Below are positions 1 through 64,000 of a DNA stretch of 64,000 nucleotides, piece by piece; the first letter of the stretch is position 1, and each line of letters starts with the position of its first letter. Location: the NCBI GenBank assembly GCA_038245905.1, contig JBBRRY010000017.1, positions 14,608 through 78,607 on the forward strand, given 5' to 3'. The DNA is from Thermoanaerobaculia bacterium (GTDB taxonomy: Bacteria; Acidobacteriota; Thermoanaerobaculia; UBA5066). Under the pieces are notes generated by a model. It had not been told where the DNA came from and did not search any database. It saw only the letters and a list, made by a program, of their open reading frames with translations. The position numbers and the translations under genes were made by a program.

Positions 1-387
1 GAGAAGAAGGACAAGGCCCTCCATGGACTGAACCGCGCGCTCCTCCAGAACGCCGTGAAGGGCGTGACCGAGGGCTTCAAGCGGGAGATCGATCTCGTCG
101 GAATCGGCTTCAAGGCCGAGAAGAAGGCCAAAGAAGTCGTGTTCTCCGTAGGCTTTTCCCACCAGGTGAAATTCCCCGTGCCGGAGGGAATCACGATCGA
201 CGTGGCGCCCGACGCGAAAGCCAAGGACATCACGCACGTCATCGTGACCGGCGTCGACAAGCAGAAGGTCGGACAGACGGCCACCGAGATTCGCGGCATT
301 CGTCCGCCGGACCCGTACAAACTGAAGGGATTCCGCTTTGTCGGCGAAATCCTGAAGAAGAAGGCCGGCAAGGCCACGGGCAAGTAA
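1..387 (+). CDS. rplF: 50S ribosomal protein L6 (5'-truncated by the window edge)
   Basis: Frame is open from base 1 ([26 protein letters not shown]...); C-terminal [10 protein letters not shown] motif; upstream of rplR. Confidence 0.95.
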
Positions 388-406
388 GGTTAAGGAAGCA
401 GGAACC

Positions 407-775
407 ATGGACAAGGCAAGAGCCCGGGTCGAAGCGAAAACGCGCATCCATGCGCGCATCCGGCAGAAGGTCAAGGGCACGGCCGCGCGGCCGCGTCTCG
501 CGGTGTCCCGCACCCTTCGCTGGATCTCCGTTCAGGTCATCGACGACGCCGCCGGTGCGACGCTCGCCCACGCGACGTCGCGCGAGGAAGGCGTGCGCGG
601 AAAAGCGAAGAGCGCGGCCAACAAGACGGCCGCCGTCAAGGTGGGGACGCTCATCGCCGAGCGCGCCCAGGCCAAGGGGATTCAGGCGGTCGTGTTCGAC
701 CGCGGCGGCCATCTCTACCACGGCAACGTGAAAGCGCTCGCGGAAGCCGCCCGCGAGAAGGGGTTGAAGTTTTGA
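407..775 (+). CDS. rplR: 50S ribosomal protein L18
   Basis: RPRLAVSR and [23 protein letters not shown] motifs; spc operon order. Confidence 0.97.
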
Positions 776-1446
776 GCAGCACTCCGCCAGCCAATCGTCC
801 TCCGCGCCCGAACCGTCCCGGCGGCCGCTCCGGCGGTCCCGGCGGCCCGCCCCAGCGCCCCGCCGGCGCTCTCGGTGAAGGCCGCGCGGGAGCCGACCTC
901 ATCGACCACGTCGTCCACATCAACCGCGTCACGAAGGTCGTAAAAGGCGGCAAGAACTTCTCGTTCTCGGCCCTCGTCGTCGTGGGCGACGGGCATGGCC
1001 GCGTCGGCTATGGTGCCGGCAAGGCGAAGGAAGTCCCGATGGCCATCAAGAAGGGCATCGAGATGGCGAAGAAGAAGATGATCAGCGTCCCCCTGAAGGG
1101 CAAGACGATCCCGCATCCGATCGTCGGCCACTACGGCGCCGGCCGGGTCATGCTGAAGCCGGCTTCCGAAGGCACGGGCGTCATCGCAGGCGGTGCCGTC
1201 CGCGCGGTGCTCGAGTCGGCCGGAGTCCAGAACATCCTCACGAAGTCCCTCGGCACGACGAACCCGCACAACGTCGTCAAGGCCACGTTCGACGCGCTGC
1301 TGCACCTGCAGCTCGAGTCGACGATCGCCCGGGCGCGCGGCCTGGGCAGCAACGAGCCGAAGGCCGCCGAACCCGTGACTGCGCTCGCGCCCACAACGGC
1401 GCTCGCGCCGGCCGTGGACGTCGATGCCACGGAGAAAATCGGATGA
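772..1446 (+). CDS. rpsE: 30S ribosomal protein S5
   Basis: [25 protein letters not shown] and [15 protein letters not shown] motifs; TTG start overlaps the rplR stop. Confidence 0.97.
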
Positions 1447-1694
1447 GCGAAGCGCAGAAAAAAGAGAAGAAAAAGCCCACGGCCGCCGCGAAGGCGGTGG
1501 CTCCGAAGCACATTCGCATTCGCCAGATCAAGTCTGGCATCTGCACGCCCGTCGACCAGAAACAGACTCTCTTCGGGCTCGGCCTCCGCCGCATCAGGCA
1601 GGAAGTCGTCCGCCTCGACACCCCGGCGATCCGGGGCCAGGTCCACAAAGTCCGCCACCTCGTCGAAATCGTCGAGGGCGGCGCGGCGAGGTAA
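1443..1694 (+). CDS. rpmD: 50S ribosomal protein L30
   Basis: IRQIKS...[29 protein letters not shown]; lies between rpsE and rplO. Confidence 0.93.
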
Positions 1695-1697
1695 CGC

Positions 1698-2159
1698 ATG
1701 TCGCACGTGTCGCACGGACTCCACAACCTCGGGCCCCGCAAGGGCGCGACCCAGACGAAAAAGCGAGTTGGCCGCGGTCCTGGCTCCGGTCTCGGCAAGA
1801 CGTCGGGCAAGGGCCACAAAGGCCAGAACTCGCGCAGCGGCTATTCGCATCTGCGCGGCCACGAAGGCGGACAGAACCCGCTCCACCGCCGGCTTCCGAA
1901 GCGCGGCTTCACGAACATTTTCCGCAAGGAGTGGACGACGGTCAGCGTCGAGGCTCTCGAGCGTATGTTCAAGGCGGGTGACGCGGTCACCCTCGAGGCC
2001 CTCAAGAGCGCTGGAGTCAAGAAGACGAGCCAGGGCGTGAAGGTTCTCGGCTCGGGCGAGCTCAAGAAGGCGCTCGTCGTCTCCGCGCACCACTTCACGG
2101 AAGGCGCGAAGAAGAAGATCGAAGCCGCCGGCGGCCGCTGCGAGGTCGTGGCTCGGTAA
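1698..2159 (+). CDS. rplO: 50S ribosomal protein L15
   Basis: [21 protein letters not shown] and [16 protein letters not shown] motifs. Confidence 0.97.
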
Positions 2160-3562
2160 TGCAGATCCTCGAGTCGTTCCGCAACATTTTCGCGATCCCG
2201 GACCTGAGGAAACGTGTCCTCTTCACGTTCGGGCTGCTTGCGATCTACCGGATCGGTTCGCACATCCCGACGCCCGGTCTCGACGCGTCCGCCCTCGAAG
2301 AGTTCTTCAAGGCGAGCGCCGGGGGGCTGCTCGGCTTCCTCGACGTGTTCTCGGGCGGGGCGCTCCGGCGGCTGTCCGTGTTCGCGCTCGGCATCACGCC
2401 ATACATCACGGCGTCGATCATCCTTCAGCTCCTGACGGTCGTCTGGCCCTACCTCGAGAAGCTCTCGAAGGAAGGAGAGATGGGACGCCGGAAGATCACG
2501 CAGTACACGCGCTACGGCACGGTCATCCTCTCGGTCGTCCAGGGGACCGGCATCTCGCTCTGGCTCTGGAGCCAGACGACGCCGAGCGGGCGGTTCCTCG
2601 CGCTGCGCGACCCGGGATCGGACGCGGGCAAGCTCGGGTTCGTCCTCATGGCGATCCTGACGCTCACGACGGGCACGGCGTTCGTCATGTGGCTCGGCGA
2701 GCAGATAACGGAACGAGGAATCGGTAACGGGATTTCGCTGATCATCTTCGCAGGCATCGTCGCCGGGTTCCCGGGCGCGGTCATCAACTCGATCCAGCAG
2801 GTCCAGCGCGGCGCCATGTCGCTCTTCACGGGGCTCATCCTCCTCGTCTTCATGATCGGGGTGGTTGCGGCAATCGTCTTCGTCGAGCGCGCCCAGCGGC
2901 GCATCCCGGTGCAATACGCAAAACGCGTCGTCGGCCGGAAGGTCTACGGAGGCCAGAACACGTACCTGCCCCTGCGCGTGAACACGGGCGGCGTCATCCC
3001 GATCATTTTCGCGGTCTCGATCATCCAGTTCCCGCAGTACATCGCGTCCGCGTTCAAGAGCGACTTCATGAAGAAGATCGCCGAGCAGCTCTCCATCGGG
3101 CAGCCGCTCTACAACCTCTTCTATGCGCTCGGCATCATCTTCTTCTGCTACTTCTACATTTCGATCATCTTCAACCCGAACGACACGGCCGAGAACATGC
3201 GCAAGTACGGCGGCTTCATCCCGGGCATCCGCCCCGGAAAGGCCACGTCGGACTACATCGACAACGTGCTCACGCGCATCACCCTCATCGGCGCTCTCTA
3301 TCTCGTGGTCGTCGCCCTCATCCCCGAGTTCCTCACGATGGGCTTCAAGGTGCAGGGCATTCCGGGCATCGGCCCGTGGCTCGACGGGCACCTGCCCGCG
3401 TTCGTGACGCAGGGCCTCGGCATCACGTTCTTCTTCGGCGGCACGTCGCTTCTCATCGTCGTGGGCGTCGCCATGGACACGGTCCAGCAAGTGGAGTCGC
3501 AGCTCGTCATGCGTAACTACGATGGCTTCCTCAAGAAGGGCCGCATCCGGGGGCGTCGCTGA
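2159..3562 (+). CDS. secY: preprotein translocase subunit SecY
   Basis: SVFALGITPYITASII, WLGEQITERGIGNGISLIIFAGI and GGFIPGIRPG motifs; multiple TM segments. Confidence 0.98.
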   Translation: MQILESFRNIFAIPDLRKRVLFTFGLLAIYRIGSHIPTPGLDASALEEFFKASAGGLLGFLDVFSGGALRRLSVFALGITPYITASIILQLLTVVWPYLEKLSKEGEMGRRKITQYTRYGTVILSVVQGTGISLWLWSQTTPSGRFLALRDPGSDAGKLGFVLMAILTLTTGTAFVMWLGEQITERGIGNGISLIIFAGIVAGFPGAVINSIQQVQRGAMSLFTGLILLVFMIGVVAAIVFVERAQRRIPVQYAKRVVGRKVYGGQNTYLPLRVNTGGVIPIIFAVSIIQFPQYIASAFKSDFMKKIAEQLSIGQPLYNLFYALGIIFFCYFYISIIFNPNDTAENMRKYGGFIPGIRPGKATSDYIDNVLTRITLIGALYLVVVALIPEFLTMGFKVQGIPGIGPWLDGHLPAFVTQGLGITFFFGGTSLLIVVGVAMDTVQQVESQLVMRNYDGFLKKGRIRGRR

Positions 3563-3566
3563 CGAC

Positions 3567-4136
3567 ATGCCATCCGCCGTCGTTTTCTTCGGCCCTCCCG
3601 GCTCGGGAAAGGGGACTCAGGCGTCGCGGCTCGCGGCGTCGCTGGGGATTCCCCAGGTCTCGACCGGAGACCTCCTCCGGAGTCACGTCTCACGGGGAAC
3701 GGCGCTCGGCGGAATCGCGAAACCCATCATGGAGTCGGGCGCGCTCGTGCCGGACGATCTCGTGACGAAGATGCTGAAAGAGCGGCTCGCCGAGGCCGAC
3801 GCGAAAAGCGGGGCGATTTTCGACGGGTATCCGAGAACGGTCGCACAGGCCCAGTCTCTCGAGGCGCTCCTCGAGGGCGCCGGCGGCCGCGTGAACCCGG
3901 TGCTCTTCATCGACGTGCCCGACACAACGCTCGTCGACCGGTTGCTCAAGCGCGCCACCCTAGAAGGTCGTGCGGACGACACGAAGGAGACAATCGCCGA
4001 GCGGCTGCGCGTGTATCGCGAGAAGACGGCGCCGCTTGCCGACCTCTACGCGAAGGCCGGTGTTCTCGTGAAGATCGATGGCGACCGCTCCGTCGAGGCC
4101 GTCGCGGTGGACGTGCGCCGGGCGGTGATCGCGTGA
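3567..4136 (+). CDS. adk: adenylate kinase (short-LID type)
   Basis: GPPGSGKGTQ P-loop, STGDLLR, DGYPRT, GRADD; ATG at 3567 just after the secY stop. Confidence 0.95.
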   Translation: MPSAVVFFGPPGSGKGTQASRLAASLGIPQVSTGDLLRSHVSRGTALGGIAKPIMESGALVPDDLVTKMLKERLAEADAKSGAIFDGYPRTVAQAQSLEALLEGAGGRVNPVLFIDVPDTTLVDRLLKRATLEGRADDTKETIAERLRVYREKTAPLADLYAKAGVLVKIDGDRSVEAVAVDVRRAVIA

Positions 4137-4951
4137 TCACCTGCAAGGGCAAGTCGGAGATCCTCAAGATGGAGCACGCGGCCCGCATCGTGCACGAGAC
4201 GTTGTCCGAGTGTGTGGCGGCGTGCCTCGCCGGGAGGACGACGGAGGAGATCGACCGCATCGCGGCGGCCGGCATCGCGTCTCGCGGCGGCAAGCCCGCA
4301 TTCCCGGGCTATCGCGGCTACCCCAAGACGCTCTGCATCTCGATCAACGACGAGGTGGTTCACGGCATCCCGTCGACGAAGCGCGTCCTCAAGGCGGGCG
4401 ACGTCGTGGGGCTGGACCTGGGCGCGATCGTCGAGGGCTACTACGCGGACGCCGCGCGCTCGATCGCCGTCGAGCCGGTGCCCGCCCCGGTGCGGGAGTT
4501 GATCGACACGACGCACGCTGCCCTCCTTGCCGGTATCGGGGCCGTCGTCGTCGGCGGCCGCATCGGCGACATCGGGGCGGCCGTCGAGGCCGTCGCGAGG
4601 AGCAAGAAGTACGGCGTCGTTCGTGAGTTCGTGGGCCACGGGATCGGTACGGCGCTCCATGAAGAGCCGCAGGTTCCGAACTACGGCCCCGGCGGCAAGC
4701 GCGAGATCATCCGCGAGGGGATGGTCCTTGCCATCGAGCCGATGTTCAACCTCGGCGCCGCGGCGGTCACGACCGATGCCGACGGATGGACCGTGCGCAC
4801 GAAGGACGGTCGGCCCTCGGCGCATTTCGAGCACACGGTGGTGGCGACGGCCAAGGGGCCGGTCGTCCTCGGGTTCGGGCGATTCACGGCCGGTTCGGCG
4901 CAGACGGGCGCCCCCGGTCTTCACGAGTATCCGCTTCCCGTCGCGGTTTGA
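4133..4951 (+). CDS. map: type I methionyl aminopeptidase
   Basis: CISINDEVVHGIP, GHGIGTALHEEP, AIEPM and SAHFEHT motifs. Confidence 0.96.
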   Translation: MITCKGKSEILKMEHAARIVHETLSECVAACLAGRTTEEIDRIAAAGIASRGGKPAFPGYRGYPKTLCISINDEVVHGIPSTKRVLKAGDVVGLDLGAIVEGYYADAARSIAVEPVPAPVRELIDTTHAALLAGIGAVVVGGRIGDIGAAVEAVARSKKYGVVREFVGHGIGTALHEEPQVPNYGPGGKREIIREGMVLAIEPMFNLGAAAVTTDADGWTVRTKDGRPSAHFEHTVVATAKGPVVLGFGRFTAGSAQTGAPGLHEYPLPVAV

Positions 4952-4972
4952 CGGCAGCGAGACAGAAGGTTT

Positions 4973-5191
4973 ATGTCGAAGGAAGACGCCATCGAAGTGA
5001 CCGCAACGGTGATCGAGCCGCTGCCGAACGCGATGTTCAAGGTCGAGTTGGAAAACAAACATCAGGTGCTCGCACACATCTCCGGCAAGATGCGGAAACA
5101 TTTCATCCGAATCCTGCCGGGAGACAAGGTCCTCGTCGAACTCTCGCCGTACGACCTGACGCGCGGGCGCATCATCTACCGGTACAAGTGA
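4973..5191 (+). CDS. infA: translation initiation factor IF-1
   Basis: MSKEDAIEV...[12 protein letters not shown]...[18 protein letters not shown]. Confidence 0.98.
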
Positions 5192-5204
5192 ATCGAGGTC
5201 TCGC

Positions 5205-5318
5205 ATGAAAGTCCGCACGTCCGTCAAGAAGATCTGCAGCAAGTGCAAGGTGATCCGCCGCGCCGGCGTGGTGCGGGTCATTTGCGAGAACGTCAAGCAC
5301 AAGCAGCGTCAGGGCTGA
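5205..5318 (+). CDS. rpmJ: 50S ribosomal protein L36 (not in the ORF track)
   Basis: Manual translation gives [37 protein letters not shown]; GAGG SD upstream; lies between infA and rpsM. Confidence 0.96.
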
Positions 5319-5331
5319 AGAGGAATTCGCA

Positions 5332-5715
5332 ATGGCTCGTATCGCAGGCGTCGACCTTCCCCCGAACAAGCGCGTCGAAATCGGCCTGACCTACATTTTC
5401 GGGATCGGCCGTCCAAGCTCCGGAAAGATCCTGGAGACCGCAAAGGTCGACCGGAACACGCGCGTCAAGGATCTCTCCGAGGACGAGGTTTCCCGGATCC
5501 GCAAGACGATCCAGGACGACTATGAGGTCGAGGGCGATCTCCGCAAGGAGACGTCCCAGGACATCAAGCGGCTCATGGAGATCGGCTGCTATCGCGGCGT
5601 CCGGCACCGCCGGAACCTCCCCGTCCGCGGTCAGCGCACACACACGAACGCCCGCACGCGGAAGGGGCCCCGCAAGGGCGCCGTGGCCGGCAAGAAGAAG
5701 GCTACGAAAAAGTAG
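5332..5715 (+). CDS. rpsM: 30S ribosomal protein S13
   Basis: [10 protein letters not shown]...[28 protein letters not shown]. Confidence 0.98.
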
Positions 5716-5719
5716 GTAA

Positions 5720-6154
5720 ATGATGGCTACACCAACTGAAGCTTCCGCGACCGCGAAACCCGCGACTCCCAAGGGCAAGAAGAAGGGTCCGAAAAGGGAT
5801 AAGAAGAACATCCCACACGCGCTAGCGACGGTGCAGGCGTCCTTCAACAACACGATCGTCTCGATCACCGACCAGCAGGGCAACGTCCTCGCCTGGTCGT
5901 CGGCGGGGCGCATCGGGTTCAAGGGCTCGCGCAAAGGCACCCCCTTCGCGGCGCAGCTGGCCGCCGGGAACGCCGCGCAGATCGCCCAGGAGAGCGGCGT
6001 CCGCTCGCTGGACGTCCGCGTGAACGGACCGGGCGCCGGCCGCGAGAGCGCGATCCGAGCCCTCGCAGCCGCGGGCATCGACATCCGTTCCATCAAGGAC
6101 GCGACGCCGATCCCGCACAACGGCTGCCGCCCGCGCAAGCGGCGGCGGGTCTGA
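5720..6154 (+). CDS. rpsK: 30S ribosomal protein S11
   Basis: [26 protein letters not shown] and [16 protein letters not shown] motifs. Confidence 0.98.
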
Positions 6155-6160
6155 GAGGCG

Positions 6161-6186
6161 CCCCTCTTACCTTCTAAGAATTCTTC
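6161..6186 (+). repeat. copy of the dispersed ~26-bp motif (intergenic, rpsK-rpsD)
   Basis: CCCCTCTTACCTTCTAAGAATTCTTC. Confidence 0.75.
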
Positions 6187-6279
6187 GGAATTCTTCGTCC
6201 GTAAACCGAGCTCTCGATTCCGGGCCGGGAAGAAGGACGCAATGAAATGACGGAATCGGACGAGAGGTCGTGATTTCCC

Positions 6280-6906
6280 GTGGCTCGTTATCGTGAATCG
6301 GTCTGCCGGCTCTGCCGGCGCGAAGCAATGAAGCTGTTCCTCAAGGGGGACCGCTGTTTCACCAACAAGTGCGCGATCGAGCGCCGCAATTTTCCGCCCG
6401 GCCAGCACGGCAAGCGTCGCTCCAAGATCCTCGGCTACGGCATCCAGCTTCGTGAGAAGCAGAAGCTGAAGAGGTTCTACGGGGTGCTCGAGGGCCAGTT
6501 CCGGCTCACGTTCGAGGCCGCCGAGCGCATGCGCGGCGTCACGGGCGAGAACCTCCTCTCGCTCCTGGAACGCCGTCTCGACAACGTCGTTCACCGCCTC
6601 GGCTTCTCCGGCTCGCGCGCTCAGGCGCGCCAGCTCGTCCGTCACGGGCATGTCCGCGTGAACGGCAAGAAGGTGAACGTGCCGAGCTATGTCGTCGGCA
6701 CGGGCGCCCTCGTCTCCGTCAAGGAGAAGAGCAAGGCGAATCCGCTCATCGCCGGCGCCGTCGAAACGGCCAAGGGCCGCGGAATCCCGGCGTGGCTCGA
6801 GCTGAACGCGGCGGAATTCCAGGGCAAGGTCGTCAAGCTTCCGAAGCGCGAAGACGTCGCGCTGCAGGTCAACGAAAAGCTCATCGTCGAGCTGTACTCG
6901 AAGTAG
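6280..6906 (+). CDS. rpsD: 30S ribosomal protein S4 (Cys-containing, zinc-type N-terminus)
   Basis: [16 protein letters not shown]...C, QLREKQK and LERRLDNVV motifs. Confidence 0.98.
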
Positions 6907-6969
6907 TTCCGTCACGAACACTCCCGCGCGCGCCGCTCAGCGGATCAGTCGCAGGGACAGGAGAAACAG

Positions 6970-7941
6970 ATGTTGTGGAAGGGTTTTCAACGTCCGAACC
7001 GTCTCGAGGTCGATGAAGAGAAGGGCAACTACGGCCGTTTCACGGCGCAACCGCTCGAGCGGGGCTGGGGCACGACGGTCGGCAACGCGCTTCGCCGCGT
7101 TCTTCTCTCGTCGATCGAGGGTGCCGCGGTCACCGCGGTGAAGATCGAGGGCGTGGAGCACGAGTTCACGGCCGTCCCGGGCGTCGTCGAAGACGTCACG
7201 GACATCATCCTCAATCTCAAGGGCCTCGCGATTCGTCTGCACGATGACGGCCCGCGCGCGCTCACGCTCGACGTCAAGACGAAGGGCGGCGTGACCGCCG
7301 ACGCCTTCGAGGACGACGCGCAGCTCGAGATTCTCAATCCCGACGCCCCCGTCGCGACGCTGGCCGACGGAGGCCGCCTGCGTCTCGAGGCCACGGTCAG
7401 CAAGGGCCGTGGCTATGTGCCGGCCGACCGCAACTTCGACCCGGAGGCACCGATCGGAACGATTCCGCTCGATTCGGCCCACTCGCCCGTGCGCCGCGTG
7501 AACTATCACGTCGAGGCGGCTCGCGTCGGCCAGGCGACGGACTACGACAAGCTCGTCATCGAAGTCTGGACGAACGGCACGATCACTCCGCGCGACGCCG
7601 TTGGCGTGGCCGCGGTTCTCATCCGCGACCATCTCGCGATTTTCGTGAACGTCGAGACGGACGAGGCGGCCCAGGCGGCCGGAGCCGAGATGCCCCAGAG
7701 CGAGCTCGACGCTCTGCTCGACACGAACGTCGAGGAGCTCGAGCTTTCCGTGCGCAGCGCGAATTGCCTCAAGAACGCCGGCATCCGCACGCTTCGCGAG
7801 CTGGTCCAGAAGACCGAAAGGGACATGCTCGAGACGAAGAACTTCGGGCGGAAGAGCCTGAACGAGATCAAGGACATCCTGCGCGACAAGGGCCTCGCCT
7901 TCGGCATGAAGCTCGAGTCTCCGGCCGGCGCGGGTCGCTGA
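6970..7941 (+). CDS. rpoA: RNA polymerase subunit alpha
   Basis: [38 protein letters not shown] and [15 protein letters not shown]...[10 protein letters not shown]. Confidence 0.98.
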
Positions 7942-7948
7942 GGAATCC

Positions 7949-8587
7949 ATGCAGCACAATCGAGCGGGCCGCAAGCTCGGCCGGACGACAGCGCATCGCA
8001 AGTCGCTGTTTCGGAACCAGCTTTCGTCCCTCATTACCCACGAGCGGATCCAGACGACGCTGCCGAAGGCGAAAGACCTCCGGCCGCTCATCGAGAAGAT
8101 GGTCACCCTCGGAAAGCGGGGCGGTCTACACGCGCGACGTCTCGCCCTGAAGACCATCCCTGAGGCGACGACTGTCAAGAAGCTCTTCGAGGAGATCGCG
8201 CCGCGCTTCAAAGAGCGGGCCGGTGGCTACACTCGCATCATGAAGCTCGGACGGCGTCAAGGCGACGGCGCCGAGATGGCAATCCTCGAGTTCATCGACT
8301 TCGACTGGGCGCACCGCCAGGCGGCCAAGAAGGTTGCCGCGAAGGCCGCCGACGAGAAAAAGCAGTCGCTTCTCGAGAAGGCCAAGAAGCTCGTCTCGGG
8401 CAAGAGTGACGACAAGGCCGAGAAAAAGGGCGACGGCGCCGAAGGCTCTGATGACGCCGAGAAGGCCGAGAAAAAGGCCAAGGTGCCTGTCGAAAAGAAG
8501 AAGGGCTACACGGCTCCGAAGGGACCCAGAGGCTCAGGACCGAAGAGCGGCGGCTCCCACGGCGGCGGCAAGCGCAAGACCGGCTAG
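7949..8587 (+). CDS. rplQ: 50S ribosomal protein L17 with long Lys-rich C-terminal tail
   Basis: [16 protein letters not shown] and [22 protein letters not shown] motifs. Confidence 0.96.
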
Positions 8588-8621
8588 GTAGACAGGAAAG
8601 ATAGAGAAGAGACTCGGATAC

Positions 8622-8647
8622 GGATTTTCTTAAAAGGTTAAGAGGGG
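8622..8647 (-). repeat. copy of the dispersed motif (after rplQ, abutting the terminator)
   Basis: Reverse complement reads CCCCTCTTAACCTTTTAAGAAAATCC. Confidence 0.65.
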
Positions 8648-8671
8648 CCCCGGTTCGCCGGGGCCTTTTTT
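8646..8671 (+). terminator. Rho-independent terminator of the ribosomal protein operon
   Basis: Stem GGCCCCGG-TTCG-CCGGGGCC followed by TTTTTT. Confidence 0.9.
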
Positions 8672-8685
8672 CATGAGGGGGGCTT

Positions 8686-9078
8686 CTACCCGAGCGCTTT
8701 CTCGATCTCCTGTATGAGGACCTTCGTCGAGAAGGGTTTCGTGATGTAGCTCGACGCCCCGAGCCGGAGTCCGAGGTCGCGCTCCGACGGCAGCGTGCGC
8801 GCCGTCAGCATCACGATCGGCAGACGGGACGTGGCCGGGTTTTCCTTCAGGATGCGGCAGACGTCGAAGCCCGTGAGGCCGGGCGTGAGGGACACGTCGA
8901 GGAGCACGAGGTCGGGCGCTTCCTCGCGCACCATCCGGAGGGCCTCTTCGCCGCCGGTCGCCTCCACAGGCAGGAGTCCCGTCAGGCGGAGCTTGAAGGA
9001 GAGGATCTTCAGGATCGTCGGTTCGTCGTCCACGACCAGGATCTTTCGGCCCGCAAGGCCCGGGGGAAGGCTGCTCAT
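8686..9078 (-). CDS. single-domain response regulator (receiver)
   Basis: KILVVDDEP, PDLVLLD, IVMLTA and YITKPF motifs. Confidence 0.9.
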   Translation of the reverse strand: MSSLPPGLAGRKILVVDDEPTILKILSFKLRLTGLLPVEATGGEEALRMVREEAPDLVLLDVSLTPGLTGFDVCRILKENPATSRLPIVMLTARTLPSERDLGLRLGASSYITKPFSTKVLIQEIEKALG

Positions 9079-9085
9079 CGAGCCG

Positions 9086-9523
9086 TCATTCTAGCGAGAG
9101 CGCGGCGCCGGTCAGCACGACGACAGCGGCGGCCATCTCCCGCGTGTGGGTGATCGTGACGTGGGCGCCCGTGACGCCGAGGCGCGCTCCGTGGAGGCGG
9201 GCCCGTCCGAAGAGGGCGAGCCGGGGCGGACCGCCGGGACTGCGCACGATGGCGAGCTCGCGAAACGCGATTCCGCGCATTCCTGTCCCGAGCGCTTTCA
9301 TCGCCGCCTCTTTCGCCGCGAAGAGCCCCGCGACATGCTCCGCGTACGCCGGCGATTCGGGGGGGCGGCGGACCTCGCCCGGCCGGAAGAGCCTCTCGGC
9401 AAAGCGCGCTCCGTGGCGTGCGATCGCGCGCGCCACCCGTGGAATCTCGCAGAGGTCGACGCCGAGTCCGACCACTCCCGATCCCGGAGGAAGGCCGTCC
9501 TCCGGACCGACGCGGCTGCTCAC
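9086..9523 (-). CDS. acpS: holo-ACP synthase
   Basis: GLGVDLCEIPR, FAAKEAAMKALGTG and VTITHT motifs; GTG at 9523 overlaps the upstream stop. Confidence 0.88.
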   Translation of the reverse strand: MSSRVGPEDGLPPGSGVVGLGVDLCEIPRVARAIARHGARFAERLFRPGEVRRPPESPAYAEHVAGLFAAKEAAMKALGTGMRGIAFRELAIVRSPGGPPRLALFGRARLHGARLGVTGAHVTITHTREMAAAVVVLTGAALSLE

Positions 9524-9801
9524 GCAGGCTCCCGCGAGTCCGGCGAAGCCGCATCGCCCTTCATCTCGCGCCTCCACGTCTCGATCTCGGAAACTGCGGC
9601 CCAGAGGTGCAGGAGCCCGAACCCGAGGAGGAAACTCCGGAAATAGGGCGATTCCAGGAAGGGACGCGTTTTCTCCGGAGACCGTCCGACGACGCGCACC
9701 GTCCAGTACCGGCCCCACGGCGCGAGAGTCAGGAACGCACCGGCCTCGAGGGCGTAGAGGACGAAGAGCGCCCTGAGAAGCCTGCCGCCGGTTCGTGCCA
9801 C
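9520..9801 (-). CDS. small membrane hypothetical protein
   Basis: 93 aa with two hydrophobic segments; coupled to acpS; TACAAT 6 nt before the GTG. Confidence 0.7.
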   Translation of the reverse strand: MARTGGRLLRALFVLYALEAGAFLTLAPWGRYWTVRVVGRSPEKTRPFLESPYFRSFLLGFGLLHLWAAVSEIETWRREMKGDAASPDSREPA

Positions 9802-9832
9802 CCCCGGATTGTAGAGGGAGGTCGCCGGCGGG

Positions 9833-11638
9833 TCAGGCGCGGCGGAATGCGGCGGCGTGTGCCGATGCGTCGAATGTCCGAAGCGCGCCTTCGCGCCGCG
9901 CCGGGGGAGCCGCGGGAGCCTGAGGCACTGGCGCCGCCGGCTGAGGCGCGGGGGCCGGCGCGGAATGAGGCGCCTCGCGGGGAGCGGGTGCGGATTCCCG
10001 GTGGGTCACAGGAGCCTCGCGAGGAGCGGGCGCGGATTCCCGGGCCGGGGGCGCCTCGCGCGAGCGCTCGACCACGCGGGGCTGCGGCGCACGCCATCCC
10101 GAGTCGTCGTGACGAACCGGCCGTGCCTCCTCGACGCGCCTCGGAATCGGGGCCGGGGCCGGCGAGGAAGGGGAGCGCCACCCATCGTCTCGAAGGCGTC
10201 GATAGGCGGGGTCCTGGCCAACGCGCACGGCGGTCTTCTTCAGCTCCTCGATCGCTGCCGGCGAAGGCGTGCTTTCGCGGCGGAGAATCGCCGTCAGGCC
10301 CTCGCTCACGGGAGCCCGGCGAGCGCTCTCGGCGCCTGGCAAACGGTGAAGCGCATCCTGGATCGACGCGGCCGGGTTTCCGCCACGCTCGAAGCGGAGG
10401 GGAGTTGTCGCGATCGTCCCGATCTCACCGGGCCGGAAGCTCACGCGATCCCCGCGCACGATGTCCCGGGCCGGATCCAGCCGGACGACGATCCGCCCGG
10501 ACGGCACGTAGTTCCAGCCGCGCGGATCGATCTGCGAGACTGCGACACGCCCGCGAAGATGCGGGTAGACGGGAACGCGTCCGTCGCTGACGTTCACGCG
10601 GGCGTGCCGGGAACGGGGCTCCCACGAGCCGTAGGTCCCGATCGGGCACCAGCCTATCCAGCCGGGCGTGTAATTCCAGTAGACCCACGCGGGCGAGTAG
10701 TCGTCGCCGGGGCACCACATCCAGCCCAGCATCGAGTCGAAGACCCACGTCCCATAGTGGTACGGGAGCCATCCCCATGGCTCCGAAGAGACCCACGTGA
10801 GGCCCGCAGGCGTCCACCGCCAGTAACCGAGCGCGTACGGCGTCCAGCCGGCGCCCACGCGAGGCCTCCAGCAGGTGCAGCCACACGTCGACGAGTACGT
10901 CCAGCTTCCAAAGTCGTCGAACGAGGCGTTGTCGTAGTCGTAGCCGAAATCCGAGGAGACGTAACGGGTCGTGTTGCGGCTGTCCGTCCGGTCGCGCCGT
11001 TCCTCGATGAACCGCGCGAAGCGGTCGCGCGGCGAAGCGGACACCTCCACCTCGACGTCGCCGTCGCTGCTCACGAACGCGTATTCGCCCGCGCGGACGA
11101 GGGCGCGTCCGGCCCGGCCCGAGACCTCGACCTTGCCCGACAGAGCGTAGATCTCCGTGCCGCGCCTGCCGGCGTCCACGCGGAACAGCGCGCGCGAAGG
11201 CGCCAGGATCGTCGCGTCGTCCGTGTCGAGACGCAGGGCGCGCTCGCGCGTCGTCTCTCTCGCCGCCACGTCACGGACCTCGACCGCCACCGTGCCGCGC
11301 GCGAGGAAGAGGAGGTCACGGTCGTCTTCGGCTTCGTACGTGCGGGCCATCCGGTCGAAGCGCAGGTCCGTGTATCCGTCCACGCGCACCACGTTGCCGT
11401 CCGCGAGGACCGCTTCCGCACGCGACCCGACTCCCGTCACGAGGCTGTCTCCCGGGAGAACCGGCATGTTGATCCGGGCCGCGGAGTCGTCTTCGGCCTT
11501 CGAGAGCAGGGAGACGTCGGGCTGTACGTACGAGAGGTACGTGTAGCCCTCCCGCTGGGCGTCCGCGCGACCCGGCGCCAGGGCGGCGGCGAGAAGGGCG
11601 GCTGCGAGAGCGGTGGGCGCCGTCTGGCGGGCGTTCAT
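9833..11638 (-). CDS. secreted FecR-like / DUF6600-like protein with Pro-rich tail
   Basis: Signal peptide; FecR-like N-domain (INMPVLPGDSLVTG..SRAE); Trp/Gly-rich PYALGYW..WVSSEPWGWLPYHYGTW region; GGAGG before ATG 11638. Confidence 0.8.
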   Translation of the reverse strand: MNARQTAPTALAAALLAAALAPGRADAQREGYTYLSYVQPDVSLLSKAEDDSAARINMPVLPGDSLVTGVGSRAEAVLADGNVVRVDGYTDLRFDRMARTYEAEDDRDLLFLARGTVAVEVRDVAARETTRERALRLDTDDATILAPSRALFRVDAGRRGTEIYALSGKVEVSGRAGRALVRAGEYAFVSSDGDVEVEVSASPRDRFARFIEERRDRTDSRNTTRYVSSDFGYDYDNASFDDFGSWTYSSTCGCTCWRPRVGAGWTPYALGYWRWTPAGLTWVSSEPWGWLPYHYGTWVFDSMLGWMWCPGDDYSPAWVYWNYTPGWIGWCPIGTYGSWEPRSRHARVNVSDGRVPVYPHLRGRVAVSQIDPRGWNYVPSGRIVVRLDPARDIVRGDRVSFRPGEIGTIATTPLRFERGGNPAASIQDALHRLPGAESARRAPVSEGLTAILRRESTPSPAAIEELKKTAVRVGQDPAYRRLRDDGWRSPSSPAPAPIPRRVEEARPVRHDDSGWRAPQPRVVERSREAPPARESAPAPREAPVTHRESAPAPREAPHSAPAPAPQPAAPVPQAPAAPPARREGALRTFDASAHAAAFRRA

Positions 11639-11804
11639 GTCGGGCCTCCGGGCCATCCTATGCGACCTCCGTACCACTATGGGCGGCGCCTCTCTCGTCC
11701 CCCCGCGGGGACGCTTGACCGCGCCCGGGAAGCCCTGCAATCTCAACGTGCTGGCCGACGCTCCTGAAAAGGGGAGAAGAGCCGTCCCGTCCTCCGGAGT
11801 GCAG

Positions 11805-12320
11805 GTGGCCATTCGAGAAATCGTCAAGTACGGGGATCCGCGGCTCGTCGCGAAGAACCGGGCCGTCGACGTGTTCGACGATCCCGGCCTCGCCGCCTTG
11901 CTTCAGGACCTGAAAGAGACCTGCTGGGCGGCTCCCGGCCTCGGTCTCGCCGCCCCCCAGATCGGGGTGAACCTCCGCGTCGCGATCGTCGATCTCTCGA
12001 TCGGGAAGGATCCGGCCCAGGTCATCGTGCTCGTGAACCCCGTCGTCGTGGACGTGCAGGGGCTCATTCGGGAAGAGGAGGGCTGTCTCTCCTTTCCCGA
12101 CATGGTGGAGACGGTCGAGCGGCCCGAGAGAGTGACGGTGGAGGCCCTCGACGCCCTCGGAAAGAAGCAGACGTTCGACGGGCGAGACCTTCTCGCGCGG
12201 GCATTCTGCCACGAGGTGGACCACCTCGACCAGCGGCTCTTCGTCGACCGGCTCTCGTCCCTGAAGAAAGGCCTCCTGCTGCGCCAGGTCGTCAAACGCC
12301 AGAAAAGGGGGGTGTGGTAG
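11805..12320 (+). CDS. def: peptide deformylase
   Basis: GLGLAAPQIG, EGCLS and HEVDHL motifs. Confidence 0.95.
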   Translation: MAIREIVKYGDPRLVAKNRAVDVFDDPGLAALLQDLKETCWAAPGLGLAAPQIGVNLRVAIVDLSIGKDPAQVIVLVNPVVVDVQGLIREEEGCLSFPDMVETVERPERVTVEALDALGKKQTFDGRDLLARAFCHEVDHLDQRLFVDRLSSLKKGLLLRQVVKRQKRGVW

Positions 12321-12356
12321 ACGGCGTCAACAGCCACGATGCCGCGACGCCCGACA

Positions 12357-13259
12357 CTACGCTCCGGCTTTCGCGCGCAGCTCGTCGACGAGGTTGAGCC
12401 GGTGGAGGGTGCGGCCGAGGTGCGCGGCGAACGCCATCAAATGCTCGAGCTCGGGTGATTCGCCTGGTGGAGGAAGCGGTCCGCGCCGATAGAGGCGCAG
12501 CGTGCCGAGGAGCTCCTTGCCGCCGAAGACCGGAGCGGCGGTGATGGTCCAGTCCGGGGTGGCATCGCCCGGGAGGCGCGGCGCGCGCGCCGTGCGCGGA
12601 TCCTCGTCGAGGCCGAGCGTCGCGACGAAGCCGGGAGGACTTCCGCCCGGCCAGGTGCTGGAGGCGGCCGCGAGCAGGTCTACGTGGCCCGTGCGCCGCA
12701 CGTGCAGCGTGACGCCGTCGGCGCCGAACACGGACGCGATCCGGTCGAGGATCGGGACGAGGAGGCGCGCCCGGAAGTCTTCGGTCGTGACGCCGTCCTC
12801 TTCGACCTTCGCGGAGATCTCCTGCTGCAGCTCGAGAATCTGCGTGCGCGCCGTGAGGGCGTCCAGTAGCTCCTTGATGCGAAGCGCGTTCTTCACGCGC
12901 GCCTTCAGCTCGCGGGCCGAGAACGGCTTCGTGACGTAGTCGTTCGCGAGCGCTTCGAAACCCTGCAGGAGGTCTTCCTCCTCAGTGCGCGCCGTTACGA
13001 AGATGACCTGCGTGCCCGCCGTCGCGCCGACGGTCTTGATCCGGCGGCAGACCTCGTAACCGGAGAGATCGGGCATACGCACGTCGAGGAGGACGACGTC
13101 GGGCCGGCGGGCGTCCACTTTCTCGAGGGCCTCGGTGCCGGACAGCGCGCTTTCGAAGTCGCAGCCCAGCTCGTAGGCGATGTACGACGCCACCTCGGCC
13201 TGGTAAGGGTCGTCGTCCACGAGGAGGAGCAGGGGCGCGGAGGCGGGCGATCGGAACAT
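12357..13259 (-). CDS. response regulator with C-terminal GAF-like domain
   Basis: N-terminal receiver (LLVDDD, LLDVRMP, KPF); coiled linker; GAF-like C-terminus (APVFGGKELLGTLRL). Confidence 0.82.
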   Translation of the reverse strand: MFRSPASAPLLLLVDDDPYQAEVASYIAYELGCDFESALSGTEALEKVDARRPDVVLLDVRMPDLSGYEVCRRIKTVGATAGTQVIFVTARTEEEDLLQGFEALANDYVTKPFSARELKARVKNALRIKELLDALTARTQILELQQEISAKVEEDGVTTEDFRARLLVPILDRIASVFGADGVTLHVRRTGHVDLLAAASSTWPGGSPPGFVATLGLDEDPRTARAPRLPGDATPDWTITAAPVFGGKELLGTLRLYRRGPLPPPGESPELEHLMAFAAHLGRTLHRLNLVDELRAKAGA

Positions 13260-13386
13260 GGCGACCGAGGGTATAGCAGAACCAGGGAGCGATCAGGGAG
13301 CGCTTTTGCCTGGACCGACCTGCGACAGCGCGGATTCGACCCGATGCGCTAGCGAAATCCCTCGCGGTCGTCGAGAATCGCCCGTC

Positions 13387-14868
13387 GTGACTCTTCGCCT
13401 TTACAACACCATGAGCCGCTCGCTCGAGGAGTTTCGTCCCGTCTACCCGGGAAAGATCGGCCTCTACACATGCGGACCCACCGTCTACAACCGGGTGCAC
13501 ATCGGAAACCTCAGGACATTCGTCTGGGAAGACGTGATGTGCCGCGTCTTTCGCGCCCTCGGCTACGAGACGACCCAGGTGATGAACCTCACGGACATCG
13601 ACGACAAGACGATCCGGGGCGCGTTGGCCGCCGGGCTGCCGCTGCGCGCGTTCACGGACCTTCACATCGCGACGTTCTTCGAGGACCTGAAGACGCTCGG
13701 CGTCGAGCCGGCGGCGCTCTATCCGCGCGCCACGGAGCACATCCCCGAGATGGTCACGATCGTCCAGAAGCTCGCCGCCCGTGGGCACACGTACGAGAGC
13801 GACGGATCGGTCTGGTTCCGGATCTCGACGTTCCCGGGCTACGGAAGTCTCTCTAAGATCGACCTCACGGCCGTGAAGCGCGGCGCGCGCGTGGCCGACG
13901 ACGAGTACGAGAAGGAAGATGTGCGCGACTTCGCGGTATGGAAGGGAGCGAAGGAGGGCGAGCCCGAGTCCGCGACGTGGGCCACGGCGCTTGGCCGCGG
14001 GCGGCCCGGCTGGCACCTCGAGTGCAGCGCCATGGCGATGAAGTACCTCGGCGAAACGCTCGACATCCACACGGGCGCCGTCGACAACATCTTCCCGCAT
14101 CACGAGAACGAGATCGCGCAGAGCGAAGGCGCGACCGGGAAACCGTTCGTCCATTACTGGCTCCACGCCGAGCACCTCCTCGTGGACGGCGAGAAGATGT
14201 CGAAGAGCAAGGGGAACTTCTACACGCTTCCCGACCTCCTCGAGAGGGGCTTCTCTCCGCGCGCGATCCGCTACCTCCTCATCTCGGTCCCGTATCGGAT
14301 GAAGCTCAACTTCACCTTCGACGGCCTGAAGGCCGCGACCTCCGCGGTCGAGCGGCTGGAGTCGCTCGACCTGCGGCTCAGGGAAAGAGAGAAAGAGAAG
14401 AACAGTTCTTTGAAAGGGGAAGAGGGGGGGAGAGAGGGATTCGAGGGGCGACTGGCGGAGGCGCGGCGTGCGGTCTTTGCCGCCCTCGAGGACGACCTCA
14501 ACACGGCCGGCGCTCTCGGGGCGCTGTTCTCGTTCGTCAAGGCGACCAACGTCGATCTCGAGGCGGGCCATCTGTCGGCCTCCGACGCAACCGCGGCGCG
14601 CGGTCTTCTCCATGAAGTCGCCGGGAACGTCTTCGGAGTCATTGAAAAGACCGCAGGCGACGATGCGCCCTCTTCACCTTCTCAGAAATCTTCATCCGAA
14701 TCCCCCGAATCCGATGATGCGTGGATCCTGGAGCGCATCGAGGCCCGAAAGGGGGCTAGAAAGGCCCGGGATTTCAAGGCCGCCGACGCGATCCGCGACG
14801 AGCTCCTGGGCAAGGGAGTCATCCTCGAAGACACGCCCCAGGGCGTTCGCTGGAAGAGGAAGCCTTGA
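13387..14868 (+). CDS. cysS: cysteine--tRNA ligase
   Basis: LYNT, YTCGPTVY, HIGN, GRPGWHLECSAM, FPHHENEIAQS and KMSKS motifs; GTG at 13387 chosen as start. Confidence 0.96.
   Translation: MTLRLYNTMSRSLEEFRPVYPGKIGLYTCGPTVYNRVHIGNLRTFVWEDVMCRVFRALGYETTQVMNLTDIDDKTIRGALAAGLPLRAFTDLHIATFFEDLKTLGVEPAALYPRATEHIPEMVTIVQKLAARGHTYESDGSVWFRISTFPGYGSLSKIDLTAVKRGARVADDEYEKEDVRDFAVWKGAKEGEPESATWATALGRGRPGWHLECSAMAMKYLGETLDIHTGAVDNIFPHHENEIAQSEGATGKPFVHYWLHAEHLLVDGEKMSKSKGNFYTLPDLLERGFSPRAIRYLLISVPYRMKLNFTFDGLKAATSAVERLESLDLRLREREKEKNSSLKGEEGGREGFEGRLAEARRAVFAALEDDLNTAGALGALFSFVKATNVDLEAGHLSASDATAARGLLHEVAGNVFGVIEKTAGDDAPSSPSQKSSSESPESDDAWILERIEARKGARKARDFKAADAIRDELLGKGVILEDTPQGVRWKRKP
14401..14693. repeat. 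inverted pair of the dispersed motif inside cysS
   Basis: Minus copy 14401-14427 (CCCCTCTTCCCCTTTCAAAGAACTGTT) and plus copy 14668-14693 (CCCTCTTCACCTTCTCAGAAATCTTC). Confidence 0.7.
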
Positions 14869-14894
14869 CAGTGGCGCGCCACTTCGGGTCTACT
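14865..14894 (+). promoter_or_regulatory. putative sigma70 promoter of the aro-his-trp leader
   Basis: Perfect TTGACA at 14865-14870; only a weak -10 (TCTACT) at 18 bp; spacer carries the palindrome AGTGGCGCGCCACT. Confidence 0.5.
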
Positions 14895-14903
14895 TCCGGA
14901 GTC

Positions 14904-14945
14904 ATGATCTTCGTCGCGCGCCACTGGCACGTTCATCACACCTGA
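14904..14945 (+). CDS. His/Trp-rich attenuator leader peptide MIFVARHWHVHHT
   Basis: ATG ATC TTC GTC GCG CGC CAC TGG CAC GTT CAT CAC ACC TGA: 4 His, 1 Trp and 1 Phe in 13 codons, upstream of the his and trp genes. Confidence 0.85.
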   Translation: MIFVARHWHVHHT

Positions 14946-15046
14946 GTCGGCTGCGCCTCGCGCCGCCGGCCCATAGAGGTTCGGAGGCACGCGGGTTTTC
15001 CAACAAGGTCACCCCAACCCCTCCGGATCGGAGGGGTTTTCGTTTT
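14946..15046 (+). promoter_or_regulatory. transcription attenuator (alternative hairpins plus terminator)
   Basis: Terminator AACCCCTCCG-GAT-CGGAGGGGTT-TTCGTTTT (15016-15046); antiterminator arms CGGAG (14982-14986) and GGGTT (14993-14997) are complementary to 15016-15025. Confidence 0.82.
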
Positions 15047-16607
15047 GGTCCTCACCGCGGAGAAAACACTTCTCGTCGCGTCCCTCGCACCGGCTTCTAA
15101 CGCCGAGGCTCTGGGGGGGCGCGCGGCTCTCGCCGACCTGCCTCCGTCGACGGCTGTCGAGCTGCGCCTGGATGCGATGACCGAGGCGCCTGCGTTCGGC
15201 GCGCTGCGCGCGTGCTTCGAAGGCAGAACGCTCATCGCAACCGTTCGATCCAAAGCCGAGGGCGGCGGGTTCCGGGGGAGCGAGGAGGAAGAGCGGGATT
15301 TCCTAGAAGGTGCCCTCTCTGCGGGCTTCGATCTCGCAGACGTTGAATTTCGCCGCGACCTTGGTACTCGCTTCGCCGGAATACCTCCTTCTAAGAAGAT
15401 TTCTTCTCTCCACGACCCCGAAGGGGTACCAGCCGACCTCGACAGCGTCGTCTCGAGGATGCTCGCTTCCCCCTCGCGCTTCGTGAAAGTCGCGGCGACG
15501 GCAAACGATTCCGGCGACGCCCGCCGCCTTCTCGAGCTTCAGGCCGCGAACCCAGGGGGGCGCCTCACCGTATTCGGCATGGGCGAGGCCGGGATCGCCA
15601 CGCGCGTCCTCTCGCCCTATCTCGGCGCGGCGCTCGCGTACGGGGCGCTCGTCCCCGGGCGCGCCACGGCACCCGGCCAGCTTCTTGCGCGCGACCTCAA
15701 CGAGATCTACGGCGTCGGCTGCGCGCGGAGCGTCTCGCGGCTCTTCGGGATCCTGGGCGGCGTCGTCTCGCACTCCCTCTCTCCCGCTCTCCACAACGCG
15801 AATTTCGAGGCTCTCGAAGAGGACGCGCTCTACGTCCCGTTTGCGATGCGGATGCTCGGGAGGGAGCTCGAGCCCCTCGTCGCCTCCCTCGACGCGCTCG
15901 GCCTTCCTCTCGGGGGCGTCTCGGTGACGATCCCGTTCAAGGAAGAGGCCGCGCTCCTTTCGGGCGCGGCCGAGGGCGGCGAGAGGGCGGTCAACACGCT
16001 CCTGAGGTCGAGCGCCCCGGGCCTGCCGCTCCAGTGGCGCGCGGAAAACACCGACCGTGCGGCATTCGAGGCCGTGATTGAAGATGCTTCCGAGAGAGGG
16101 AGAACCGAGACGAGCGCGAATGCGCGGGTGGCGATCGTCCTCGGGGCTGGTGGTACGGCACGGGTTGCCGTGGATGTTCTCCGAAAAAGGGGATTCGGAG
16201 TCTTTCTGGTGAACCGAGGCGAGGAGCGTGGCGAGGCGCTTGCGGCTGCCACGGGCGCCCATTACCTTTCTAATAAATCCTCGGCGCCGTGGCCCGAGGC
16301 TGGAGTCATCGTCAACGCGACGGCCCTCGGGCTTCTCCCGGGGGATCCTCTTCCCTGCGAGCAAAATATTCTCCGCCCCGGGATGCTCGTGATCGACGCG
16401 CCGTATCGCGCCGGCGGAACAGAGCTCGTCCGGGCGGCGCGCGCAGCGGGCGCGCGCGTCGTAGACGGCCAGACACTGCTCCTGCTTCAGGCCGCGGGCC
16501 AGGCAACGCTCTTCACCGGGCGGCAGACGAGCCCGCGGGATCTGCTCTCGCGTCTCGCGCCGCGCCTTCGCTCCCTGTTTTCGTCCTTCGAGGAGTTTTC
16601 TCCTTGA
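15045..16607 (+). CDS. bifunctional type I 3-dehydroquinate dehydratase / shikimate dehydrogenase (AroD-AroE fusion)
   Basis: N-half has VELRLD, ATVRSKAEGG, SLHD, MGEAG and APGQ; C-half has HSLSPALHN, SVTIPFK, AVNT, NTD, LGAGGTAR and VNAT; TTG start uncertain. Confidence 0.88.
   Translation: MVLTAEKTLLVASLAPASNAEALGGRAALADLPPSTAVELRLDAMTEAPAFGALRACFEGRTLIATVRSKAEGGGFRGSEEEERDFLEGALSAGFDLADVEFRRDLGTRFAGIPPSKKISSLHDPEGVPADLDSVVSRMLASPSRFVKVAATANDSGDARRLLELQAANPGGRLTVFGMGEAGIATRVLSPYLGAALAYGALVPGRATAPGQLLARDLNEIYGVGCARSVSRLFGILGGVVSHSLSPALHNANFEALEEDALYVPFAMRMLGRELEPLVASLDALGLPLGGVSVTIPFKEEAALLSGAAEGGERAVNTLLRSSAPGLPLQWRAENTDRAAFEAVIEDASERGRTETSANARVAIVLGAGGTARVAVDVLRKRGFGVFLVNRGEERGEALAAATGAHYLSNKSSAPWPEAGVIVNATALGLLPGDPLPCEQNILRPGMLVIDAPYRAGGTELVRAARAAGARVVDGQTLLLLQAAGQATLFTGRQTSPRDLLSRLAPRLRSLFSSFEEFSP
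15295..15406. repeat. inverted pair of the dispersed motif inside the aroD domain
   Basis: Minus CACCTTCTAGGAAATCCC (15295-15312); plus CCTCCTTCTAAGAAGATTTCTTC (15384-15406). Confidence 0.65.
16258..16282 (+). repeat. copy of the dispersed motif inside the aroE domain
   Basis: CCCATTACCTTTCTAATAAATCCTC. Confidence 0.6.
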
Positions 16608-18235
16608 AGATCGAGCGGCCCGACCCGAACCTGCCGCGAGGCGTGCAGGCATTTCTCTTCGACGCGGCCGAGCGCCGCCGGAAGGCGGAAGACTCGGTCG
16701 TGCGACGGCTTCAGGAGGCCGGTCTGCGTGAGGTGATTCTCCCCGTCCTGGATTTCGCGGCCCCCTATGCCGGCGTGACGGCCGAGGGAGACGATCGCCT
16801 TTATCGGTTCCTCGACCGGCAGGGGAATACTCTGGCGCTTCGGGCGGACTTCACGCCGATGGCGGCGCGCGTCGTGGCGCCACGGCTCAGCGCGCTCTCC
16901 GGAGCCGTCTCCCTCTTCTACCGCGGAGACGTCGTGCGCGACGAGGAGACTGGTGTCGGGCGCCGGCGCGAGTTCGCGCAGGTCGGCGCAGAGCGTTACG
17001 GCGATGGCCGCCCGGAGGCCGACGGCGAAATGCTCGCGCTGGCTCTCTCCTGCCTCGGAGATCTTCCGGCCGAGCGCCTCAGGCTCACCCTCGGCTGGTC
17101 GGGCCTCCTGGAACGCCTGCTCGCCATACTCGCCCCGGGACTCGAAGTGAACGGCGCGTCCGAACTCGCCGTTGCCTTGTCGGCCGCGCGCGCGCGGCAC
17201 ATCACGGAGCTGGAGACGCGGCTTTCGACCGCGGGCGCCGCGCCGGCCGTCGCTGCGGAAGCCGCCCGGGCCCTCCTCGTCGGCTTCGACCCCTCTTCCG
17301 ATCTCTTCCACTCGACTGCCCTTGCGGGCGCGGCCGCGGAGCTCGCGCGCGCGGTCGCAATTGCGAGGGCCGCCCGGCCCGGTCTCTCGGTCGTCGTCGA
17401 CCTTGCCGACACTCCCCAGGCCCCCTATTACACGGGGCTCACGTTCAGCGTGGACGCCGCGAGCGGGGGCGGCACGATTGCCGGAGGCGGACGGTACGAC
17501 GGCCTCCTCGGGCGTTTCGGCACGGCGGCGCCCGCGCTCGGCTTCTGTATCGGCCTCGAGGCTCTCGGTGCTGCCGCCGATGTAACCGAGAGAGACGCGC
17601 GCCCTCTCCGAATCGCGGTCGGGAAGGGCCGGCTCCTGCCGCAGGCGCTCGAGGCGCTCGACGCCGGAGGCGCCTCGTTCGGCGAGCCGGACGGCCGGCG
17701 CCTTCTCGTGCTTTCCTCGGACGGCGCGTTCGAGCTGCTTCTCCTCAAGGACGACGACGTCCCGACCTACGTGGCTCACGGTGGCGCCGACCTCGGGATC
17801 GTGGGGAGCGACCGCGTCCTCGAGAGCGGCGAGGACGTGACCTCCCCCGTGGAGCTTCCGTTCGGCGCCTGCCGCCTCTCCCTCATCGGGCGGGCGGGGG
17901 AGCCGTTCCGCCCGAACGGCGCGCCCGTTCGCGTGGGAACGAAGTACCGCCGCCTCGCGGCCCGCTATTTCGATGAGCGGAAGATCGCCCATGAGATCGT
18001 CCCGCTCGCGGGTTCGGTCGAGCTCGCTGCCGCGCTCGGGCTCACGGACGTCGTCGTGGACCTCATCGAATCTGGCTCCACGATGGCCGCGAACGGTCTC
18101 GCCGAGATCGAGACCATCCTCACGAGCCGCGCGACCCTCGTCCTCGGGCGTTCCGCGCTCATCGCCCGCCGGGCCGAGATCGCGGAGTTCGTCCAGCGCC
18201 TCAGGGCTCATGCGGGCAAGGCGCTGACTTCATGA
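16604..18235 (+). CDS. hisZ-hisG: HisZ-HisG(short) fusion: ATP phosphoribosyltransferase regulatory plus catalytic subunit
   Basis: HisZ motifs LALRADFT, REFAQVGAE, YYTGLTF and GGGRYDGLLGRFG are in frame with HisG motifs RIAVGKGRL, DVPTYVAHGGADLGIVG, TKY, GSVELA and DLIESGST; TTG overlaps the aroE stop. Confidence 0.9.
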   Translation: MKIERPDPNLPRGVQAFLFDAAERRRKAEDSVVRRLQEAGLREVILPVLDFAAPYAGVTAEGDDRLYRFLDRQGNTLALRADFTPMAARVVAPRLSALSGAVSLFYRGDVVRDEETGVGRRREFAQVGAERYGDGRPEADGEMLALALSCLGDLPAERLRLTLGWSGLLERLLAILAPGLEVNGASELAVALSAARARHITELETRLSTAGAAPAVAAEAARALLVGFDPSSDLFHSTALAGAAAELARAVAIARAARPGLSVVVDLADTPQAPYYTGLTFSVDAASGGGTIAGGGRYDGLLGRFGTAAPALGFCIGLEALGAAADVTERDARPLRIAVGKGRLLPQALEALDAGGASFGEPDGRRLLVLSSDGAFELLLLKDDDVPTYVAHGGADLGIVGSDRVLESGEDVTSPVELPFGACRLSLIGRAGEPFRPNGAPVRVGTKYRRLAARYFDERKIAHEIVPLAGSVELAAALGLTDVVVDLIESGSTMAANGLAEIETILTSRATLVLGRSALIARRAEIAEFVQRLRAHAGKALTS

Positions 18236-19542
18236 TGAAGATCGTCGACGCGGATACGCTTGCGGGCAAGAAGGAGCTGGAGCGGTTGCTAAAGAGCCGC
18301 CGGGGAGCCGCTCCTGACTTCGCGACGCTGAAGCAGGTCCTGCCGATCGTGGAGGATGTTCTGCGAAGAGGGGAGCCTGCGCTCCGGAAATACGTGAAGT
18401 GCTTCGACCCGTTGCGCGGCGCCCCTTCTTACCCTTCTAAGAAGCTCTTGATCACTCCCCGACGTGAGGAGTCTTCTCGGGTGGATCCGGCGTTTCAGGC
18501 GGCGTTTGTCTTCGCCCGCAAGCGCATCGAGGCTTATCACCGCAAGCAGCTCTCGTCCGTCTCGCCGGGTTTCTCCTTCAAGGACTCTCTCGGCGTCTCC
18601 TTCGTGGAGAGGCCCACGCCGTTCGATTCGGTGGGCGTCTATGTGCCCGGGGGCCGCGCCTTCTATCCGTCCTCGCTTCTCATGGGGGTCGTGCCCGCGC
18701 GCGTCGCGGGCGTCAGGCGAGTCGTCGTCGCGACGCCGCGCGGGGCGTGGGCGTCGAGCCCCGAGCTCCGGTGGGCGGCGGCCGAGCTGGGAGTCGACGA
18801 GGTGCTCCTCGCGGGAGGGGCCCACGGTATCGCCGGCCTCGTGTCCGTCGCGGGCGTCGCGAAGATCGTCGGCCCCGGGAACCGGTTCGTCGCGGCGGCG
18901 AAGCACCTCGTCTCGGGCCTCGTGGCGGTGGACATGCCGGCAGGGCCTTCGGAAGTCGCAATCCTCGCGTCGGCCGATGCGGACCCGGCGCTCGTGGCGG
19001 CGGATCTTCTCGCGCAAGCGGAGCACGATCCCGACGCAAAGTGCTTGCTGTTTACGAGCTCGAGAAGGCTGGCGGACGCCGTTCGATGCGCGGCGCTCTC
19101 GCAGATGGATGCCTTCGAAGAGGATTCTTCTTTGATGGTGATGAGAGCGGCCTTGCGCCGCGGTGGGCGGATCTTTCTATTCAAAGAAATCTCCCGCGCC
19201 GCGTCGGCCTGCGCTGCCGTGTTCGCGGAGCACGTTCAGGTCATGGGCCGGTCTGTCGAGCGCTCGGCGGGTTCTCTCTTTCCCGCTGCCGGAACCTTGT
19301 TCATTGGCCCGTCGACGCCGACCGCGCTCGGGGACTACGTCCTCGGCCCGAATCACGTACTGCCCACAGGCGGTGCCGCGCGCAGCTTCTCGGGTCTCTC
19401 GGTGCGCGACTTCCTGCGCTGGGGGCGATCGGTCTCGGCCCCCGTGAAGGCGGCCCGCCGCCTCGCGCCCGCGGCAGCGGTCCTGGCGCGATTCGAAGGT
19501 CTCGTCGCCCACGCGAGCGCGCTCGACCGGAGAGTCCGGTGA
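18232..19542 (+). CDS. hisD: histidinol dehydrogenase
   Basis: VGVYVPGG, KIVGPGN, DMPAGPSE, DLLAQAEHD and GDYVLGPNHVLPT motifs. Confidence 0.95.
   Translation: MMKIVDADTLAGKKELERLLKSRRGAAPDFATLKQVLPIVEDVLRRGEPALRKYVKCFDPLRGAPSYPSKKLLITPRREESSRVDPAFQAAFVFARKRIEAYHRKQLSSVSPGFSFKDSLGVSFVERPTPFDSVGVYVPGGRAFYPSSLLMGVVPARVAGVRRVVVATPRGAWASSPELRWAAAELGVDEVLLAGGAHGIAGLVSVAGVAKIVGPGNRFVAAAKHLVSGLVAVDMPAGPSEVAILASADADPALVAADLLAQAEHDPDAKCLLFTSSRRLADAVRCAALSQMDAFEEDSSLMVMRAALRRGGRIFLFKEISRAASACAAVFAEHVQVMGRSVERSAGSLFPAAGTLFIGPSTPTALGDYVLGPNHVLPTGGAARSFSGLSVRDFLRWGRSVSAPVKAARRLAPAAAVLARFEGLVAHASALDRRVR
18422..18449 (+). repeat. copy of the dispersed motif inside hisD
   Basis: CCCCTTCTTACCCTTCTAAGAAGCTCTT. 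Confidence 0.7.
19120..19195. repeat. degenerate inverted pair of the dispersed motif inside hisD
   Basis: Minus CTCTCATCACCATCAAAGAAGAATCCTC (19120-19147); plus TCTTTCTATTCAAAGAAATCTCCC (19172-19195). Confidence 0.55.
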
Positions 19543-20606
19543 CCGGCCGGCCCATCCCGGTCCGCGAGGAGATCCGGTCGCTCAGGGCCTATCGCCTCGA
19601 GTCCGAGGACGCCCCCCCTCTCCGAGCGAAGCTGGACTTCAACGAGTCGCCGTTCGACGTGCCCGAGGAAATCCGCGCGGAGGTCCTCGCGCGCCTCGCG
19701 GCGAAGAGATGGGGCCGCTACCCCGAGTTCGGCGCGCCGCGTCTGAAGAGGGCGGTCGCCGAGGCGATTGGCCGGCGGCCCGAAGAGATCGTGGTCGGCA
19801 ACGGGTCTGGTGAGGTCCTTCTCGCGGCGGTCTCCGTCTTCGCGGGGGGCGGCTCTCTCGTCCTTCCGACGCCCACGTTCTCGCTCTACGGACAGATCGC
19901 GGCGATCGCGGCGGCCCGCGTCGTGGACGTGCCGCGCACGGGGCCGGATTTCGAGCTCGTCGAGGACGCATTTCTCGCCGCGGTGTCCCGGCCGCACGCC
20001 GTTCCTCTCGTCTGCTCGCCGAACAACCCGACGGGCGGCGTCGTACGGCGGGAATTCCTGGAGAGGCTGCTCACGGCCGCGCCCGTCGTGCTCCTCGATC
20101 AGGCCTACGTGGATTTCGCGGGGCCCGGCGACGACGGCCTCTCGCTCCTCGATGCCTATCCGAACCTCGTCGTCTTCCGGACGCTCTCGAAGGCGTACGC
20201 GGCCGCGGGCTTCCGGATCGGGTACGCAGTCGCGCCGCCGGAGCTCGCGCGGGAGATCGAGAAGGCCGTCCTGCCGTTCAGCGTCGACCTCGCGGCCGAG
20301 GAGTTGGCGGTCGCCGTCCTCGGGCGTCCAGAGGTTGCGCGGGCCCACCTGGGCAAGATCGTGGCCGAGAGGTTGCGCGTGGCCGCGGCGCTCACGGCGG
20401 CCGGCTGCCTCGTGGCTTCGTCGTCCGCAAATTTTCTCTTCGTGCGTCCGCCGGGCGGCCAGGCGGAGCCGGTCCGCCGGGCGCTTCTCGACAGGGGAAT
20501 CCTCGTGCGCGAAATGACCGCGGCGGCGCCCGGGCGCCTCCGTGTTTCGATCGGATCCCGTGAGGAGAACGATCTTTTCCTCGAAGCGCTTCGGGAGGTG
20601 TTATGA
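19539..20606 (+). CDS. hisC: histidinol-phosphate aminotransferase
   Basis: KLDFNESP, GNGSGE, CSPNNPTG, DQAY and RTLSKAYAAAGFRIGY motifs; GTG overlaps the hisD stop. Confidence 0.93.
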   Translation: MTGRPIPVREEIRSLRAYRLESEDAPPLRAKLDFNESPFDVPEEIRAEVLARLAAKRWGRYPEFGAPRLKRAVAEAIGRRPEEIVVGNGSGEVLLAAVSVFAGGGSLVLPTPTFSLYGQIAAIAAARVVDVPRTGPDFELVEDAFLAAVSRPHAVPLVCSPNNPTGGVVRREFLERLLTAAPVVLLDQAYVDFAGPGDDGLSLLDAYPNLVVFRTLSKAYAAAGFRIGYAVAPPELAREIEKAVLPFSVDLAAEELAVAVLGRPEVARAHLGKIVAERLRVAAALTAAGCLVASSSANFLFVRPPGGQAEPVRRALLDRGILVREMTAAAPGRLRVSIGSREENDLFLEALREVL

Positions 20607-21199
20607 GCAGGGTCGGAACAGTCGAGCGGAAGACGAAGGAGACGGACGTGTCCCTGTCGCTGACGCTCGACGGAGCGGGGCGAACGGACGTGACTACGCC
20701 CGTCGGGTTTCTCTCCCACATGCTCGAGACGATCGCGAAGCACGCGCGCGTCGATCTCACGGTCCGGGCGTCGGGCGACGTGCACATCGACGCCCACCAC
20801 ACGGTCGAGGACGTCGGCCTCGCCTTCGGCGAGGCGCTGGCTCAGGCCCTCGGGTCGCGCGCGGGAATCGAGCGCTTCGGCGAGAGCCTCGTGCCGCTCG
20901 ACGAGGCTCTCGCGCGTTCGGTCGTCGACCTCTCTGGCCGGCCGTACATCGTGTTCGAGTCTCCCATCGACAAAGAGCTCCTCCTTGTCACGAACGACTT
21001 CCCGTTCGCGCTCGTCGAAGAGTTCTGGAAGTCCGCGGCGTTTCGCGGCAAGTTCAACCTCCATGTGGACGTGATCCGCGCCCGGAACGGCCATCACGCG
21101 GCCGAGGCTGTCTTCAAGTCGGCCGCGCGCGCGCTGCGCCAGGCCATGACGATCACGGGCTCAGAGGTTCTCTCGACGAAAGGGACGCTGACGGCATGA
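20603..21199 (+). CDS. hisB: imidazoleglycerol-phosphate dehydratase (monofunctional)
   Basis: RKTKETD, HIDAHHTVEDVG, PLDEAL, NGHHAAEAVFK and STKG motifs. Confidence 0.96.
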   Translation: MSRVGTVERKTKETDVSLSLTLDGAGRTDVTTPVGFLSHMLETIAKHARVDLTVRASGDVHIDAHHTVEDVGLAFGEALAQALGSRAGIERFGESLVPLDEALARSVVDLSGRPYIVFESPIDKELLLVTNDFPFALVEEFWKSAAFRGKFNLHVDVIRARNGHHAAEAVFKSAARALRQAMTITGSEVLSTKGTLTA

Positions 21200-21825
21200 G
21201 CGAAGCCCCCGCGCCGGTGGTCACGCTCGTGGACTACGGGGTCGGTAACACGGCTTCCGTCATCCGCGCCTTCCGCCGGCTCGGCGCCGAGGTGGACTTC
21301 ACGGCCGATCTCGACCGGGTCGCGGCCGCCCGCCGCCTCGTGCTGCCCGGCGTCGCCGCGTTCGCCCCGGCGATGAACCGGCTGCTCGAGACCGGCCTCG
21401 AATCGGCCGTGCGGGCAGCCGTGAAGCGGGGAGGGCGTCTGCTCGGGCTCTGCCTGGGTTTTCAGCTTCTCTTCGAAGAAAGCGAGGAGCACGGCGTTCA
21501 CCGGGGGCTCGGCCTCGTGTCCGGCCGTATCCGGCCCTTCCCGGGCAGCGTGCGGTCGCCTCACGTGGGCTGGAACCGGCTCCTCACTCGCCGGCCGGAC
21601 GGTTTCGTCGCGGGGCTTCAGGACCGGAGCTTCGTCTACTTCGTCCATTCCTTCAGACCCGAGGGCGCCGAAGCCGCGGACGTCGCGGCGGCCTGCGACC
21701 ACGGCGGAGAGTTCCCGGCGATCGTGCAGCGCGGGAACGTCTGGGGTTGTCAGTTCCACCCGGAAAAGTCGTCGGAGAACGGCCGGCTCCTGCTCTCGAA
21801 TTTTCTCGAGGGGGATCCGGCGTGA
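21196..21825 (+). CDS. hisH: imidazole glycerol phosphate synthase, glutaminase subunit
   Basis: DYGVGN, LPGV, GLCLGFQLL, PHVGWN, YFVHS and QFHPEKS motifs. Confidence 0.95.
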   Translation: MSEAPAPVVTLVDYGVGNTASVIRAFRRLGAEVDFTADLDRVAAARRLVLPGVAAFAPAMNRLLETGLESAVRAAVKRGGRLLGLCLGFQLLFEESEEHGVHRGLGLVSGRIRPFPGSVRSPHVGWNRLLTRRPDGFVAGLQDRSFVYFVHSFRPEGAEAADVAAACDHGGEFPAIVQRGNVWGCQFHPEKSSENGRLLLSNFLEGDPA

Positions 21826-22607
21826 ACGGCGGCCGGCTTGCGCTGTGGCCCGCGATCGACCTCATGGGCGGCCGCGTGGTCCGGCTGCTCAGGGGCAAGC
21901 GCGAGGCCGTGACGTTCTACGACGAGCAGCCTTCCGAGGCCGCGAGGCGATTTGCGGCGGAAGGCGCCGACGGCATCCACGTGGTGGATCTCGATGCGGC
22001 ATTCGGAACGGGGGACAACGAAAGCAATCGGAAAGAGATTGAAGAAATACTTTCTGTTTCGGAGGCTTCCGGGGTGGCAGTGCAAGTCGGGGGAGGGCTG
22101 CGCGCCACCGCGGCCGTCGAAGATTTCTTAGAAGGGGTGAGTACCGCTAGGGCAGTTGTCGGCAGCCTGCCGTTCCTCGACCGCCCCGCGTTCACACACC
22201 TTCTAAGAAAATCTTCCTCTTCCGTCTCGGCCCGCATCGTGGTGGCCCTCGATTGCAAGGATGGCCGTCCGACCGTCCGCGGCTGGACCGAGGACGCGGG
22301 AGCGGGTGACGCCGTGTCCGTGGCACGCGAGATGTGGGGCCTCGGCGTCCGGGCGCTCCTCGTCACGGACGTCGCGTGCGACGGGGCCATGACGGGCCCG
22401 AATCTCGAACTCCTCGCCGGAGTGCGCGCCGTCTTTCCGGGCGAGATCCTGGCGTCCGGCGGCATGCGAGGAGAACGGGATCTCGATCCGGTCGACCGCA
22501 CGCTCGCGGGTGGGCCCCGCGGCGCCATCTTCGGCCGCGCATTGCACGGCGGAGTCACCACCATGGCGAAGCTCAAGGCGGCGCGCGACCTCGGGAGGCC
22601 TTCATGA
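21822..22607 (+). CDS. hisA: ProFAR isomerase
   Basis: [35 protein letters not shown] and ASGG motifs. Confidence 0.93.
22119..22217. repeat. near-perfect inverted pair of the dispersed motif inside hisA
   Basis: GAAGATTTCTTAGAAGG (22119-22135) and CCTTCTAAGAAAATCTTC (22199-22216). Confidence 0.8.
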
Positions 22608-24037
22608 CCCTCGCCGTCCGCGTCATCCCGTGTCTGGACGTCTCGGAAGGCCGCGTCGTAAAGGGCGTCTCGTTCGAAAATCTCCGCGACGCGGGAGATC
22701 CGGTCGAAGCGGCCACGCGCTACGAGGCCGAGGGGGCCGACGAGGTGGCTTTCCTCGACATCGCGGCCGCGCACGAGAAGCGAGGGACGTTCGTGGGGCT
22801 CGTGGGGCGCGTGGCCGAGGCGCTGTCTATTCCCTTCACCGTCGGCGGCGGCGTGCGTTCCGTGGAGGACGCGGACGCGCTCCTCAAGGCCGGGGCCGAC
22901 CGGGTCACGGTGAACACAGCCGCGGTCGAGGACCCTTCCCTCATCACGCGCCTCTCCGAGCGGTTCGGAGCGCAGTGCGTCGTCGTCGCAATCGACGGAA
23001 AGAGGCTGCGCGATCCGAACGGCCTCGCGGTGATGCGCGTGACGACTCACGGGGGGAGGCGGCCCGTAGACCGCACGGTCACATCCTGGGCGGCCGCGGC
23101 GGCGGCAGCAGGAGCCGGCGAGATTCTGCTCACGTCCGTCGACGCGGACGGCACCCAGGCGGGGTTCGATCTCGAAATGCTCCGCGCCGTTCGCTCCGTC
23201 GTGGATGTGCCGGTCGTGGCCTCGGGAGGCGCGGGCCGGCTCGAAGACTTCGCGAAGGCGGTTCTCATCGGGGGCGCCGACGCCGTGCTCGCGGCGTCCG
23301 TCTTCCACGACCGCGTCTTCACGATTGGCGCGGTCAAGGAGGCGATGCGGCGTGCCGGCCTCGTCGTGCGCCCCGCTCCGGCCCGCGCACGTACGCTGCT
23401 TCCCCGCTACGACGAGAACGGGCTCGTGCCCGTGATCATGCGGGACGTCGCGACCGGCAGGGTCCTCACGCTCGCGTGGGCGAACGCGGACGCGATCGCA
23501 AAGACCCGCGAGACCGGCCTCGCGCACTTCTACAGCCGGTCCCGGAAGTCCCTGTGGCGGAAGGGGGAGACGTCGGGGAACATCCAGCACGTCGCGGGAA
23601 TTTCCCTCGACTGCGACGACGATGCCGTGCTGTACGACGTGCGCCCGTCGGGTCCCGCCTGCCACACGGGAGCGGAATCGTGCTTCACGCGCGTGGAGAG
23701 CTTCGACTCCTTCGACGTCCATGGCGCAGTCGCCGACGGGCTCGACCTCACCGAACTGTTCGCCGTCGTGAGGAGCCGGAAGGAATCGCCGGTCGCCGGC
23801 TCGTATACGAGCAAGCTCTTTGACGACGGAATAGCGCGCATCGCACAGAAAGTGGGGGAGGAAGCCGTCGAGACGGCGCTCGCCTCGGTGACAGGCGACG
23901 GCAATGCGCTCGCGGGAGAGGCGGCCGATCTTCTTTATCACCTCGCGGTCCTGCTCACGGCGCGCGGCGTCGCACCGGGCGACGTCGCCGCGAAACTCGC
24001 TGAGCGCCGAGGCGCCGCGAGGCGCGAGAAGCCGTGA
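22604..24037 (+). CDS. hisF-hisIE: HisF-HisI-HisE triple fusion (IGP synthase cyclase, PR-AMP cyclohydrolase, PR-ATP pyrophosphatase)
   Basis: [15 protein letters not shown] (HisF); [22 protein letters not shown] and ACHTG (HisI); GSYT and [16 protein letters not shown] (HisE), all in one frame. Confidence 0.92.
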
Positions 24038-25410
24038 GGAATCTCCACCGCCTCGTCGTGGTCGAGAGGCCGGCGGACCTTACGACGCCCGTTGCGCTCA
24101 TGAAGGGCCTTCTTGCCGGCGAGGGGCCGTGCTTCCTTCTCGAATCGGTCGAGGGGGGCGACCGCGTGGCGCGGTGGTCCTTCCTCGGGGCGTCGCCCTC
24201 GGGAGAGATCTCCGGCCAGGATACGGATCCGTTCGCCGCCCTCCGCGCGCTGCCTCGCGGCGAAATGGCGGCAGGCGGGGACGACCTCCCTCCCTTCACG
24301 GGCGGAGCCGTCGGTTACGCGGGCTACGACGCCGTGAGGCGCCTCGAACGCCTCCCCGAAACGAACCCGGACCCGATCGGGCTGCCGGACGCGTGGTTCG
24401 GGATCTTCGACGCGGTCATCGCGTTCGACCATGTGCGGCACCGCCTTCTCTTCGTGACGCATGCCGAAGAGGGCCGGGAGGAAGAGGCGCGCGCTCGTCT
24501 GCACGCGCTCGAGGCGCGCACCCTCACCCGAGGTGGTGAAACGCGCACAGAGACTCTCTCTTCTCTTACCTTCAAAGAATCTTCTCCTCGTTCCTCCTAC
24601 ATCGCGGCGGTCGAGCGCGCGAAGGAGCACATTCGGGCGGGCGACGTGTTTCAGGTCGTCCTCTCGCGCCGCTGGTCCGCACCCTTCGACGGCGACGCCT
24701 TCGCTGTCTACCGCGCGCTCCGGTCCATCAGCCCGTCGCCGTACCAGTACTTCCTGAGGACGCCGCACGGCGCGATCTTCGGAGCCTCGCCCGAGCGACT
24801 CGTGCGCGTCGCGGCGGCCCTCGGCGGCGCGGCCGTGGAGACGATTCCTCTCGCCGGCACCCGCGCGCGCGGCGCGACGCGCGAAGAGGACCTCGCCCTC
24901 GAGAAGGAGCTCCTCGCGGACCCGAAGGAGCGCGCGGAGCACGTGATGCTCGTGGATCTCGGGAGAAACGACCTCGGCCGAGTCGCGAAGGCCGGGAGCG
25001 TGCGCGTGGAAGATTTTTTCCGCGTCGAGCGCTATTCCCACGTGATGCACATCGCCTCGCGCGTGACCGGCGTTCTCGCCGAGGGGAAGGACGCCGTCGA
25101 CGCTCTCGTGGCGACGTTTCCGGCCGGGACGCTTACGGGAGCGCCGAAAATACGCGCGATGGAGATCATCGAGGACCTCGAGCCGGTGCGGCGCGGCGCC
25201 TACGGCGGCACCGTGGGCTACCTCGACTTCGCCGGAAACCTCGACGTGGCTATCGCGATCCGCACGGCGGTCGTCGCGAACGGCATTCTCCACGTGCAGG
25301 CCGGCGCCGGCATCGTCGCCGACTCCGACCCCGAGGCCGAAGCGACCGAGTGCGAGAACAAGGCCCGTGCTCTCATGGGCGCCGTTGCGAAGGCGGGGAC
25401 GTACCGATGA
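24034..25410 (+). CDS. trpE: anthranilate synthase component I
   Basis: [45 protein letters not shown] and [10 protein letters not shown] motifs. Confidence 0.95.
24561..24586 (+). repeat. copy of the dispersed motif inside trpE
   Basis: TTCTCTTACCTTCAAAGAATCTTCTC. Confidence 0.7.
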
Positions 25411-25976
25411 TCCTCGTCGTCGACAACTACGACTCCTTCACGTACAACCTCGTCCAGATCCTCTCCATGTTCGACGGCGACGTACGCGTCGTGCGAAACG
25501 ACGCGCTCAGCGTGGACGCGATCCTCGCTGCGAAGCCGGACCGGCTCGTCGTGTCTCCGGGGCCGGGCCGGCCGGAAGACGCGGGAGTCTCGTGCGAGCT
25601 GATCCGCCGGAACGAGCGGATCCCTCTCTTAGGAGTCTGCCTCGGGCATCAGGCCCTCGGGGCCGTCTTCGGCGGAACGGTCTCCCGCGCGCCGGTCCTC
25701 ATGCACGGCAAGACTTCGGAAATCTCGCACGAGGGAGCGGGCCTTTTCGCGGGGCTCCCGAGCCCGTTCACGGCCACGCGGTACCACTCCCTCGTCGTGG
25801 AGCGGGACTCGGTTCCCGCGGCGCTCCGGATCACCGCCACGACCGATGACGGGCTCGTGATGGGCCTCGCCCATCGGACCCGCCCTCTCGTCGGCGTGCA
25901 GTTCCATCCCGAGTCGATCCTGACGAAAGAGGGGGAGCGGCTCCTGAAGAACTTCGTGGACGGGCGGCTCGCGTGA
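25407..25976 (+). CDS. trpG: anthranilate synthase component II (glutamine amidotransferase)
   Basis: DNYDSFTYNL, SPGPG, GVCLGHQ, RYHSL and GVQFHPES motifs. Confidence 0.95.
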   Translation: MILVVDNYDSFTYNLVQILSMFDGDVRVVRNDALSVDAILAAKPDRLVVSPGPGRPEDAGVSCELIRRNERIPLLGVCLGHQALGAVFGGTVSRAPVLMHGKTSEISHEGAGLFAGLPSPFTATRYHSLVVERDSVPAALRITATTDDGLVMGLAHRTRPLVGVQFHPESILTKEGERLLKNFVDGRLA

Positions 25977-27013
25977 CGACGGCCGCCCATCGCGCGCTCT
26001 GGACGGTGGCGCGTGGCGCGCATCTGACCCGCGCGGAAGCGCGGGCAGCCGTGACGGCGCTTCTCGACGAGGACATCCCCGGGACGATCGTGGCCGGCCT
26101 CCTCGCGGCGCTGGCGGCCCGGGGCGAGACGATCGAGGTCGTGGCGGGCGCCGTGGATGTCCTCCGGGCGCGGGCGGCGCGGCCTCCCGTGGACGCGGCA
26201 CTGGCCGCCCGCTCCATCGACGTCTGCGGAACCGGGGGCGACGGGTTCGGCACCTTCAATGTCTCGACGGCCGCCGCGTTCGTGGTCGCGGGCGCAGGGA
26301 CGCCCGTCGCCAAACACGGGAACCGTGCCGTCTCCTCGGCATGCGGCTCGGCCGACGTCCTCGCAGCGCTTGGTGTCGAAATCGAGATGTCTCCCGTCCG
26401 GGCCGCCGAGGCGCTCGCGCGCGCGAACGTCACTTTCTTCTTCGCGCCGCTCTATCACCCCTCGATGAAGAAGGTAGGCCCGATCCGGCGCGAGCTGGGA
26501 GTCCGCACGGTATTCAACCTCGCCGGACCCCTTTCGAATCCGCTCGGCGTGACGCGGCAGATCGTGGGGGTGGATCATCCCGAGCGGGTGCCCGTGATCG
26601 CGGGAGCCCTCGCGGAGCTCAACACCGAGCGCGCGCTGGTGTTCTCGCACGAGACCGGCGGCGACGAGCTGCTGCCCTTCGGGCGCACGTTCGCGGCAGA
26701 CGTGCGCGGGACCCATGTCGAGCTTCTCGAGCTCTCTGCCCCGGATTTCGGCCTCGAGGAGGGCGAGGGGGCCGATCCCTTGAAGGGCGGGGACGCCCAC
26801 ACGAACGCGGAGATCCTGCGCGCGATCCTGGGAGGCTTCCGGCGCGACGCGCGGGACGTCGTCCTGATGAACGCTGCAGCTGCGCTCGTCGTCTCGGGAC
26901 TGGCCGCTGATTACCGGGAAGGCGTCACGCGGGCGGAACACGCCATCGACGAGGGGAGTGCCCGGGAGGCGCTCGATGCGCTCGTGAGAATCTCGAACGG
27001 GGTCCCGTCCTAA
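25973..27013 (+). CDS. trpD: anthranilate phosphoribosyltransferase
   Basis: DVCGTGGDG..TFNVST, KHGNRAVSS.CGSADVL and RTVFNLAGPL motifs. Confidence 0.95.
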   Translation: MTTAAHRALWTVARGAHLTRAEARAAVTALLDEDIPGTIVAGLLAALAARGETIEVVAGAVDVLRARAARPPVDAALAARSIDVCGTGGDGFGTFNVSTAAAFVVAGAGTPVAKHGNRAVSSACGSADVLAALGVEIEMSPVRAAEALARANVTFFFAPLYHPSMKKVGPIRRELGVRTVFNLAGPLSNPLGVTRQIVGVDHPERVPVIAGALAELNTERALVFSHETGGDELLPFGRTFAADVRGTHVELLELSAPDFGLEEGEGADPLKGGDAHTNAEILRAILGGFRRDARDVVLMNAAAALVVSGLAADYREGVTRAEHAIDEGSAREALDALVRISNGVPS

Positions 27014-27028
27014 GAGGAGTAAGAGGGA

Positions 27029-27271
27029 GAGAAATTTCTTAGAAAGGGTAAGAGGAAGAGGGGATGGGCGGATCGATTCTTGGGGAGATTCTCGCCGCCA
27101 AGCGGCGCCGGATCGCCCGTGGGGAGTTCACGGCCGAGACGGGCGCGCGCGCACGCACCAGCGGGGGTAGGGGCGCGCAGCCCGCGGCGCGGCCCGACGG
27201 CGCGCGCTTCGCCGCGGCCCTTAGGTCTCACCCTTCTCTTTCTTCCTCCTCCATTTCTAAGCAAGTCTTTC
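27029..27271. repeat. inverted pair of the dispersed motif: trpD-trpC intergenic plus trpC 5' region
   Basis: Minus CCTCTTACCCTTTCTAAGAAATTTCTC (27029-27055); plus CCTCCTCCATTTCTAAGCAAGTCTTTC (27245-27271). Confidence 0.7.
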
Positions 27272-28575
27272 CTCTTCCTCTCCTTCTTTCCGAGATCAAG
27301 CACCGCTCCCCGAGCGCGGGCCTGATTCTTCCCGACGCGTCCTCGCGAATCGAGTCCCTCGCGCGCGCCTATCGGCGCGGCGGGGCGTCGGTCCTCTCCG
27401 TCGTCGTCGAGCAGGACTTCTTCGGCGGCGATCCGTCATGGCTGCCCCGCGCGAAGGCTGCGTCCGGGCTGCCCGTCCTGATGAAGGACTTCATCGTGGA
27501 CGAGGCACAGCTGGACTTCGCCGCGGCCCTCGGCGCCGACGCGGTGCTCCTCCTCGTGTCTGCCCTCGAGGACGAGGGGCTTTCGCGCCTCCATGCGGCC
27601 GCGCGCTCCCGCGGTCTCGCGGTCCTCGTGGAGGCGCACGACGAGGCCGAGACCCGGCGGGCGCTGGATGTGGGCGCGGAGGTTGTCGGCGTGAACGCGC
27701 GGGATCTCGAGACGTTCGCCGTCGACCTGCCTGGAATGGCCCGCCTCGGTTCGCTCCTGCCGACGTCAGTCGTCCGCGTGGCCGAGAGCGGCATCAGGAC
27801 CCGAGCGGACATCGAGGCTCTCTCCATGGCGGGCTATGGGGCTTTTCTCGTCGGTGAGACGCTCCTCCGCGCGTCCGACCCGGCGCGCGCCCTGCGCGAG
27901 CTCAAGGGCGAGAACGCGACCGAGATCAAGATCTGCGGCGTCACCCGGGAAGAAGACGTCGACGCGTGCCTGGAGTTCGGCGTGGACTGGATCGGGCTCA
28001 TCTTCGCGGAGCGCTCGCCGCGGAAATTGACGCCAGAGAGAGGAAGAATTCTTCGAATGAGGGCAATGGGGGAGCGCGGTGCGCGACGAGAGGAAGGCGG
28101 GGCTGCGGGCGCCGTCAAGGGTGTGGTGGTTGTCTTCGACGGGGGCGACGAGGAAGAGATTCTTCGAGTCATTGAACTCGTTCGTCCGGACGTCGTTCAA
28201 ATGCCAGATCCCCCTCTTACCCTTCAAAAGAAATTCTCTTCTTTCTCTTTTCTTTCGCTGTGGAACACCCTTCGTGTCGGGAGAGATGACTTGTCGAGTG
28301 CGAATGAGCGGCGCGGCGCCGCTCTCCACTTCGATACGTCGGTGGCCGGGGCGAGCGGTGGCACCGGCAAGACATTCGACTGGACTCTTCTGGACGCCGT
28401 CGATCGATCGCGCCCGCTGATTCTCGCGGGCGGCCTGAATCCCGGAAACGTGGCGGACGCCGTCAGAAGAGTGAAGCCGGACGTCGTGGACGTGGCGTCG
28501 GGAGTGGAGTCCGCGCCCGGAATCAAGGATCGGGCGAAAATCGCCGCATTCGTGAGGGAGGTCCGTGGTGCCTGA
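27064..28575 (+). CDS. trpCF: TrpC-TrpF fusion (indole-3-glycerol phosphate synthase / PRA isomerase)
   Basis: [22 protein letters not shown] and AESGI (TrpC); [25 protein letters not shown] and DVASGVE (TrpF). Confidence 0.93.
28043..28238. repeat. inverted copies of the dispersed motif inside the trpF domain
   Basis: Minus CCCATTGCCCTCATTCGAAGAATTCTTC (28043-28070); weak minus copy near 28153-28175; plus CCCCCTCTTACCCTTCAAAAGAAATTCTC (28210-28238). Confidence 0.68.
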
Positions 28576-29788
28576 CGCGACTGGAGAGGCATTTCGCCCG
28601 CCCGAGGCCGACGCCGAGGGGCGCTTTGGAGCGTTCGGCGGGCGCTTCGTCCCGGAGACGCTGATGGCGCCCCTCGAGGAGCTGACGCGCGCCTACAAGG
28701 ACGCCCGCCGCGATCCCGCCTTCCGGCGCGAGCTGGACGGACTCCTGAAGACCTACGCCGGCCGGCCGACACCGCTCACGTATGCGAAGCGCCTCTCCGA
28801 GAATCTGGGCGGCGCGAGGATCTTCCTGAAGCGCGAAGACCTCCTCCACACGGGAGCGCACAAGATCAACAACGCGCTCGGACAGGCGCTTCTCACGAAG
28901 AGGATGGGCAAGGCGCGCGTCATCGCGGAGACCGGAGCCGGACAACATGGCGTGGCCACGGCGACGGCGTGCGCCCTCCTCGGCCTCGAGTGCGTCGTTT
29001 ACATGGGAGCCGTCGACGTGGAGCGGCAGGCTCTGAATGTCTACCGGATGAAGCTGCTCGGCGCGACGGTCGTGCCCGTGACGGCCGGCTCGCGCACGCT
29101 CAAGGACGCGATCAACGAGGCCATGCGCGACTGGGTCGCCACGACCGCGACGACGCACTACATCCTGGGTTCGGTTCTGGGGCCGCATCCGTTCCCGACC
29201 ATGGTGCGCGATTTCCAATCCGTGATCGGGCGGGAAGCCCTCGCGCAGAGCCGCAAGGTCCTCGGAAAGCTGCCCGACCTCCTCGTGGCATGCGTGGGCG
29301 GAGGCTCGAACGCGATCGGCCTCTTCCGGGAATTCCTGCCGTTCCAGGACGTCGAGATGGTCGGCGTCGAGGCCGGAGGGCGCAGCCTCGAGCCCGGCGA
29401 GCACGCAGCCCGTTTCGGGCCGGGTTCCGTCGGCGTCCTCCATGGCACGCGCACCTTGATCCTTCAGGACGCCGACGGGCAGGTGCTACCGACTCACTCC
29501 GTGTCCGCGGGCCTCGACTATCCGGCCGTGGGGCCCGAGCATGCGCGTCTTGCCGAGCTCGGACGGACCCAATATGTCTCGGTCCCGGACGACGCCGCGC
29601 TCGCGGCGTTCCACCGCCTCGCGGAGACCGAAGGGATCATTCCGGCCCTCGAGACAGCGCACGCCGTTGCCTGGGCCATCGAAGAGGCGCGCCGCCGGCC
29701 GAAGAGCGCCACGCTCCTCGTGAATCTCTCCGGCCGTGGTGACAAAGACGTCGTCCAGGTCGCGCGGCGCGAGGGCGTCGAGCTGTGA
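28568..29788 (+). CDS. trpB: tryptophan synthase beta chain
   Basis: [44 protein letters not shown] and SAGLDYP motifs; start is GTG 28568 or 28565. Confidence 0.97.
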
Positions 29789-30603
29789 GCACTGTGAATC
29801 GCATCGGGCGAGCCTTCGCGACGGCCCGGGCCTCCGGACGGGCGGCGCTGATCGTCTTCGTGGAGGCGGGCGATCCCGATCTCGAGACGACCCGCCGGCT
29901 TCTTCCCGCGCTCGCGGAGGCGGGAGCCGACGTAATCGAGCTCGGGATCCCGTTCAGCGATCCGCTTGCGGACGGACCGGTCATCCAGCGCGCGAGCGAA
30001 CGCGCCCTCGCGGCGGGGACGACGCTCCCGGCCGCGCTCTCCGTCCTCGCGGAGCTTCGGGCCGAGCGCTTCGTGGCGCCCGTCGTGATCTTCAGCTACG
30101 CGAATCCGGTACTCGCGATGGGGGAGGCCGAGTTCGCTCTCCGGGCGGCGCAGGCCGGCGCGGACGGAGTTCTCGTGACCGACCTCCCACCGGAAGAAGG
30201 CCGCCCCTTCGCGTCGGTCTTGAAGAGCGCGAAGCTCGATCCCGTCTACCTTGTCGCGCCGACGTCGCCGGACGAGCGCATCCGCAGGGCCGGGTCGCTC
30301 TCGCGCGGCTTCCTCTACGTCGTGTCGCGGGCCGGCATCACGGGCGCGCGCACGGCCCTGCCCGAGGGGCTCCCCGCCCTCGTGTCTCGCGTGCGGCAGC
30401 AGGTGCCGCGTCTTCCGATCGCGGTGGGCTTCGGCCTCTCGACGCCCGAGCAGGTCCGCGAGGTCGCTGCTTTGGCGGACGGCGTCGTCGTGGGGAGCGC
30501 GATCGTGGCCGCAATGGAAGCCGCCCGCGCGGCCGGCAGGGACCCCGTCGAGGCGGCGGCCGCTCTCGTCCGTTCGCTCGCCGCGGCCACGCCGAAAGGC
30601 TGA
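29785..30603 (+). CDS. trpA: tryptophan synthase alpha chain
   Basis: [35 protein letters not shown] and DGVVVGSA motifs. Confidence 0.97.
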
Positions 30604-30604
30604 C

Positions 30605-31369
30605 GTGACCCGAGACGACTCGGGGCTGTCCGCCCGGATCTCGAAGGCCGACCGAAGAGCACTTGCCGCGCTGATCGCGGAAGAGCTTCCCCGCCTCACG
30701 GAACGCGACGCGCTTCAGGCGCTCCGTCACCCGCATGCCTCGGAGGCGATGATCGAGGAGATCCTCTCCTCGAAGACGCTGCTCTCGTTCCGGGGCGTTC
30801 GCCGGCTCGTCGCGGCGCACCCTCTCACGCCGCGGCATGCGGCGCTGCGCTGCCTCGACGATCTCCTGTGGCGCGACCTCCTCGACGTCGGCCGCGAGGT
30901 GCGCACACCTCCGCCCGTGAGGGTCGCGGCCAACCGCAAGCTCGAAGGGGCGCTCCAGTTTCTCGCCGTCGGCGAGAAAATCGCGGTGGCCCGGTTCGCG
31001 TCGCCCTCGCTCTTTTCGGTGCTTCTCGACGAGCCGGACGTCCGCGTTCTCGAGGCGGTCCTCGCCAACCCGAGGCTCATGACCGAGGACCTTCAGCGCT
31101 GGCTCGCCACGGGGCATCCCCGGCCGGAATCGCTCGCTCTTCTCGCGTGCGACGCGCGCTGGGCGAGGCGGCCCGCGATCCGGATCGCGCTGCTGACTCA
31201 TCGAGCGACACCCCGTGCGGCGGCGCTCTCGCTCCTGACCTCGGCCTCGCGCGGCGAGTGGCTGCGGCTCGCGGAGGACCCGAACGCGGACGCCCTTCTT
31301 TCCGCCTGTGCGCGAAAATTGCTCGAAAAAGGTCTCAAGCCCGTTGACAGAAGCGGTAAGTCGCCGTAG
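30605..31369 (+). CDS. hypothetical alpha-helical repeat protein
   Basis: GTG one base after the trpA stop; repeated (H/N)P-containing helical units similar to those in 32260-33282. Confidence 0.7.
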   Translation: MTRDDSGLSARISKADRRALAALIAEELPRLTERDALQALRHPHASEAMIEEILSSKTLLSFRGVRRLVAAHPLTPRHAALRCLDDLLWRDLLDVGREVRTPPPVRVAANRKLEGALQFLAVGEKIAVARFASPSLFSVLLDEPDVRVLEAVLANPRLMTEDLQRWLATGHPRPESLALLACDARWARRPAIRIALLTHRATPRAAALSLLTSASRGEWLRLAEDPNADALLSACARKLLEKGLKPVDRSGKSP

Positions 31370-31372
31370 GCT
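31344..31372 (+). promoter_or_regulatory. sigma70 promoter upstream of the rodZ-like gene
   Basis: TTGACA (31344-31349), 17 bp, TAGGCT (31367-31372). Confidence 0.7.
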
Positions 31373-31392
31373 AACACGTTACGGGGATTCGG

Positions 31393-32220
31393 GTGACTGC
31401 GGAGACTGCCCAGGAATTCGGCGAAGAACTTCGCCGTGAACGCGAGCTTCGAGACGTAAGCCGGGAACAGCTTTCGGCGGCGACGAAGGTTTCGCTGCGG
31501 CATATCGGCGCGCTCGAGTCCGGCCGTTACGACCAGCTTCCCGCCGGCGTCTTCTCGAAGGGCTTCGTCAAGGTGATTGCGCTGCATCTCGGTCTCGACG
31601 CCGAGCGCGCCGTCGCCGCCTTCCGGCACGTGCACACGGGCTGGGAGGAGGACTGCGCGAAGCGTGAGCGCCAGGCGCCGATGAGCACGGCCGGTCTTCG
31701 CCTTTCGACGCCGCGGCGCGCGGTGTCTTCCTCGACGACGCTTCGCGGGATCGCGATCGCGCTGGTCCTCGCCGCCGTGACCGGCGCCGCGGCGTTCTTC
31801 CGGACGCGCGGCGCGGATCGCCGTGGTCCGGCCGCCTCGGCGACTCCGGTCGCCCGCGCCGAGAGCGGCCCGGCGTCCCTGGCCCTTCCGCCCGCGATCG
31901 CGGCCGCGACGGTGGCCCTGCCGGCGGGCACTTCTCTGCCGAGCGCCTTCTCCTCCCCGGCGTCGGGGCGCGGGAGAACGCTCTCCCTGACTTTCCGCGA
32001 AGAGTGCTGGGCCGAAGTGCTCGTGGACGGAAAGCTCGTCGTGCGCGGGTTCTTCCCGAAGGGTTCGCGCCGCGAGTTTTCGAACGGCGGCACATTTACG
32101 CTTACGCTTGGAAACGCCGGCGCCGTCGAGGTCGTCGTCGATGGTCGTTCGCTCGGCACGCTGGGCGGCGAGCACGAGATCATCAAGAACTACGTGATCG
32201 AAGCGGCCCGTAAGGGCTGA
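31393..32220 (+). CDS. RodZ-like protein (HTH, TM segment, DUF4115-like C-domain)
   Basis: FGEELRRERE..LESGRYDQLP..F.KGF HTH; one TM segment; C-terminal CWAEV.VDG...LGNAGAVEV. Confidence 0.85.
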   Translation: MTAETAQEFGEELRRERELRDVSREQLSAATKVSLRHIGALESGRYDQLPAGVFSKGFVKVIALHLGLDAERAVAAFRHVHTGWEEDCAKRERQAPMSTAGLRLSTPRRAVSSSTTLRGIAIALVLAAVTGAAAFFRTRGADRRGPAASATPVARAESGPASLALPPAIAAATVALPAGTSLPSAFSSPASGRGRTLSLTFREECWAEVLVDGKLVVRGFFPKGSRREFSNGGTFTLTLGNAGAVEVVVDGRSLGTLGGEHEIIKNYVIEAARKG

Positions 32221-32259
32221 CCCAAGGGAACGCCGAGGGACCGGGCGTAAGCTCGACCC

Positions 32260-33282
32260 GTGGCCGACACCGCCCCCGAAGGTGACCTCCTCACCCAGAT
32301 CGAGCGGGGCGAAGCCGCGCCCCAGATCCTCGATTTCGCGGCGAGGGGGATGGTCCCCCTGCCCCCCGAAGAGCTGGTCCGCGCGATCGCCAGCATCATG
32401 GCGTCGGGCGACCCCCGCCTGGCCGCCATCGCCGCGGAATCCTTCAAGCGGTTCGACGCAGGGTCGCTGAAGAGCGCCGTCTTGAGTCCGGGGGTCCGGG
32501 CCGAGCAGCTCGCCGCCGTGGCGCATCACACGGAGGACGCCTTAGTGCTGGAGCCCCTCATACGGCACAAGGCCGTATCGGACGAAACTCTGGCCTGGCT
32601 CGCCGAGCGCGTGGACGCTCCACTTCAAGACATCATTGTCACGAACCAGACGCGCCTGCTCGCAGCTCCGGTCATCGTCGAACGGCTTTTCGAGAACCCG
32701 AGGCTCTCGCCCGAAATTCGGCGCCGGGCGGACGAGTTTCTCGAGGAGTTCTTTCTCAAGCAGGAGCGCGAGCGGGACGCCGCCGGGGAAACGGAGGAGG
32801 CGGCTCCGGAGGAGGCCCCGGCACCGGCGCCCGCCGCGGAGGTGGACGAGGCGGGGCTCACCGAGGCCGCCAAGAAGAGCCTCTTCGCCCGGGTCGCGAC
32901 GATGTCCGTGGTCCAGAGGATCCGCCTCGCATACCGTGGAAACAAAGAGGAGCGGATGTTCCTCGTACAGGACCGCAACCGGCTGGTTTCGGCCGCCGTC
33001 CTGAAGTCCCCGAAGACCCGGGATGGGGACGCCGAATCCATCGCGAACATGAAGAACGTCGCGGAGGACGTTCTCCGGGGCATCACGTGGCGGCGCGACT
33101 GGATGCGCCACTACACCATCATGCGGAATATCGTGAAGAACCCGAGGGCGCCGATCGACGTCACGCTTTCGCTCGTCGGTCGCTTGAACGCGAAGGATCA
33201 GAAGACTCTCGCGGGCGACCGGAACGTCCCCGAGGCCGTCCGCGCCTTCGCGCGCCGCGAGGTCTCCCGCAAGGAGACGTGA
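32260..33282 (+). CDS. hypothetical helical protein
   Basis: 340-aa ORF with normal codon usage; acidic Pro/Ala linker; TAAGCT 6 nt before the GTG. Confidence 0.8.
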   Translation: MADTAPEGDLLTQIERGEAAPQILDFAARGMVPLPPEELVRAIASIMASGDPRLAAIAAESFKRFDAGSLKSAVLSPGVRAEQLAAVAHHTEDALVLEPLIRHKAVSDETLAWLAERVDAPLQDIIVTNQTRLLAAPVIVERLFENPRLSPEIRRRADEFLEEFFLKQERERDAAGETEEAAPEEAPAPAPAAEVDEAGLTEAAKKSLFARVATMSVVQRIRLAYRGNKEERMFLVQDRNRLVSAAVLKSPKTRDGDAESIANMKNVAEDVLRGITWRRDWMRHYTIMRNIVKNPRAPIDVTLSLVGRLNAKDQKTLAGDRNVPEAVRAFARREVSRKET

Positions 33283-33354
33283 CGTCGCTCACGGATTGTT
33301 TGAAATTGGGGCTCCCGGTGTGAGAATCTGAAGCGTGCCGACAATCTGGATCGT

Positions 33355-34038
33355 GTGGGCGGGGCGCCCCTCGAGGTTTCGTTGACGAGTTACTACGACG
33401 TGCTCGGGGTTCCTCGCGACGCGTCCGAGACGGAAGTCCGCGCGAAATTCCGGCTCCTGGCCCGGGAGGGTCATCCCGACCGATTTCGGGAGCTCGCCGA
33501 AAAGAAGACTGCCGAGGAGCGCTTCCAGCTTCTCACCGAGGCGATGAACGTCCTTACGAACCCGGCGCGGCGCAAGGCTCACGACATCGAGCTCGAGAAG
33601 AACCGCCCCCTTTCCCAGGATCCGGCGGCGCTCGCGCGCCTCTATCTCGCCAAGGGGGTGAAGGCTTATCGCGAAGGTAATTTTCCGGAGGCGATTACGG
33701 AGTTCGACCTCGCCGTCAAGCATTACGACAAGGATGCCAAGGCGTTTCACTATCTTGCACTGTCCTGCATGAAGGTCGTCGGACAGGTGCGCCGGGGCGT
33801 CGACGCGATCGAGGCGGCAATCAAGCTGGACGGCAACAATGCGCTCTTCCATCGCGACGCCGGCAAGCTCTTCATCCTGGCCGGCCTGAATTCGAAAGCC
33901 GAGCGTCACCTCGAGCAGGCCCTTACGTGGCTTCCCGAGGACGCCGAGACCCTGAAGCTCCTTCAGGACGTGCGCCCGAAGAAGGGAACCAGCGGGGAAC
34001 GCAAGGTCCCGAGCGGTATCTTCGGGCGGAAGGGATAA
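33355..34038 (+). CDS. J-domain (DnaJ-like) plus TPR protein
   Basis: YYDVLGV...HPD J-domain followed by TPR-like repeats; exact start uncertain. Confidence 0.85.
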   Translation: MGGAPLEVSLTSYYDVLGVPRDASETEVRAKFRLLAREGHPDRFRELAEKKTAEERFQLLTEAMNVLTNPARRKAHDIELEKNRPLSQDPAALARLYLAKGVKAYREGNFPEAITEFDLAVKHYDKDAKAFHYLALSCMKVVGQVRRGVDAIEAAIKLDGNNALFHRDAGKLFILAGLNSKAERHLEQALTWLPEDAETLKLLQDVRPKKGTSGERKVPSGIFGRKG

Positions 34039-34045
34039 TCGCGGC

Positions 34046-34942
34046 GTGAGCGTCTCTGCATTCGGACTAACAGACGTCGGCCGTAAGAGGCGACATAACG
34101 AGGACGCGTACCTCCTCGATGCCGAACGCGGCCTTTTCGTCGTCGCCGACGGCATGGGGGGCCACGCGGCCGGCGAGGTCGCCTCGCGGATCACCGTCGA
34201 GTCTATTCAGGAGTACATCGCCGCCACCGAAGAAGAGCACGAGAGCTCGTGGCCCTTCGGCTTCAACAGCCGCGTGTCCGTCGAAGGGAACCGTCTGACG
34301 ACGGCGGTCGAGAAGGCGAACGAGAAAGTCATGCGCGCCGTGCAGAACAGGCCCGAATTGAAGGGCATGGGCACCACGGTCGTCGCGGCGCTCTTCGACG
34401 CCGATCGCGCGACGCTCGTCCACGTCGGCGACAGCCGCGCCTATCTTTTTCGCGACGGGGAGCTGCGGCGCCTGACGGACGACCACTCCTGGGTTCAGGA
34501 GCAGGTCAACGCCGGCATCCTCAGCGAGGACGAGGCGAAGAGCCACCCGCTCAAGAACGTCGTGACGCGCGCGCTCGGCGGCGCGGCGCACGTCTCGGTC
34601 GATCTCATCGAGGTCCCCGTGCGTCCGGGCGACCGGTTCCTTCTCTGTTCCGATGGCCTGACGGGCATGGTTCCCGACGAGGATCTCTTCGCCGCCTTCC
34701 GTTCAGACGGCCTCATCGAGAAGACGGTGCGTCAGCTCATCGACACGGCAAATGACCGCGGGGGCGTGGACAACATCACCGCGATCGTCGTCCAGGTCGT
34801 TGGCGAGGCGGGCAATGATTCGGGGCGCGCCGCGAGCGAGCCGGTCCGGCGGGCTGTGTCCACGTCTGGGGAGAGCACGGCCGTCAATCTCGAACCGCCG
34901 GGAATGCCGCCGCGCGATTCCGATCCCGAACCGAAGAGCTGA
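34046..34942 (+). CDS. PP2C-family Ser/Thr phosphatase (Stp1/PrpC type)
   Basis: TDVGRKRRHNED, VADGMGGH, MGTT, HVGDSRAY, LLCSDGL and GGVDNIT motifs. Confidence 0.93.
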   Translation: MSVSAFGLTDVGRKRRHNEDAYLLDAERGLFVVADGMGGHAAGEVASRITVESIQEYIAATEEEHESSWPFGFNSRVSVEGNRLTTAVEKANEKVMRAVQNRPELKGMGTTVVAALFDADRATLVHVGDSRAYLFRDGELRRLTDDHSWVQEQVNAGILSEDEAKSHPLKNVVTRALGGAAHVSVDLIEVPVRPGDRFLLCSDGLTGMVPDEDLFAAFRSDGLIEKTVRQLIDTANDRGGVDNITAIVVQVVGEAGNDSGRAASEPVRRAVSTSGESTAVNLEPPGMPPRDSDPEPKS

Positions 34943-37412
34943 CGCCGCTCTCGTCGTCGCCGTTCCGGACGGGAAGCTCGCCCGTCTTCACGCGCGCGAA
35001 GAACTCCCGGGTGGCCTGGCCGATCTCGATGCAGGCCAGCTCGCCGGGGTCGTCGAGATACCAGTCGTCCGGCAGGTAACGGCTGTAGGGCTCCTGGAGG
35101 AAACGCCGGCAGGCCAGGACGACGACGCCGGTATCCGTTCCCGACCGGATGAGGCGCCCTGCGCTCTGGACGACGCGCGTCATGCCGGGGATGACGTAGG
35201 CGTATTCGAACCCTCGTTCGAAGCGCTCCTCGAAGTAGCGGCGCATGCGCTCCTGCTCGAAACGGACCATCGGCAGGGCAGGCGAGACGACGACGACGGC
35301 CTGGAGCATTTCGCCGGGATAGTCCACGCCCTCGGCGAAGGCGCCTCCGGAGACGGCGAAGACGAGCACGGGCGCGCCGCCGTCGCGCATCGCTGCGAGG
35401 ACCGAATTCCGTTCGAGCTCGGTCGAGCGGTCGGAGGGACGGAGCACGCGGCGGCCGGGGAGGGCGGGGAGGTGGGTACGCACCTCGTCGAGAAACCGGT
35501 AGGACGGAAACAGGGCGAGCACGTTGCCCGGGCACGCCCGCGCGACGTCCGCGACGAGAGCCGCGAGGCGCGGGGCGCCCCGCCCGCGCGCGGCGAACGT
35601 CGTGTCGACGTCCGGGGCGACGAATACGGCACGGTTCTCCCGCGGGAAGGGCGAGGGCAGGCGGAGTACCGTCGTGCGATCGGGGTCCAGCCCGAGGAGG
35701 TCGCGGTAAAACTCCGGAGGGGAAAGCGTCGCCGACATCGAGACGGTCGCCGCGGCCGCGTTCAGGGTCTCGCCGAGGAGCTTCGACGGGTCCTTGCAGA
35801 GAATCGCGAGACGCGCGCCGCTCCTTCCGCGCGCGGCCAGGACGTCGAAGGCGGGATCGGGCCGCCCCTCCGAGGGCTGCGCCCGCTTGCTCACGTCGTG
35901 GAAGCGCGCGAACGTGAAGTAGAGCTCGAGGACGGGATCGTTCGGGACTCGTTCGCCTCCGGCGCGCAGGTCCGCGAGATGGCGCACGAGAAGCGACTCG
36001 AAGTCGAGCCTGAGGTCGTCGAGGCGCGTCTCGTCCAGCGTCACGAGGCCCACGGGCTCGGGCTCTTCGTCCGAGAGGCCTGCGGCGGCGTCGGCGACGA
36101 GCCGCCGCAGGCGGCGCGCGGCCTCGCCCGCGTCCCACGAGGTCTTTGCGTTCGAGGCGCCGATCCGCTGCTCGAGCGTTGCGAGGGCGGCGTCGGAAAG
36201 TTCAGGTGAGTAGTATCCGCGCCCGCGGTCCACGAGGTTGTGAGCCTCGTCCACGAGGAGGAACGACTGCGCCAAGGCAGAAGGGTCGCGCGCCCCCGCG
36301 AGCGCCACGACCGGGTCGAAGACGTAGTTGTAGTCGCCGATGACGACATCGGCCTCTTCTGCGAGCTCGAGTGAGACCTCGAAGGGGCAGACGACCTCGT
36401 TGCGCGCCTCCTCGAAGACCGTGTCCGGGTCCAGGTGACGGTGGCTCTCGAGGAGCCGCTCGCGGAGACCCGAGGCCTCCATCTTGGCACCGTAGTCCTT
36501 CGCATACGCGCAGTGGTTCTCGTGGCAGAGGACGACGTCGTTCGCGCACATGCGCTCTTTTGCCCGGAGCCGCACGGAGCGGAACGACTCGCCGTCGATG
36601 GCCGCGAGCGTCTTCATGTAGATGTCCTGCTGCGTCGTCTTGGCCGTGAGGATGAAGAGGCGCCGGTGGGATTCGAGAGCGCCGACGAGGAGGGGATAGA
36701 GGGCGGCTGCGGTCTTTCCGATTCCGGTCGGGGCCTGGGCGAGGAGGTGTTCGCCATGCGCGGCCGCGTGAGCGGCCGCCGCGGCCATATCCCGCTGCCC
36801 GGGCCGGAACCGCGCGTGCGGGAAGACGAGCGTCGCGGCCTCGGCGGCCTTCGCCTCGGCGAGGGCGCGCTCCTCGAGAAACGCGTCGAGGAGGACTCGC
36901 GTGCGCCTGACGAGGTCGTCGAGCGTCTTCTCGGGCTCGTGCGGCACGTCGAGGACCTTCGTCGCGCCCGTCTCGATGTCCGCCAGGACGAGGCGGCCGT
37001 GCACGGAGCGGCCCTCGGCGGCGGCGACCGCCTGCATGTACCAGCGGAGCTGGAGCTGGAAACGTTCGAGGCGCGGGGAGCCGGGCAGCTTCCCGAGGTC
37101 TTCGGCGAAATGGAGAGATTTCACCTCGTCCACGACGACGCGTCCGTTCTCCTCGAATCGACCGTCGAGCCGGCCCTCGAGCACGACCGTGAAGTCGTCC
37201 ACCGCATACGTCAGGCGGATGGATTTCTCGACCGCGTATCCGGGGACGTTCGCGAGGTTCTCGCCGAGCACGCGGCGATGCACCGCCTGGCCGATCCAGA
37301 GCCGCTCGAATCCCTCGCCCCGGTCGAAGCCCGCCCGGCGTGCGACGCCGCCGAGGAGGGCCCCTGGAGAGAGCGCGATCGTTTTCTTCTCGAGGTCGAC
37401 CGTCAGCGCCAC
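34884..37412 (-). CDS. DinG/XPD-family Fe-S helicase with N-terminal PD-(D/E)XK-like nuclease domain
   Basis: N-terminal G..H..E..GRLDG..DEVKS..QL..Y; RPGQ, APTGIGKT, four Cys, DEAHNL, SATL, EGVD and QSAGRLIRS motifs. Confidence 0.88.
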   Translation of the reverse strand: MALTVDLEKKTIALSPGALLGGVARRAGFDRGEGFERLWIGQAVHRRVLGENLANVPGYAVEKSIRLTYAVDDFTVVLEGRLDGRFEENGRVVVDEVKSLHFAEDLGKLPGSPRLERFQLQLRWYMQAVAAAEGRSVHGRLVLADIETGATKVLDVPHEPEKTLDDLVRRTRVLLDAFLEERALAEAKAAEAATLVFPHARFRPGQRDMAAAAAHAAAHGEHLLAQAPTGIGKTAAALYPLLVGALESHRRLFILTAKTTQQDIYMKTLAAIDGESFRSVRLRAKERMCANDVVLCHENHCAYAKDYGAKMEASGLRERLLESHRHLDPDTVFEEARNEVVCPFEVSLELAEEADVVIGDYNYVFDPVVALAGARDPSALAQSFLLVDEAHNLVDRGRGYYSPELSDAALATLEQRIGASNAKTSWDAGEAARRLRRLVADAAAGLSDEEPEPVGLVTLDETRLDDLRLDFESLLVRHLADLRAGGERVPNDPVLELYFTFARFHDVSKRAQPSEGRPDPAFDVLAARGRSGARLAILCKDPSKLLGETLNAAAATVSMSATLSPPEFYRDLLGLDPDRTTVLRLPSPFPRENRAVFVAPDVDTTFAARGRGAPRLAALVADVARACPGNVLALFPSYRFLDEVRTHLPALPGRRVLRPSDRSTELERNSVLAAMRDGGAPVLVFAVSGGAFAEGVDYPGEMLQAVVVVSPALPMVRFEQERMRRYFEERFERGFEYAYVIPGMTRVVQSAGRLIRSGTDTGVVVLACRRFLQEPYSRYLPDDWYLDDPGELACIEIGQATREFFARVKTGELPVRNGDDESGVSSSVRDRNRAAAFPAVRD

Positions 37413-37471
37413 GGCCGATTGTAAGGGCGCCCCGGATATCGCACGACGCGTTGTTCAGCTAAAATGCACCG

Positions 37472-38962
37472 ATGTCACGGTTTGCTCGGTCTCTCGTCGG
37501 CGCGGCTGTCGGTTTTCTTCTCGCTCTCGCCCCGGCCGCCGAGGGCGCCAGGAAACCTGCGAGGCCGGCGCCGCCCCAGACCCTCGAGCAGCGGTTGAAC
37601 GCCTTGCTGCGCAGGGGCCCCGTCAGGCGCTCCGAGATCGGCGTCGTCGTCACACGACTGGGCGAGGCAGCGCCTCTCGCTTCCCTGAACCCCCAGCGGT
37701 CTCTCATCCTCGCCTCCACGACGAAGCTTTTCACGACCGCCGCCGCCCTCGACCGCCTCGGGCCCGAGTACAAGTTCAGGACGCGCCTCTATCGCGACGC
37801 GGACGTCGGCGAGGACGGCGTCCTGCCCGGTCACCTCGTCGTCATGGGAGGCGGCGATCCGGGAATCTCCGGCCGCTGGTACGACGACGATCCCCTGGCC
37901 GTGTTTCGGCCGTGGGCGGCGTCCCTCGCGAAGAAAGGTCTTCGCAGCGTTCGGGACGGGCTGCTTCTCGACGTTTCATTCTTCGACGACGTTCAGACTC
38001 ATCCCGACTGGCCGAGCGAGCAGGAGCAACGGTGGTACCAGGCTCCCGTTTCGGCGCTCTCCTACAACGACAACATCGTCCTCGTGCGCGCGTCGGGAGG
38101 CCTTCGCCCAGGGAGCCCGGCTCTCCTCGGATTCGATCCTCTCGGGCCGCCTCTCCTGAATCTCATCTCGAACGTCGTCACCGCCTCGCGAAAGACGTGG
38201 GTCGGCGTGCGCCGCGAGGCCGGCAGCCACACCGTCGTGGCGGCGGGGCGCGTCGGCCGGAACCGGACGTGGGTCGGCGACGTGACGGTGCCCGACCCGC
38301 CGCTCTATTTCGCCGCGGCCCTCTCTCAGGTCCTCCGTGAAGCCGGCATCCGGATCGACGCCCCGCCCACCGTGAGGACGGAACCGGGCACCCCGCTTCC
38401 GATCTCGGGTCGCGTGCTCCTCCATACTCATGAGACGCCGCTCCTCTCCGCGATCGCCGTGTGCAATAAGCGCTCGCAATCCCTCTTCGCCGAAGAGATC
38501 CTCAAGACGCTCGGCGCCGAGAAGCGTGGCCGTGGAACGTGGGAGAACGGCCGGGCCGAGGTCGCGGCGTTCCTGACCTCGCTCGGTCTCGACGCTTCGC
38601 GCTACCAGCTCGCCGACGGGTCCGGGCGCGCGCATTCCAACCGCGCCTCCGCGGCCGCGTACGTGGATTTCCTCACGGCGCTCGCGTCGCGCTGGAAACA
38701 CTTCGAGACGTTCAAGGGCACGATGGCGGTATCGGGTGCACCCGACGGGACGTTGCGTCATCGCCTGCAGGGCGACGCGACGATCGGCAAGGTGTGGGCG
38801 AAAACGGGGAACGTGTCGGGTGTCGTGACGCTGTGCGGCTACGTGCAGGCCCAGAGCGGCCAGACGTACGCCTTCAGCATTCTCCTGAACGGCGGCGCCC
38901 GTGACGTCCGCGGCCACGCGTTCCAGGACCGTCTCGTGAGCGAGCTGGCTAAATTCGGCTAG
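37472..38962 (+). CDS. dacB: D-alanyl-D-alanine carboxypeptidase/endopeptidase (PBP4, peptidase S13)
   Basis: Signal peptide; ASTTK (SxxK), GGGDP, DGSG and AKTG motifs. Confidence 0.9.
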   Translation: MSRFARSLVGAAVGFLLALAPAAEGARKPARPAPPQTLEQRLNALLRRGPVRRSEIGVVVTRLGEAAPLASLNPQRSLILASTTKLFTTAAALDRLGPEYKFRTRLYRDADVGEDGVLPGHLVVMGGGDPGISGRWYDDDPLAVFRPWAASLAKKGLRSVRDGLLLDVSFFDDVQTHPDWPSEQEQRWYQAPVSALSYNDNIVLVRASGGLRPGSPALLGFDPLGPPLLNLISNVVTASRKTWVGVRREAGSHTVVAAGRVGRNRTWVGDVTVPDPPLYFAAALSQVLREAGIRIDAPPTVRTEPGTPLPISGRVLLHTHETPLLSAIAVCNKRSQSLFAEEILKTLGAEKRGRGTWENGRAEVAAFLTSLGLDASRYQLADGSGRAHSNRASAAAYVDFLTALASRWKHFETFKGTMAVSGAPDGTLRHRLQGDATIGKVWAKTGNVSGVVTLCGYVQAQSGQTYAFSILLNGGARDVRGHAFQDRLVSELAKFG

Positions 38963-39836
38963 CGCGCGACGTTCGGAACAGCGCAATCTGCGTTTTCGTT
39001 CCCTTGGCTCTATACATTGCCGTATCGGCATTCTTGAAGAGAACGTCCGCCGTTCTTCCATCGGCGGGATAGACGGCAATGCCGATACTGGCTCTTATCG
39101 AAAGCGTGGTCCCCTTCAACTCGCAGGCTTCGGCGATCCGAGACTGCATCTTCTGTGCAAGCCGCGTCACCACGGCGTCCTGCTTGACCTCGAGCAACAG
39201 ACAGACGAATTCGTCGCCTCCCCAGCGACTGACCATGTCTTCCGCGCGGACGGAAGACCGTAAACGGTTCGCCACCATCAACAGCACCTGGTCTCCCAGA
39301 TCATGGCCATGAGAGTCGTTGATTTTCTTGAAGTCATCGATATCGATGAACAGGACCGCGAGCTTCCAGCCGTGCCGTTTTGCCTGGATCAACCCATGGT
39401 CGAGGCGCTGCTCGAATGACACGCGGTTCGGAAGGCCGGTGAGCGCGTCCTGAAGCGCGAGTTGTTGCGCTTCTTCCTCCTTGAGCTGGGATTTCGACAG
39501 ATCGTCCCGCACGTCGGCCAGGTCGGTCTTCGTGTCCGCGAGCTCGGATTCGATGACGATTCGCTCAGCGACTTCTCTGGCGAGCTGGGCGTTGACCAGC
39601 TTCAAATCGTCCGCGGCTTTCGCTACCTTGTGTTCGACATCCTCGTTCTCGGCGAGAAGATGTTTGATGGTCTGAACAGGGACGTTGTCCTGCCGGAGGA
39701 TTTCATTAACCGATGTGAGTTCAGTGGCCGCCTCCTTGACGGTGTCCTTGATCTTCTCGTTCTTCTTGAGCACGCCTCCAAGCGAAGCTCTCCTGGCGGA
39801 CGCGTGTGGTTTCAGCCCTTTTGATCTTGACTTCAT
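38949..39836 (-). CDS. diguanylate cyclase (coiled coil plus GGDEF)
   Basis: DALTGLPNR, FIDIDDFKKINDSHGH, RAED I-site and GGDEF; atypical codon usage. Confidence 0.9.
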   Translation of the reverse strand: MKSRSKGLKPHASARRASLGGVLKKNEKIKDTVKEAATELTSVNEILRQDNVPVQTIKHLLAENEDVEHKVAKAADDLKLVNAQLAREVAERIVIESELADTKTDLADVRDDLSKSQLKEEEAQQLALQDALTGLPNRVSFEQRLDHGLIQAKRHGWKLAVLFIDIDDFKKINDSHGHDLGDQVLLMVANRLRSSVRAEDMVSRWGGDEFVCLLLEVKQDAVVTRLAQKMQSRIAEACELKGTTLSIRASIGIAVYPADGRTADVLFKNADTAMYRAKGTKTQIALFRTSRASRI

Positions 39837-39917
39837 CACGAGCTCTCCATGCACCCCGCATCAGTAATCAGTTTACTGCGATTCTCGGACTCCTAGACCC
39901 GCAGTAGACTGGACGCG

Positions 39918-41204
39918 ATGGACTATCGCCTTCTCCTGAAGAACGTCGAGAAGACCCTCGAAGCCATCGAGGGCGGCGACGACGTGCTCGTGACGATCGT
40001 GAGCGTCGGCGAGGCGATCGTCCGGAACTTCCAGAGGGAGCTCGGGATCCTGGGCGGTCGGCTCTACGTGCGCCGGGAGAACCAGTACGTCCTCGAGCGG
40101 GGATTCGGCCGCTCGCGACGCGTCCCGACGGGCATCTCCGTTTCCGCCGAGTACGGCCCCATCCGCCGCGCGGAGGAAGACGGGATGGCGCTTGCCGATC
40201 TCGACGATCCGTCCATCGACAAGGCGTTCGAGAAGAGCCTCGGCGTCTCGCGCTTCGCCGCCGTCTCGTTCGGTGAGGAGCGCTATCTCCTCTCCTTCGA
40301 CGTCCACCCGAGGGCGCGCGAAGAGGACCTCCTCCTCGCGCTCGGCATCATCCGGACCGTGGTCGACTCGAAGGTGCGCACGGAGCGCCTCGAGGGCCTC
40401 CTGCAGGACGCCCGGCGTATCCAGCAGTCGATTCTCCCGCGCGCGATTCCCCAGGTGGGCGACTTCGAGCTCTTCGGACTGTCGGTTCCGGCCGAGGCGG
40501 TCGGCGGGGACTTCTACGATTTCATTCCGCTCGGCGACCTGAGCTTCGGCGCGGCCATCGCGGACGCGTCCGGCCACGGACTTCTCGCGGCGCTGCTCGT
40601 GCGCGACATCTACGTCGGTCTCCGGATGGGGATCGGAAACGACTTCAAGATCGCCCGCACGATCGAGCGGCTGAACCGCATCCTGAACAAGAGCCGACTC
40701 ACGACGAAGTTCGTCTCCCTCTTCTACGGCGAGTTCGAGACGAATGGCGACATCGTTTACGTGAACGCGGGGCACCCGTCACCCCTCCATCTGCATGCCG
40801 TGACGGGCTCGTTCAGCGAGCTTGCCTCGACGGGAATGGTCCTCGGCCCCGCGCCCGACGCCGTTTACAGCCGGCGGGCGGCTCACATGGAGCCGGGCGA
40901 CCTCGTGCTTCTCTATACGGACGGAGTCGTCGAGGCCCACGATTCGAAGGGTCGCGAGTTCGGGATGTCCCGGCTTAAGCGACTGCTCATCGAGGCGAGG
41001 CGCGAATCGGCGCGCGAGGTCGTGCACCGGGTCGTCAATGCGGCGCGCTCGTGGTCGCACGGAGCCCCCGTGGAGGACGACATGACGGCCGTCGCGATCC
41101 GGCGCGTGCCGCAGCGGGCCGGCGACCGTCCGCACCGGTCGGGCGAGCATCCACGCGTCAAGCCCGAGACGACGCCTCACGGAACCAGGCCGCGGTCCGC
41201 CTGA
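39918..41204 (+). CDS. SpoIIE/RsbU-type PP2C phosphatase with GAF-like N-domain
   Basis: ARRIQQSILP, VGGDFYD, IADASGHG, NAGHP, YTDGVVEA and DDMT motifs. Confidence 0.9.
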   Translation: MDYRLLLKNVEKTLEAIEGGDDVLVTIVSVGEAIVRNFQRELGILGGRLYVRRENQYVLERGFGRSRRVPTGISVSAEYGPIRRAEEDGMALADLDDPSIDKAFEKSLGVSRFAAVSFGEERYLLSFDVHPRAREEDLLLALGIIRTVVDSKVRTERLEGLLQDARRIQQSILPRAIPQVGDFELFGLSVPAEAVGGDFYDFIPLGDLSFGAAIADASGHGLLAALLVRDIYVGLRMGIGNDFKIARTIERLNRILNKSRLTTKFVSLFYGEFETNGDIVYVNAGHPSPLHLHAVTGSFSELASTGMVLGPAPDAVYSRRAAHMEPGDLVLLYTDGVVEAHDSKGREFGMSRLKRLLIEARRESAREVVHRVVNAARSWSHGAPVEDDMTAVAIRRVPQRAGDRPHRSGEHPRVKPETTPHGTRPRSA

Positions 41205-42102
41205 GACCCTCGGCGAGACGGACGGGCTCCGGCAGGCCGAGGGCGGCCCGCCCTTTCGCGACGTCGAGGACGCTCCGGCGCTGCTCTCCAGGCTTGGCGG
41301 CCTCGTGCGGGGCCTTCGCGGAGGAGCCGCAGGACCGCACGACTTCGTCCCAGAGGGCGTTTACGTTCGTCTCGACGCCGGTCCCGACGTTGTAAACGCC
41401 CGCGAGGCGCTTCGAGGCCGCCGCGCGGTTTGCGGAGACGACGTCCCCGACGTAGACGAAGTCGCGGGAGTTGAGGCCGTCGCCGTAGATGACGCAGGGC
41501 TTTCCTTGGAGGAGGCGCGCCATCCAGATCCCGACGACGCCGGCCTCGCCCCGCCCGTCCTGGCGCGGGCCGTAGACGTTCGCGTAGCGGAGGGCCGTCA
41601 CGAGAAGCGGCGTCCCGTGCGCGAGGCCGAAGAGATACTTCTCGCCCGCGAGCTTCGCGACGCCATAGGGCGACACGGGGTTCGTCGCGTGGCTCTCGTC
41701 GGCGGCGAATCCCTCGGGGTCGCCGTAGATCGCGCCGCCGCTGGAGGCGAAGATGATCTGCGTGACACCTGCCTCGATCGCAGCCTTGGCGATGCGGATC
41801 GTCCCGAGGACGTTGACCTCCGCGTCGAAGACGGGATCCTCGACCGATTTGCGCACGTCGATCTGCGCGGCATGGTGGACGATCGTGTCGATCTTCTCGG
41901 CTTCGAGGAGAGCCGCGAAATCGAAGTTCCGGATATCGCCTTCGACGAAACGGGCCGGGCCGGGGAGACGCGATGCCTGGCCCGTCGAGAGATCGTCGAG
42001 GATGACGACCCGCTTGCCTTCGGCCAGGAAGGCGTCGGCGAGATGGGAGCCGATGAAACCGGCTCCGCCGGTGACGAGGACGGAACGCGTCTCGGGCATC
42101 AT
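41158..42102 (-). CDS. NAD-dependent epimerase/dehydratase (UDP-glucose 4-epimerase-like)
   Basis: VTGGAGFIGS, YGVAK (YxxxK), RYANVYGPRQ and RDFVYVGDV motifs. Confidence 0.9.
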   Translation of the reverse strand: MMPETRSVLVTGGAGFIGSHLADAFLAEGKRVVILDDLSTGQASRLPGPARFVEGDIRNFDFAALLEAEKIDTIVHHAAQIDVRKSVEDPVFDAEVNVLGTIRIAKAAIEAGVTQIIFASSGGAIYGDPEGFAADESHATNPVSPYGVAKLAGEKYLFGLAHGTPLLVTALRYANVYGPRQDGRGEAGVVGIWMARLLQGKPCVIYGDGLNSRDFVYVGDVVSANRAAASKRLAGVYNVGTGVETNVNALWDEVVRSCGSSAKAPHEAAKPGEQRRSVLDVAKGRAALGLPEPVRLAEGLRRTAAWFREASSRA

Positions 42103-42118
42103 GGGTGTGGAGGATAGC

Positions 42119-42736
42119 GTGCCCTCTCGCCGACCGCTCCCCGCCACCTTTTTCCGCCGCGACACCGAGGTCATCGCGCGTGATCTCCTGGGCTGCCGGC
42201 TCACGCGGCGGCTGCCCGACGGCACCACGCGATCCGTGATCCTGGTCGAAACGGAGGCCTATCTCGGCGTGAAGGACCGCGCGGCGCACACGTGGAACGG
42301 CCGTCGTACCGCCCGCGTCGAGCCGATGTGGGGGGCGGGCGGCCACGCGTACGTCTATTTCGTCTACGGGATGCACTTCTGCATGAACGTCGTAGCGGGC
42401 GAAGAAGGGATTCCGGAGGCGGTCTTGCTGAGAGCGGGGATTCCGGAGGGAGAAGAGAAGGTTTCTTTGAAGGTGAATAGGGGAGGGGAGGCGTCCGGGC
42501 CCGCGAAGCTGTGCGCCTATCTGGGCGTGACCACCGCGCTGTCCGGCGCCTCGCTCTCCGGCCCCGAGCTGGTCCTCTCGCGCGGGCCGCGTCGGCGGTT
42601 CTCGATCGTCGCCGGGCCGCGCGTGGGCGTGGACTACGCGGGGGAGGCCGCGGCGTGGCCGCTGCGCTTCGCGATGGCCGGGTGCAAGGCCGTGACGAAG
42701 CCCAAGGGGCTCCGTCCTTTCCGTGTCATCGCATGA
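42119..42736 (+). CDS. mpg: DNA-3-methyladenine glycosylase (MPG/AAG family)
   Basis: ARDLLG, VETEAY, YVYFVYGMHFCMNVV, AVLLRA, GPAKLC and RVGV motifs; GGAGG before the GTG. Confidence 0.9.
   Translation: MPSRRPLPATFFRRDTEVIARDLLGCRLTRRLPDGTTRSVILVETEAYLGVKDRAAHTWNGRRTARVEPMWGAGGHAYVYFVYGMHFCMNVVAGEEGIPEAVLLRAGIPEGEEKVSLKVNRGGEASGPAKLCAYLGVTTALSGASLSGPELVLSRGPRRRFSIVAGPRVGVDYAGEAAAWPLRFAMAGCKAVTKPKGLRPFRVIA
42455..42483 (-). repeat. copy of the dispersed motif inside mpg
   Basis: Reverse complement reads CCCCTATTCACCTTCAAAGAAACCTTCTC. Confidence 0.68.
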
Positions 42737-43568
42737 TCGCGATGACGTCGAAGAACGGAGCCGCGAGCCTCTCGTCCCCGCTCACGGTGGTACGGCGTCT
42801 CGCCTCCTCGCGCGAGAGGCCGCCCGTGAGGATCCGCCACGCGGTCTCGCCGCCCATCGCGATGCGGGCCTTCGGCGAATCCGCGGGGCCTCTCTCGAGG
42901 AGCCAGGTGCGTCCCTCGCGGCGCAGCGCATAGACGCGGTCGACTGGCGACTGGGTCGCGATCTCGAGGGACTCGCCGTCGCTCGCGGCGACGTCCCGAT
43001 ACGTGAACGGCAAGGCGCGGGCGAACGTGTCCATTACGGGCCCCGCGTAGCGCGCTTCCAGAAGAAGCGGAATCCCTGCGGCGAGACGGATCTGCTGTTG
43101 GTGGTGCCAGTGCTCGGTGAAATCCCGCGCGAGGTCGAACCATGCGGCCGACCGCGCCTCGCCGGCCCACGACACCGCGAAGACCGCGAACCCGAAGGGG
43201 TCCGTCGCGCGCGCGGTCTCCGCGAGGCGAGGGGCGGCCCATTCGAGGAGCTCGATCAGGACGCGAGGACTGAGCCGGCGGCTCGTCTCGACGAAGCCCG
43301 CGTTCAGGCCGTTCAAGAAGCGCACGAGGTCGTCATACCCCCGAATCGGGGTGCCCGGCGGCGGAGGCACGTGCCCGTCGCGCTGCGCCGAGATGCGGCG
43401 GAGCTGGCCGTCGAGGATGTGCGCGACGATCTCCTTGACGCGCCAGAGGCGGCTCGTCGTCGGGAGATCCCACGCGCCTGCCGGGAGGCCGCGGAGGACG
43501 CCGAGGAGCTCCTCCTGGAGCGGAAGGAACAAGTCCTGGACGAGCGTTGGGGCCAGCGGTCCTGCCAT
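42726..43568 (-). CDS. DinB-like / maleylpyruvate isomerase N-terminal family protein
   Basis: WDLPT...WRVKEIVAH and EHWHHQQQIR metal-binding His pattern. Confidence 0.75.
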   Translation of the reverse strand: MAGPLAPTLVQDLFLPLQEELLGVLRGLPAGAWDLPTTSRLWRVKEIVAHILDGQLRRISAQRDGHVPPPPGTPIRGYDDLVRFLNGLNAGFVETSRRLSPRVLIELLEWAAPRLAETARATDPFGFAVFAVSWAGEARSAAWFDLARDFTEHWHHQQQIRLAAGIPLLLEARYAGPVMDTFARALPFTYRDVAASDGESLEIATQSPVDRVYALRREGRTWLLERGPADSPKARIAMGGETAWRILTGGLSREEARRRTTVSGDERLAAPFFDVIAIMR

Positions 43569-43570
43569 GC

Positions 43571-45286
43571 TTACAGGGTCTTGAGATCGGCGAGCGCCGA
43601 GGCGGTCACGAGGCAGTTCTTTCCGCTGCGCTTCGCCTGATAGAGGGCCTGGTCGGCGCGCTCGACGAGGAGGCGCTTCGTGCCCGCGTCCTCCGGGAAG
43701 CACGAAAGGCCGAGCGAAATCGTCACGCCGAGAGCGTGATCGAGATTCGGTGCGACGAAGAGGCGTCCGGCCACGCGATTGCGGAGGCGGTCGGCGACGA
43801 CCCAGGCCTTCGCAGGCGTCGTTTCGGGAAAGATGAGCGCGAATTCCTCTCCGCCGTACCGGGCGACCGTGTCCATCTCACGCACGCCCTTGGTCAGCTC
43901 CTCGACGAGCCCGCGCAGCACGAGGTCTCCGACGGGGTGTCCCCAGCGATCGTTGATCTTCTTGAAGTCGTCGATGTCGAGCATGACGAGGGCGAGCGGC
44001 TGACCGCTCCGCTCGTGGCGGGCGAGCTCGCGGGCAAGCGTCTCCTGGAAGTAACGGTGGTTGAACGCCTCGGTCAGAGAGTCGCGCACCGACATCTGCC
44101 GGGTCGTCTCGTAGGCGCGCGCCGACTGGATCGCCGTCACGGCCTGATTCGAGAATATTTCGAGGGCCTGGACGTCCTCGAGTCGCGGCACGAGTCCGCT
44201 CCGCGGCTGGTCGACCTGAAGGACCCCGACGAGCAGGTCGCCGGCGGTGAGCGGAACGAAGAGAAGATCGTTCGGGTGCCAGGCGCCCACGGCCGTGCTG
44301 CGCCGGCGGCGCTCGATGCGGCCGGAGTCGTCGACGAGCGTGCCCACGTCCTTGCGATCGAGGTGGCTCACGAAGTACGACTTCGAGATCCGGTAGCGTT
44401 CGCCGAACCATCGCGCGATCTCCTCGCGCGCAAGTTTTCGGGGCGGTGCCCCTTGCGCCGTGTCGTCGATCCCTACCTGCGCGCGGCGTTCGAAGACGTT
44501 CTCCGCGGGGTCGAATAGGGAGAGCACGACGACCCGGTAGCCGAGGCTGTGATGGACTGCCTGCACGATGCTTTGCACGAGGTGCTCGAGGGTCAGGTGC
44601 GACTTCAGCTCGTTCGAGACTTCGAGGATGCGCTGGAGCATCTCGGCGCGCCCCTGGAGGCGCTCGTTCACGGCCTGCATCTGCCGCCTGAGGTTTCGGT
44701 CCTGAAGGGCGAGGGCCACGTGATCCGACACGACCGAGAGTTCCTGCAAGGTCTGCGGTGTCACGAGCGACGGGTCGTCCGATTCCGCGATCAGGACGCC
44801 CGCGATCAAGGCCGGAGTCTGGAGCGGCAGGAACACCTGATGGGAGAAACGCGGGTTGAGGACGAGATCGCGGTCGGGACCGCTTGCGACGCGCGGCGTG
44901 GGCGAGGCCGGAAGGAACGGTGACTCGAGATCCTTCTGCGAGGCGAGCCAGTCGAGGAACGGCCGCCGCTCGAGAGTCACGTCGCCGCCGAACGACACGA
45001 GCGCCTGGCCATCCGGGTCCTCTTCGTAGGACACGGCCGCGAGGGCGCGGATGGGGAGCGCCTGGCGGAGCGCGTCGAAGAGTCGCGCGAAGATCTCTTC
45101 TCCGGCCGCGACACTCGAGACGATGGCGGTGAGCTCGCGGAGCGTCGCAAGCTCGCGGTTCTTGCGGGACAGCTCGGTGGTGCCGGAACGGGCCTGCGCG
45201 AGCTTTCGGGTGACGACGACGACCGTGACGAGGAGTCCCAGCGCGACGGACGCGATCAGGGCGGGCGGGAGATCGAGGCTCCACAT
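43571..45286 (-). CDS. membrane-anchored GAF-GAF-GGDEF diguanylate cyclase
   Basis: N-terminal TM segment, two GAF-like segments, DSLT, DIDDFKKINDRWGH, REMD I-site and GGEEF. Confidence 0.9.
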   Translation of the reverse strand: MWSLDLPPALIASVALGLLVTVVVVTRKLAQARSGTTELSRKNRELATLRELTAIVSSVAAGEEIFARLFDALRQALPIRALAAVSYEEDPDGQALVSFGGDVTLERRPFLDWLASQKDLESPFLPASPTPRVASGPDRDLVLNPRFSHQVFLPLQTPALIAGVLIAESDDPSLVTPQTLQELSVVSDHVALALQDRNLRRQMQAVNERLQGRAEMLQRILEVSNELKSHLTLEHLVQSIVQAVHHSLGYRVVVLSLFDPAENVFERRAQVGIDDTAQGAPPRKLAREEIARWFGERYRISKSYFVSHLDRKDVGTLVDDSGRIERRRRSTAVGAWHPNDLLFVPLTAGDLLVGVLQVDQPRSGLVPRLEDVQALEIFSNQAVTAIQSARAYETTRQMSVRDSLTEAFNHRYFQETLARELARHERSGQPLALVMLDIDDFKKINDRWGHPVGDLVLRGLVEELTKGVREMDTVARYGGEEFALIFPETTPAKAWVVADRLRNRVAGRLFVAPNLDHALGVTISLGLSCFPEDAGTKRLLVERADQALYQAKRSGKNCLVTASALADLKTL

Positions 45287-46683
45287 CACTTGAAGGTGAT
45301 GATGCCGCTCTTGTGAAGCTTGTGAAAGATGCGCGTGACCTCGGCTTCGGGGAAGGGCGAGATGCGGGCGATCGAGCGCACGTCCCAGATCCCGTTGATG
45401 CGCGACACGATAAAGGCCTCGGGGGGCGTGAACGGGAAGTTCATGAGCTCTTCCATGGGTTTGCCCAGGACAGGAATGGACCCGGCGGGGATTTTGGGCA
45501 GGGGCTCGGAAGGGGGGGGCGGCGCGGCGGGGCCGGGGGAGGCTGCCGGCGCGGGGGAGGGAGGCGGCGAAGCGGGCACGCGCGCGGCCGGAGGCGCGGC
45601 GGCCGGGGAAGGTCCCGCGGTCGCGACGGTCTTGGCGGCCTTGGCGGCGGGCGGAGGCTTGACGGCCGGCACCGGCGCGGGCGGCGCCTGGGTCTTTGCG
45701 GCCTGGTCGATCTTTGCGTTGGGCAGTGTGTCCGCGCTGTCGGCGGGCCGCGGAGCCGGACGCCTCGATAGGGAGGCCCCGGAATCGCGCTTCAGAAACT
45801 GGTTGAAGTGGGTCGGGACCGGTGTGCGGGGCCCCGGGGGGGCGAGCCGGAATTCGTCCCCGGGCACGGCGGTATGGGCACTCTCGGGAATCGAGTGCAG
45901 ATCGCCCGACATCAGCGGGTCGAACGAGGACGAATCCTCCTCGATCGGCTCGATCTCGGCGAACACGGACTCGGTGGGCGCCTCCTCGCGTTCGCCCACG
46001 ATCATCACGTGGCCCGTGAGCATGAGGTCGTAGATCAGCTTGGCGACGTGGAAGTCCGGATTGTGGGTCTCGAGTGCGATCTGATCGATCGCGCGCCGGC
46101 CGTTCGTCGCGCCGAGGATCATCTTGTCGCGCTCGGGGAGCTCTTCCTCGACCGGCATCACGACCACGGGAATGACGCGCATCGTGGGGATACGGGTTTT
46201 GATGCGTTGCCACTCGTCGTAACGGCGGAGGCCCTCCATCACGATGCCCGTGACGTCGGAGGAGATCGGGACCATGGGAAGGCTCGGGATCTCGCCGTCG
46301 ATGAACGCGAAGGAGCCTTCGGTCCACAGGAAAATGTCGTAGATCGTCTCGGCGGCCTTCAGGCGGACGAGGTCCGCGAGCTCCTCTTCCTTGATGGCGC
46401 CGATCATGACGAGAATCTTGCCGAGGAGGATGCGAGATTCCTGCTGGACCTCCAGCGCGCGGATGAGCTCTTCCTCGGTAATGAACCCGAAACCAACGAG
46501 AAAGCGGCCGAGGTGCTCGCGCTCGAGCGTGGACGAGGAGGACGTGACCCGGCCGTTGTTGAAGTAGATGCGCTTCTCGCCGGGCGCACCGCGCACGACG
46601 AGCGTTCCGGTCTTGAGGCCCGTCGAGAGCCACTGGAGCAGCTCCGACAACTGCATCGTGCGCAGATTTCCTGCGATGGCCAT
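45286..46683 (-). CDS. DUF4388 (PatA-N-like) domain protein with Pro/Ala-rich linker
   Basis: GNLRTMQLSELLQWL...KTGTL, LGRFLV..G.I, LGKILV and W.EGSF.F patterns. Confidence 0.78.
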   Translation of the reverse strand: MAIAGNLRTMQLSELLQWLSTGLKTGTLVVRGAPGEKRIYFNNGRVTSSSSTLEREHLGRFLVGFGFITEEELIRALEVQQESRILLGKILVMIGAIKEEELADLVRLKAAETIYDIFLWTEGSFAFIDGEIPSLPMVPISSDVTGIVMEGLRRYDEWQRIKTRIPTMRVIPVVVMPVEEELPERDKMILGATNGRRAIDQIALETHNPDFHVAKLIYDLMLTGHVMIVGEREEAPTESVFAEIEPIEEDSSSFDPLMSGDLHSIPESAHTAVPGDEFRLAPPGPRTPVPTHFNQFLKRDSGASLSRRPAPRPADSADTLPNAKIDQAAKTQAPPAPVPAVKPPPAAKAAKTVATAGPSPAAAPPAARVPASPPPSPAPAASPGPAAPPPPSEPLPKIPAGSIPVLGKPMEELMNFPFTPPEAFIVSRINGIWDVRSIARISPFPEAEVTRIFHKLHKSGIITFK

Positions 46684-46724
46684 GCGGGGCGATTGTAACC
46701 CGTAAGCACCTGACGGGAGCGGAT

Positions 46725-47912
46725 TTACTCCATCGGAGGGTTGTACGAGGGGATCCCCGTCACGGCCTGCCCGAGCACGAGCGTGTGGATGTCGTGCGTG
46801 CCTTCGTATGTGAAGACCGACTCGATGTTCGCGAGATGCCGGAAGACGGGGTACTCGCCCGCAATGCCGTTCGCGCCGAGGATCTCGCGCGCGAGCTTCG
46901 CGCACTCGCGCGCGACCCACACGTTGTTCCGTTTCACCATGGACACGTGCTCGGGCTTCATCGTGCCGGCGTCCTTCATCCGCCCGAGCCGGAGCGCGAG
47001 GAGCTGGCCCTTCGTGATCTCCGTGATCATGAACGCGAACTTTGCCTGCACGAGCTGGTGCGACGCGATGGGGCGGTCTTTAAACTGCTTGCGGCTCTTC
47101 GCGTAGTCGAGGGCGCACGTATACGTGGCCATCGCCGAGCCGAGGGCGCCCCACGAGATGCCGTACCGCGCCTGCGTCAGGCATGAGAGCGGGCCCTTCA
47201 GCCCTTCGACGCCCGGCAGGACGCTTGCCGCCGGCACGCGCACGTCCTCGAAGGCGAGCTGCGACGTGACCGAGGCGCGGAGGGACATCTTCATCCGGTG
47301 CTCGGGCGCGGTGAACCCCTTCATGCCCTTCTCGACGAGGAACCCTCTCACGGGACCGTTCAGGTCGCCGACCTTCGCCCAGACGACGGCGACGTCCGCA
47401 ATCGAGCCGTTCGTGATCCAGGCTTTCGCGCCGTTCAGGATCCAGTCGTTCCCGTCCTTCTTCGCGACGGTGCGCATACCGGCGGGGTTCGAGCCGAAGT
47501 CCGGCTCCGTCAGGCCGAAACAGCCGATCTTCTCGCCCCTCGAGAGAGCCGGAATCCAGCGGTCCTTCTGCTCCTTCGAGCCATACGTGAAGATCGGGTA
47601 CATCACGAGCGACGACTGGACGGACACGAATGAACGCAGGCCGGAATCGCCGCGCTCGAGCTCTTCCGTGATGAGCCCGTATGCGACGTTGTTCAGGCCC
47701 GGCAGGCCGTACTCCGAGATCGTGGAACCGAAGAGGTTCAGCGCGGCCATCTTCGGGATCAGCTCTTTCGGGAACCGCCCCTCGTAGGCGCACGCTTCGA
47801 TGATGGGAAGGATGTACTCATCCACGAAGCTGCGCACGAGGTCGCGCACGGCTCGCTCGTCGTCCGAGAGCATGTCTTCGATGCCCAGAAAGTCGACTCC
47901 TGAAAAGCTCAC
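46725..47912 (-). CDS. acyl-CoA dehydrogenase (glutaryl-CoA dehydrogenase-like)
   Basis: ELERGDSGLRSFVSVQSSL, GCFGLTEPDFGSNP, WITNG and YEGTHDIH motifs. Confidence 0.9.
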   Translation of the reverse strand: MSFSGVDFLGIEDMLSDDERAVRDLVRSFVDEYILPIIEACAYEGRFPKELIPKMAALNLFGSTISEYGLPGLNNVAYGLITEELERGDSGLRSFVSVQSSLVMYPIFTYGSKEQKDRWIPALSRGEKIGCFGLTEPDFGSNPAGMRTVAKKDGNDWILNGAKAWITNGSIADVAVVWAKVGDLNGPVRGFLVEKGMKGFTAPEHRMKMSLRASVTSQLAFEDVRVPAASVLPGVEGLKGPLSCLTQARYGISWGALGSAMATYTCALDYAKSRKQFKDRPIASHQLVQAKFAFMITEITKGQLLALRLGRMKDAGTMKPEHVSMVKRNNVWVARECAKLAREILGANGIAGEYPVFRHLANIESVFTYEGTHDIHTLVLGQAVTGIPSYNPPME

Positions 47913-47962
47913 GGTTCCTCCAGCGGCCGAAGAGTATCGGCTCCCGGTGCTAATGTCTCCTC

Positions 47963-48220
47963 ATGGCGAATCCTGCGTGGAAGGTGGCGGCGGACGTGGC
48001 GGAGGGTTACGTCTCGCTCAACCCGGTTGTCTTGAAGAAGTACGAGAAGCACGAGGTGGACGTGCTTCTCAAGGAGCTCGAGAAGCTCACGCGGGACACG
48101 CGCTCACAGGTCGTGCCCCAGGACGACGCAGAGGCTAGCGCGACCCGAAGCCGCAGGCTGCTTCGACTCTCGCAGGCGAACGTCGTCCTTCAGAGCTGGC
48201 GAATGAGGATGCTGAAGTGA
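47963..48220 (+). CDS. small hypothetical protein coupled to asnS
   Basis: 85-aa helical ORF; stop overlaps the asnS start; TGnTAATGT 6 nt before the ATG. Confidence 0.7.
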
Positions 48221-49506
48221 TGATTTCGGAGCTGCCCGGCCACGTGGGCGAGACCGTCCGCCTCAAGGGGTGGCTCTACAACTGGCGCAAGGGCGGGAAG
48301 ATCTGGTTCCTCGTGCTGCGCGACGGCAGCGGATATCTCCAATGCGTCGTCTCGAAGGCGGATGTCGCGGAGGCCGTCTGGGAGGCCGCGACGAGCGCGA
48401 CCCAGGAGTCCACGCTCGAAGTGACCGGCGTCGTGAAGTCAGACGCGCGCTCGGTAGGCGGCGTCGAGCTGGGCGTCGCGGACGTAAAGATCCTCGACCT
48501 CTGCCACGACTGGCCGATCACGCCGAAGGAGCATGGCGTCGACTTCCTCATGTCGCAGCGCCACCTCTGGCTGCGCTCGTCGAGGCAGGTCGCCGTCCTC
48601 AAGGTTCGGAGCGAAGTCGAGAGCGCGATCCACGACTTTTTCTATTCGCGCGGTTTCACGCGCCTCGATTCGCCCATCCTGACGCCGGCGGCGTGCGAGG
48701 GCACGTCGAACCTGTTCGAAACGCAGTACACGGAGGACGAGAAGGCCTATCTTTCGCAATCCGGCCAGCTCTACCTCGAGCCCGCGGCCGCCGCGCTCGG
48801 GAAGGTCTACTGCTTCGGGCCGACGTTCCGGGCCGAGAAGTCCAAGACGCGCCGGCACCTGCGCGAGTTCTGGATGGTCGAGCCCGAGGTCGCTTTTCTC
48901 GAGATCGAAGGGCTGATGGACCTCGCCGAGGAGTTCGTCAAGGAGCTCACGGCCCGCGTTCTCGACCGCCGGAAGGAAGATCTCAAGCGGCTCGAGCGCG
49001 ACGTCGCGAAGCTCGAGGTCGTCACGGCGAAGAAGTTTCCGCGTATCTCCTATCGCGAGGCGGTCGAGATCCTCCAGAAGAAGGGCTTCCCGGTGAAGTT
49101 CGGTGACGACCTCGGCGGAGACGAAGAGACCGCGCTCACCGAGGGTTTCGACACACCGGTCATGGTCACGCGCTACCCGACGTCCATCAAGGCGTTCTAC
49201 ATGCAGCCCGATCCGGAGGATCCCGAGGTCGTGCTCGGGCTCGACATGCTCGCGCCCGAGGGCTACGGCGAGATCATCGGCGGGTCGCAGCGCATCCATG
49301 ACCACGATCTCCTGCTCTCGCGCATCCAGCAGCACAACCTGCCGCTCGAGGCCTTCCAGTGGTACCTCGACGTCCGGAAGTACGGCACCTTCCCGCACTC
49401 GGGCTTCGGCATGGGCCTCGAGCGCTTCGTCGCCTGGATGTGCGGCGTCCCGCACCTCCGTGAGTGCATCCCGTACCCGCGGATGCTGTACCGGATCTAC
49501 CCGTAG
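48217..49506 (+). CDS. asnS: asparagine--tRNA ligase
   Basis: [54 protein letters not shown] and [11 protein letters not shown] motifs. Confidence 0.95.
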
Positions 49507-49528
49507 TCGGGCGAGGACCGGCAGGACC

Positions 49529-51577
49529 TCAGGCGCGGTCGAGAGCCGCGCGGACCCGGCCCGCGACCTGCGCGGGTGCGAAGGGCTTTTCGAGGAAGTC
49601 CGTCCCCGGCTCGAGGACGCCGTGGCGCCCGATCGCGTCGTCCGTGTAGCCGGACATGAACAGAACGCGCGCCTCCGGGTATCGGGCGGTGATGCGTCCG
49701 GCCAGCTCCCGGCCGTTCATCCCTGGCATTACGACGTCGGTGAGGAGGAGATGCACGGGCCCTCGGTGCGCGCGAGCCACGTCGAGCGCCTCCTCGCCGG
49801 AGGCGGCGTCGAGCACGGCATATCCGTTCGCCTCGAGCGCCGTGCGCACGAGCTTCCGAACGCTAGCCTCGTCCTCTACGACGAGGACCGTCTCGCCTCC
49901 CCGCCGTGCCATGGCCGGATGCGGAACCGGCTCGTCCGGAGACTCCGCGACGGCCGGAAGCAGGATCTCGAACGTCGTGCCGCTGCCCACGACGCTGTCG
50001 GCCCAGATGAAGCCGTCGCTCTGCTTGACTATTCCATACGTCGTCGCGAGGCCGAGGCCGGTTCCCTTGCCGCGCTCCTTCGTCGTGAAAAACGGCTCGA
50101 AAAGGCGGGCGTGCACCTCGCACGTCATCCCAGCGCCCGTGTCGGAGACCGAGAGACTGGCGTAGAGGCCGGGGCGCAGTCCGGGCCTGATGGCGGCGGA
50201 CGCCTCGTCCATCGTCTTGACGGCGGTCGCGAGGGTCAGCGTGCCGCCGCCCGGCATCGCGTCGCGGGCATTCACCGCGAGGTTCATGAGCACCTGCTCG
50301 AGCTGCCCGCGGTCGGCTCGCACGCAGGGGACGGTCGGGCCGAGCCGGAGGACGAGCCGGACGTCCTCGCCGATCACGCGTCCGAGCAGGCTCTGTGCCT
50401 CGCGCGCGACCTCGTTCAGGTCGAGGACGGCGGGCCGGAGCACCTGCTTGCGACTGAAGGCAAGGAGCTGCTTCGTGAGCGCCGCGGCTCGATCCGCGGC
50501 TCGCCGGATCTCGTTCAGATGCGCCCGGGACTCGTCCTCGACGAGGCTTTCGTGGAGCAGATCGGCGTATCCGATGATCGCGGTCAGCAGGTTGTTGAAG
50601 TCGTGGGCGACCCCGCCGGCGAGCCGTCCGATTGCATCCATTTTCTGGGACTGCAGGAGCTGCTCTTTCAGGATCTCCTTCTCCTCCTCCGAAGCCCGGT
50701 GCAACGCGTCGGCGGCGAGGCGGCCGTCGTCCGAGCGGCGGAGGGCCGCGGCCGTCCAGAGCACGAGGCCCGTCGCGACGGCGCTGACGGCAAACGCGAA
50801 AAGCGCCGTGCCGAGCTCAGGATCCCAGGCGCGGCGGCGCTGCTCGGCGATCTGAATCCAGCCAAGGACGGGGGGGAGCACGAATGCGGGCGGGATGAGC
50901 CGGCGCGCGAGGGCCGCACCGAGGTCGGTCCGGACCCAGAAGGAGGCGGGCGGGACGTCCGCCCGCAGCGCGAGGATGCCCGCCGAGAGCCCAAGGAGTC
51001 CGATACTCGTCTGCGGCGCGATCACGTTGAACGGGCCGAATGTCAGAAACTCATCCGCGCCGAGGGCCAGGCCGACAAGCGACTCCATCGCGATAAGCGT
51101 GGCCCCGAACGCGACGAGCGGAGTGAGCCAGCGGCTCGCCCGGCCGCGCAAGTGGAGCCCGGCGAGTGAGACCGCGAGCAGGAAAAGGGCCCCAGCGGTC
51201 ACCGGCGACATTCGGCCGGGCGCGAGCGTCTGGGGCGCGGGAGAGAGGGCGTCGCGCACGAGGAGCTCGTCGATGCCGAAGCTCCGGCCGACGACGTCCT
51301 GCGCGACCGTCGCGAGAGCGAGCAGCGCGACACCGGTGCCGAGGACCATGGTCATCCTCGACCGCCCGTCGGACCGCGCGGCGAGGGCGAGCCCGGCTCC
51401 GAGCAAGGCGAGCGCGACCGCGGTATTCGCCTTCATGGGAAGGGCCGCGTCGATCGGGGCGCTCAGCGAGGAGGCGCCCAGCAGCCAGCCGGCGAGCGTC
51501 AGGACGCCGAGGCCGGCGGAGCCGGCGGCGACCACGGTCGAGAACGTCGAGAAGGGTGAGAGGCTCCGCTCTCCCAT
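49529..51577 (-). CDS. membrane hybrid sensor histidine kinase (CckA-like, with receiver)
   Basis: Multiple TM segments; AHDFNNLL H-box, NLAVNARDAM, FEPFFTTK and GTGLGL; C-terminal receiver. Confidence 0.92.
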   Translation of the reverse strand: MGERSLSPFSTFSTVVAAGSAGLGVLTLAGWLLGASSLSAPIDAALPMKANTAVALALLGAGLALAARSDGRSRMTMVLGTGVALLALATVAQDVVGRSFGIDELLVRDALSPAPQTLAPGRMSPVTAGALFLLAVSLAGLHLRGRASRWLTPLVAFGATLIAMESLVGLALGADEFLTFGPFNVIAPQTSIGLLGLSAGILALRADVPPASFWVRTDLGAALARRLIPPAFVLPPVLGWIQIAEQRRRAWDPELGTALFAFAVSAVATGLVLWTAAALRRSDDGRLAADALHRASEEEKEILKEQLLQSQKMDAIGRLAGGVAHDFNNLLTAIIGYADLLHESLVEDESRAHLNEIRRAADRAAALTKQLLAFSRKQVLRPAVLDLNEVAREAQSLLGRVIGEDVRLVLRLGPTVPCVRADRGQLEQVLMNLAVNARDAMPGGGTLTLATAVKTMDEASAAIRPGLRPGLYASLSVSDTGAGMTCEVHARLFEPFFTTKERGKGTGLGLATTYGIVKQSDGFIWADSVVGSGTTFEILLPAVAESPDEPVPHPAMARRGGETVLVVEDEASVRKLVRTALEANGYAVLDAASGEEALDVARAHRGPVHLLLTDVVMPGMNGRELAGRITARYPEARVLFMSGYTDDAIGRHGVLEPGTDFLEKPFAPAQVAGRVRAALDRA

Positions 51578-51662
51578 TGGAGGCAGTGTACCGCCGGCGC
51601 GGTACAATAAGACTTGTTAGCGCCTGCCGCTCAAGCGCCGACCGGGTTCCGGCTCGCCTTCC

Positions 51663-53042
51663 ATGAAACAACCAGCTTCTCTCCCGTCCGTCGGCATCGT
51701 GTCGCTCGGATGCCCCAAGAACCTCGTCGACACCGAGGTGATGCTCGGCCATCTCCAGCGCGAGGGCATGACGCTGGCCGACCCCGAGAAATCGCGCGTC
51801 GTCATCGTGAACACCTGCGGCTTCATCGACGCGGCCAAGGAGGAGTCCGTCGGCGCAATCCTCCGCGAGGTGGCGCGCAAGGAAGCCGGGGAGATCGACC
51901 GCGTCGTCGTCGCCGGCTGCATGGTGCAGAAGTACGGCCGGGAGCTCGCGGCCGAGATCCCCGAGGTGGACCACTTCATCGGCCTCGACGAGCTGGAGAA
52001 GGCGCCCGCGGCGGCCCTCGGCCTCCCGTCGCTCCCGCGTTTCAGCGACAAACCCCTCGCGACCCGGCTCTACGACGACCTCTCTCCGCGCGTCCTCACA
52101 CACCGTAAGGGCTACGCCTATCTGAAGGTCGCCGAGGGCTGCAACAACCCATGCACGTTCTGCACGATTCCGCAGATGCGCGGCCTCATGCGCTCGCGCA
52201 CGATCGCGTCGCTCGTGAAAGAAGCGCAGAGCCTCGAGGCGCAGGGCGTCCGGGAGCTCGTCCTGATCTCGCAGGACACGACCCGCTACGGCGAGGACCT
52301 CGGACTCGGCCGGACGGGCCTCGCCGATCTCGTGAAGGCGCTTCTTGCCGAGACGGGCTTCCCCTGGGTGCGCTTCCTGTACGCCTACCCGAAGACGCTC
52401 CACCGGGGCGTCTTCCAGCTCATGGCGAGAGAGCCGCGTTTCGTCCCGTACGTCGACATGCCGCTCCAGCATGTCTCCCGGAAGATCCTCACGAAGATGA
52501 AGAGGGGAGGCGACGGCGCGAGCTATCTGAAGCAATTCGAAGAAATCCGAAAACTCGTCCCCGAGATTTCCCTCCGCTCGACCTTCATCGTGGGCTTCCC
52601 GGGCGAAGAGGAGAAGGATTTCATAGAAGTGGAAGAGTTTCTCAAGGCCGTCCGCTTCGACAACGCGGGAGTCTTCACGTACTCCCCCGAACCGGGATCC
52701 GGTGCGGAATCGCTCGGGGACCCTCTTCCACTCGAAGAAAAATCTTCACGCCGCGACCGTTTGATGGAGGTCCAGCAGAAGATCTCTCTATCGAAGAACC
52801 GCGCGAAGCGCGGCAAGATCTTCGACGCCCTGCTCGAAGGCCCCAGCGAGGAAACGGAGATGCTCCTCGAGGCGCGCCTCGCCGGGCAGGCCCCCGAGAT
52901 CGACGGGCGCGTGCTGATCAACGACGTCCCCTCCGGCTGGGCGCCGCGCGTCGGCGAGATCGTGCGTGTGAAGATCACCGAGGCGCACGCCTACGACCTC
53001 GTCGGGCGGGTCGTAGCGCCCGTCGCTTCCACCGTCGCTTAA
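51663..53042 (+). CDS. rimO: ribosomal protein S12 methylthiotransferase
   Basis: SLGCPKNLVD, NTCGFID.AKEES, CNNPCTFC radical-SAM motif and APEIDG TRAM domain. Confidence 0.95.
   Translation: MKQPASLPSVGIVSLGCPKNLVDTEVMLGHLQREGMTLADPEKSRVVIVNTCGFIDAAKEESVGAILREVARKEAGEIDRVVVAGCMVQKYGRELAAEIPEVDHFIGLDELEKAPAAALGLPSLPRFSDKPLATRLYDDLSPRVLTHRKGYAYLKVAEGCNNPCTFCTIPQMRGLMRSRTIASLVKEAQSLEAQGVRELVLISQDTTRYGEDLGLGRTGLADLVKALLAETGFPWVRFLYAYPKTLHRGVFQLMAREPRFVPYVDMPLQHVSRKILTKMKRGGDGASYLKQFEEIRKLVPEISLRSTFIVGFPGEEEKDFIEVEEFLKAVRFDNAGVFTYSPEPGSGAESLGDPLPLEEKSSRRDRLMEVQQKISLSKNRAKRGKIFDALLEGPSEETEMLLEARLAGQAPEIDGRVLINDVPSGWAPRVGEIVRVKITEAHAYDLVGRVVAPVASTVA
52611..52747. repeat. inverted pair of the dispersed motif inside rimO
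   Basis: Minus CTCTTCCACTTCTATGAAATCCTTCTC (52611-52637); plus CCCTCTTCCACTCGAAGAAAAATCTTC (52721-52747). Confidence 0.65.
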
Positions 53043-53053
53043 GATCCGTCCGC

Positions 53054-53998
53054 TTGCAGGTCGTCAAGGATCCCTTTCGCGCCGTCGACCTTCCGCGAGG
53101 CGGCGTCGTCACCGTCGGAAACTTCGACGGCGTACATCGCGGTCATCAGGCGATGCTGAAGGCCGTCTCGGCCCGCGCCCGGGAGCTCGGCGCGCCGAGC
53201 GTCGTCGTGAGCTTCGACCCGCATCCGCTGAAGGTTCTGCACCCCGAGCGCGCCCCGAAGATGATCCAGACGCTCAGGCAGCGCGAGGAGGCGATCGAGG
53301 CCTCGGGTATCGACGCGCTCGTCCTCGTGCCCTTCACACGGGACTTCTCTCTGATGCCCGCCGAGGCCTTCATCAAGGAGCTCCTCGTGAAGCGGCTCGC
53401 GGTGCTCGAAGTGCACGTGGGCGCGCGTTTCATTTTTGGAAGAGACCGCCTCGGATCCCTGGACCTCCTCCGCGCGGCCGGCGAGGCCGCGGGATTCCGC
53501 GTGGCCGGTCTCGCGGACGTGAGCGACCCGGGCGGCGCCATTTCGTCGACGCGCATCCGAAACGCCCTCCTCGAGGGAGACGCCGCGACGGCGCGGGAGC
53601 TGCTCGGGCGTCCCTACGCGATGGACGGAATCATCGCGAAGGGGGACCGGATGGGCCGCAAGATCGGATTTCCGACGATGAATCTCAAGCCCGACAACGA
53701 GCTCTATCCGAAGGACGGTGTCTACTTCACCTCCGTCCGGATCGCGTCGTTCGAGCGGACCTTTGCCTGCGTGACGAACATCGGGTGCCGGCCCACGGTG
53801 TACGAGGACTACGCGACGACCATCGAGTCGTACATTCTCGATTTTTCGTCGGACGTCTATGGCGAGCGCGTGCGTTTGTCGTTCTACGGCCGCGTTCGTG
53901 ACGAGCAGACGTTTCCGTCCATGCTCGACCTCACGGCCCAGATCCGGCGGGACGTGGACGCGACGCGCCTCTATTTTCTAGGGAATCCGCTGCCATGA
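53054..53998 (+). CDS. ribF: bifunctional riboflavin kinase / FAD synthetase
   Basis: GNFDGVHRGHQ, FDPHP, ISSTRIR, GRKIGFPT.N, GVY, RPT and IESYILDF motifs; TTG start approximate. Confidence 0.94.
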   Translation: MQVVKDPFRAVDLPRGGVVTVGNFDGVHRGHQAMLKAVSARARELGAPSVVVSFDPHPLKVLHPERAPKMIQTLRQREEAIEASGIDALVLVPFTRDFSLMPAEAFIKELLVKRLAVLEVHVGARFIFGRDRLGSLDLLRAAGEAAGFRVAGLADVSDPGGAISSTRIRNALLEGDAATARELLGRPYAMDGIIAKGDRMGRKIGFPTMNLKPDNELYPKDGVYFTSVRIASFERTFACVTNIGCRPTVYEDYATTIESYILDFSSDVYGERVRLSFYGRVRDEQTFPSMLDLTAQIRRDVDATRLYFLGNPLP

Positions 53999-54894
53999 CC
54001 GCGGAGGTCCTCCTGCGGGTCGGGGCCGTCGTGCTCGCTGTCCTTTTCGCGAGAGGAACGGGGAACCGCGCCGCCACTTTCGCCGCGGGCGTCCTGGCAG
54101 GATTCGCGGTCTTCGGATCGCGCGTCGCGTCCATGCCTTTCAGCGGCGACGCCGCGCTCCTCGCGGCTTGCCTCGTGGTCCTCGTGGCTCTCGGCGCCGC
54201 GCGCGCCTGGCCCCCCATCACCGGTGACGGCGTCGTGGCCGGCTCGGTGGCTGCGGCGGGCGCCGCGTGGGCCGCGGCCGTTTCCGGCCGCCACCTGCCG
54301 GGTTGGCAGGCGCCCGCGCTCGTCGCGATCACCCTGGTCGTCGTTTCCGCTTTCGCGGCGGAAGCCACGCGCGCGAGCGCGGAGGCGGGCTGGCGCGAGG
54401 GGATCGCCTGGACGTCGGCCGCACTCATACCGGTCGCCCTCGCCGCGGCGCTCGCGGGCCTCTTTTCAGGCGTGCCGCGCCGGTTCGAGCCGCTTGCCGT
54501 CGCGGGGATGCTCTTCGTCGCGGTACTCGTCTGGGCCCCCGCGGTGCTCGCCGAGCGCGCGCGGGTCTCGCGCGAGCTCGTGGAGGAGGTGGCGCTGGGG
54601 CTCTTGCCAGAAGAGGACGCCGCCGCGCTGCGCCTTCCGTGGACGCGCGGCTTCGAGAGGAGATTCGGCCGGCCGGACGAGCGCCGCGAATACGTGAGAA
54701 GCGCGCTTCTGCTCGCGGTCGCGCGTCACCAGCAGCGGCACCGTTCCGGCGAGGCCGAGCGACTCCGGCAGCTCGAGGTCCTGACGTTTCGGACTCGGCT
54801 CCGAAGGACGCAAGACGCGCGCGCGGCGCGTTTCCACACGCGCGTCTCGGGAGAGTTCTCCGCCGAAGAGGCGCCGCGCGAGCCGGCGCCCTAA
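53995..54894 (+). CDS. hypothetical integral membrane protein
   Basis: Several hydrophobic segments followed by a charged C-terminal tail; ATGA overlap with ribF. Confidence 0.7.
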   Translation: MTAEVLLRVGAVVLAVLFARGTGNRAATFAAGVLAGFAVFGSRVASMPFSGDAALLAACLVVLVALGAARAWPPITGDGVVAGSVAAAGAAWAAAVSGRHLPGWQAPALVAITLVVVSAFAAEATRASAEAGWREGIAWTSAALIPVALAAALAGLFSGVPRRFEPLAVAGMLFVAVLVWAPAVLAERARVSRELVEEVALGLLPEEDAAALRLPWTRGFERRFGRPDERREYVRSALLLAVARHQQRHRSGEAERLRQLEVLTFRTRLRRTQDARAARFHTRVSGEFSAEEAPREPAP

Positions 54895-56936
54895 GGCGCG
54901 CCCGGGATGTCTGCCGGCAGGAACGCGCCGTCCCCCGTGCGCTGTCCGGCCGTCCCGCCGTCGTTCACGACCCCATACGCGAGGAAAGGGTTCGAACCGG
55001 AGAGTCTCGTGACGACCGCGTAGGCGTTCTGCAGGCCTGGCGCATAGGACGCGAGAATGGAATTGAACTGTACGAAGCCGCCCGCGGGAACCTGCCCGGT
55101 CGTTACCGTGGTGGCCTTCTGACCGGTCGCCCCGTCGTACAAGTCGATCCGGAACGAGTCTGCGCTGCCGCCCGTGGAACCCGTGCACACGATTGCGAGG
55201 TTCGTTCGGTTCTCGGCGTTCTGCTGAATGCCGTAGATCCACGCGCGCTCGGTCGCCTCGGAGCCCGAGGGCACCGCGGCGGCGAAGAGGCCGAAGCGGC
55301 CCCCGCCGCCCGGCGTCGAGGTGCGGGCTCCCACCCCGATGCTGCGGAGATCGCCGGTCGTGTCGGCGACGACGAGAGGGCCAGCGAAAACCGGCCCTGC
55401 CGCGTCGACGATCGCTCCGCGGTCGCGCAGCGTCTGGACGAAGTTCGGCAGGATCTGCTGCTCGCCGCCTTCGAGCTTGATCAGAATGCTCGCCGAGCCC
55501 CCGGTCAGAGCCGACGAGAAGAACGTGAGCCGCAGGCCGCGGAGGTTGTTCGAATAGTTCGTGAGGACGAGCTCCGTGGAAAACGAAGGCGTCTCGACGA
55601 GGACCGGAAGCGTCAACGAAGGGATCGCCGAGGTGGCCGAGATCGGAACGGGGGTCACGAAGGAGCCGTCCGAGTTCACCTGGTCGTTGATCACGCCGTA
55701 CGTGTAGAAGGGAGCGTTCCCCGCGACGCGCTCGACGAGCACGTAGCCGTTCGTCAGGTTCACGCCTTCAGTGGCGAGAATGCTCGAGATCTGGCTGAAG
55801 CCACCCGGCGGCAGGACGATGTCGGGAAGCGAGTGTTCGAACGTGCTCCCTTTCTCGCCAGAGAACGCCGTGATGCGCAGCGCGATGCTGCCCTCCGTGG
55901 GGCCACCCGCGTTGAGGACGGCGACGTTCGACCGGTCCGTCTGGTTCTGACGGAGTCCCGGAATCATCACGGGATTGGAGAGGAGCCTGCTCGGAAGGAC
56001 GCCCGCGTACGAGAGGCCCGCGCGGCCGCCCGCGATGGAGGTCGTCGTGCGCACGATCGCCGTCCCGGCGTCCGGCGACGAAAGTCCGGAGAACGCGATT
56101 TGGAGCGTGCCGCCCCGGTTGCCCGAGTCGCCGACCGGGAGGCCCACGCTCTTCAGAAATGCGATCGCGTCGGGGACGATCTTCTGGCGCCCGGCCGCGA
56201 GCGTATCCGTCGCGGTGCCGGCCGCTCCGCCGAGTCCTGGCACGGGCACGTAGGAGTAGAGGATCGACGCGTCCGTCGTTCCGCGGTTCGTGATCGTGAG
56301 CTCGGACGTGAAGAACGAGCTGTTTAGTCCGGTCGTCGAGAGAACGATAGGAACCGTGACCCGCGACTCGGGGTTCGCGACGAGGATGTCGATGCGCGTG
56401 AGCGTCACGTCGACCCGGCCGTCGAACAGGCAGCCAGGGCACGGGGGACCGGAGGTGACGGGAAGATTCCGGTACGTGTAGCTCTCGAGCGACCCGATGG
56501 GCGAGGCCGGTGAAGACGAGGCGAGGGTCTGGCCCGTGCCCGTTCCCGGGACGCCGAGCACGATCGCCTGCCGGAGAATCTGGAGGGGGCTGAGCACGTC
56601 CGTCACGACGGATTGAGATTTCGCCACGAGAGCGCCGAATCCGACCTCGGGGTGTGGCGCGGTCGTGAAGAGGTTCGAGAGGCTCGTGTTCGGCCCCCCC
56701 GTGTCCCGGACGGATGCGAGGAGCGGCGCAAGTGAGGAATGGGCGGCCGCGAGGTCGGTCAGGACCTCGGAGGGCAGGATCGAGCTGGCCGCGACGTAGG
56801 GCGCCGGGGATGCACCGGGTATGGTCATCGTGCCGTACGTGACGTTCACGGAAACCGGGATCAAGGTCTGCGAAACGGCGGGCGCGGCGGTCAGCGCAAG
56901 GGCGGCGACAAGTCCAGCGGCAAGTCGAGGCGACAT
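54891..56936 (-). CDS. secreted hypothetical protein with a tandemly duplicated beta-rich module
   Basis: AGGAG before ATG 56936; signal peptide; two internal repeats ending YGVINDQVNSDGSFV and YGVVND...GDGAFL. Confidence 0.78.
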   Translation of the reverse strand: MSPRLAAGLVAALALTAAPAVSQTLIPVSVNVTYGTMTIPGASPAPYVAASSILPSEVLTDLAAAHSSLAPLLASVRDTGGPNTSLSNLFTTAPHPEVGFGALVAKSQSVVTDVLSPLQILRQAIVLGVPGTGTGQTLASSSPASPIGSLESYTYRNLPVTSGPPCPGCLFDGRVDVTLTRIDILVANPESRVTVPIVLSTTGLNSSFFTSELTITNRGTTDASILYSYVPVPGLGGAAGTATDTLAAGRQKIVPDAIAFLKSVGLPVGDSGNRGGTLQIAFSGLSSPDAGTAIVRTTTSIAGGRAGLSYAGVLPSRLLSNPVMIPGLRQNQTDRSNVAVLNAGGPTEGSIALRITAFSGEKGSTFEHSLPDIVLPPGGFSQISSILATEGVNLTNGYVLVERVAGNAPFYTYGVINDQVNSDGSFVTPVPISATSAIPSLTLPVLVETPSFSTELVLTNYSNNLRGLRLTFFSSALTGGSASILIKLEGGEQQILPNFVQTLRDRGAIVDAAGPVFAGPLVVADTTGDLRSIGVGARTSTPGGGGRFGLFAAAVPSGSEATERAWIYGIQQNAENRTNLAIVCTGSTGGSADSFRIDLYDGATGQKATTVTTGQVPAGGFVQFNSILASYAPGLQNAYAVVTRLSGSNPFLAYGVVNDGGTAGQRTGDGAFLPADIPGAP

Positions 56937-57000
56937 GTGTGTGCTCCTGGTTTGGGAGTGCATCGCGCCGGACCTTTCCCACGGGCCCGCACCGGAAACC

Positions 57001-58362
57001 TCAGACGCGCGGGCCGTCCGCATCCCAGAGGGTCGTTTCCCCGAACGACTCCAGCACGGGCTGGATGAGTTTCGCGTCGCCGACCGCAACCAGAATGCCG
57101 GTTGAAGGGTCGAAGAACTCCTGCGCGGTCCGGAATGCCTCTTCCCGCGAGACCGCCTGGACACGGTCCCGCCAAGTGGCCCACTCTTCCTCGGGCAGTC
57201 CGTGGAGGAGCCTCGAAATCTCGTCCTGGGCGACGCCGCCCGGGGTCTCCCGGGTGATGGGAAAGCTGCCCAGAAGGAATTTCCGCGAGCGATCGTGCTC
57301 CTCTTCCGTCGGCCCCTCCGAGGCGTACGCGCGGATGAGGTCGAAGAGGCCCGCGCAGGCTTCGCGCGTCACCTCGGTCCGGCAGTCGATCGAGGCGCCG
57401 AACTGTCCTCCCGCGACACGTGCCGAAACGGAAGAGTAAGCGCCGTAGGTGAGACTTCGCTCTTCCCTTAGGACGTGAAAGAGGCGCGAGGACGCGCCCC
57501 CTCCGAGAGACTGGTTCGCGACGAGCGCCGTCGTGAAGAGCGGATTCCGGCGAGCGAGCGCGGGCCTCGCGAAGAGCAGATTCGTCTGCACCGAGCCAGG
57601 CCGGTTCACGAGGTGAATCGAGAAGCCGGGGACGACCGGTGGGGGCGGAACGACGGCGGGGGGCGAGAGTAGGCCCAGGGGAAGGCTCCCGAAGGCGCGC
57701 CCGGCCGCGCCGAGGAGCGCATCGGGATCCGTGGCGCCCGCGAGGATGAGCGTGGCGTTCGCGAGGGAAAAACGAGAGGCCGCGAAGGCGGCGACGTCGA
57801 CCTGAGTGAGCGACGCGAGGCCCTTTTCCGTCGCCGTGAGGCGGCCGTACGGGTGGCCGGGGTAGAGCCGGTCGAGAAGCCGCTCGCGCGCGAGGAAGTC
57901 GGGCTCGGAGCGCTGCTCGGCCAAGACGTCGATTTCGCGCCGGCGGTTCTTCTCGAATTCTTCGTCGGGAAAGGTGGATTCCGTGAGGACCTCGGCCAGG
58001 AGGGCGAGCCCTTCATCGAGATCCTTCTCGAGCACGAAGAGGCGCGCGACGGACGAATCACTTCCGGTGGAGACGTCGAGGATCGCGGCGAGGTCGTCGA
58101 GCGCTTCACCGAGCTCCTTCGCATTGCGCCGGCGCGTTCCGCCGAGAAACGTGTCGCCTGTGATCTCGGCCATGCCCTCCCGCGAGGCGGGATCGGCCGC
58201 GCTGCCCGCTCCAGGAAAGAGCACGGCGACGGCCACCGTGGGACGGCGGCCCCAGCGGGCCGCGCGCACGGCGAGGCCGTTTGCGAGGCGCGTGCCCGTG
58301 AACGTGGACAGCGAGAACGGAAGCGGGGCCATGGGCGGCGGCGGCAGACGCTTTGCGCTCAT
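57001..58362 (-). CDS. M16 family peptidase, non-catalytic subunit
   Basis: RLANGL, LGGGASSRLF..LREERSLTYGAYS; lacks HxxEH. Confidence 0.85.
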   Translation of the reverse strand: MSAKRLPPPPMAPLPFSLSTFTGTRLANGLAVRAARWGRRPTVAVAVLFPGAGSAADPASREGMAEITGDTFLGGTRRRNAKELGEALDDLAAILDVSTGSDSSVARLFVLEKDLDEGLALLAEVLTESTFPDEEFEKNRRREIDVLAEQRSEPDFLARERLLDRLYPGHPYGRLTATEKGLASLTQVDVAAFAASRFSLANATLILAGATDPDALLGAAGRAFGSLPLGLLSPPAVVPPPPVVPGFSIHLVNRPGSVQTNLLFARPALARRNPLFTTALVANQSLGGGASSRLFHVLREERSLTYGAYSSVSARVAGGQFGASIDCRTEVTREACAGLFDLIRAYASEGPTEEEHDRSRKFLLGSFPITRETPGGVAQDEISRLLHGLPEEEWATWRDRVQAVSREEAFRTAQEFFDPSTGILVAVGDAKLIQPVLESFGETTLWDADGPRV

Positions 58363-59642
58363 GCGGCCTCCCGGGACGCCTCGGGCACCACGGTCACGAC
58401 CGACCGGCGCGCAGGCACGAGAAGGCGCGAGGCGGCCTCCCGGACGGTGGCCGCGTCCAGCGCGAGGACGGCCTCGACGTCGCGCGGGAACAGGCCGGGA
58501 TCCCCGTCGTAGACGCCATACTCGGACAGCAGGAAGGCGATGGCCTGCGTCGTCTGCGTGGCACGGACGGCACTCGCGAGGACCATCCGCCGGACCCTTT
58601 CCATCTCGCGCGGCGTGGGGCCGTCGGCGGCGAAACGTTCGAGGTCGAGAAGGATCTCCGCCTCGAGGCGTTCCAGCGTGACACCGGGCCGGGCAAGCGC
58701 GAAGACGCGGAAGAGAGAGGGGCCGCGGCGCTCGTCGAGCGACACCGACAACGAGAGCGCGAGCGAATCGTCCTTCACGAGACGACGCCAGAGCCGGCCC
58801 GATTCGCCCGAGCCGAGGATGCGCTCCACGACCGTGAGCGCGAAGGAGTCGGGATGACGGCGCTCGGTCACCTTGAAGTTGACGTGCAGGGCCGGCACCG
58901 CCGCATGCTTGTCCGTGACCGCGAGGCGCCTCTCGCCGGCGGGGGCGGGCTCCTCGAACCCGAAGCGGGGCGGCGTCTCACGGGCCGGAACATCCGCGAA
59001 GGCGTCCTTCACGCGGCGGAAGGCGTCGGCCGGGTCCACGTCGCCGACCACGGCGAGAAGCGCGTTCCCGGGGGCGTAATACCGGCTGTAGAACTCCCGA
59101 GCGTCGTCGAGAGACGCCGCCCCGAGGTCCTCCATGGATCCGATCACGGAATGCTTGTACGGAAACGCGTCGTACGCGAGGTCGTCCGTCGCCTCGAAGG
59201 ACGAGGCGTAGGGTTGGTTGTCCACGCGCATTCTCTTCTCTTCCTTCACGGCCTCCCGTTGGTTGTCGAGCTTTTCCTGCGTCAGGACGAGAGATCGCAT
59301 CCGGTCGGATTCGAGGAAGAGGCCGAGGTCGATGCATTCGGCGGGAAGAGTCTCGAAATAGTTCGTCCGGTCCTCGGACGTCGTTCCGTTCATCGAGCCG
59401 CCTGCCTCGGCCACGAGGCGGAAGTGCTCGCCCTTGCCGACGTTCTCCGAGCCCTCGAACATGAGGTGCTCGAACAGGTGCGCGAATCCGGTCTTTCCGG
59501 CCGGTTCGACCCGGCTTCCGACGTCGTACGTCACGTCCACCGTAACGAGAGGGATTCCGCGCTGCGGAGACACGACGACCGTGAGTCCGTTTGCAAGGCG
59601 TTCGACGTGAAACGGGATTTCGAGATCGAGGGAAGAACTGAT
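58359..59642 (-). CDS. M16 family zinc peptidase, catalytic subunit (probable ATC start)
   Basis: GFAHLFEHLMF (HxxEH) and NGTTSEDRTNY; conserved LANGLTVVV lies upstream of the first canonical start (59573); AGGAGG 5 nt before ATC at 59642. Confidence 0.85.
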   Translation of the reverse strand: MSSSLDLEIPFHVERLANGLTVVVSPQRGIPLVTVDVTYDVGSRVEPAGKTGFAHLFEHLMFEGSENVGKGEHFRLVAEAGGSMNGTTSEDRTNYFETLPAECIDLGLFLESDRMRSLVLTQEKLDNQREAVKEEKRMRVDNQPYASSFEATDDLAYDAFPYKHSVIGSMEDLGAASLDDAREFYSRYYAPGNALLAVVGDVDPADAFRRVKDAFADVPARETPPRFGFEEPAPAGERRLAVTDKHAAVPALHVNFKVTERRHPDSFALTVVERILGSGESGRLWRRLVKDDSLALSLSVSLDERRGPSLFRVFALARPGVTLERLEAEILLDLERFAADGPTPREMERVRRMVLASAVRATQTTQAIAFLLSEYGVYDGDPGLFPRDVEAVLALDAATVREAASRLLVPARRSVVTVVPEASREAA

Positions 59643-59692
59643 GGGAACCTCCTGGTGAAGCCCCGAGGGGACTCACCCGTAATATAACGATT

Positions 59693-60736
59693 GTGTTGAG
59701 GCGCCGTGCTCTCGCGCTTTTCGCGCTGCTCGCCGTGAGCGTTGTCCCCGCCGCGCGGGGACAGGAAGCGAGCGTCAAAACGGATCCGGACCTCCCGAAA
59801 TTCCGCGTCGAAGCGGTCCTCCACGACTACGAACCGGTCTCGGAAAGGCGTGAGAGGTTCGCGGAGCTCTTCTACGGCGCGCTCTCCGCGGAATGGGCCC
59901 GCGGCGATTTCGCCGCCAAGGCCGAGGTGCGCGGACGCGATGGGCTCTTCCGCCCCTATTACGGCGGGTCCGTCTGGCTGGAAGAAGGCTGGGCCTCTTT
60001 CGCGACGCCGATCGGCGCCGTGAAGGTGGGAAAGCTCGAGCGGGACTTCGGCCTCGTGGACGAGTCCTTCATCGGCACCCTCTTCACCGCGAACGGCGTC
60101 ACGCGCAATCCCGACTGGGGCGCGGGTCTCGAGGGAGAGAAACGGCTCGGGTTCGACACACTCGCCTGGAGCGCCCGCTACTACGGCCAGAACGACCACG
60201 TCGCGTGGGAAGACGACGGCCGCGGCATCGAGTCGGACCCGGGGCGCGTCCTCCGGGACGGCCTCGAGGCGCGGGTCTCCTATCTCGTGAACAATGGCCT
60301 CTGGTCGCTCAAGCCAGCGGTCTCCTTCGCGTCCGCCGCGCTCGAGCAGAAGGACGGCCCCGCGTCTTTTCGAAGGACGGACGGGGCTCTCGACGTGACG
60401 GCGACCTTCGGGCCGATCGCGTTCCTCCTCGAGGGCTTCACGAGGTCGGGAGAGCGGTGCGTCGCGGGAGCACCCTGCCGCCTCGGCTACGACGATGCGA
60501 CGGCTGGCCTCGTGGGATTTCGCGCCGAGTTCCCGACGGTCACCTACCGCTACTTCTACTCGGTCTGGCGCTATCGCGGAGCCGAAGCCACGGAACAGAT
60601 TCATCTGCCCGGTGTCGTGTGGACCCCTCGGAAGGGCCTGGCGGCCACAATCGAGTACAGTGCCCGGTCGATGACGACGCTCTCGGGCACGGAGGTCGTC
60701 AAAGCCTTTCAGTTTGGCCTGTCCGTGGCCTTTTGA
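59693..60736 (+). CDS. putative outer-membrane beta-barrel / porin-like protein
   Basis: Signal peptide; alternating amphipathic strands; C-terminal Phe (FQFGLSVAF). Confidence 0.65.
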   Translation: MLRRRALALFALLAVSVVPAARGQEASVKTDPDLPKFRVEAVLHDYEPVSERRERFAELFYGALSAEWARGDFAAKAEVRGRDGLFRPYYGGSVWLEEGWASFATPIGAVKVGKLERDFGLVDESFIGTLFTANGVTRNPDWGAGLEGEKRLGFDTLAWSARYYGQNDHVAWEDDGRGIESDPGRVLRDGLEARVSYLVNNGLWSLKPAVSFASAALEQKDGPASFRRTDGALDVTATFGPIAFLLEGFTRSGERCVAGAPCRLGYDDATAGLVGFRAEFPTVTYRYFYSVWRYRGAEATEQIHLPGVVWTPRKGLAATIEYSARSMTTLSGTEVVKAFQFGLSVAF

Positions 60737-60793
60737 GGCCATTCACGCCAACGCAATCCTGATTCCTGCGTCTCCCACATTCTCGAGGAGCTG

Positions 60794-62101
60794 ATGAAGA
60801 AAAGGGTCTTGATCATAGGAGTCGTCGTCGCGGTCGCGGCTCTCGCCGGCGCCTTCTTCTACATGCGCCGCGGATCGGCCGAGCCGAAGTACCGGAAGGC
60901 AAAGCTCGACAAGGGCGACGTCGTCGCGACGGTGACGGCCACGGGCACGCTCTCGGCCGTCACGACCGTGAGCGTCGGCAGCCAGGTGTCCGGCATCATC
61001 GCGAAGCTGCACGTCGACTTCAATTCGGTCGTCAAGAAGGGACAGGCTCTCGCCGAGCTCGACCCGACGCCGTTCCAGCAGGGCGTCGAGCAGAGCAAGG
61101 CGAACCTCGACAAGGCGAAGGTCCAGCTCCGCAACGACGAGATCGGCCTGACGCGCGCCAAAAAGCTCTTCGCCGAGCAGCTCATCGCGCAGTCGGATCT
61201 AGACGCCGCGCAGACGACGCGCGACTCGGACGTCGCGACCGTCGCGCAGGTGACGGCGCAGCTGAAGTCGGCCATGACGAACCTGGGGTACACGCGGATC
61301 ATCTCGCCGATCGACGGAGTCGTCGTGAGCCGCAGCTACGACGTCGGCCAGACGGTCGCCGCGTCGTTCCAGGCGCCCACCCTGTTCATGATCGCGCAGG
61401 ACCTCACGAAGATGCAGGTCCTCACGAACATCGACGAGGCCGATGTCGGCCGGATTCGCGTGGGTCAGGTCGCGAGCTTCTCGGTGGACGCGTTTTCCGA
61501 GCAGACATTCAAGGGCTCCGTCTCCCAGATCCGCCTGTCGCCCCAGACCGTCCAGAACGTCGTGACCTATCCCGTCATGCTCGACGTCCCGAACCAGGAC
61601 CTGAAGCTCAAGCCCGGCATGACGGCGAACGTGCTCGTCCCCGTGGACGCGCGCCGCGACGTCCTGCGGGCTCCGAACGCTGCGCTGCGCTTCCGGCCCG
61701 ACCCGGCGGACGTCGCCGGAGGCGAGAAGGGCAAGTCCGCGCCGGCCCCGTCGTCTCCGGCCTCCGCATCCAGCGTGGCCGCTGCGCCGCAGACGGGTGC
61801 TCCCCAGACGGGAGGTCGGGGTCCCGGCGGCCGCGGCGGTTGGTCCGGCGGGGCGGGTGGCGGCGGCCGGCCGGCCGCGTCACGTTCCGGAACGCTCTAC
61901 GTCGAGGTCCCGAACGGCAAGGGCAAGCTCAAGGCCGTCTCGGTCAGGACTCTCATCACGGACGGCAACATGACGGCCATCGAGTCGTCGGACCTCAAGG
62001 AAGGCGACGAGATCATCGTCGGCCTCGCAACCGCGCGCGCGGGCGCGGCGAGTAGTGCCTCGGCCAGTCCGGGGGGCGGCGGCGGGCGCCGGCCCTTCTG
62101 A
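60794..62101 (+). CDS. efflux periplasmic adaptor subunit (MacA/HlyD family)
   Basis: VGSQVSG..VDFNSVVKKGQ, I.SPIDGVV, GQTVAASFQAPTLF, DEADVG and LKPGMTA motifs. Confidence 0.92.
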   Translation: MKKRVLIIGVVVAVAALAGAFFYMRRGSAEPKYRKAKLDKGDVVATVTATGTLSAVTTVSVGSQVSGIIAKLHVDFNSVVKKGQALAELDPTPFQQGVEQSKANLDKAKVQLRNDEIGLTRAKKLFAEQLIAQSDLDAAQTTRDSDVATVAQVTAQLKSAMTNLGYTRIISPIDGVVVSRSYDVGQTVAASFQAPTLFMIAQDLTKMQVLTNIDEADVGRIRVGQVASFSVDAFSEQTFKGSVSQIRLSPQTVQNVVTYPVMLDVPNQDLKLKPGMTANVLVPVDARRDVLRAPNAALRFRPDPADVAGGEKGKSAPAPSSPASASSVAAAPQTGAPQTGGRGPGGRGGWSGGAGGGGRPAASRSGTLYVEVPNGKGKLKAVSVRTLITDGNMTAIESSDLKEGDEIIVGLATARAGAASSASASPGGGGGRRPF

Positions 62102-62109
62102 GCGGGCGG

Positions 62110-62850
62110 GTGATCGTGGCGCAGCACGTCATCGAGATCGAGAACCTCACCCGCGTCTACCAGATGGGGGAGACGGAGGTGCGAGCCCTCGACGGCGTCA
62201 CGCTGAAGGTCGAGCCCGGGGAGTTCCTCGCGGTCATGGGCCCCTCGGGCTCGGGGAAGTCGACGTTCATGAACATCATCGGCTGCCTCGACAGGCCGAC
62301 GTCCGGCCGGTACGTGCTCGAGGGAGTCGACGTGTCGTCCCTCGGGCGCGACGCGCGCGCCGAGATCCGGAACGACAAGATCGGCTTCGTCTTCCAGAAC
62401 TTCAACCTGCTGTCACGCACGGCGGCGGTCGAGAACGTCGAGCTCCCGCTCCTCTACTCGAGGAAGTCGAAGCTCACGGACGAGGAGTCCCATGCGCGCG
62501 CGATGCGGGCGCTCGAGCGTGTCGGCCTCAAGGACCGCTGGGACCACACGTCGGCGCAGCTCTCTGGCGGCCAACAGCAGCGCGTCGCGATCGCGCGGAG
62601 CCTCGTGAACGAGCCCGCGATCCTCCTCGCGGACGAGCCGACGGGAAACCTCGACTCGAAGACGTCCGAGGAGGTCATGGCGATCTTCCAGGGCCTGAAC
62701 GACGAGGGCAAGACCGTCGTCCTCATCACGCACGAGCCGGACATCGCCCAGTTCGCCCGGCGCATCGTCACGTTCCGCGACGGCAAGGTGCTGAGCGACG
62801 TAGCCGTGACGGACCGCAAACGCGCCGTCGCCACCGGGAGGCCCGCATGA
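62110..62850 (+). CDS. ABC transporter ATP-binding protein (MacB/LolD type)
   Basis: GPSGSGKST, LSGGQQQRVAIAR, LADEPTGNLD and ITHE motifs. Confidence 0.94.
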   Translation: MIVAQHVIEIENLTRVYQMGETEVRALDGVTLKVEPGEFLAVMGPSGSGKSTFMNIIGCLDRPTSGRYVLEGVDVSSLGRDARAEIRNDKIGFVFQNFNLLSRTAAVENVELPLLYSRKSKLTDEESHARAMRALERVGLKDRWDHTSAQLSGGQQQRVAIARSLVNEPAILLADEPTGNLDSKTSEEVMAIFQGLNDEGKTVVLITHEPDIAQFARRIVTFRDGKVLSDVAVTDRKRAVATGRPA

Positions 62851-64000
62851 AGAAGTCCGGCAACATCCTGAAGGTCGCGTTCCGGGCGCTCACGCGGAAC
62901 AAGCTGAGGTCGCTCCTGACGGCGCTCGGGATCATCATCGGCGTCGCGTGCGTCATCGCGACGATCGGGATCGGCGAGGGGGCGCGCCTCCAGACCGAGA
63001 ACCAGCTGAAGTCCCTCGGGACGAACTTCCTCATGATCTTCCCCGGGACGACGACGTCGTCGGGCGCCCGGTCGGGCTCGGGGAGCAATTCGAAGCTCTC
63101 GCAGGACGACGTGGAGGCGATCCGGCGCGAGGTGGGGTCCGTCGCCTACGTCTCCGCCACAATCCGGACGGTCGCACAGGTCATCTACGGGAACCAGAAC
63201 TGGTCCACGTCCATTCAGGGCGGCGAGGTCGACTGGCCGCTCATCCGCTCGTGGAACCTCGCGACGGGCCAGTTCTTCACGGACCAGGACAACCGCTCCG
63301 CCTCCAAGGTGTGCGTCCTCGGCAAGACCGTCGCGACGAACCTGTTCGGGGACGAGGACCCGGTCGGCAAGATGATCCGCATCAAGAACATTCCGTTTCG
63401 CGTCACGGGCGTCCTCGAGTCCAAGGGCGGCTCGATGATGGGCCAGGACCAGGACGACATCGTCATCGCCCCCTACGAGACGGTTCGCAAGAAGCTCATG
63501 GGCACGACCGCGGTCGGCGCGATCCTCGCTTCGGCGGCGTCGAACGAGCAGGTCGCGATCGCACAGGACGAGATCACGGCCCTCCTCAGGCAGCGCCACC
63601 GCATCAACAAGGCGGCCGGGCAGGACGACGACTTCATGATGCGCACGCAGACGGAAATGCTGCAGCAGGCCGAGGCGCAGAGCCGCACGATGTCGACGCT
63701 CCTCTGGTCGATCGCGGGTGTCTCGCTCCTCGTCGGCGGGATCGGGATCATGAACATCATGCTCGTCTCGGTGACAGAGCGGACGCGCGAGATCGGCGTT
63801 CGCATGGCGATTGGCGCCAAGGGCGGAGACATCCGGGCCCAGTTCCTCGTGGAGGCCGTCGCGCTCTCGCTCGCGGGCGGTTCCGTCGGGATCGCCCTGG
63901 GGATCGGGATCCAGCGCTTCGTCGCGAAGGTCGCGGGCTGGCCCGTCGCCCTCTCGCCCACCGCGATCGGTCTCGCGTTCGCGTTCTCGGCCGTCGTCGG
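62847..64000 (+). CDS. MacB-family ABC permease (3'-truncated by the window edge)
   Basis: Manual translation from ATG 62847 gives RNKLRSLLTALGIIIGV...SLLVGGIGIMNIMLVSVTERTREIGVRMAIGA; runs off the end. Confidence 0.92.
   Translation, partial: MKKSGNILKVAFRALTRNKLRSLLTALGIIIGVACVIATIGIGEGARLQTENQLKSLGTNFLMIFPGTTTSSGARSGSGSNSKLSQDDVEAIRREVGSVAYVSATIRTVAQVIYGNQNWSTSIQGGEVDWPLIRSWNLATGQFFTDQDNRSASKVCVLGKTVATNLFGDEDPVGKMIRIKNIPFRVTGVLESKGGSMMGQDQDDIVIAPYETVRKKLMGTTAVGAILASAASNEQVAIAQDEITALLRQRHRINKAAGQDDDFMMRTQTEMLQQAEAQSRTMSTLLWSIAGVSLLVGGIGIMNIMLVSVTERTREIGVRMAIGAKGGDIRAQFLVEAVALSLAGGSVGIALGIGIQRFVAKVAGWPVALSPTAIGLAFAFSAVV

Follow-up and report, generated by a model that had tools for sequence, protein, structure and literature searches.

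REP, BIME and REPIN sequences are found as hundreds of short units, often arranged as inverted doublets and long persistent at orthologous places; they are strictly extragenic, each unit is a hairpin, the doublets are close, and a RAYT gene is present. HIP1 of cyanobacteria is an abundant lineage-specific word laid over coding sequence by substitution, and its function is unsettled. Uptake sequences reach hundreds to thousands of copies, with 65%, 49% and 34.5% of them in ORFs in three species, and accumulate in place at poorly conserved positions (PMC2817400); they are over-represented between genes and work as single sites, and where two stand as a close inverted pair, with no more than 21 nt between them, the pair serves as an intergenic terminator (PMC2397512). 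Rickettsia palindromic elements are palindromic units of ~100-150 bp in unrelated housekeeping genes that are translated in frame (PMC10969869), and in-frame MITEs are known from both Rickettsia and Coxiella (PMC10969869; see also PMC5896051).

The signal that we describe here, a motif of about 30 bases with about 700 copies in one genome, fits no described repeat family. The window (the whole 64,000-nt stretch of DNA analyzed) belongs to a 3.8 Mb Thermoanaerobaculia MAG (3,797,265 bases, 67.8% GC, 96% complete), whose lineage is an uncultured Acidobacteria (Acidobacteriota) genus of soil and sediment. Each copy, referred to as an arm, is asymmetric and ~27-45 bp long, running from a C-rich inner flank (CCCTCTTMCC) through the core (TTCWAAGAA) and ATC into a pyrimidine outer flank, (TCY)n; the core palindrome spans only 3+3 bases, and the position matrix gives the arm no sharp outer end. 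An earlier note on the window had claimed about 20 copies, and the motif was present in the orientation given there at all 20 coordinates, with 19 scoring at least 14 bits against a 27-bp matrix trained on the genome's own exact-core copies and the exception, at 15295, scoring 8.1 bits (Table 1). Nine further weak sites of 8-13 bits, absent from that list, bring the window total to 29 sites of at least 8 bits. By eye, a GC-rich inverted repeat adjoins the inner flank of the arm at 8621..8647.

Table 1. Arms and arm pairs in the window, with positions counted from its first base and scores from the 27-bp matrix
Feature	Position	Strand	Score (bits)	Location and remarks
Single arm	6160..6186	+	32.8	Intergenic, 6 nt past the rpsK (S11) stop, upstream of rpsD (S4)
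Single arm	8621..8647	-	28.7	In the intergenic gap 3' of rplQ (L17), with a convergent response-regulator gene
cysS arm	14400..14426	-	27.4	Residue ~338, in a variable linker exceeding that of solved CysS structures by 0-9 aa
cysS arm	14667..14693	+	31.3	Residue ~427, in the linker ahead of the C-terminal domain; 6-9 aa insertion relative to solved CysS structures
aroD-aroE arm, weak	15294..15320	-	8.1	Left member of a pair with 15377
aroD-aroE arm	15377..15403	+	23.2	Right member of the pair with 15294..15320
aroD-aroE arm	16256..16282	+	29.1	Residue ~404; orthologous place occupied in 17/17 scanned loci
hisD arm	18423..18449	+	32.2	Residue ~63
hisD pair	19122..19194	-, +	21.6, 26.1	Arms 19122-19148 (-) and 19168-19194 (+); native residues between
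hisA pair	22119..22215	-, +	29.8, 32.9	Arms 22119-22145 (-) and 22189-22215 (+); native conserved strand-loop segment between; (+) arm followed by a variable (TCY)n poly-Ser run
Single trpE arm	24559..24585	+	31.2	Between the two Pfam domains; A-variant core, in the frame where T gives a stop
trpD/trpCF pair	27030..27269	-, +	35.7, 22.1	Arm 27030-27056 (-) between trpD and trpCF, its purine-rich inner flank directly 5' of the trpCF start; arm 27243-27269 (+) at trpCF residue ~60
trpCF pair	28043..28237	-, +	19.0, 25.3	trpF half; arms 28043-28069 (-) and 28211-28237 (+)
Single arm	42457..42483	-	35.2	Methylpurine-DNA glycosylase gene (42053-42736, +), inside the Pfam domain
Methylthiotransferase (MiaB/RimO-type) pair	52614..52745	-, +	21.4, 17.4	Arms 52614-52640 (-) and 52719-52745 (+); end of the radical-SAM domain, ahead of the TRAM domain

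Genome-wide, 733 sites scored at least 14 bits versus 16 in a control genome in which codons were permuted within each called gene, an excess far beyond chance that bears out the earlier observation; the corresponding counts were 547 versus 1 at 18 bits or more, and 1101 versus 150 at 10 bits or more. Exact matches to the core 9-mer number 73 in the whole genome, and those to its complement 76, compared with ~2.4 expected by arithmetic from base composition, and the sites are evenly divided between strands (346 on + vs 354 on -). An Rfam search of the motif matched no family, and a full-text literature search with the core 9-mer gave no bacterial paper on the motif among the 20 of 354 matches listed.

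While 74% of sites are intragenic, the remaining 26% fall in the 7.4% of the genome without called coding sequence, a five-fold higher density between genes than within them. Pfam placement in the window confirmed copies inside unrelated genes (cysS, aroD-aroE, hisD, hisA, trpE, trpCF, and those for methylpurine glycosylase and the MiaB/RimO-type methylthiotransferase), in both orientations, as well as between genes (rpsK/rpsD, after rplQ, and trpD/trpCF). Of the 20 most loaded genes in the genome, 17 had Pfam matches (tRNA synthetases, DnaE, kinases, LysA and others), and no function-linked class emerged. Intragenic sites comprise 268 sense and 251 antisense copies and use all three frames. 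The T form is the commonest core between genes (55 of 181 sites) and lies outside the top six cores in two frame classes (116 and 68 sites), the same two in which T would create an in-frame TAA or TAG and where A or G forms are found instead. The arms are translated, with the core altered wherever a stop would result, and reading frames stay open through every copy. Both orientations, three frames and frame-dependent stop repair in the core uphold the earlier view of a DNA-level signal as opposed to a protein motif, and it is very probable that this signal evolves in situ, as opposed to being a protein motif or an element moved by cut-and-paste.

The earlier note had treated the copies as single sites; the sites themselves stood, but the unit is a facing pair of fixed polarity that had been overlooked. 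Adjacent sites within 300 bp form 208 pairs in (-)(+) order versus 15 in (+)(-) order, approximately 14:1. Within 320 bp there are 211 pairs, 152 of them in a single called gene; overall, about 60-75% of arms are paired, with inner flanks facing each other at a spacing of 28-320 bp. Among 266 testable leftover singles, a partner of at least 8 bits was found on the expected side for 93 and on the wrong side for 18. The real unit is thus a head-to-head arm pair around unrelated, often native, sequence, which changes the list of candidate mechanisms. Loop sequences were unrelated from pair to pair (70 of 211 pairs inspected by eye), and those in hisA, hisD and the methylthiotransferase gene are the host gene's own conserved residues. 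Each arm conforms to the consensus independently of its partner: arm-to-partner identity was 23.29 of 55 positions for real pairs versus 23.28 +/- 0.22 for permuted ones, and partner-specific base-pairing was not found by the same permutation of partners (-32.4 vs -31.5 kcal/mol for arm-arm duplexes, p = 0.33). The genome holds 489 loci, ~1 per 7.8 kb, and these are clumped (variance/mean 1.76), with 132 of 336 10-kb bins empty. Because unpaired sites show no skew, a replication-oriented (KOPS- or Chi-like) signal is unsupported.

Like USS of Pasteurellaceae and DUS of Neisseriaceae, this signal has hundreds of copies, is lineage-specific and asymmetric, and uses the strands equally; within genes it occupies tolerant positions and more than one frame, and it is over-represented between genes; and it arises in place, is common to related species and missing from distant ones, and includes some inverted pairs. 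In contrast to those systems, the pair is the rule here, with one polarity, wide spacing and a mostly intragenic location, the loci are ~6-7 times sparser and more clumped, and the host phylum is Acidobacteriota; any uptake specificity of the signal here is putative. With REP, BIME and REPIN sequences it has in common the hundreds of short units, the frequent inverted doublets and their persistence at orthologous places, but it is set apart by its intragenic majority, its short palindrome and its wide spacing. HIP1, which shares the abundance, the lineage specificity and the overlay on coding sequence, differs in being a symmetric 8-mer used singly, as opposed to an asymmetric, paired signal of ~30 bp.

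Facing repeats around a short intragenic segment are also the layout of intragenic invertons, which have been reported in other bacteria, and the arms could in principle be inverted repeats served by one master recombinase. We regard this as highly implausible: in silico inversion left the gene open in 44% of the 152 intragenic pairs versus 57% of 3006 random same-length segments, and the DNA between the arms encodes conserved portions of essential enzymes. Nor did any strand-changing joint link the arms of a pair among the best-supported joints listed for four DNA runs, a comparison that used contigs alone, where rare inverted forms are invisible.

Across genomes, the motif 14-mer was found in all 28 members of the genus (9-94 copies) and in 5 of 8 sister-genus genomes (2-5 copies), and was absent from 26 genomes of eight other genera of the family and from 16 genomes of two other families; the reversed pattern, used as a control, gave 0 in every genome. 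The lineage specificity that the earlier note had inferred holds: the motif is confined to a single genus, and the sister genus shows no more than traces of it. Two further genus members have 106 and 221 sites per Mb and the sister genus has 35, and the polarity is the same in all of them. Throughout the genus, arms hold a near-consensus sequence at orthologous places. All 17 genus loci keep the hisD pair, rare codons included, and 15 of the 17 keep the hisA pair; in the 15 species compared, arm cores are nearly invariant and the loop varies. Among hisD alignment columns whose amino acid never varies, the most frequent codon accounts for 0.90 of species in 6 arm columns versus 0.73 in 198 others (p = 0.035, a small sample). 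At both hisA arm positions, ordinary codons of nearly the same length stand in two other genera of the family; in the sister genus, where sites are decaying, the pair occupies the orthologous site and is intact in genome G049 and degenerate in G050.

The birth of arms can be followed in the same comparisons. A clade-specific arm in hisZG differs from other species by ~5 substitutions in 15 nt (by eye) with no indel, intermediate forms exist in related species, and alignments to solved HisA and CysS structures run through the arms with gaps of 0-9 residues. At hisD residue ~63, however, 9 of 16 other genus loci have a 30-45 aa insertion with a facing arm just upstream (one degenerate), and one locus, L021, has neither arm nor insertion, so growth is not all by substitution. 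New arms thus form where they stand, through clusters of substitutions plus small indels (hisA, hisZG), and now and then together with an insertion (hisD); their (TCY)n flanks vary between species and strains, and indels occur beside arms between close strains.

These observations bear on the proposal that the pairs are old in-frame miniature inverted-repeat elements, akin to Rickettsia palindromic elements or REPINs, with the arms as terminal repeats homogenized by conversion or by an unassembled transposase. The unit size (~80-400 bp), the single fixed inverted-arm arrangement, the intergenic excess, the open frames, the hisD insertion polymorphism, the strain-level indels near arms and the precedent of in-frame MITEs in Rickettsia and Coxiella all speak for it, and palindromic units lie in frame inside unrelated housekeeping genes in both cases. 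In the Rickettsia elements and MITEs, though, the whole insertion and its peptide are conserved, whereas here the arms alone are shared and the middle is the host's own; the arms also arise by substitution without target duplication. A search for 2-8 bp target-site duplications that covered all offsets to 50 nt beyond the cores found none: the maxima stayed within those of permuted partners save for one extra match at 8 bp (2 vs 1). Along with the unrelated loops and the blurred outer end, 16 wider (-)(+) pairs of 320-4000 bp span ordinary called genes or none, with no transposase-like gene in the three inspected by eye. Neither an autonomous element with these arm ends nor a Y1 (RAYT) transposase was found in the 96% complete genome, and contig ends were not enriched for arms (12 observed vs 12.5 expected). 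Already weakened, this explanation is unlikely. The only multi-copy IS has tips that differ from the arms; of 29 genus genomes, 3 contain it together with its end region and 2 others gave partial or marginal matches.

Alternatively, the arms may be bound with high affinity by a nucleoid protein peculiar to the lineage, or by an enzyme with two-fold symmetry (a topoisomerase, for example), which would bridge two arms and anchor small loops under host selection for chromosome organization. Fixed head-to-head polarity, independent conformity of each arm to consensus, stable density across genus members, the number of loci (~489, one per 7.8 kb) and long conservation at orthologous places are consistent with this. 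So is the finding that, in two species, a resident IS carries a 20-25 bit arm in its non-coding tail, reminiscent of host-factor sites at IS ends. Even so, more than 2,000 intergenic gaps are available, yet most sites are intragenic, where they change residues and add rare codons and poly-Ser runs; the pair spacing is broad, with no helical phasing seen (power 3.2 at 10.5 bp); many 10-kb bins have no locus; and the sister genus has allowed its sites to decay. On balance we consider it rather unlikely.

A pair reads alike from either strand, purine arm and then pyrimidine arm, so every transcript would fold a hairpin. An RNA-level element, in which sense or antisense transcripts form a long fixed-sequence hairpin that is cut or bound (for instance by RNase III) or that ends untranslated and antisense transcripts, would have the polarity required of a two-way terminator. 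The hisA pair folds at -65 versus -47.9 kcal/mol when shuffled (z = -4.2), and arm duplexes average -32 versus -24.5 kcal/mol for an arm with random genomic sequence. In intergenic DNA, purine arms are most frequent 20-80 nt downstream of stop codons; of 350 purine-sense arms, 33 are located within the 0-40 nt that precede a start, and there the inner flank resembles a ribosome-binding site. Against this, permuting the partners leaves the pairing about as strong as in real pairs, and sense transcripts have no advantage over antisense ones (-34.1 vs -33.3 kcal/mol, p = 0.15). Only 1 of 13 predicted base pairs showed two-sided change across 15 species, the others being invariant or one-sided, and the 36 nt inside each arm fold like random segments (intergenic -8.72 vs -9.08, intragenic -9.87 vs -9.67); a test for terminator hairpins was negative. 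A stem by itself needs no single fixed 9-mer, and Rfam holds no match, making an RNA-level element quite improbable.

Ectopic gene conversion among the ~700 arms, with no dedicated protein, would yield much the same pattern as a signal with a reader. Through template switching or short-patch ectopic recombination, similar short pyrimidine-rich patches would overwrite one another, which would maintain a consensus and recruit look-alikes while serving no function. Clustered multi-base changes at new arms, slippage-prone flanks that vary across species and strains, and the lack of a function-linked class among the most loaded genes fit such a process. The arms are nevertheless short for recombination, ~27-45 bp being at or below the usual length requirement, and it explains neither the 14:1 polarity nor the recurrent facing partner at differing places beside the same hisD arm; we hold it to be very unlikely.

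Our preferred reading, offered tentatively and by analogy, is a two-arm DNA tag with a putative reader protein and a drive through preferential uptake and/or recombination; among the three roles that the earlier note suggested, an uptake or recombination tag fits the evolutionary behavior best. A dedicated protein with sequence specificity would recognize the arms in duplex DNA and, judging from the 14:1 polarity, may engage two arms head-to-head with the intervening DNA looped or folded back. The signal would spread and persist by molecular drive and not by transposition, with nearer-consensus variants fixed preferentially and selection on proteins merely filtering the permissible arm positions. 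The likeliest source of such a drive would be preferential uptake and/or recombination of tagged DNA, as for USS and DUS, with a two-arm tag. A signal written over ordinary housekeeping genes points to a putative DNA reader. ComEC, DprA and two secretin genes are present in the genome; as these also occur in most control genomes, they are compatible with the uptake idea and not specific to it. The hisA pair can fold as RNA or as single-stranded DNA, and hence a structure-level role may exist.

The motif that the earlier note had reported as dispersed through coding sequence on both strands is present at all 20 of the window sites listed there, in the orientation claimed for each, and 19 of the 20 reach 14 bits on a 27-bp matrix built from an alignment of 268 exact-core copies, the remaining one scoring 8.1 bits. 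Throughout the assembly of the studied genome, G000 (3,797,265 bases, 113 contigs, 67.8% GC), in which the window is C17:14608-78607, we observed 73 occurrences of the exact core and 76 of its complement, with about 2.4 core occurrences expected by hand arithmetic from base composition. The whole-genome scan returned 733 sites at 14 bits versus 16 in the codon-shuffled control (46-fold), and at 18 bits 547 sites versus 1 in the genome with codons shuffled within genes. The 268-copy profile is asymmetric, running from a C-rich inner flank, with a near-invariant C two bases before the core, through the core TTCWAAGAA and an A into an outer pyrimidine tract that is depleted in G and fades across about 30 nt; we refer to one such unit as an arm, and as a purine arm when read on the complementary strand. 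Rfam gave 0 RNA-family matches at gathering score in the 64-kb window. Literature matches to the core 9-mer were eukaryotic STAT sites, primers and similar, with no bacterial repeat among the matches listed, and the motif was not described in the literature on Thermoanaerobaculia repeats, in-frame palindromic elements or uptake sequences, supplementary files being outside the scope of that search. At least 115 stretches of viral contigs contain the exact 14-mer used as a motif word, each with one copy and none with several; we read these as chance matches in a very large collection, which give no support to a phage-borne origin.

Genes were called by codon log-odds, with 922 long ORFs as the training set, and checked against Pfam within the window; this yielded 3,116 genes (92.6% coding). 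Of the 700 sites that G000 has once overlaps are merged (346 and 354 on the two strands), 268 are gene-sense, 251 antisense and 181 between genes or at contig edges; the window cases among the 519 sites inside called genes were confirmed by Pfam, and outside the window the calls come from an unvalidated codon model, so that part of the intragenic sites may be intergenic. Sites in coding sequence use all three frames, window translations including [17 protein letters not shown] and LTFKESS in one orientation and EDFLEG and NSSLKGEEG in the other. Between genes the core most often takes its T form (55 of 181 sites), which is not among the six commonest cores in the two frame classes (116 and 68 sites) where it gives an in-frame stop; A and G forms replace it in both. 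The lack of the T form among the commonest cores where a stop would result shows that the copies are translated and that selection only removed stops. A shared protein motif, which the earlier note had already argued against, and codon bias are both ruled out by the three frames, the two orientations and the 46-fold excess over codon-shuffled sequence, and the signal is therefore established as acting at the DNA level.

The signal is also built of pairs. Among neighboring sites within 300 bp, 208 are arranged (-)(+), with the inner C-rich flanks facing each other, compared with 15 (+)(-), 30 (+)(+) and 34 (-)(-); at a limit of 320 bp there are 211 (-)(+) pairs, and for 152 both arms fall in a single called gene. 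For 266 testable sites left single, a weaker partner was found on the expected side in 93 cases and on the wrong side in 18, and 60-75% of arms are paired. Spacing ranges from 28 to about 320 bp, mostly 70-140, with no helical periodicity seen. The enclosed loops are GC-rich and, judged by eye in the 70 shortest of the 211 pairs, unrelated; those in hisA, hisD and a methylthiotransferase gene encode native conserved residues. Similarity between the two arms of a pair does not exceed that between arms taken from different pairs (23.29 versus 23.28 of 55 positions), and partner-specific pairing is unsupported by sequence as well as by energy. An RNA-level hairpin is improbable on the same figures, the arm-arm duplex reaching -32.4 kcal/mol for real partners and -31.5 for permuted ones, with sense transcripts pairing no better than antisense ones. 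A sharp and testable hint at the geometry of the putative reader comes from the fixed pair polarity.

Hairpins beside the arms were likewise not in excess: for the inner 36 nt, values were -8.72 between genes versus -9.08 for random sequence, and -9.87 versus -9.67 within genes, and we rejected an intrinsic two-way terminator. In the window, the arm after rplQ is abutted by a perfect GC-rich inverted repeat, and could provide the U-rich tail to a terminator of the convergent gene for a response regulator, as an exception rather than the rule (coordinates for this and other features are tabulated).

Coordinates of individual features in the window, on other G000 contigs (C) and in extracted loci (L)
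Sequence	Position	Strand	Feature
Window	left part		rpsK, rpsD, rplQ (Pfam)
Window	8621		Arm after rplQ
Window	8648-8675		Inverted repeat abutting inner flank of that arm
Window	13.4-30 kb		Overlapping same-strand biosynthetic genes (Pfam): cysS, aroD-aroE, hisZ-hisG, hisD, hisC, hisB, hisA, hisF-hisIE, trpE, trpD, trpCF, trpB
Window	15045-28575		Fused genes aroD-aroE, hisZ-hisG, hisF-hisI-hisE, trpC-trpF; same strand, stops and starts overlapping
Window	22216-22240		(TCY)n run just outside hisA (+) arm
Window	22222		45 extra letters in a related strain, within that run
Window	27030-27066		Purine-rich inner flank directly upstream of trpCF start
Window	49498-49577	-	80-nt tRNA-Glu(CTC) (ARAGORN)
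G000 C1	64520-64540		Called start codon of Nudix-like gene inside arm
G000 C12	35355-35802		Small ComEA-like helix-hairpin-helix frame (by eye) between (-) and (+) arms
L044	3001-4415		hisD frame
L293 (G024, comparison genome)	409-1738		Insertion sequence
L285 (G000 contig end)	564-800		Insertion sequence
L290 (G000 contig end)	1-191		Insertion sequence
L287 (G000:C17:1-800, left end of the window's own contig)	~1-145		Insertion sequence

Focusing on individual loci, we compared 17 loci around hisD from the genus, in which sites occupy corresponding orthologous positions. All 17 have the hisD pair and 15 have the hisA pair; of the two exceptions for hisA, one ends before the place and the other has no site of at least 10 bits. 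Rare codons are kept in the arms across the genus loci, and in hisD columns with an invariant amino acid codon uniformity is 0.90 in 6 arm columns versus 0.73 in 198 others (p = 0.035). Across 15 species the arm cores of hisA are almost invariant and the loop, which encodes the enzyme's conserved Gly-Ser strand-loop, is variable. An alignment with solved HisA structures runs through both arms and needs gaps of 1 and 3 residues, and in two other genera of the family both arm positions of hisA hold ordinary codons, with length conserved to within a few codons. In the sister genus the pair occupies the corresponding hisA position, and is intact in one genome (G049) and degenerate in another (G050, locus L106); G050 is without an exact 14-mer copy although its hisA pair is recognizable, which looks like decay after loss of a maintaining process. 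In hisZ-hisG an arm is found in one clade only, other species having sequence of equal length with about 5 differences in the 15 nt compared (by eye), and related species show intermediate forms.

The (+) arm at hisD residue 63 is found in 16 of 17 genus sequences and is missing from locus L021. Its partner lies about 80 nt upstream over native codons in one clade and on an insertion of 30-45 residues in another set of species, and two species have both types; these different positions indicate that the partner arose more than once beside this arm. Comparing filled with empty sites, hisD thus shows an insertion with one arm, and in hisA and hisZ-hisG native bases are replaced with an indel that is nil or tiny. 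The pyrimidine outer flank is itself a microsatellite in its behavior: the (TCY)n run beside the hisA (+) arm encodes poly-Ser, and between species the number of extra codons ranges from 0 to about 24 (L005-L019). Taken together, evolution of the signal in place, held near its consensus for the age of the genus, is established. As a minor observation, the hisD frame of locus L044 stops aligning after about residue 170, which may reflect a frameshift, gene disruption or misassembly of a long-read contig.

The earlier note had proposed a lineage-specific signal, and the motif 14-mer was found in related genomes, in 28 of 28 from the genus and 5 of 8 from the sister genus; it was absent from all 26 genomes of eight further genera of the family and from all 16 of two other families in the order, and a reversed control pattern had no occurrence in any genome searched. 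Density is 184 sites per Mb in G000 (700 sites in 3.80 Mb); samples of about 0.4 Mb gave 106 and 221 per Mb for two further members of the genus and 35 per Mb for the sister genus. Consensus and pair polarity are the same in G000, the sampled genus members and the sister genus. The motif is usable as a clean metagenome marker for the genus; in a HisD search, the nearest named relatives were metagenome-assembled genomes titled Thermoanaerobaculia or Acidobacteriota.

Within G000, intergenic density is about five times the genic one: tandem gaps (147 kb in all) contain 116 sites, convergent gaps (25 kb) 20 and divergent gaps (86 kb) 36, compared with 519 in about 3.5 Mb of coding sequence. Purine arms peak 20-80 nt downstream of stop codons; 33 of 350 purine-sense arms lie within 40 nt upstream of a start, where the inner flank resembles a ribosome-binding site. 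G000 has no assembled 16S gene whose 3' end could be compared with the arm. Arms can supply translation signals: two of them overlap a translation start or its immediate upstream region, at trpCF in the window and in a Nudix-like gene on contig C1 (table). Sites occur in 272 of the 3,116 genes, and loci are moderately clumped (variance/mean 1.76). A link to amino-acid biosynthesis, suggested by hot spots in his/trp/aro genes of the window and lys/dap genes of contig C5, was dropped, as the 20 genes richest in sites have mixed functions (LysA, AlaRS, two class I tRNA synthetases, DnaE, Ser/Thr kinases and alanine racemase among them, with no Pfam family in 3). The earlier note's idea of mapping density and strand relative to replication gave no link to GC skew or gene strand for the 278 unpaired sites (63-76 per cell), and a replication-oriented signal of the Chi or KOPS kind was rejected for lack of skew.

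Of the known element classes, MITEs and RPEs resemble the pairs in having terminal inverted repeats in one arrangement (here 208 (-)(+) against 15 (+)(-) within 300 bp), and differ in that their copies are alignable throughout, in contrast to the unrelated loops of the 70 pairs inspected by eye. For 211 pairs, target-site duplications (2-8 bp, sought 0-50 nt outward from the cores) showed no excess over permuted partners, apart from 2 observed versus 1 permuted at 8 bp. No autonomous element with motif ends was found among the wider pairs of this 113-contig assembly, in which repeats may be unassembled; by eye, three wider pairs enclose Nudix-like, ComEA-like and pseudouridine-synthase-like reading frames. 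An old palindromic mobile element with copies kept alike by conversion would account for the single arrangement, and we consider it unlikely given the missing target duplication, common interior and parent element and the origin in place. The arms around the ComEA-like frame on contig C12 are 439 bp apart. REPs and REPINs are extragenic, in contrast to the 519 of 700 sites found here in called genes, and the RAYT transposase (Y1, PF01797) had no match in G000, which is 96% complete, with matches in 6 of 14 control genomes. Invertons, finally, are extremely improbable: facing arms would bound an invertible segment, yet after in-silico inversion the gene stays open in 44% of 152 intragenic pairs versus 57% of 3006 random segments, and no strand change between pair arms was seen among the joints listed, which are from contigs only.

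By comparison, uptake sequences (USS/DUS) share with the present motif hundreds of strand-symmetric copies far above chance (733 versus 16; 346/354), accumulation in place at tolerant positions and in several frames of coding sequence, and presence in close relatives with absence from distant ones (28/28, 5/8, 0/42). They differ in using a single functional site, with close pairs forming terminator hairpins, whereas 60-75% of the present arms are paired, at 28-320 bp and within genes in 152 of 211 cases. Published uptake-sequence features match most observations made here, strong polar pairing excepted (PMC2817400; PMC2397512), and drive wherever mutation and protein tolerance permit is argued for uptake sequences (PMC2817400). 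ComEC, DprA and secretins are present in G000 and are not competence-specific; the genus is uncultured.

Three quarters of the sites lie in genes despite changed residues, rare codons and poly-Ser, which argues for drive rather than host benefit: conserved enzymes, HisA, HisD, CysS, DnaE and tRNA synthetases among them, have replaced residues, and tolerance extends to poly-Ser runs of as many as two dozen codons. Architectural loop anchors would give a sequence-defined loop anchor inside coding DNA, but a host-beneficial site could have stayed in intergenic gaps, and we regard this alternative as rather unlikely. Concerted evolution of the arms without a reader seems to us very doubtful. Our tentative reading is a chromosome-wide signal of an undescribed kind, in which a dedicated protein would recognize two asymmetric 30-bp arms set head-to-head. 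Such a reader might engage both arms on folded-back DNA, which would account for the polar pairing, and the arm pairs would have been written by substitution around native stretches of about 150 housekeeping genes and between genes, and kept for the age of the genus. That the signal is a two-arm self tag of the uptake or recombination type is possible, and we put it forward with the same reserve; if so, no uptake-type self tag would, to our knowledge, have been known before outside Proteobacteria, or with two sites, and the exchange of genes among uncultured Acidobacteria of soil and sediment would become open to study. We know of no coding-overriding DNA signal system described in the phylum Acidobacteriota, and the present case shows large-scale overriding of coding sequence by a DNA-level signal. 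Annotators should not take low-complexity insertions, rare codons or AT-richer patches in these genes for errors or foreign DNA.

Two further features were noted. The tRNA-Glu(CTC) called by ARAGORN, at a place where Rfam has no tRNA at gathering score or at E up to 1, may be a false call or an unusual gene. An insertion sequence of 1,330 bp, with a DUF772 + DDE_Tnp_1 transposase, has 20-bp inverted tips unlike the motif. Of the 29 genus genomes searched, G000 and 2 further ones have a match to its end region, and another 2 give a partial or marginal one. An insertion-sequence terminal repeat as the source of all copies, a possibility raised in the earlier note, is ruled out by the different tips, the single arm and the few genus genomes; since the element is in few of them and the motif in all, it is neither source nor reader of the signal. 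Its 3' non-coding tail has one good arm (20-25 bits) in two species, and the element breaks the assembly, with no fewer than 14 G000 contig ends (7 in each of two groups) terminating inside it.

Follow-up and report, generated by a model that had tools for sequence, protein, structure and literature searches.

The window analysed here, a 64,000-nucleotide stretch of Thermoanaerobaculia-like Acidobacteriota DNA with 68% GC, carries the cysS-aroDE-his-trp gene cluster and 20 copies of a short AT-rich motif. The motif is asymmetric, spans ~25 bases (25–30 bp with its flanks) and reads roughly CCCCTCTTACCCTTCTAAGAAATCTTC; its AT-rich, nearly palindromic core, CYTTCNAAGAAATC, lies between purine/pyrimidine-rich flanks. 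The copies were recovered with an nhmmer profile made from 17 seed copies, and 17/20 lie in coding sequence, the remainder being intergenic or untranslated. A preliminary description of this DNA had placed about 15 of the 20 copies at 14.4–28.3 kb, and this clustering holds: 15 fall within that interval, which takes up 21.7% of the whole stretch (binomial p = 5.6e-7), all in the cysS-aroDE-his-trp cluster. With up to 3 mismatches, the 17-mer CCTTCTAAGAAATCTTC has 7 matches against 0.05 expected, a count reached in 0 of 100 shuffles. When at most 1 mismatch is allowed, the core TTCTAAGAA has 26 matches against 2.35 expected, and again none of 100 shuffles equals the count; its near-palindromy lets some sites count once on each strand. 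Across the core, the reverse-complemented logo of the left arms is the logo of the right arms. By our own estimate in bits from base frequencies, the information in the core appears to exceed by far what an ordinary operator requires.

Nine orthologous pair positions, P1 to P9, run through cysS-aroDE-hisD-hisA-trpE-trpC-trpF, at the same codons across the crown clade. Arms were located by nhmmer; those of P5 were also read directly from the sequence, and the arms of P2 to P7 and P9 and the right arm of P8 were also placed by relatives. The left (purine) arm of P1 covers cysS codons ~380–389 (14396..14425, minus strand), between the catalytic and DALR domains of the product, and its right (pyrimidine) arm lies past the DALR domain (14673..14699, plus); their orthologues were detected in 22 and 19 loci, respectively, including the window. 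P2 lies in aroD, where the left arm (15289..15312, minus) encodes ERDFLEG and the right arm (15382..15410, plus) encodes PPSKKISS. P3 in aroE (16258..16288, plus), P4 in hisD (18427..18454, plus) and P7 in trpE (24565..24581, plus) are right arms whose left partners occur in 18, 19 and 7 related loci, respectively; those of P3 and P4 were not detected in the window, and that of P7 is absent from the window's subclade. P5, also in hisD, joins a weak left arm (19118..19145, minus; 3.4 bits) to a right arm at 19177..19200 (plus). The left arm of P6, in hisA (22114..22141, minus), encodes VEDFLEG and is the most widely conserved of all, with 28 loci including the window; the right arm (22197..22221, plus) encodes THLLRKSS, and the polypyrimidine tract that comes after it codes for poly-Ser and differs in length among species. 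The left arm of P8 occupies a clade-specific trpD-trpC spacer (27025..27054, minus), in which tandem left arms occur, and its inner AAGAGGGG, just upstream of the trpC start, looks like the trpC ribosome-binding site. Its weak right arm covers trpC codons 62–69 (27247..27271, plus; 5.9 bits) and, like the weak arm of P5, is backed by orthologous arms in relatives. P9 lies in trpF (28035..28063, minus; 28213..28244, plus).

Elsewhere in the window, a lone pyrimidine-type copy occupies the rpsK-rpsD intergenic spacer (6165..6187, plus; neighbours assigned by Pfam), and a lone purine-type copy the 3' untranslated region of rplQ (8614..8645, minus), followed by a folding-predicted intrinsic-terminator hairpin and T-run (8636-8669). 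A methylpurine-DNA glycosylase gene has a lone left arm (42455..42477, minus) encoding EEKVSLKVN. Many of its homologues carry the right-arm peptide too, past a variable insert, and left arm, non-conserved loop and right arm together form an in-frame insertion missing from some homologues. In a rimO/miaB-family gene, a weak left arm (52609..52637, minus; 3.9–6.3 bits as a standalone match) encodes EEKDFIEVEE, spelled with GAT, ATA and GAA codons, and is partnered by a right arm at 52722..52749 (plus).

The pairs share one polarity. All 14 arm coordinates given in the preliminary description show the motif in the orientation claimed, and in all seven close pairs in the window the purine-rich minus copy lies to the left of the pyrimidine-rich plus copy, with starts 52–267 bp apart (p = 6e-5 under random orientation). 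This bias extends to related loci: of 99 closely spaced neighbour pairs there, 92 are minus-plus, six are minus-minus, one is plus-plus and none is plus-minus; across the crown clade, the pyrimidine-rich copy follows the purine-rich one by 20–344 bp. The suggested ~10.5-bp helical phasing did not emerge convincingly (Rayleigh p 0.02–0.08, from non-independent data). Complementarity between the arms of a pair is only ~75–80%, and the intervening sequence is unrelated. Partners differ at the centre base in 69/131 pairs, and the choice of centre base is such that each arm avoids stop codons in its own frame.

Within genes, the motif is found in all three reading frames, and the one DNA motif yields unrelated peptides according to frame: EDFLEG, ISLKVN and RILRMR; PSKKIS, LLRKSS and FKE. 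Third positions are A/T in 55% of arm codons versus 13% elsewhere, and at 63 arm codons 72% of species keep an A/T third base, versus 31% at 785 other codons (p = 7e-19). Judged from these codons, upkeep of the motif at synonymous sites runs against the genome's GC3 bias. The dip in GC3 described earlier for 100–300 bp around the pairs, visible in GC as well, stands for the arms and their purine/pyrimidine flanks only, over ~30–120 bp, and does not extend across the entire 100–300 bp between arms. Lone arms have an A/T third-base fraction of 0.56, and lone and paired arms match the profile at 7.2 versus 7.7 bits for one arm type and 9.6 versus 9.3 bits for the other, a comparison that is biased because scoring is limited to arms the profile still detects.

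Comparison with orthologous DNA from 30 related MAGs and 10 high-GC outgroup loci placed the motif in 28/30 related loci versus 0/10 outgroup loci, whose orthologues have ordinary GC-rich codons where the arms sit. The two most distant relatives, L027 and L030, share the window's gene order (def, response regulator, cysS, aro, his, trp) and lack the motif; along the tree, arms accumulate stepwise, and their positions have been fixed since the crown-clade ancestor, with no recent movement seen. These two observations dispose of the acquired block that had been suggested, and the proposed chromosomal domain fared no better, as no change in GC skew marks its border. Region lengths are the same with and without arms in hisA (132 nt), aroD (144 nt) and trpE (159–165 nt), and the arms of these genes thus arose in place, with no change in length and with the protein reshaped; they are therefore neither MITE insertions nor part of an acquired block. 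As the preliminary description had held, the arms bracket native enzyme core and, within the operon, are not simple MITE insertions: the hisA pair lies within the span of the His_biosynth domain, and ARAVVGSL between its arms aligns with homologues. Overall, the earlier interpretation is partly supported.

Because inverted pairs are kept in the same places in many soil-dwelling relatives, the motif is, on this comparative evidence, a real and selected signal. We are highly confident that it represents a lineage-specific family of cis elements, deployed as coding-embedded convergent pairs at nine orthologous positions and maintained synonymously. Our tentative reading of its function is that each arm may be a sequence-specific duplex-DNA recognition site for a putative factor, used as convergent pairs. 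One trans-acting factor, be it protein or RNA-guided complex, would read each arm as duplex DNA, and two convergent sites bracketing a short gene stretch would cooperate by bridging, by looping or as a two-sided block. Roughly 18 sites over 15 kb could thereby place the aromatic/histidine/tryptophan operon and cysS under factor-dependent control, and base pairing between arms would be a by-product of one site present in both orientations. Pfam revealed no gene for a DNA-binding regulator, recombinase or transposase near the cluster in the window. Against this reading, strict polarity combined with undiminished lone arms sits uneasily with simple pairwise bridging; helical phasing is not convincing; protein binding offers no obvious use for the outward purine/pyrimidine tracts and their slippage, which would lengthen an RNA stem; and the overlap of the P8 left arm with the trpC ribosome-binding region looks like an RNA-level property, which counts against a DNA site.

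The alternative that survives best, which we judge rather doubtful, places the function in RNA. The pyrimidine-rich right arm would work in the mRNA while single-stranded, for example to load Rho, to admit RNase E or to bind a trans-acting small RNA, and would be sequestered in a masking hairpin by the purine-rich left arm, which is made first, unless ribosomes or other factors step in; operon expression would then be coupled to translation status. Strict purine-first polarity is explained, because the mask must precede its site in transcription. Every pair lies within a single transcript, and lone right arms outnumber lone left arms (45 vs 20). The arms form strong duplexes (−33 to −42 kcal/mol), the purine/pyrimidine flanks can pair in many registers, and the rimO pair folds with z = −2.2; the fold of the hisA pair (−53 kcal/mol, z = −5.3 versus shuffles) makes the long RNA stems proposed earlier energetically possible. 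The P8 overlap with the ribosome-binding region suits such masking, and the rplQ copy, ahead of its terminator, is placed like a 3'UTR-derived small RNA and pairs with 5/11 right arms at or near the background 1st percentile (−26.2 to −28.6 kcal/mol; 1st percentile −26.7).

Comparative tests of pairing, however, gave such stems no support. RNAalifold found no covariation support in 25 hisA pairs (16 mostly invariant pairs, covariation term −0.48), and G.U is not above A.C among isolated arm-to-arm mismatches (121 vs 107, p = 0.39; transversions 311). The 69/131 unlike centres are mismatches in any stem, and arms pair as well across species as with their cognates (−35.1 vs −35.9 kcal/mol). Lone left arms stay intact, shuffled sequences fold as well as the aroD pair (z = +0.4), the hisD arms fold apart from each other, and Rfam yields no match. 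The minus-plus arrangement also reads alike on both strands and is therefore not tied to the sense transcript. With covariation absent, G.U close to A.C and lone arms intact, RNA pairing, as judged from these alignments, is not the property under selection, and the tests are better explained by putative recognition at the DNA level, with looping, than by long RNA stems. Sense duplexes are slightly stabler than antisense ones (−35.9 vs −34.4 kcal/mol, p = 0.02); this edge and the hisA fold z-score count against the DNA-site reading.

Selfish or neutral molecular drive, in which a biased process and not host benefit spreads and keeps the motif, seems unlikely. Candidates are an uptake-like signal for natural transformation and a small in-frame palindromic element like the Rickettsia palindromic elements (RPEs). 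Uptake sequences are known to evolve in place, in several frames and avoiding stops, with protein remodelling, and the motif likewise evolved in place, uses all three frames, has stop-avoiding variants and remodels variable protein segments. Each copy is kept individually, with symmetry between strands; the whole hisA unit is tandemly duplicated in 5/20 homologues, and the trpD-trpC spacer has its tandem left arms. The glycosylase unit, as an in-frame insertion, resembles RPEs as outlined in PMC10969869. Against drive stand the ~ten-fold concentration on one gene cluster (15/20 copies in 22% of the window), a strict pair polarity unexpected for uptake signals, the lack of sharp element ends and target-site duplications in the motif profile, and positions fixed since the crown-clade ancestor; moreover, the hisA, aroD and trpE loops are native coding sequence, and there was therefore no unit insertion at those genes.

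Intragenic invertons, in which a recombinase flips the segment between arms and reversibly switches biosynthetic genes off, have precedent wholly inside genes, including thiC, in the cases outlined in PMC10028968; we regard them as very improbable here. A shared repeat consensus would suit one master invertase, and in-silico inversion gives stop codons in 15/18 (P1), 14/18 (P4) and 21/25 (P6) instances. However, the 134 instances of pairs, drawn from the window and from 26 related loci, are without exception in native orientation in assemblies, which display the majority state alone. Differences between partner centres should hinder strand exchange by a recombinase, and 69/131 pairs have them. 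Typical recombinase core sites are palindromic, whereas the arms cease to be so beyond 9 bp; lone arms persist, a single pathway cluster with nine switches, including the one in cysS, would carry redundant or damaging ones, and no recombinase gene was found in the window. A reading without any nucleic-acid element, in which the copies look alike through a peptide motif that recurs, low-complexity linkers or chance composition, has almost nothing to recommend it beyond the EDFLEG-like acidic helix end, common in alpha/beta enzymes, that left arms often encode, and was rejected on the frame and synonymous-site tests, with the intergenic copies, the shuffles that never match observed counts and the GC-rich outgroup codons also against it.

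Several known systems share parts of this design. The uptake sequences of Pasteurellaceae (USS) and Neisseriaceae (DUS) are high-information 10–30 bp motifs that accumulate in coding regions by substitution, in several frames and altering the encoded peptides, and are lineage-specific and strand-symmetric. The motif resembles them in information content, coding location, use of several frames, lineage restriction and strand symmetry, and differs in that its copies are ~ten-fold denser over a single gene cluster of the window and form obligatorily polar inverted pairs inside genes. RPEs are described as short palindromic repeats inside protein-coding genes, translated in frame within surface segments that tolerate them (PMC10969869). 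The glycosylase arm-loop-arm unit is inserted in frame like these and other in-frame intragenic MITEs, whereas the operon arms flank native conserved coding sequence, arose without length change, show conservation limited to the arms with no full-length element, and are fixed clade-wide under nucleotide-level constraint. Intragenic invertons, as summarised in PMC10028968, are likewise inverted-repeat pairs entirely within genes, biosynthetic ones included, with thiC turned off via a premature stop; here, in contrast, 0/134 pairs are inverted, partner cores often differ at the centre, and one 25-bp consensus is common to many genes at deeply conserved positions. In REPINs, where RAYT transposases mobilise inverted REP doublets, two short conserved repeat copies likewise stand in a fixed inverted arrangement capable of a long hairpin, and these doublets are inherited vertically and persist in their lineage (PMC3116915, PMC3337134). 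REPINs lie outside genes and have a GC-rich hairpin and a short spacer specific to the element, whereas the motif is coding in 17/20 copies, spans 20–344 bp of host gene and has an AT-rich core; a RAYT gene did not turn up in the window. Finally, nematomorph mitochondrial genes contain inverted repeats in functional coding genes, both arms being protein-coding (PMC6649704), as the arms here are; the nematomorph palindromes, as presented there, are long, perfect and gene-specific, whereas the present motif is short and common to many bacterial genes.

An asymmetric, AT-rich motif of ~25–30 bp recurs through the cysS-aro-his-trp region. Read at the coordinates of its listed copies, the motif in pyrimidine-rich orientation is approximately CCCCTCTTACCCTTCTAAGAAATCTTC. 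Its core, TTCTAAGAA, is nearly palindromic, and the profile places pyrimidine-rich flanks on one strand, making the whole site asymmetric. A 17-mer allowing up to three mismatches matched 7 times against 0.05 expected, and the core 26 times against 2.35; a generic inverted-repeat search of the window was dominated by GC-rich chance repeats. A profile search of the window listed 20 copies, 17 of them in coding sequence, and 15 of the 20 fall within 14.4–28.3 kb, or 21.7% of the window (p = 5.6e-7), bearing out the concentration on cysS-aro-his-trp given in the preliminary description. The polarity it had noted was confirmed as well: in 7/7 close pairs, a purine-rich minus copy (left arm) precedes a pyrimidine-rich plus copy (right arm). 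This polarity is uninformative about transcription direction, because purine-first order is identical on both strands. Plus copies at 16258, 18427 and 24565, single in the window, are right arms whose left partners are present in relatives. The drop in GC3 reported around the pairs holds at the copies but not in its extent: nearly all low-GC 60-nt bins in 13–31 kb coincide with motif copies, and the dips are limited to arms and flanks.

Pfam matches place the end of the ribosomal spc/alpha operons at 1–8.6 kb of the window (67.8% GC), two response regulators, a FecR/DUF6600 protein and def at 8.7–13.3 kb, and mixed genes at 31–64 kb. Within 13.3–30.6 kb, on the plus strand, lie cysS, aroD-aroE, hisZ-hisG, hisD, hisC, hisB, hisH, hisA, hisF-hisIE, trpE, trpG, trpD, trpC-trpF, trpB and trpA, of which aroD-aroE (15045–16604), hisZ-hisG (16289–18232), hisF-hisI-hisE (22334–24034) and trpC-trpF (27064–28572) are fusions. 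Starts and stops overlap nearly everywhere in the operon and intergenic space is almost nil, the exception being a clade-specific trpD-trpC spacer that is the site of a motif arm. Between the cysS stop and aroDE, at 15016–15048, lies a strong intrinsic-terminator-like hairpin of 10 pairs (7 G-C) with a T-rich tail; because of this hairpin and its T-run, cysS is probably a transcript separate from aro-his-trp, though the motif is present in both. Divergent from cysS, on the minus strand at 12360–13259, is a response regulator that combines a receiver domain with a weakly matching GAF domain; no output or DNA-binding domain was recognised in it. It keeps its place in all relatives, motif-free ones included.

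A scan of genome contigs with HisA yielded 40 loci, comprising 30 Acidobacteriota/Thermoanaerobaculia MAG loci (HisA identity 58–86%) and 10 unrelated high-GC outgroups; the closest HisA relatives carry Thermoanaerobaculia or Acidobacteriota MAG annotation. Gene order from def to the genes past trpA is identical in the 30 relatives, as far as contigs extend. The arm profile matched 28/30 relatives, with 1–16 matches of at least 6 bits per locus. It had no match in 10/10 outgroup loci, nor in the two most distant relatives, L030 and the Holophagales locus L027. The relatives' matches map to nine pair positions, in window protein coordinates: cysS (384/472–488), aroDE twice (88/112–120 and 352–384/408), hisD twice (48–64/64–80 and 296–304/320), hisA (128/152), trpE (152–160/176–184), the trpD-trpC junction with trpC 56–64, and trpCF (328–344/384–400). 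Counted by site and locus, both arms are present in 134 instances, the left arm alone in 20 and the right arm alone in 45. Arm spacing is site-specific and ranges from 20 to 344 bp, with interiors that are unrelated gene segments. A ~10.5-bp phasing of this spacing, raised in the preliminary description, was not convincing (Rayleigh p 0.02–0.08 over 43 non-independent distances).

The excess of minus/plus neighbours expected from the first observations is marked in the relatives' loci, where matches no more than 400 bp apart comprised 92 minus-plus, 6 minus-minus, 1 plus-plus and 0 plus-minus, counts that are non-independent and represent the nine sites plus rimO. Most of the six minus-minus neighbours are explained by tandem left arms in the trpD-trpC spacer; such direct repeats, 35–45 nt apart upstream of trpC, are seen in the related loci L004, L005, L006, L007, L011, L024 and L029. 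On a concatenated-protein tree, L027 and L030 lie outside. Arms are sparse and imperfect, most of them in hisA, in a basal clade formed by L025, L020 and L021, and a crown clade of two subclades carries nearly all nine pairs. This distribution makes the nine-pair set ancestral to the crown clade, single arms having been lost later. With the gene order shared by relatives that lack the motif, and arms accumulating step by step on the tree, the earlier idea of an acquired block is rejected.

Every intragenic copy translates in frame with its host gene, and the frames differ between copies. Left arms encode EDFLEG, NSSLKG, EDSSLM or RILRMR and right arms PSKKIS, LLRKSS, FKEIS or LQKKFS, peptides that are mutually unrelated, and the frame that reads TAG or TAA occurs only with an altered centre base (TTCTTTGAA, TTCGAA, TTCAAAGAA). 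A shared peptide motif is thus ruled out as the cause, since different frames give unrelated peptides and the stop-frame centre is changed. Across 20 HisA homologues, VEDFLE(G/R) and LLRKSS show little or no variation, and outgroup residues differ; the HisA protein was altered to suit the motif.

Selection acts at the nucleotide level. In 25 hisA sequences both arms are almost invariant as DNA, while the 57-nt interior varies synonymously; at the arm positions, L027 and L030 use the usual GC-rich codons. Over 14 genes, A/T third bases of the window are kept in 72% of species in arms (63 codons) compared with 31% elsewhere (785 codons; p = 7e-19), and AT3 is 55% in arms and 13% elsewhere. About 75 nt 5' of the hisA left arm, at 22032–22060, is a second conserved AT-rich patch, AAAGAGATTGAAGAAATACTTTCTGTTTCGG, whose middle is a compact near-palindrome (GAAGAAAT.CTTTCT) resembling half of a right arm fused directly to half of a left arm. 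This patch is conserved as DNA in 12/12 mappable loci of the window's subclade, the window counted, and codes for a nearly invariant 10-residue peptide.

How the arms arose differs between sites. At hisA (132 nt), aroD (144 nt) and trpE (159–165 nt), length is unchanged between loci with arms and the arm-free L027 and L030, and the interiors align as native enzyme; arms at these three sites therefore formed in place rather than by insertion of a unit, in agreement with the preliminary view that the operon pairs are not simple MITE insertions. The aroE left arm sits in a 33–42 nt insert, and the clade-specific trpD-trpC spacer holds one or two tandem left arms, with inner AAGAGGGG just 5' of the trpC start. 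Outside the operon, an in-frame insert frequently separates two conserved blocks in homologues of the methylpurine-DNA glycosylase (window 42137–42733). It is composed of EEKISLKVN (left arm, cysS frame), 20–60 non-conserved residues and PSSLSKK (right arm); the insert is missing from some homologues, and of its two arms the window retains the left one alone. Arms have thus been produced by both substitution and insertion.

Repeat dynamics are also visible around the arms. The tracts flanking the arms, purine on the 5' side of left arms and pyrimidine on the 3' side of right arms, vary in length by in-frame expansion and contraction. At the hisA right arm (22210–22240, and the same place in L001–L028), TCTTCC-like in-frame hexamer or triplet repeats range from none to >80 nt and give HisA poly-Ser/Leu tails of species-variable length. 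In 5/20 HisA homologues the whole left-interior-right unit has a degenerate tandem duplicate; duplicates of ~40 extra residues (left arm, beta-strand segment, right arm) occur in P0020, P0029, P0079, P0081, P0087 and L015 (10268–10492), and the TIM-barrel HisA with a duplicated unit is presumably still functional. Taken together, the clade-wide, positionally conserved, polar inverted motif pairs in coding sequence are real and held by nucleotide-level constraint, a far stronger case than the preliminary description was in a position to make.

What reads these pairs was approached through their pairing behaviour. Long RNA stems, as proposed in the preliminary description, are physically plausible, with cognate arm duplexes averaging -35.9 kcal/mol and a fold of -53 kcal/mol (z = -5.3) for the hisA pair, but pairing as such finds no support. 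Shuffled sequences fold as well as the aroD pair, and the hisD arms fold apart. RNAalifold on 25 hisA pairs gave 16 mostly invariant base pairs and a covariation term of just -0.48. Non-cognate arms pair nearly as strongly, whether drawn from other species (-35.1 kcal/mol) or other sites (-33.1 kcal/mol). Partners are mismatched at the centre base in 69/131 pairs; centre bases agree in 62, where shuffling predicts 44, a comparison in which site is a confounder. Isolated mismatches were mainly transversions (311) and showed no excess of G.U (121) over A.C (107; p = 0.39), so that neither the compensatory changes nor the G.U tolerance of structured cis-regulatory RNA was seen. In Rfam, nothing reached the gathering score across the window, 15360–15430 had no match, and 13–31 kb had one chance-level match (E = 0.41). 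Lone arms (AT3 ~0.56), among those detectable, fit the motif no worse than paired ones, and the left-arm logo, reverse-complemented, equals the right-arm logo. The motif is hence conserved in both orientations irrespective of partner, as expected of sequence-specific DNA-binding sites. The pairing tests fit a sequence-read duplex-DNA site better than a stem selected for pairing, and the operon pairs are neither a MITE insertion, nor an acquired block, nor a known RNA family.

We therefore lean, tentatively, towards sequence-specific DNA recognition, in which a putative factor would recognise the arm sequence on duplex DNA and two convergent arms would act together. The window holds no candidate for a cognate binding factor, the adjacent response regulator being a receiver and GAF protein without a DNA-binding domain. 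Behind DNA recognition we rank RNA masking hairpins, then a drive or selfish element, then invertons, the remainder falling to something not yet conceived.

RNA masking, whereby the left arm would cover a functional right arm, is a possibility we hold with some doubt. It would account for the strict order within pairs, for right arms standing alone more often than left arms, for the purine and pyrimidine flanks that favour pairing, and for sense duplexes slightly stronger than antisense (-35.9 vs -34.4 kcal/mol, p = 0.02), with the left arm of the trpD-trpC spacer as a putative trpC ribosome-binding region. It sits poorly, however, with the negligible hisA covariation, the parity of G.U and A.C, the mismatched centres, the promiscuous pairing of non-cognate arms and the intact lone arms.

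A drive or selfish element is unlikely. Like DUS/USS uptake sequences, the motif has been built up in coding DNA by substitution and in several frames, yet the even density of uptake-like drive is not found within the window, where copies crowd into the operon. Intragenic invertons, a phenomenon described in PMC10028968, share with the motif an inverted-repeat pair wholly inside a gene and are nonetheless very improbable here: 0/134 pair instances are inverted in the window and 26 related loci (assemblies could miss minority orientations), partner centres are mismatched, and lone arms persist. In-silico inversion brings stop codons at most sites, not all. As for recoding by inversion, the inverted reading is mostly open at the first aroDE pair (6/7) and second hisD pair (14/15) and not elsewhere, an inconsistent pattern.

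Several further readings were tried and set aside. The pyrimidine arm resembles an anti-Shine-Dalgarno sequence plus the start of the spacer. Comparison with the E. coli rrsH end, which is not the lineage's own rRNA operon, gave no support to mimicry of the 16S rRNA 3' end: arm profiles had no match there and 15 and 17 weak matches elsewhere in the 47-kb locus, and local alignment of the consensus scored 18 at that end, tied at about rank 39 of 11,742 windows (best elsewhere, 22). No sigma-70-type promoters lie at arms in 13–31 kb. Terminator function is disfavoured by 11 terminator-like sites in 13–31 kb against 10.3 expected from shuffles; none is built from a left-arm/right-arm pair, and one candidate stem abuts the cysS right arm. 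A replication origin, terminus or chromosomal domain border, the last suggested in the preliminary description, does not fit a cumulative GC skew that rises monotonically across the window.

A purine-type copy also lies in the rplQ 3' UTR (8588–8678), directly 5' of a 14-bp terminator stem to which the arm's inner AAGAGGGG belongs. Against right arms, 5/11 of its pairings are at or near the background 1st percentile, and this 3' UTR could be a source of a small RNA complementary to right arms.

Bacterial regulatory and structural DNA or RNA signals are mostly looked for between genes. Here a high-information signal is imposed on the reading frames of essential enzymes, changing their amino-acid sequences, and is kept at identical codons throughout a clade of uncultured Acidobacteriota. 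One speculative reading is a new type of regulon, with one putative trans-acting reader of ~25-nt operators, arranged as convergent pairs within amino-acid biosynthesis genes. The reader might be a protein, an RNA-guided complex or a small RNA from the ribosomal alpha operon 3' UTR, the candidate for the last being the purine-type copy at 8614–8645 ahead of the rplQ terminator. Such a regulon would link cysS and the aromatic, histidine and tryptophan pathways either to amino-acid status or to the production of ribosomes, and host proteins would have been remodelled over evolution to bear the signal. If a factor does read these sites, they represent an operon-control mechanism without described counterpart and a clean natural case of nucleotide-level selection over codon bias and protein sequence; if they are a drive element, selfish motifs can enter and then endure within core metabolism genes. 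Under either reading the motif is a diagnostic marker for this lineage.

Literature searches on the motif core, Thermoanaerobaculia repeats and Acidobacteria coding-region inverted repeats yielded no description of the element. To our knowledge, CodY boxes, ParB/Noc sites, the archaeal Lrp-family (FL11) palindrome and IHF sites do not fit in spacing or half-site order. RPE-like elements insert whole, arms and interior together, whereas hisA, aroD and trpE keep the length of arm-free L027/L030, and only the glycosylase gene outside the operon carries a whole-unit insertion; RPE-like elements also conserve their full length between copies, whereas here just the ~25–30 bp arms are common. REPINs are extragenic with a short element-specific spacer, in contrast to copies that are mostly coding and arms up to 344 bp apart, and the 64-kb window has no RAYT transposase gene of the REP-RAYT kind. 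The closest described systems are RPE-type in-frame palindromic elements, uptake sequences, REPINs and intragenic invertons, and the motif pairs depart from each of the four in at least one defining feature.

What the first reader, a model, noticed from the sequence alone, without database searches (positions are those of the whole stretch)
14904..15046. Joint His/Trp ribosome-mediated attenuator heading an aro-his-trp operon
Seen: the leader ORF MIFVARHWHVHHT has interleaved His and Trp codons plus one Phe. It is followed by mutually exclusive helices found by eye: B:C (14946-14970), C:D (14962-14988), D:E (14982-14997 with 15016-15025) and the E:F terminator (15016-15038 plus U tract). Established: this alternating arrangement parallels the enterobacterial his attenuator, where stalling on control codons favours B:C and D:E (read-through); classical his and trp leaders each sense one amino acid. 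Inference: one leader integrates His-tRNA and Trp-tRNA shortage as an OR gate for two pathways that share PRPP. I do not know of a described equivalent.
Basis: partly seen in the sequence, partly recalled or inferred. Interest (0 to 1): 0.85.

Follow-up and report, generated by a model that had tools for sequence, protein, structure and literature searches.

The report
Joint His/Trp leader-peptide attenuator
A 13-codon leader mixing four histidine codons with one tryptophan codon, followed by switchable RNA hairpins and a terminator, most likely lets one ribosome-sensing switch control a fused shikimate-histidine-tryptophan operon in an uncultured acidobacterium, and relatives show the leader's codons changing as his genes enter or leave the operon.

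Summary
The ORF MIFVARHWHVHHT (14904-14945), helices B:C, C:D, D:E and the E:F terminator are all there. Only D:E needs new coordinates (14979-14987 with 15020-15028).

The element heads aroDE-hisZG-D-C-B-H-A-F/IE-trpE-G-D-CF-B-A in a Thermoanaerobaculia (Acidobacteriota) MAG.

- Of 65 species-level loci with both traits readable, 29 of 29 with his genes inside the aro-trp operon have His+Trp leaders. 36 of 36 aroDE-trp operons have Trp-only leaders.
- The tree needs at least 3 changes of operon state, and the leader follows each one. In one case HHWHH becomes NGWRN.
- Two genomes with separate his and aro-trp operons carry two homologous attenuators, one His-only and one Trp-only.
- C:D and D:E show compensatory changes.
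- The start codon sits 36-40 nt after a conserved TTGAC in 78 of 80 leaders, which suggests a leaderless leader ORF.
- The terminator's 3' arm is the aroDE Shine-Dalgarno, and the aroDE TTG start lies in the U-tract.

This is a new variant of multivalent ribosome-mediated attenuation, not a new category. No RNA data were available, and equilibrium folding alone does not separate the two states.

The parts
13258..14868 (+). cysS (cysteinyl-tRNA synthetase), the upstream neighbour. Its TGA stop (14866-14868) lies inside the -35 hexamer of the leader promoter.
   Evidence: Pfam tRNA-synt_1e 1.7e-102. Sequence read. cysS precedes the leader in most relatives.
14865..14870 (+). Promoter -35 hexamer TTGACA (inferred).
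   Evidence: Read. TTGAC is conserved in 80 of 88 distinct leaders, and the start codon lies 36-40 nt downstream in 78 of those 80. The tool's strict sigma-70 scan did not call a promoter here.
14889..14894 (+). Promoter -10 hexamer TCTACT (inferred), 18-nt spacer. The ATG starts 9 nt after it, so the leader ORF is probably leaderless or nearly so.
   Evidence: Read. Equivalent TCCAAT, TTCAAT, CAGTAT, TAACGT or TAGGCT at the same place in relatives. No transcript data.
14904..14945 (+). Leader ORF MIFVARHWHVHHT*. Control codons His 14922, Trp 14925, His 14928, His 14934, His 14937.
   Evidence: Conserved in frame, with synonymous CAT/CAC changes and an in-frame 3-nt deletion in one relative.
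14946..14956 (+). Segment B, the 5' arm of the B:C hairpin. It starts right after the stop codon and is masked by a ribosome sitting on the stop codon.
   Evidence: Pair counts 92.5-93.9% on 42 sequences with compensatory changes (that alignment was fitted to this helix).
14960..14972 (+). Segment C. It pairs with B (14960-14970) or with D (14962-14972).
   Evidence: Alignment column 73 covaries with both partners: B column 38 (GC 33, AU 7) and D column 92 (CG 33, UA 9).
14978..14988 (+). Segment D. It pairs with C (anti-antiterminator) or with E (antiterminator, 14979-14987).
15016..15028 (+). Segment E, the terminator 5' arm (15016-15025) plus loop. Positions 15020-15028 pair with D in the read-through state.
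15029..15046 (+). Segment F, the terminator 3' arm (15029-15038), which contains GGAGG 15030-15034, the likely Shine-Dalgarno of aroDE. It is followed by the U-tract TTTTCGTTTT (15037-15046).
   Evidence: The SD role is inferred from its spacing to the TTG at 15045.
15045..16607 (+). aroD-aroE fusion (dehydroquinase I + shikimate dehydrogenase). The TTG start lies inside the U-tract.
   Evidence: Pfam. The start is supported by an ATG at the equivalent position in L131 and by N-terminal alignment in relatives.
16604..18235 (+). hisZ-hisG fusion. The TTG start overlaps the aroDE stop (TTGA).
   Evidence: Pfam tRNA-synt_His + HisG. Sequence.
18232..24037 (+). hisD (18232-19542), hisC (to 20606), hisB (20603-21199), hisH (21196-21825), hisA (to 22607), hisF-hisI-hisE fusion (to 24037). 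Mostly 4-nt overlaps.
   Evidence: Pfam. Starts of hisC, hisA and hisF are approximate.
24034..30603 (+). trpE (24034-25410), trpG (to 25976), trpD (25973-27013), trpC-trpF fusion (27064-28575), trpB (28565-29788), trpA (29785-30603).
   Evidence: Pfam. No terminator-like site above chance within the operon: 8 found against 10.4 +/- 3.9 in shuffles.

Best explanation
This is a ribosome-mediated, leader-peptide attenuator that senses both histidyl-tRNA and tryptophanyl-tRNA. It controls one roughly 15.6-kb operon, aroDE-hisZG-D-C-B-H-A-F/IE-trpE-G-D-CF-B-A.

Proposed sequence of events (inferred unless marked):
1. Transcription starts at or within a few bases of the leader ATG, from TTGACA-18-TCTACT.
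2. A ribosome translates the 13-codon leader.
3. If it stalls on any of His7, Trp8, His9, His11 or His12, segment B stays free. B begins 9 nt after the last His codon. B pairs with C, D stays free, and D pairs with E (9 bp) as E emerges. The terminator cannot form in time. RNA polymerase reads through, and the GGAGG in F is left open for aroDE translation.
4. If both charged tRNAs are plentiful, the ribosome reaches the stop codon and covers B. C then pairs with D, E pairs with F, and transcription ends in the U-tract. Any read-through RNA has its Shine-Dalgarno sequestered.

Either shortage is enough, so the logic is an OR gate.

Shown here: the sequence features, their conservation, compensatory changes, and the co-variation of leader codons with operon content.
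Inferred: the transcription start, stalling, the kinetic competition between helices, and the actual response to His or Trp.
For: 1. Anatomy. The leader ORF, the helix chain and a canonical terminator abut the first gene's start codon. That leaves no room for a promoter downstream of the terminator.

2. Conservation within the family. The leader is present in 23 of 24 same-genus loci, the 24th being cut by a contig end. It is present in 15 of 15 genomes from other genera of the family. Examples are RHWH[VS]HH, RHWHGHH, LWHWHH, WHWHWHH and RPWHGHH, always with at least 1 Trp and at least 3 His. The covariance model R1 hits 15 of 15 family genomes in the class sample.

3. Leader codons track operon content.
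- Of 65 of 81 rows (80 genome-contig loci plus the window) with both traits readable, 29 have his inside the operon and a His-rich leader. 36 have aroDE-trpE and a leader with fewer than 2 His. None is discordant.
- The AroDE tree needs at least 3 changes of state, and all 3 independent contrasts agree.
- Within one GTDB genus, G055 and G051 carry the his block with HHWHH or HRWHH leaders. G033 (97% complete, 2 contigs) gave no match to hisD or to the hisZG fusion. Its near-identical RNA reads AAT GGA TGG CGT AAC in place of CAT CAC TGG CAT CAC.

4. Metagenome contigs. 26 have aroDE then trpE with a Trp-only leader, and 11 have aroDE then hisZG with a His+Trp leader. None of these 37 is discordant, out of 80 loci. 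The rest were too short or were chance matches.

5. Split operons. G081 and G083 each have two homologous attenuators. One is ..WWRLEKRR before aroDE-trpEGDCFBA. The other is ..LARHPHHHEVNG, with no Trp, before hisZG-hisD-hisC.

6. RNA structure.
- C:D was counted on an alignment that was not fitted to it. 89.4% of cells pair, against 82.3 +/- 1.0 in shuffles (0 of 500 reach it) and 11-67% when the partner is slid. Compensatory changes occur at 2 of 7 pairs.
- D:E forms 8-11 contiguous pairs in most of 27 distinct D/E combinations. Mean energy is -16.4 kcal/mol for cognate pairs and -14.6 for non-cognate pairs (0 of 20000 permutations reach it). The wider test over 26 clusters gave p=2e-4.
- For this genome, the stalled state with F not yet made folds as B:C + D:E. 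The stop-codon state folds as C:D + E:F.
- With the ribosome at the stop codon and the full leader made, the terminator forms in 46 of 46 His+Trp leaders and 35 of 35 Trp-only leaders.

7. Geometry. The start codon lies 36-40 nt after TTGAC in 78 of 80 leaders. B starts 9-12 nt after the last control codon in both deeply divergent lineages.
Against: - There are no transcript or expression data. No RNA run was listed.
- Equilibrium folding does not by itself separate the states. With the ribosome at the stop codon and F not yet made, D:E is still the minimum-energy fold in 21 of 46 His+Trp leaders. D is partly paired upstream even in the stalled state (0.54 against 0.74). The switch therefore rests on a kinetic argument, as it does in classical systems.
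- Only 3 phylogenetically independent contrasts exist (sign test p=0.25).
- All genomes are MAGs. The his-positive contig of G123 (8 kb) has an AroDE that groups near another genus's clade, which means either transfer or mis-binning.
- This genus has only one Trp codon, so its sensitivity to Trp is untested.
- The C:D core has a C.U mismatch in 25 of 42 sequences.
- My leader-finding scripts required a Trp in the peptide tail. A His-only leader would have been missed by that filter. His-only leaders were found later by other means.
- Predicted actinobacterial ilvB attenuators did not respond to codon mutations (passage read in PMC1262725). Prediction is not proof.
Confidence: 0.8

Rival explanations
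1. The element is a working attenuator, but effectively only one amino acid is sensed. Histidine would dominate through its four codons. The single Trp codon in this genus would be a relic of the Trp-only ancestor with little regulatory weight.
For: Only 1 Trp codon against 4 His codons in this genus. The mixed leader of the second lineage shares the tail and scaffold of the Trp-only type. Theory says sensitivity rises with the number of regulatory codons (passages read in PMC1183508).
Against: At least one Trp codon is present in every mixed leader seen: 29 loci, 18 and 11. Some family genera have 2-3 Trp codons. When his genes leave the operon, the Trp codon is kept and the His codons are lost (L077). 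When the his operon stands alone, the Trp codon is absent or is replaced by Gly (L196, L212, L236). Several Trp-only relatives also have a single Trp codon (L102, L114, L077). These points suggest one codon is enough to be kept by selection.
Confidence: 0.1
2. Control is mainly translational. The E:F hairpin acts chiefly to hide the aroDE Shine-Dalgarno and start codon, as in mycobacterial leaderless Cys sORFs, and not to terminate transcription.
For: GGAGG (15030-15034) is the 3' arm of the hairpin, and the TTG start lies in the U-tract. Leaderless sORF attenuators that act on ribosome-binding sites are documented in mycobacteria (abstract of bioRxiv 10.1101/834739).
Against: The hairpin has every feature of an intrinsic terminator: 10 bp, GC-rich, triloop, and 8 U in 10 nt. 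These features are conserved across both lineages. The two layers are compatible and probably both operate.
Confidence: 0.07
3. The hairpin is simply the cysS terminator, and the short ORF is a chance or non-regulatory feature.
For: The hairpin is the first terminator-like site downstream of cysS, about 150 nt away.
Against: The aroDE start codon lies inside the U-tract, so the operon must be transcribed through this terminator. The ORF, its frame and its His and Trp codons are conserved while neighbouring spacers vary. Its composition tracks operon content. The codon pattern is unique in the genome.
Confidence: 0.01
4. The conserved leader RNA is regulated by something other than ribosome stalling, for example a protein or a small molecule. 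The ORF would be translated but not act as the sensor, as reported for Streptomyces ilvB.
For: Codon mutations had no effect in S. coelicolor ilvB (passage read in PMC1262725). Equilibrium folds discriminate poorly between the states.
Against: No Rfam riboswitch or protein-binding family matches. Natural nonsynonymous swaps hit exactly the four His codons when the his genes are lost, while the rest of the RNA stays the same.
Confidence: 0.02

Closest known systems
Enterobacterial his operon attenuator (hisL; Rfam His_leader) - recalled textbook knowledge, plus background passages in PMC9413887
   Same: A leader peptide with His control codons. A chain of alternative helices (B:C and D:E for read-through, C:D and E:F for termination). 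An intrinsic terminator before the first his-pathway gene.
   Different: Four interleaved His codons instead of seven in a row, plus a Trp codon. No sequence or structure match to any Rfam family. A:B pairing is not established. Probably leaderless. The operon also carries aro and trp genes. The host is an acidobacterium.
E. coli trp operon attenuator (trpL) - recalled, plus passages in PMC11802643
   Same: Trp codons in a short leader ORF decide between an antiterminator and a terminator ahead of trpE.
   Different: Here the Trp codon shares the leader with His codons, the structure has six segments, and trpE lies 9 kb downstream of the switch. The Trp-only relatives (WWW, WCW leaders before aroDE-trpE) are the closer functional analogues of trpL.
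Multivalent attenuators: thr (Thr+Ile) and ilv (Ile/Leu/Val) leaders (recalled); Corynebacterium glutamicum aroR, Phe-Tyr-Phe (passage in PMC11802643)
   Same: One leader peptide carries control codons for more than one amino acid.
   Different: Those mix amino acids from one branched pathway. Here the two amino acids come from separate pathways that were brought together by inserting a his gene block into an aro-trp operon. For aroR, only Phe was reported to have an effect.
Bacillus subtilis aro supraoperon (aroFBH-trpEDCFBA-hisC-tyrA-aroE) - recalled; a paper on supraoperons appeared in the search listing only (PMC1173090)
   Same: Aromatic, Trp and His-related genes lie in one transcription unit.
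   Different: In Bacillus only hisC is included, and control is by the TRAP protein, not by a leader peptide. Here the whole his pathway is inserted.
Leaderless poly-Cys sORF attenuators of mycobacteria (abstract of bioRxiv 10.1101/834739)
   Same: A sensory short ORF starts at or near the 5' end of the mRNA. Stalled ribosomes remodel downstream RNA that hides the next gene's ribosome-binding site.
   Different: Those act on translation and sense Cys. Here a canonical terminator is present as well, and the leaderless start is only inferred.

Membership tests
Ribosome-mediated (leader-peptide) transcription attenuators | A short ORF upstream of a biosynthetic operon, enriched in codons for the operon's end product(s) | tested here: met
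   5 of 6 consecutive codons are His or Trp. The pattern is unique in the genome. The operon encodes the His and Trp pathways.
Ribosome-mediated (leader-peptide) transcription attenuators | An intrinsic terminator between the leader ORF and the first structural gene | tested here: met
   10-bp GC-rich stem with a U-tract at 15016-15046, conserved in relatives.
Ribosome-mediated (leader-peptide) transcription attenuators | An antiterminator helix mutually exclusive with the terminator | tested here: met
   D:E is 9 bp, 14979-14987 with 15020-15028. It forms 8-11 bp in most of 27 D/E combinations, and cognate pairs beat non-cognate pairs.
Ribosome-mediated (leader-peptide) transcription attenuators | Ribosome position (stalled on control codons or at the stop codon) selects the fold | tested here: inconclusive
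   The geometry fits, and this genome's state-specific folds match the model. Across 81 leaders, equilibrium folds differ only modestly between states.
Ribosome-mediated (leader-peptide) transcription attenuators | [quoted passage not shown] | not testable with these tools
   The organism is uncultured and no RNA run was listed.
Rfam leader families (His_leader, Trp_leader and others) | A match to the family covariance model | tested here: not met
   No leader family was among the 7 weak hits at E<=10 in 13000-17000. The element is not filed as a member and is an independent lineage.
his-type six-segment attenuator architecture | A chain B:C / C:D / D:E / E:F with shared segments | tested here: met
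   Column 73 of segment C covaries with its partners in both B and D.
his-type six-segment attenuator architecture | A:B pairing between the leader coding region and B, giving super-attenuation without translation | tested here: inconclusive
   Short complementary stretches can be drawn by eye. The no-ribosome fold pairs the coding region differently. Not tested for conservation.
Multivalent attenuation | Control codons for two or more amino acids in one leader, each conserved | tested here: met
   His and Trp codons are both present in every mixed leader seen. Each is lost when the matching genes are not in the operon.
Leaderless sensory sORFs | Transcription start at or next to the sORF start codon | not testable with these tools
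   Inferred only. The start codon is 36-40 nt after TTGAC in 78 of 80 leaders, and no Shine-Dalgarno is conserved.

The most novel reading that the evidence does not exclude
One RNA scaffold acts as a codon-programmable sensor that evolution has rewritten repeatedly within a single acidobacterial order. It is Trp-only when it heads aroDE-trp. It is His+Trp when a complete his block sits inside that operon. It is His-only when the his genes stand alone. These states span at least three tree-supported transitions, plus genomes that carry two copies of the scaffold.

The mixed form would be a natural two-input OR gate joining two otherwise separate pathways. It would run from a leaderless leader ORF and use a hairpin that is both a transcription terminator and a Shine-Dalgarno/start-codon sequestor. 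It would also be the first leader-peptide attenuator system described in Acidobacteriota.
Probability: 0.6. Interest if true: 0.72.

Novelty: new variant of a known kind. Interest (0 to 1): 0.62.

Why it matters
Leader-peptide attenuation is a textbook mechanism, but it is known almost entirely from Proteobacteria, Actinobacteria and a few Firmicutes. Its known multi-amino-acid versions sense products of one branched pathway.

Here the sensor's codon content can be watched changing in step with operon gene content. His codons appear when a his gene block is inside the aro-trp operon. They decay by single-base changes when it is lost. The Trp codon disappears when the his genes stand alone.

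That gives a ready-made set of natural codon-swap mutants for testing how many control codons are needed per amino acid. It also allows a test of how two inputs combine in one kinetic switch, a question modelled in PMC1183508. It shows how regulation is re-wired when operons fuse.

The work extends attenuation to an uncultured soil and sediment phylum. It also suggests patchy histidine prototrophy in this order, which bears on cultivation.

Tried and rejected
- Rfam scan at E<=10 gave only 7 weak, unrelated hits.
- The whole-region fold drew a long helix between 14870-14882 and the leader codons. That partner lies in the promoter spacer and is not conserved in relatives. I dropped it as a feature of the main transcript.
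- Equilibrium folding with ribosome masks did not cleanly separate the stalled and stop-codon states. My first terminator finder also missed 24 imperfect stems and was replaced. 7 of 88 leaders still had no terminator called by the second finder. These were dropped: L081, L084, L086, L098, L099, L115 and L133. L081's locus ends inside the terminator.
- The MAFFT alignment across genera (A2) was out of register in the hairpins. I used the model-based alignment A5 instead. D:E could not be counted column-wise on A5 because of a 1-nt register shift between genera, so it was tested as duplexes.
It was repeated at E<=1e-4.
- The one model hit outside the family (L165) lies in a coding region and has no leader. 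I rejected it.
- No RNA holder was listed for window 14400-17400.
- A pattern search for the His-only HHGHH leader found nothing in the 175 genomes of the order. Whether trp genes follow the his genes in that metagenome lineage is unknown, because the contigs are short.
- hisZG and hisD protein searches in five Trp-only genomes found no orthologue. The two weak hisZG hits are probably HisS. The Pfam search with 14 of 14 positive controls backs this. I write 'not found', not 'absent'.
- Literature. Searches found no paper describing a mixed His/Trp leader or attenuation in Thermoanaerobaculia. One search was badly framed and useless. The library lacks most subscription journals, for example the 2004 FEMS survey of attenuators, which I only recall. 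Supplements were closed. 'Not in print' therefore means not found in those searches.
- In the 81 genome rows (80 loci plus the window), 16 rows were left out of the 65-row count. In L050, L091, L103, L119 and L123 the upstream DNA is cut by a contig end. In L069, L072, L108 and L122 the next gene is off the contig. In L094, L109, L116 and L124 no leader was found and the AroDE homologues are divergent or partial. L067, L080 and L118 were dropped from the tree because their AroDE fragments were short or interrupted.
Full report
**What is in the window.** Between cysS (13258-14868) and the next gene lies a 176-nt stretch. It holds these features:
- TTGACA (14865-14870). The cysS stop codon sits inside this hexamer.
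- After an 18-nt spacer, TCTACT (14889-14894).
- Nine nucleotides later, a 13-codon ORF, ATG 14904 to TGA 14945, reading MIFVARHWHVHHT.
- A series of GC-rich complementary segments.
- A terminator-like hairpin, 15016-15025 with 15029-15038. It has 10 pairs, loop GAT, and the tail TTTTCGTTTT.

The His-Trp-His-x-His-His codon pattern is found once in the window, and 0 of 100 shuffles give a match. It is found once in the 3.8-Mb genome. No Rfam family matches.

The first structural gene starts with TTG at 15045, inside the U-tract. GGAGG (15030-15034) in the terminator's 3' arm is placed to be its Shine-Dalgarno. This start is backed by an ATG at the same position in one relative (L131) and by N-terminal alignment. 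With no room for a promoter after the terminator, everything downstream must be transcribed through it.

**The operon.** Pfam scans and the junction sequence give this gene order:
- aroD-aroE fusion (15045-16607)
- hisZ-hisG fusion (16604-18235)
- hisD, hisC, hisB (20603-21199), hisH (21196-21825), hisA
- hisF-hisI-hisE fusion (to 24037)
- trpE (24034-25410), trpG, trpD
- trpC-trpF fusion, trpB, trpA (to 30603)

Most genes overlap by 4 nt. Terminator-like sites inside the operon are not above chance: 8 found against 10.4 +/- 3.9 in shuffles. Record titles of relatives name the organism group as Acidobacteriota, class Thermoanaerobaculia. All are MAGs.

**Conservation of the leader.**
- In 24 same-genus genomes, 23 loci with intact upstream DNA have a 12- or 13-codon ORF ending ..RHWH[VSA]HH[STGNI]. 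Minor variants are RRWHVHH and RHWHSH. The 24th locus is cut by its contig end.
- His codons vary synonymously (CAT/CAC). One genome lacks one His codon through an in-frame 3-nt deletion. The stop codon alternates TGA/TAA at a fixed place. The N-terminal residues and the D-E spacer vary freely.
- Fifteen genomes from eight other genera of the same family all have cysS-leader-aroDE-hisZG-hisD. Their leaders include MLARHWHGHHT, MTFAPVLWHWHHT, MRRFQVRWHWHHG, MFLTSWHWHWHHG and MANVAQLSWHWHHG.
- A covariance model of the element hits 15 of 15 family genomes in a 151-genome class sample. It gives one further hit, which is a chance match in a coding region.

**Leader codons follow operon content.** This is the main result.

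In the two sister families the orthologous locus is cysS-leader-aroDE-trpEGD(CF)BA with no his genes. This holds for 12 of 13 fetched loci, and the 13th is cut. The leaders there are Trp-only..NWWWREATR..WCWREGNR..WWRLEKRR, and sometimes a single Trp.

Across 80 species-level loci plus the window, 65 rows had both traits readable.
- 29 of 29 with hisZG after aroDE have at least 2 His, and at least 1 Trp, in the last 12 residues.
- 36 of 36 with trpE after aroDE have fewer than 2 His.

An AroDE maximum-likelihood tree (77 rows, quick search) needs at least 3 changes of operon state, also when counting starred branches only.
1. The window's family is all his-in.
2. A small his-in clade is nested among Trp-only lineages. 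Its leader is ..HHWHHEV[ND]R. trpE lies 7.4-9 kb downstream of aroDE in the three genomes where this could be measured.
3. Inside that clade sits one genome, L077 (the same genome as G033; 97% complete, 2 contigs), that has aroDE-trpE and gave no match to hisD or to the hisZG fusion.

The leader RNA of L077 aligns base for base with its his-in kin. It reads AAT GGA TGG CGT AAC where they read CAT CAC TGG CAT CAC. All 3 independent contrasts agree. Three contrasts cannot reach significance (sign test p=0.25).

An independent scan of metagenome contigs with the scaffold motif of the sister families gave 80 loci.
- 26 have aroDE then trpE with a Trp-only leader.
- 11 have aroDE then hisZG with a His+Trp leader.
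- None of these 37 is discordant.
- The remainder were too short, or were chance matches (L203, L206, L216, L237).

**Split operons and a His-only form.** Two genomes of another genus (G081, G083) carry two copies of the homologous scaffold.
- One has the leader ..WWRLEKRR and precedes aroDE-trpEGDCFBA.
- The other has the leader ..LARHPHHHEVNG, with four His and no Trp, and precedes hisZG-hisD-hisC.

Three metagenome contigs (L196, L212, L236) have ..AHHGHHQ[EG]NR directly before hisZG. The Trp codon of the HHWHH form reads GGG there. A few codons resembling the aroDE start remain. Their downstream ends are unknown, and no genome of the order holds this variant (0 of 175).

So the rule 'the leader encodes the amino acids whose genes follow' holds in three configurations. 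This is what a functional sensor predicts. It is not what a relic or a chance ORF predicts.

**RNA switch.** For this genome:
- B:C is 14946-14956 with 14960-14970, -16.4 kcal/mol.
- Extended C:D is 14962-14972 with 14978-14988, -13.4 kcal/mol.
- D:E is 14979-14987 with 15020-15028, 9 pairs, duplex -14.2 kcal/mol.
- E:F is -17.3 kcal/mol.

With RNA free from 14938 (ribosome stalled at Trp) and F not yet made, the minimum-energy fold is B:C + D:E. With RNA free from 14956 (ribosome on the stop codon), it is C:D before E exists. It is C:D + E:F for the full leader.

B begins 9 nt after the first base of the last His codon in this family and 12 nt in the sister lineage. A stalled ribosome therefore leaves B free, and one on the stop codon covers it.

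Covariation was counted on an alignment of 42 family sequences fitted only to B:C and E:F (A5).
- The untouched C:D helix pairs in 89.4% of cells. Shuffles give 82.3 +/- 1.0 (0 of 500 reach it), and slid partners give 11-67%.
- Changes on both sides occur at 2 of 7 pairs: CG to UA in 9 sequences, and CG to GC or AU in 10.
- The same C nucleotide (column 73) also covaries with its B partner (GC 33, AU 7). A shared segment is expected to behave this way.
- D:E forms 8-11 contiguous pairs in most of 27 distinct D/E combinations. Examples are GUCCGGAGG:CCUCCGGAC in this genus, UCGUCCGAGGG:CCCUCGGACGA in another, and a doubly compensated GGCUCGGAGGG:CCCUCCCAGCC in L134.
- Cognate D/E pairs are more stable than non-cognate pairs: -16.4 against -14.6 kcal/mol (0 of 20000 permutations). 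A wider test over 26 sequence clusters gave -20.0 against -18.1 (p=2e-4). Shared base composition within a genome could inflate that second figure a little.

**What did not work cleanly.** Equilibrium folding across 81 leaders gives the terminator in all stop-state full-length folds (46 of 46 and 35 of 35). It gives D:E in most stalled, F-absent folds (39 of 46 and 33 of 35). But D:E is also the minimum-energy fold in 21 of 46 stop-state, F-absent folds. D is partly paired upstream even when stalled: 0.54 against 0.74 in mixed leaders, and 0.43 against 0.76 in Trp-only leaders. As in the classical trp and his systems (recalled), the decision must be kinetic. C:D has to be in place before E is made, and F follows E by only 3 nt. 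I could not simulate that.

**Promoter and start.** In 80 of 88 distinct leaders a TTGAC lies upstream, and in 78 of those 80 the leader start codon is 36-40 nt from it, with a mode of 39. Of the 80 start codons, 73 are ATG and 7 are GTG. That places the start 6-10 nt after the -10 hexamer, with no conserved Shine-Dalgarno. One lineage without TTGAC has TGATATCNT followed by 7 nt and ATG. The leader ORF is therefore probably translated from a leaderless or near-leaderless mRNA. This is inference only. The strict promoter scan called nothing, and no RNA run was listed.

**Mechanism proposed.**
- When either His-tRNA or Trp-tRNA is short, the ribosome stalls at 14922-14939. B:C and D:E form, polymerase reads through, and GGAGG is exposed.
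- When both are plentiful, the ribosome reaches the stop codon and masks B. C:D and E:F form, and transcription ends at 15040-15048. Any read-through RNA has its Shine-Dalgarno and start codon sequestered.

I put 0.8 on this. The remainder is split among sensing of only one amino acid (0.1), mainly translational control (0.07), a non-stalling mechanism (0.02), and a plain cysS terminator (0.01).

**Comparison with known systems.** The element works like the enterobacterial his attenuator in its six-segment logic, and like multivalent attenuators in having several amino acids in one leader. It is not a member of any Rfam leader family (tested, not met). Precedents:
- Corynebacterium aroR carries Phe-Tyr-Phe, with only Phe reported effective (passage, PMC11802643).
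- Leaderless poly-Cys sORF attenuators exist in mycobacteria (abstract, bioRxiv 10.1101/834739).
- His leaders occur in some Firmicutes (passages, PMC9413887 and PMC2965389).
- Naville and Gautheret noted that almost no predicted attenuator in Acidobacteria has an assigned function (passage, PMC2965389).
- Elf and Ehrenberg model mixed control regions and explain why few codons suffice for a rare amino acid (passages, PMC1183508). That fits 4 His to 1 Trp.
- As a caution, predicted Streptomyces ilvB leader codons proved dispensable (passage, PMC1262725).

My searches found no description of a His+Trp leader. The library is incomplete and supplements were closed.

**Verdict.** It is a new variant of a known kind. 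Its main appeal is the series of natural reprogrammings of one sensor: Trp-only, His+Trp and His-only. Interest 0.62.

Noticed in passing
Genomes of the same order (genome search): Histidinol dehydrogenase (PF00815) was found in 52 of 57 genomes of the window's family. It was found in only 6 of 56 genomes of one sister family and 1 of 7 of the other. One of the 6 is below the Pfam cut-off, and the single hit in the other family is a weak fragment in unpublished G030. Controls were 14 of 14. Several near-complete genomes (97-99% complete, 1-4 contigs) gave no match. Many of these bacteria may be histidine auxotrophs, and the his block looks like a gained or lost cassette.
   Followed up: partly
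L258 (G081:C115) and L146 (G083:C163); L256, L257: Two genomes carry two homologous attenuator scaffolds each. One is a His-only leader (..LARHPHHHEVNG) before hisZG-hisD-hisC. The other is a Trp-only leader before aroDE-trpEGDCFBA.
   Followed up: yes
Metagenome loci L196, L212, L236: A His-only leader ..AHHGHHQ[EG]NR, with the Trp codon of the HHWHH form reading GGG, lies directly before hisZG. A short remnant resembling the aroDE start follows the terminator. The contigs are too short to see what follows the his genes, and no match was found in 175 genomes of the order.
   Followed up: partly
window 30605-31369 (+): A 254-codon ORF starts with GTG 1 nt after the trpA stop. It has no Pfam match (best E 0.088). 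It may be a last, unknown gene of the operon.
   Followed up: partly
window 31344-31372 (+): TTGACA-17 nt-TAGGCT lies just upstream of a RodZ-like gene (31393-32220; HTH_25 + RodZ_C). It has the same promoter shape as the leader promoters of the sister families. The stop codon of the preceding ORF lies inside the -10 hexamer.
   Followed up: no
window 14871-14882 and 14915-14925: The palindrome GTGGCGCGCCAC in the promoter spacer can pair with leader codons 4-7. In read-through transcripts coming from cysS it would bury the leader start. The spacer sequence is not conserved in relatives.
   Followed up: partly
L104 / L144 (G123:C29, 8.1-kb contig): This his-in locus belongs to a genus whose other sampled genomes lack hisD (1 of 9). 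Its AroDE sits beside the his-in clade of another genus in an unsupported polytomy, far from the clade that holds the leader type of its congener G035. This points either to transfer of the whole leader-operon unit or to a mis-binned contig.
   Followed up: no
window 15045-28575: Four gene fusions occur in one operon: aroD-aroE, hisZ-hisG, hisF-hisI-hisE and trpC-trpF. In sister-family loci trpC and trpF match in different frames, so they are probably separate genes there.
   Followed up: no
window 12357-13259 (-): A response regulator with a receiver domain plus a GAF domain lies divergent to cysS.
   Followed up: no
A6 columns 51-61 with 126-135 (sister-family his-in leaders): RNAalifold pairs the N-terminal leader codons with segment D, enclosing B:C. 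This could be an A-type segment for the untranslated state, or a GC-rich artefact.
   Followed up: no
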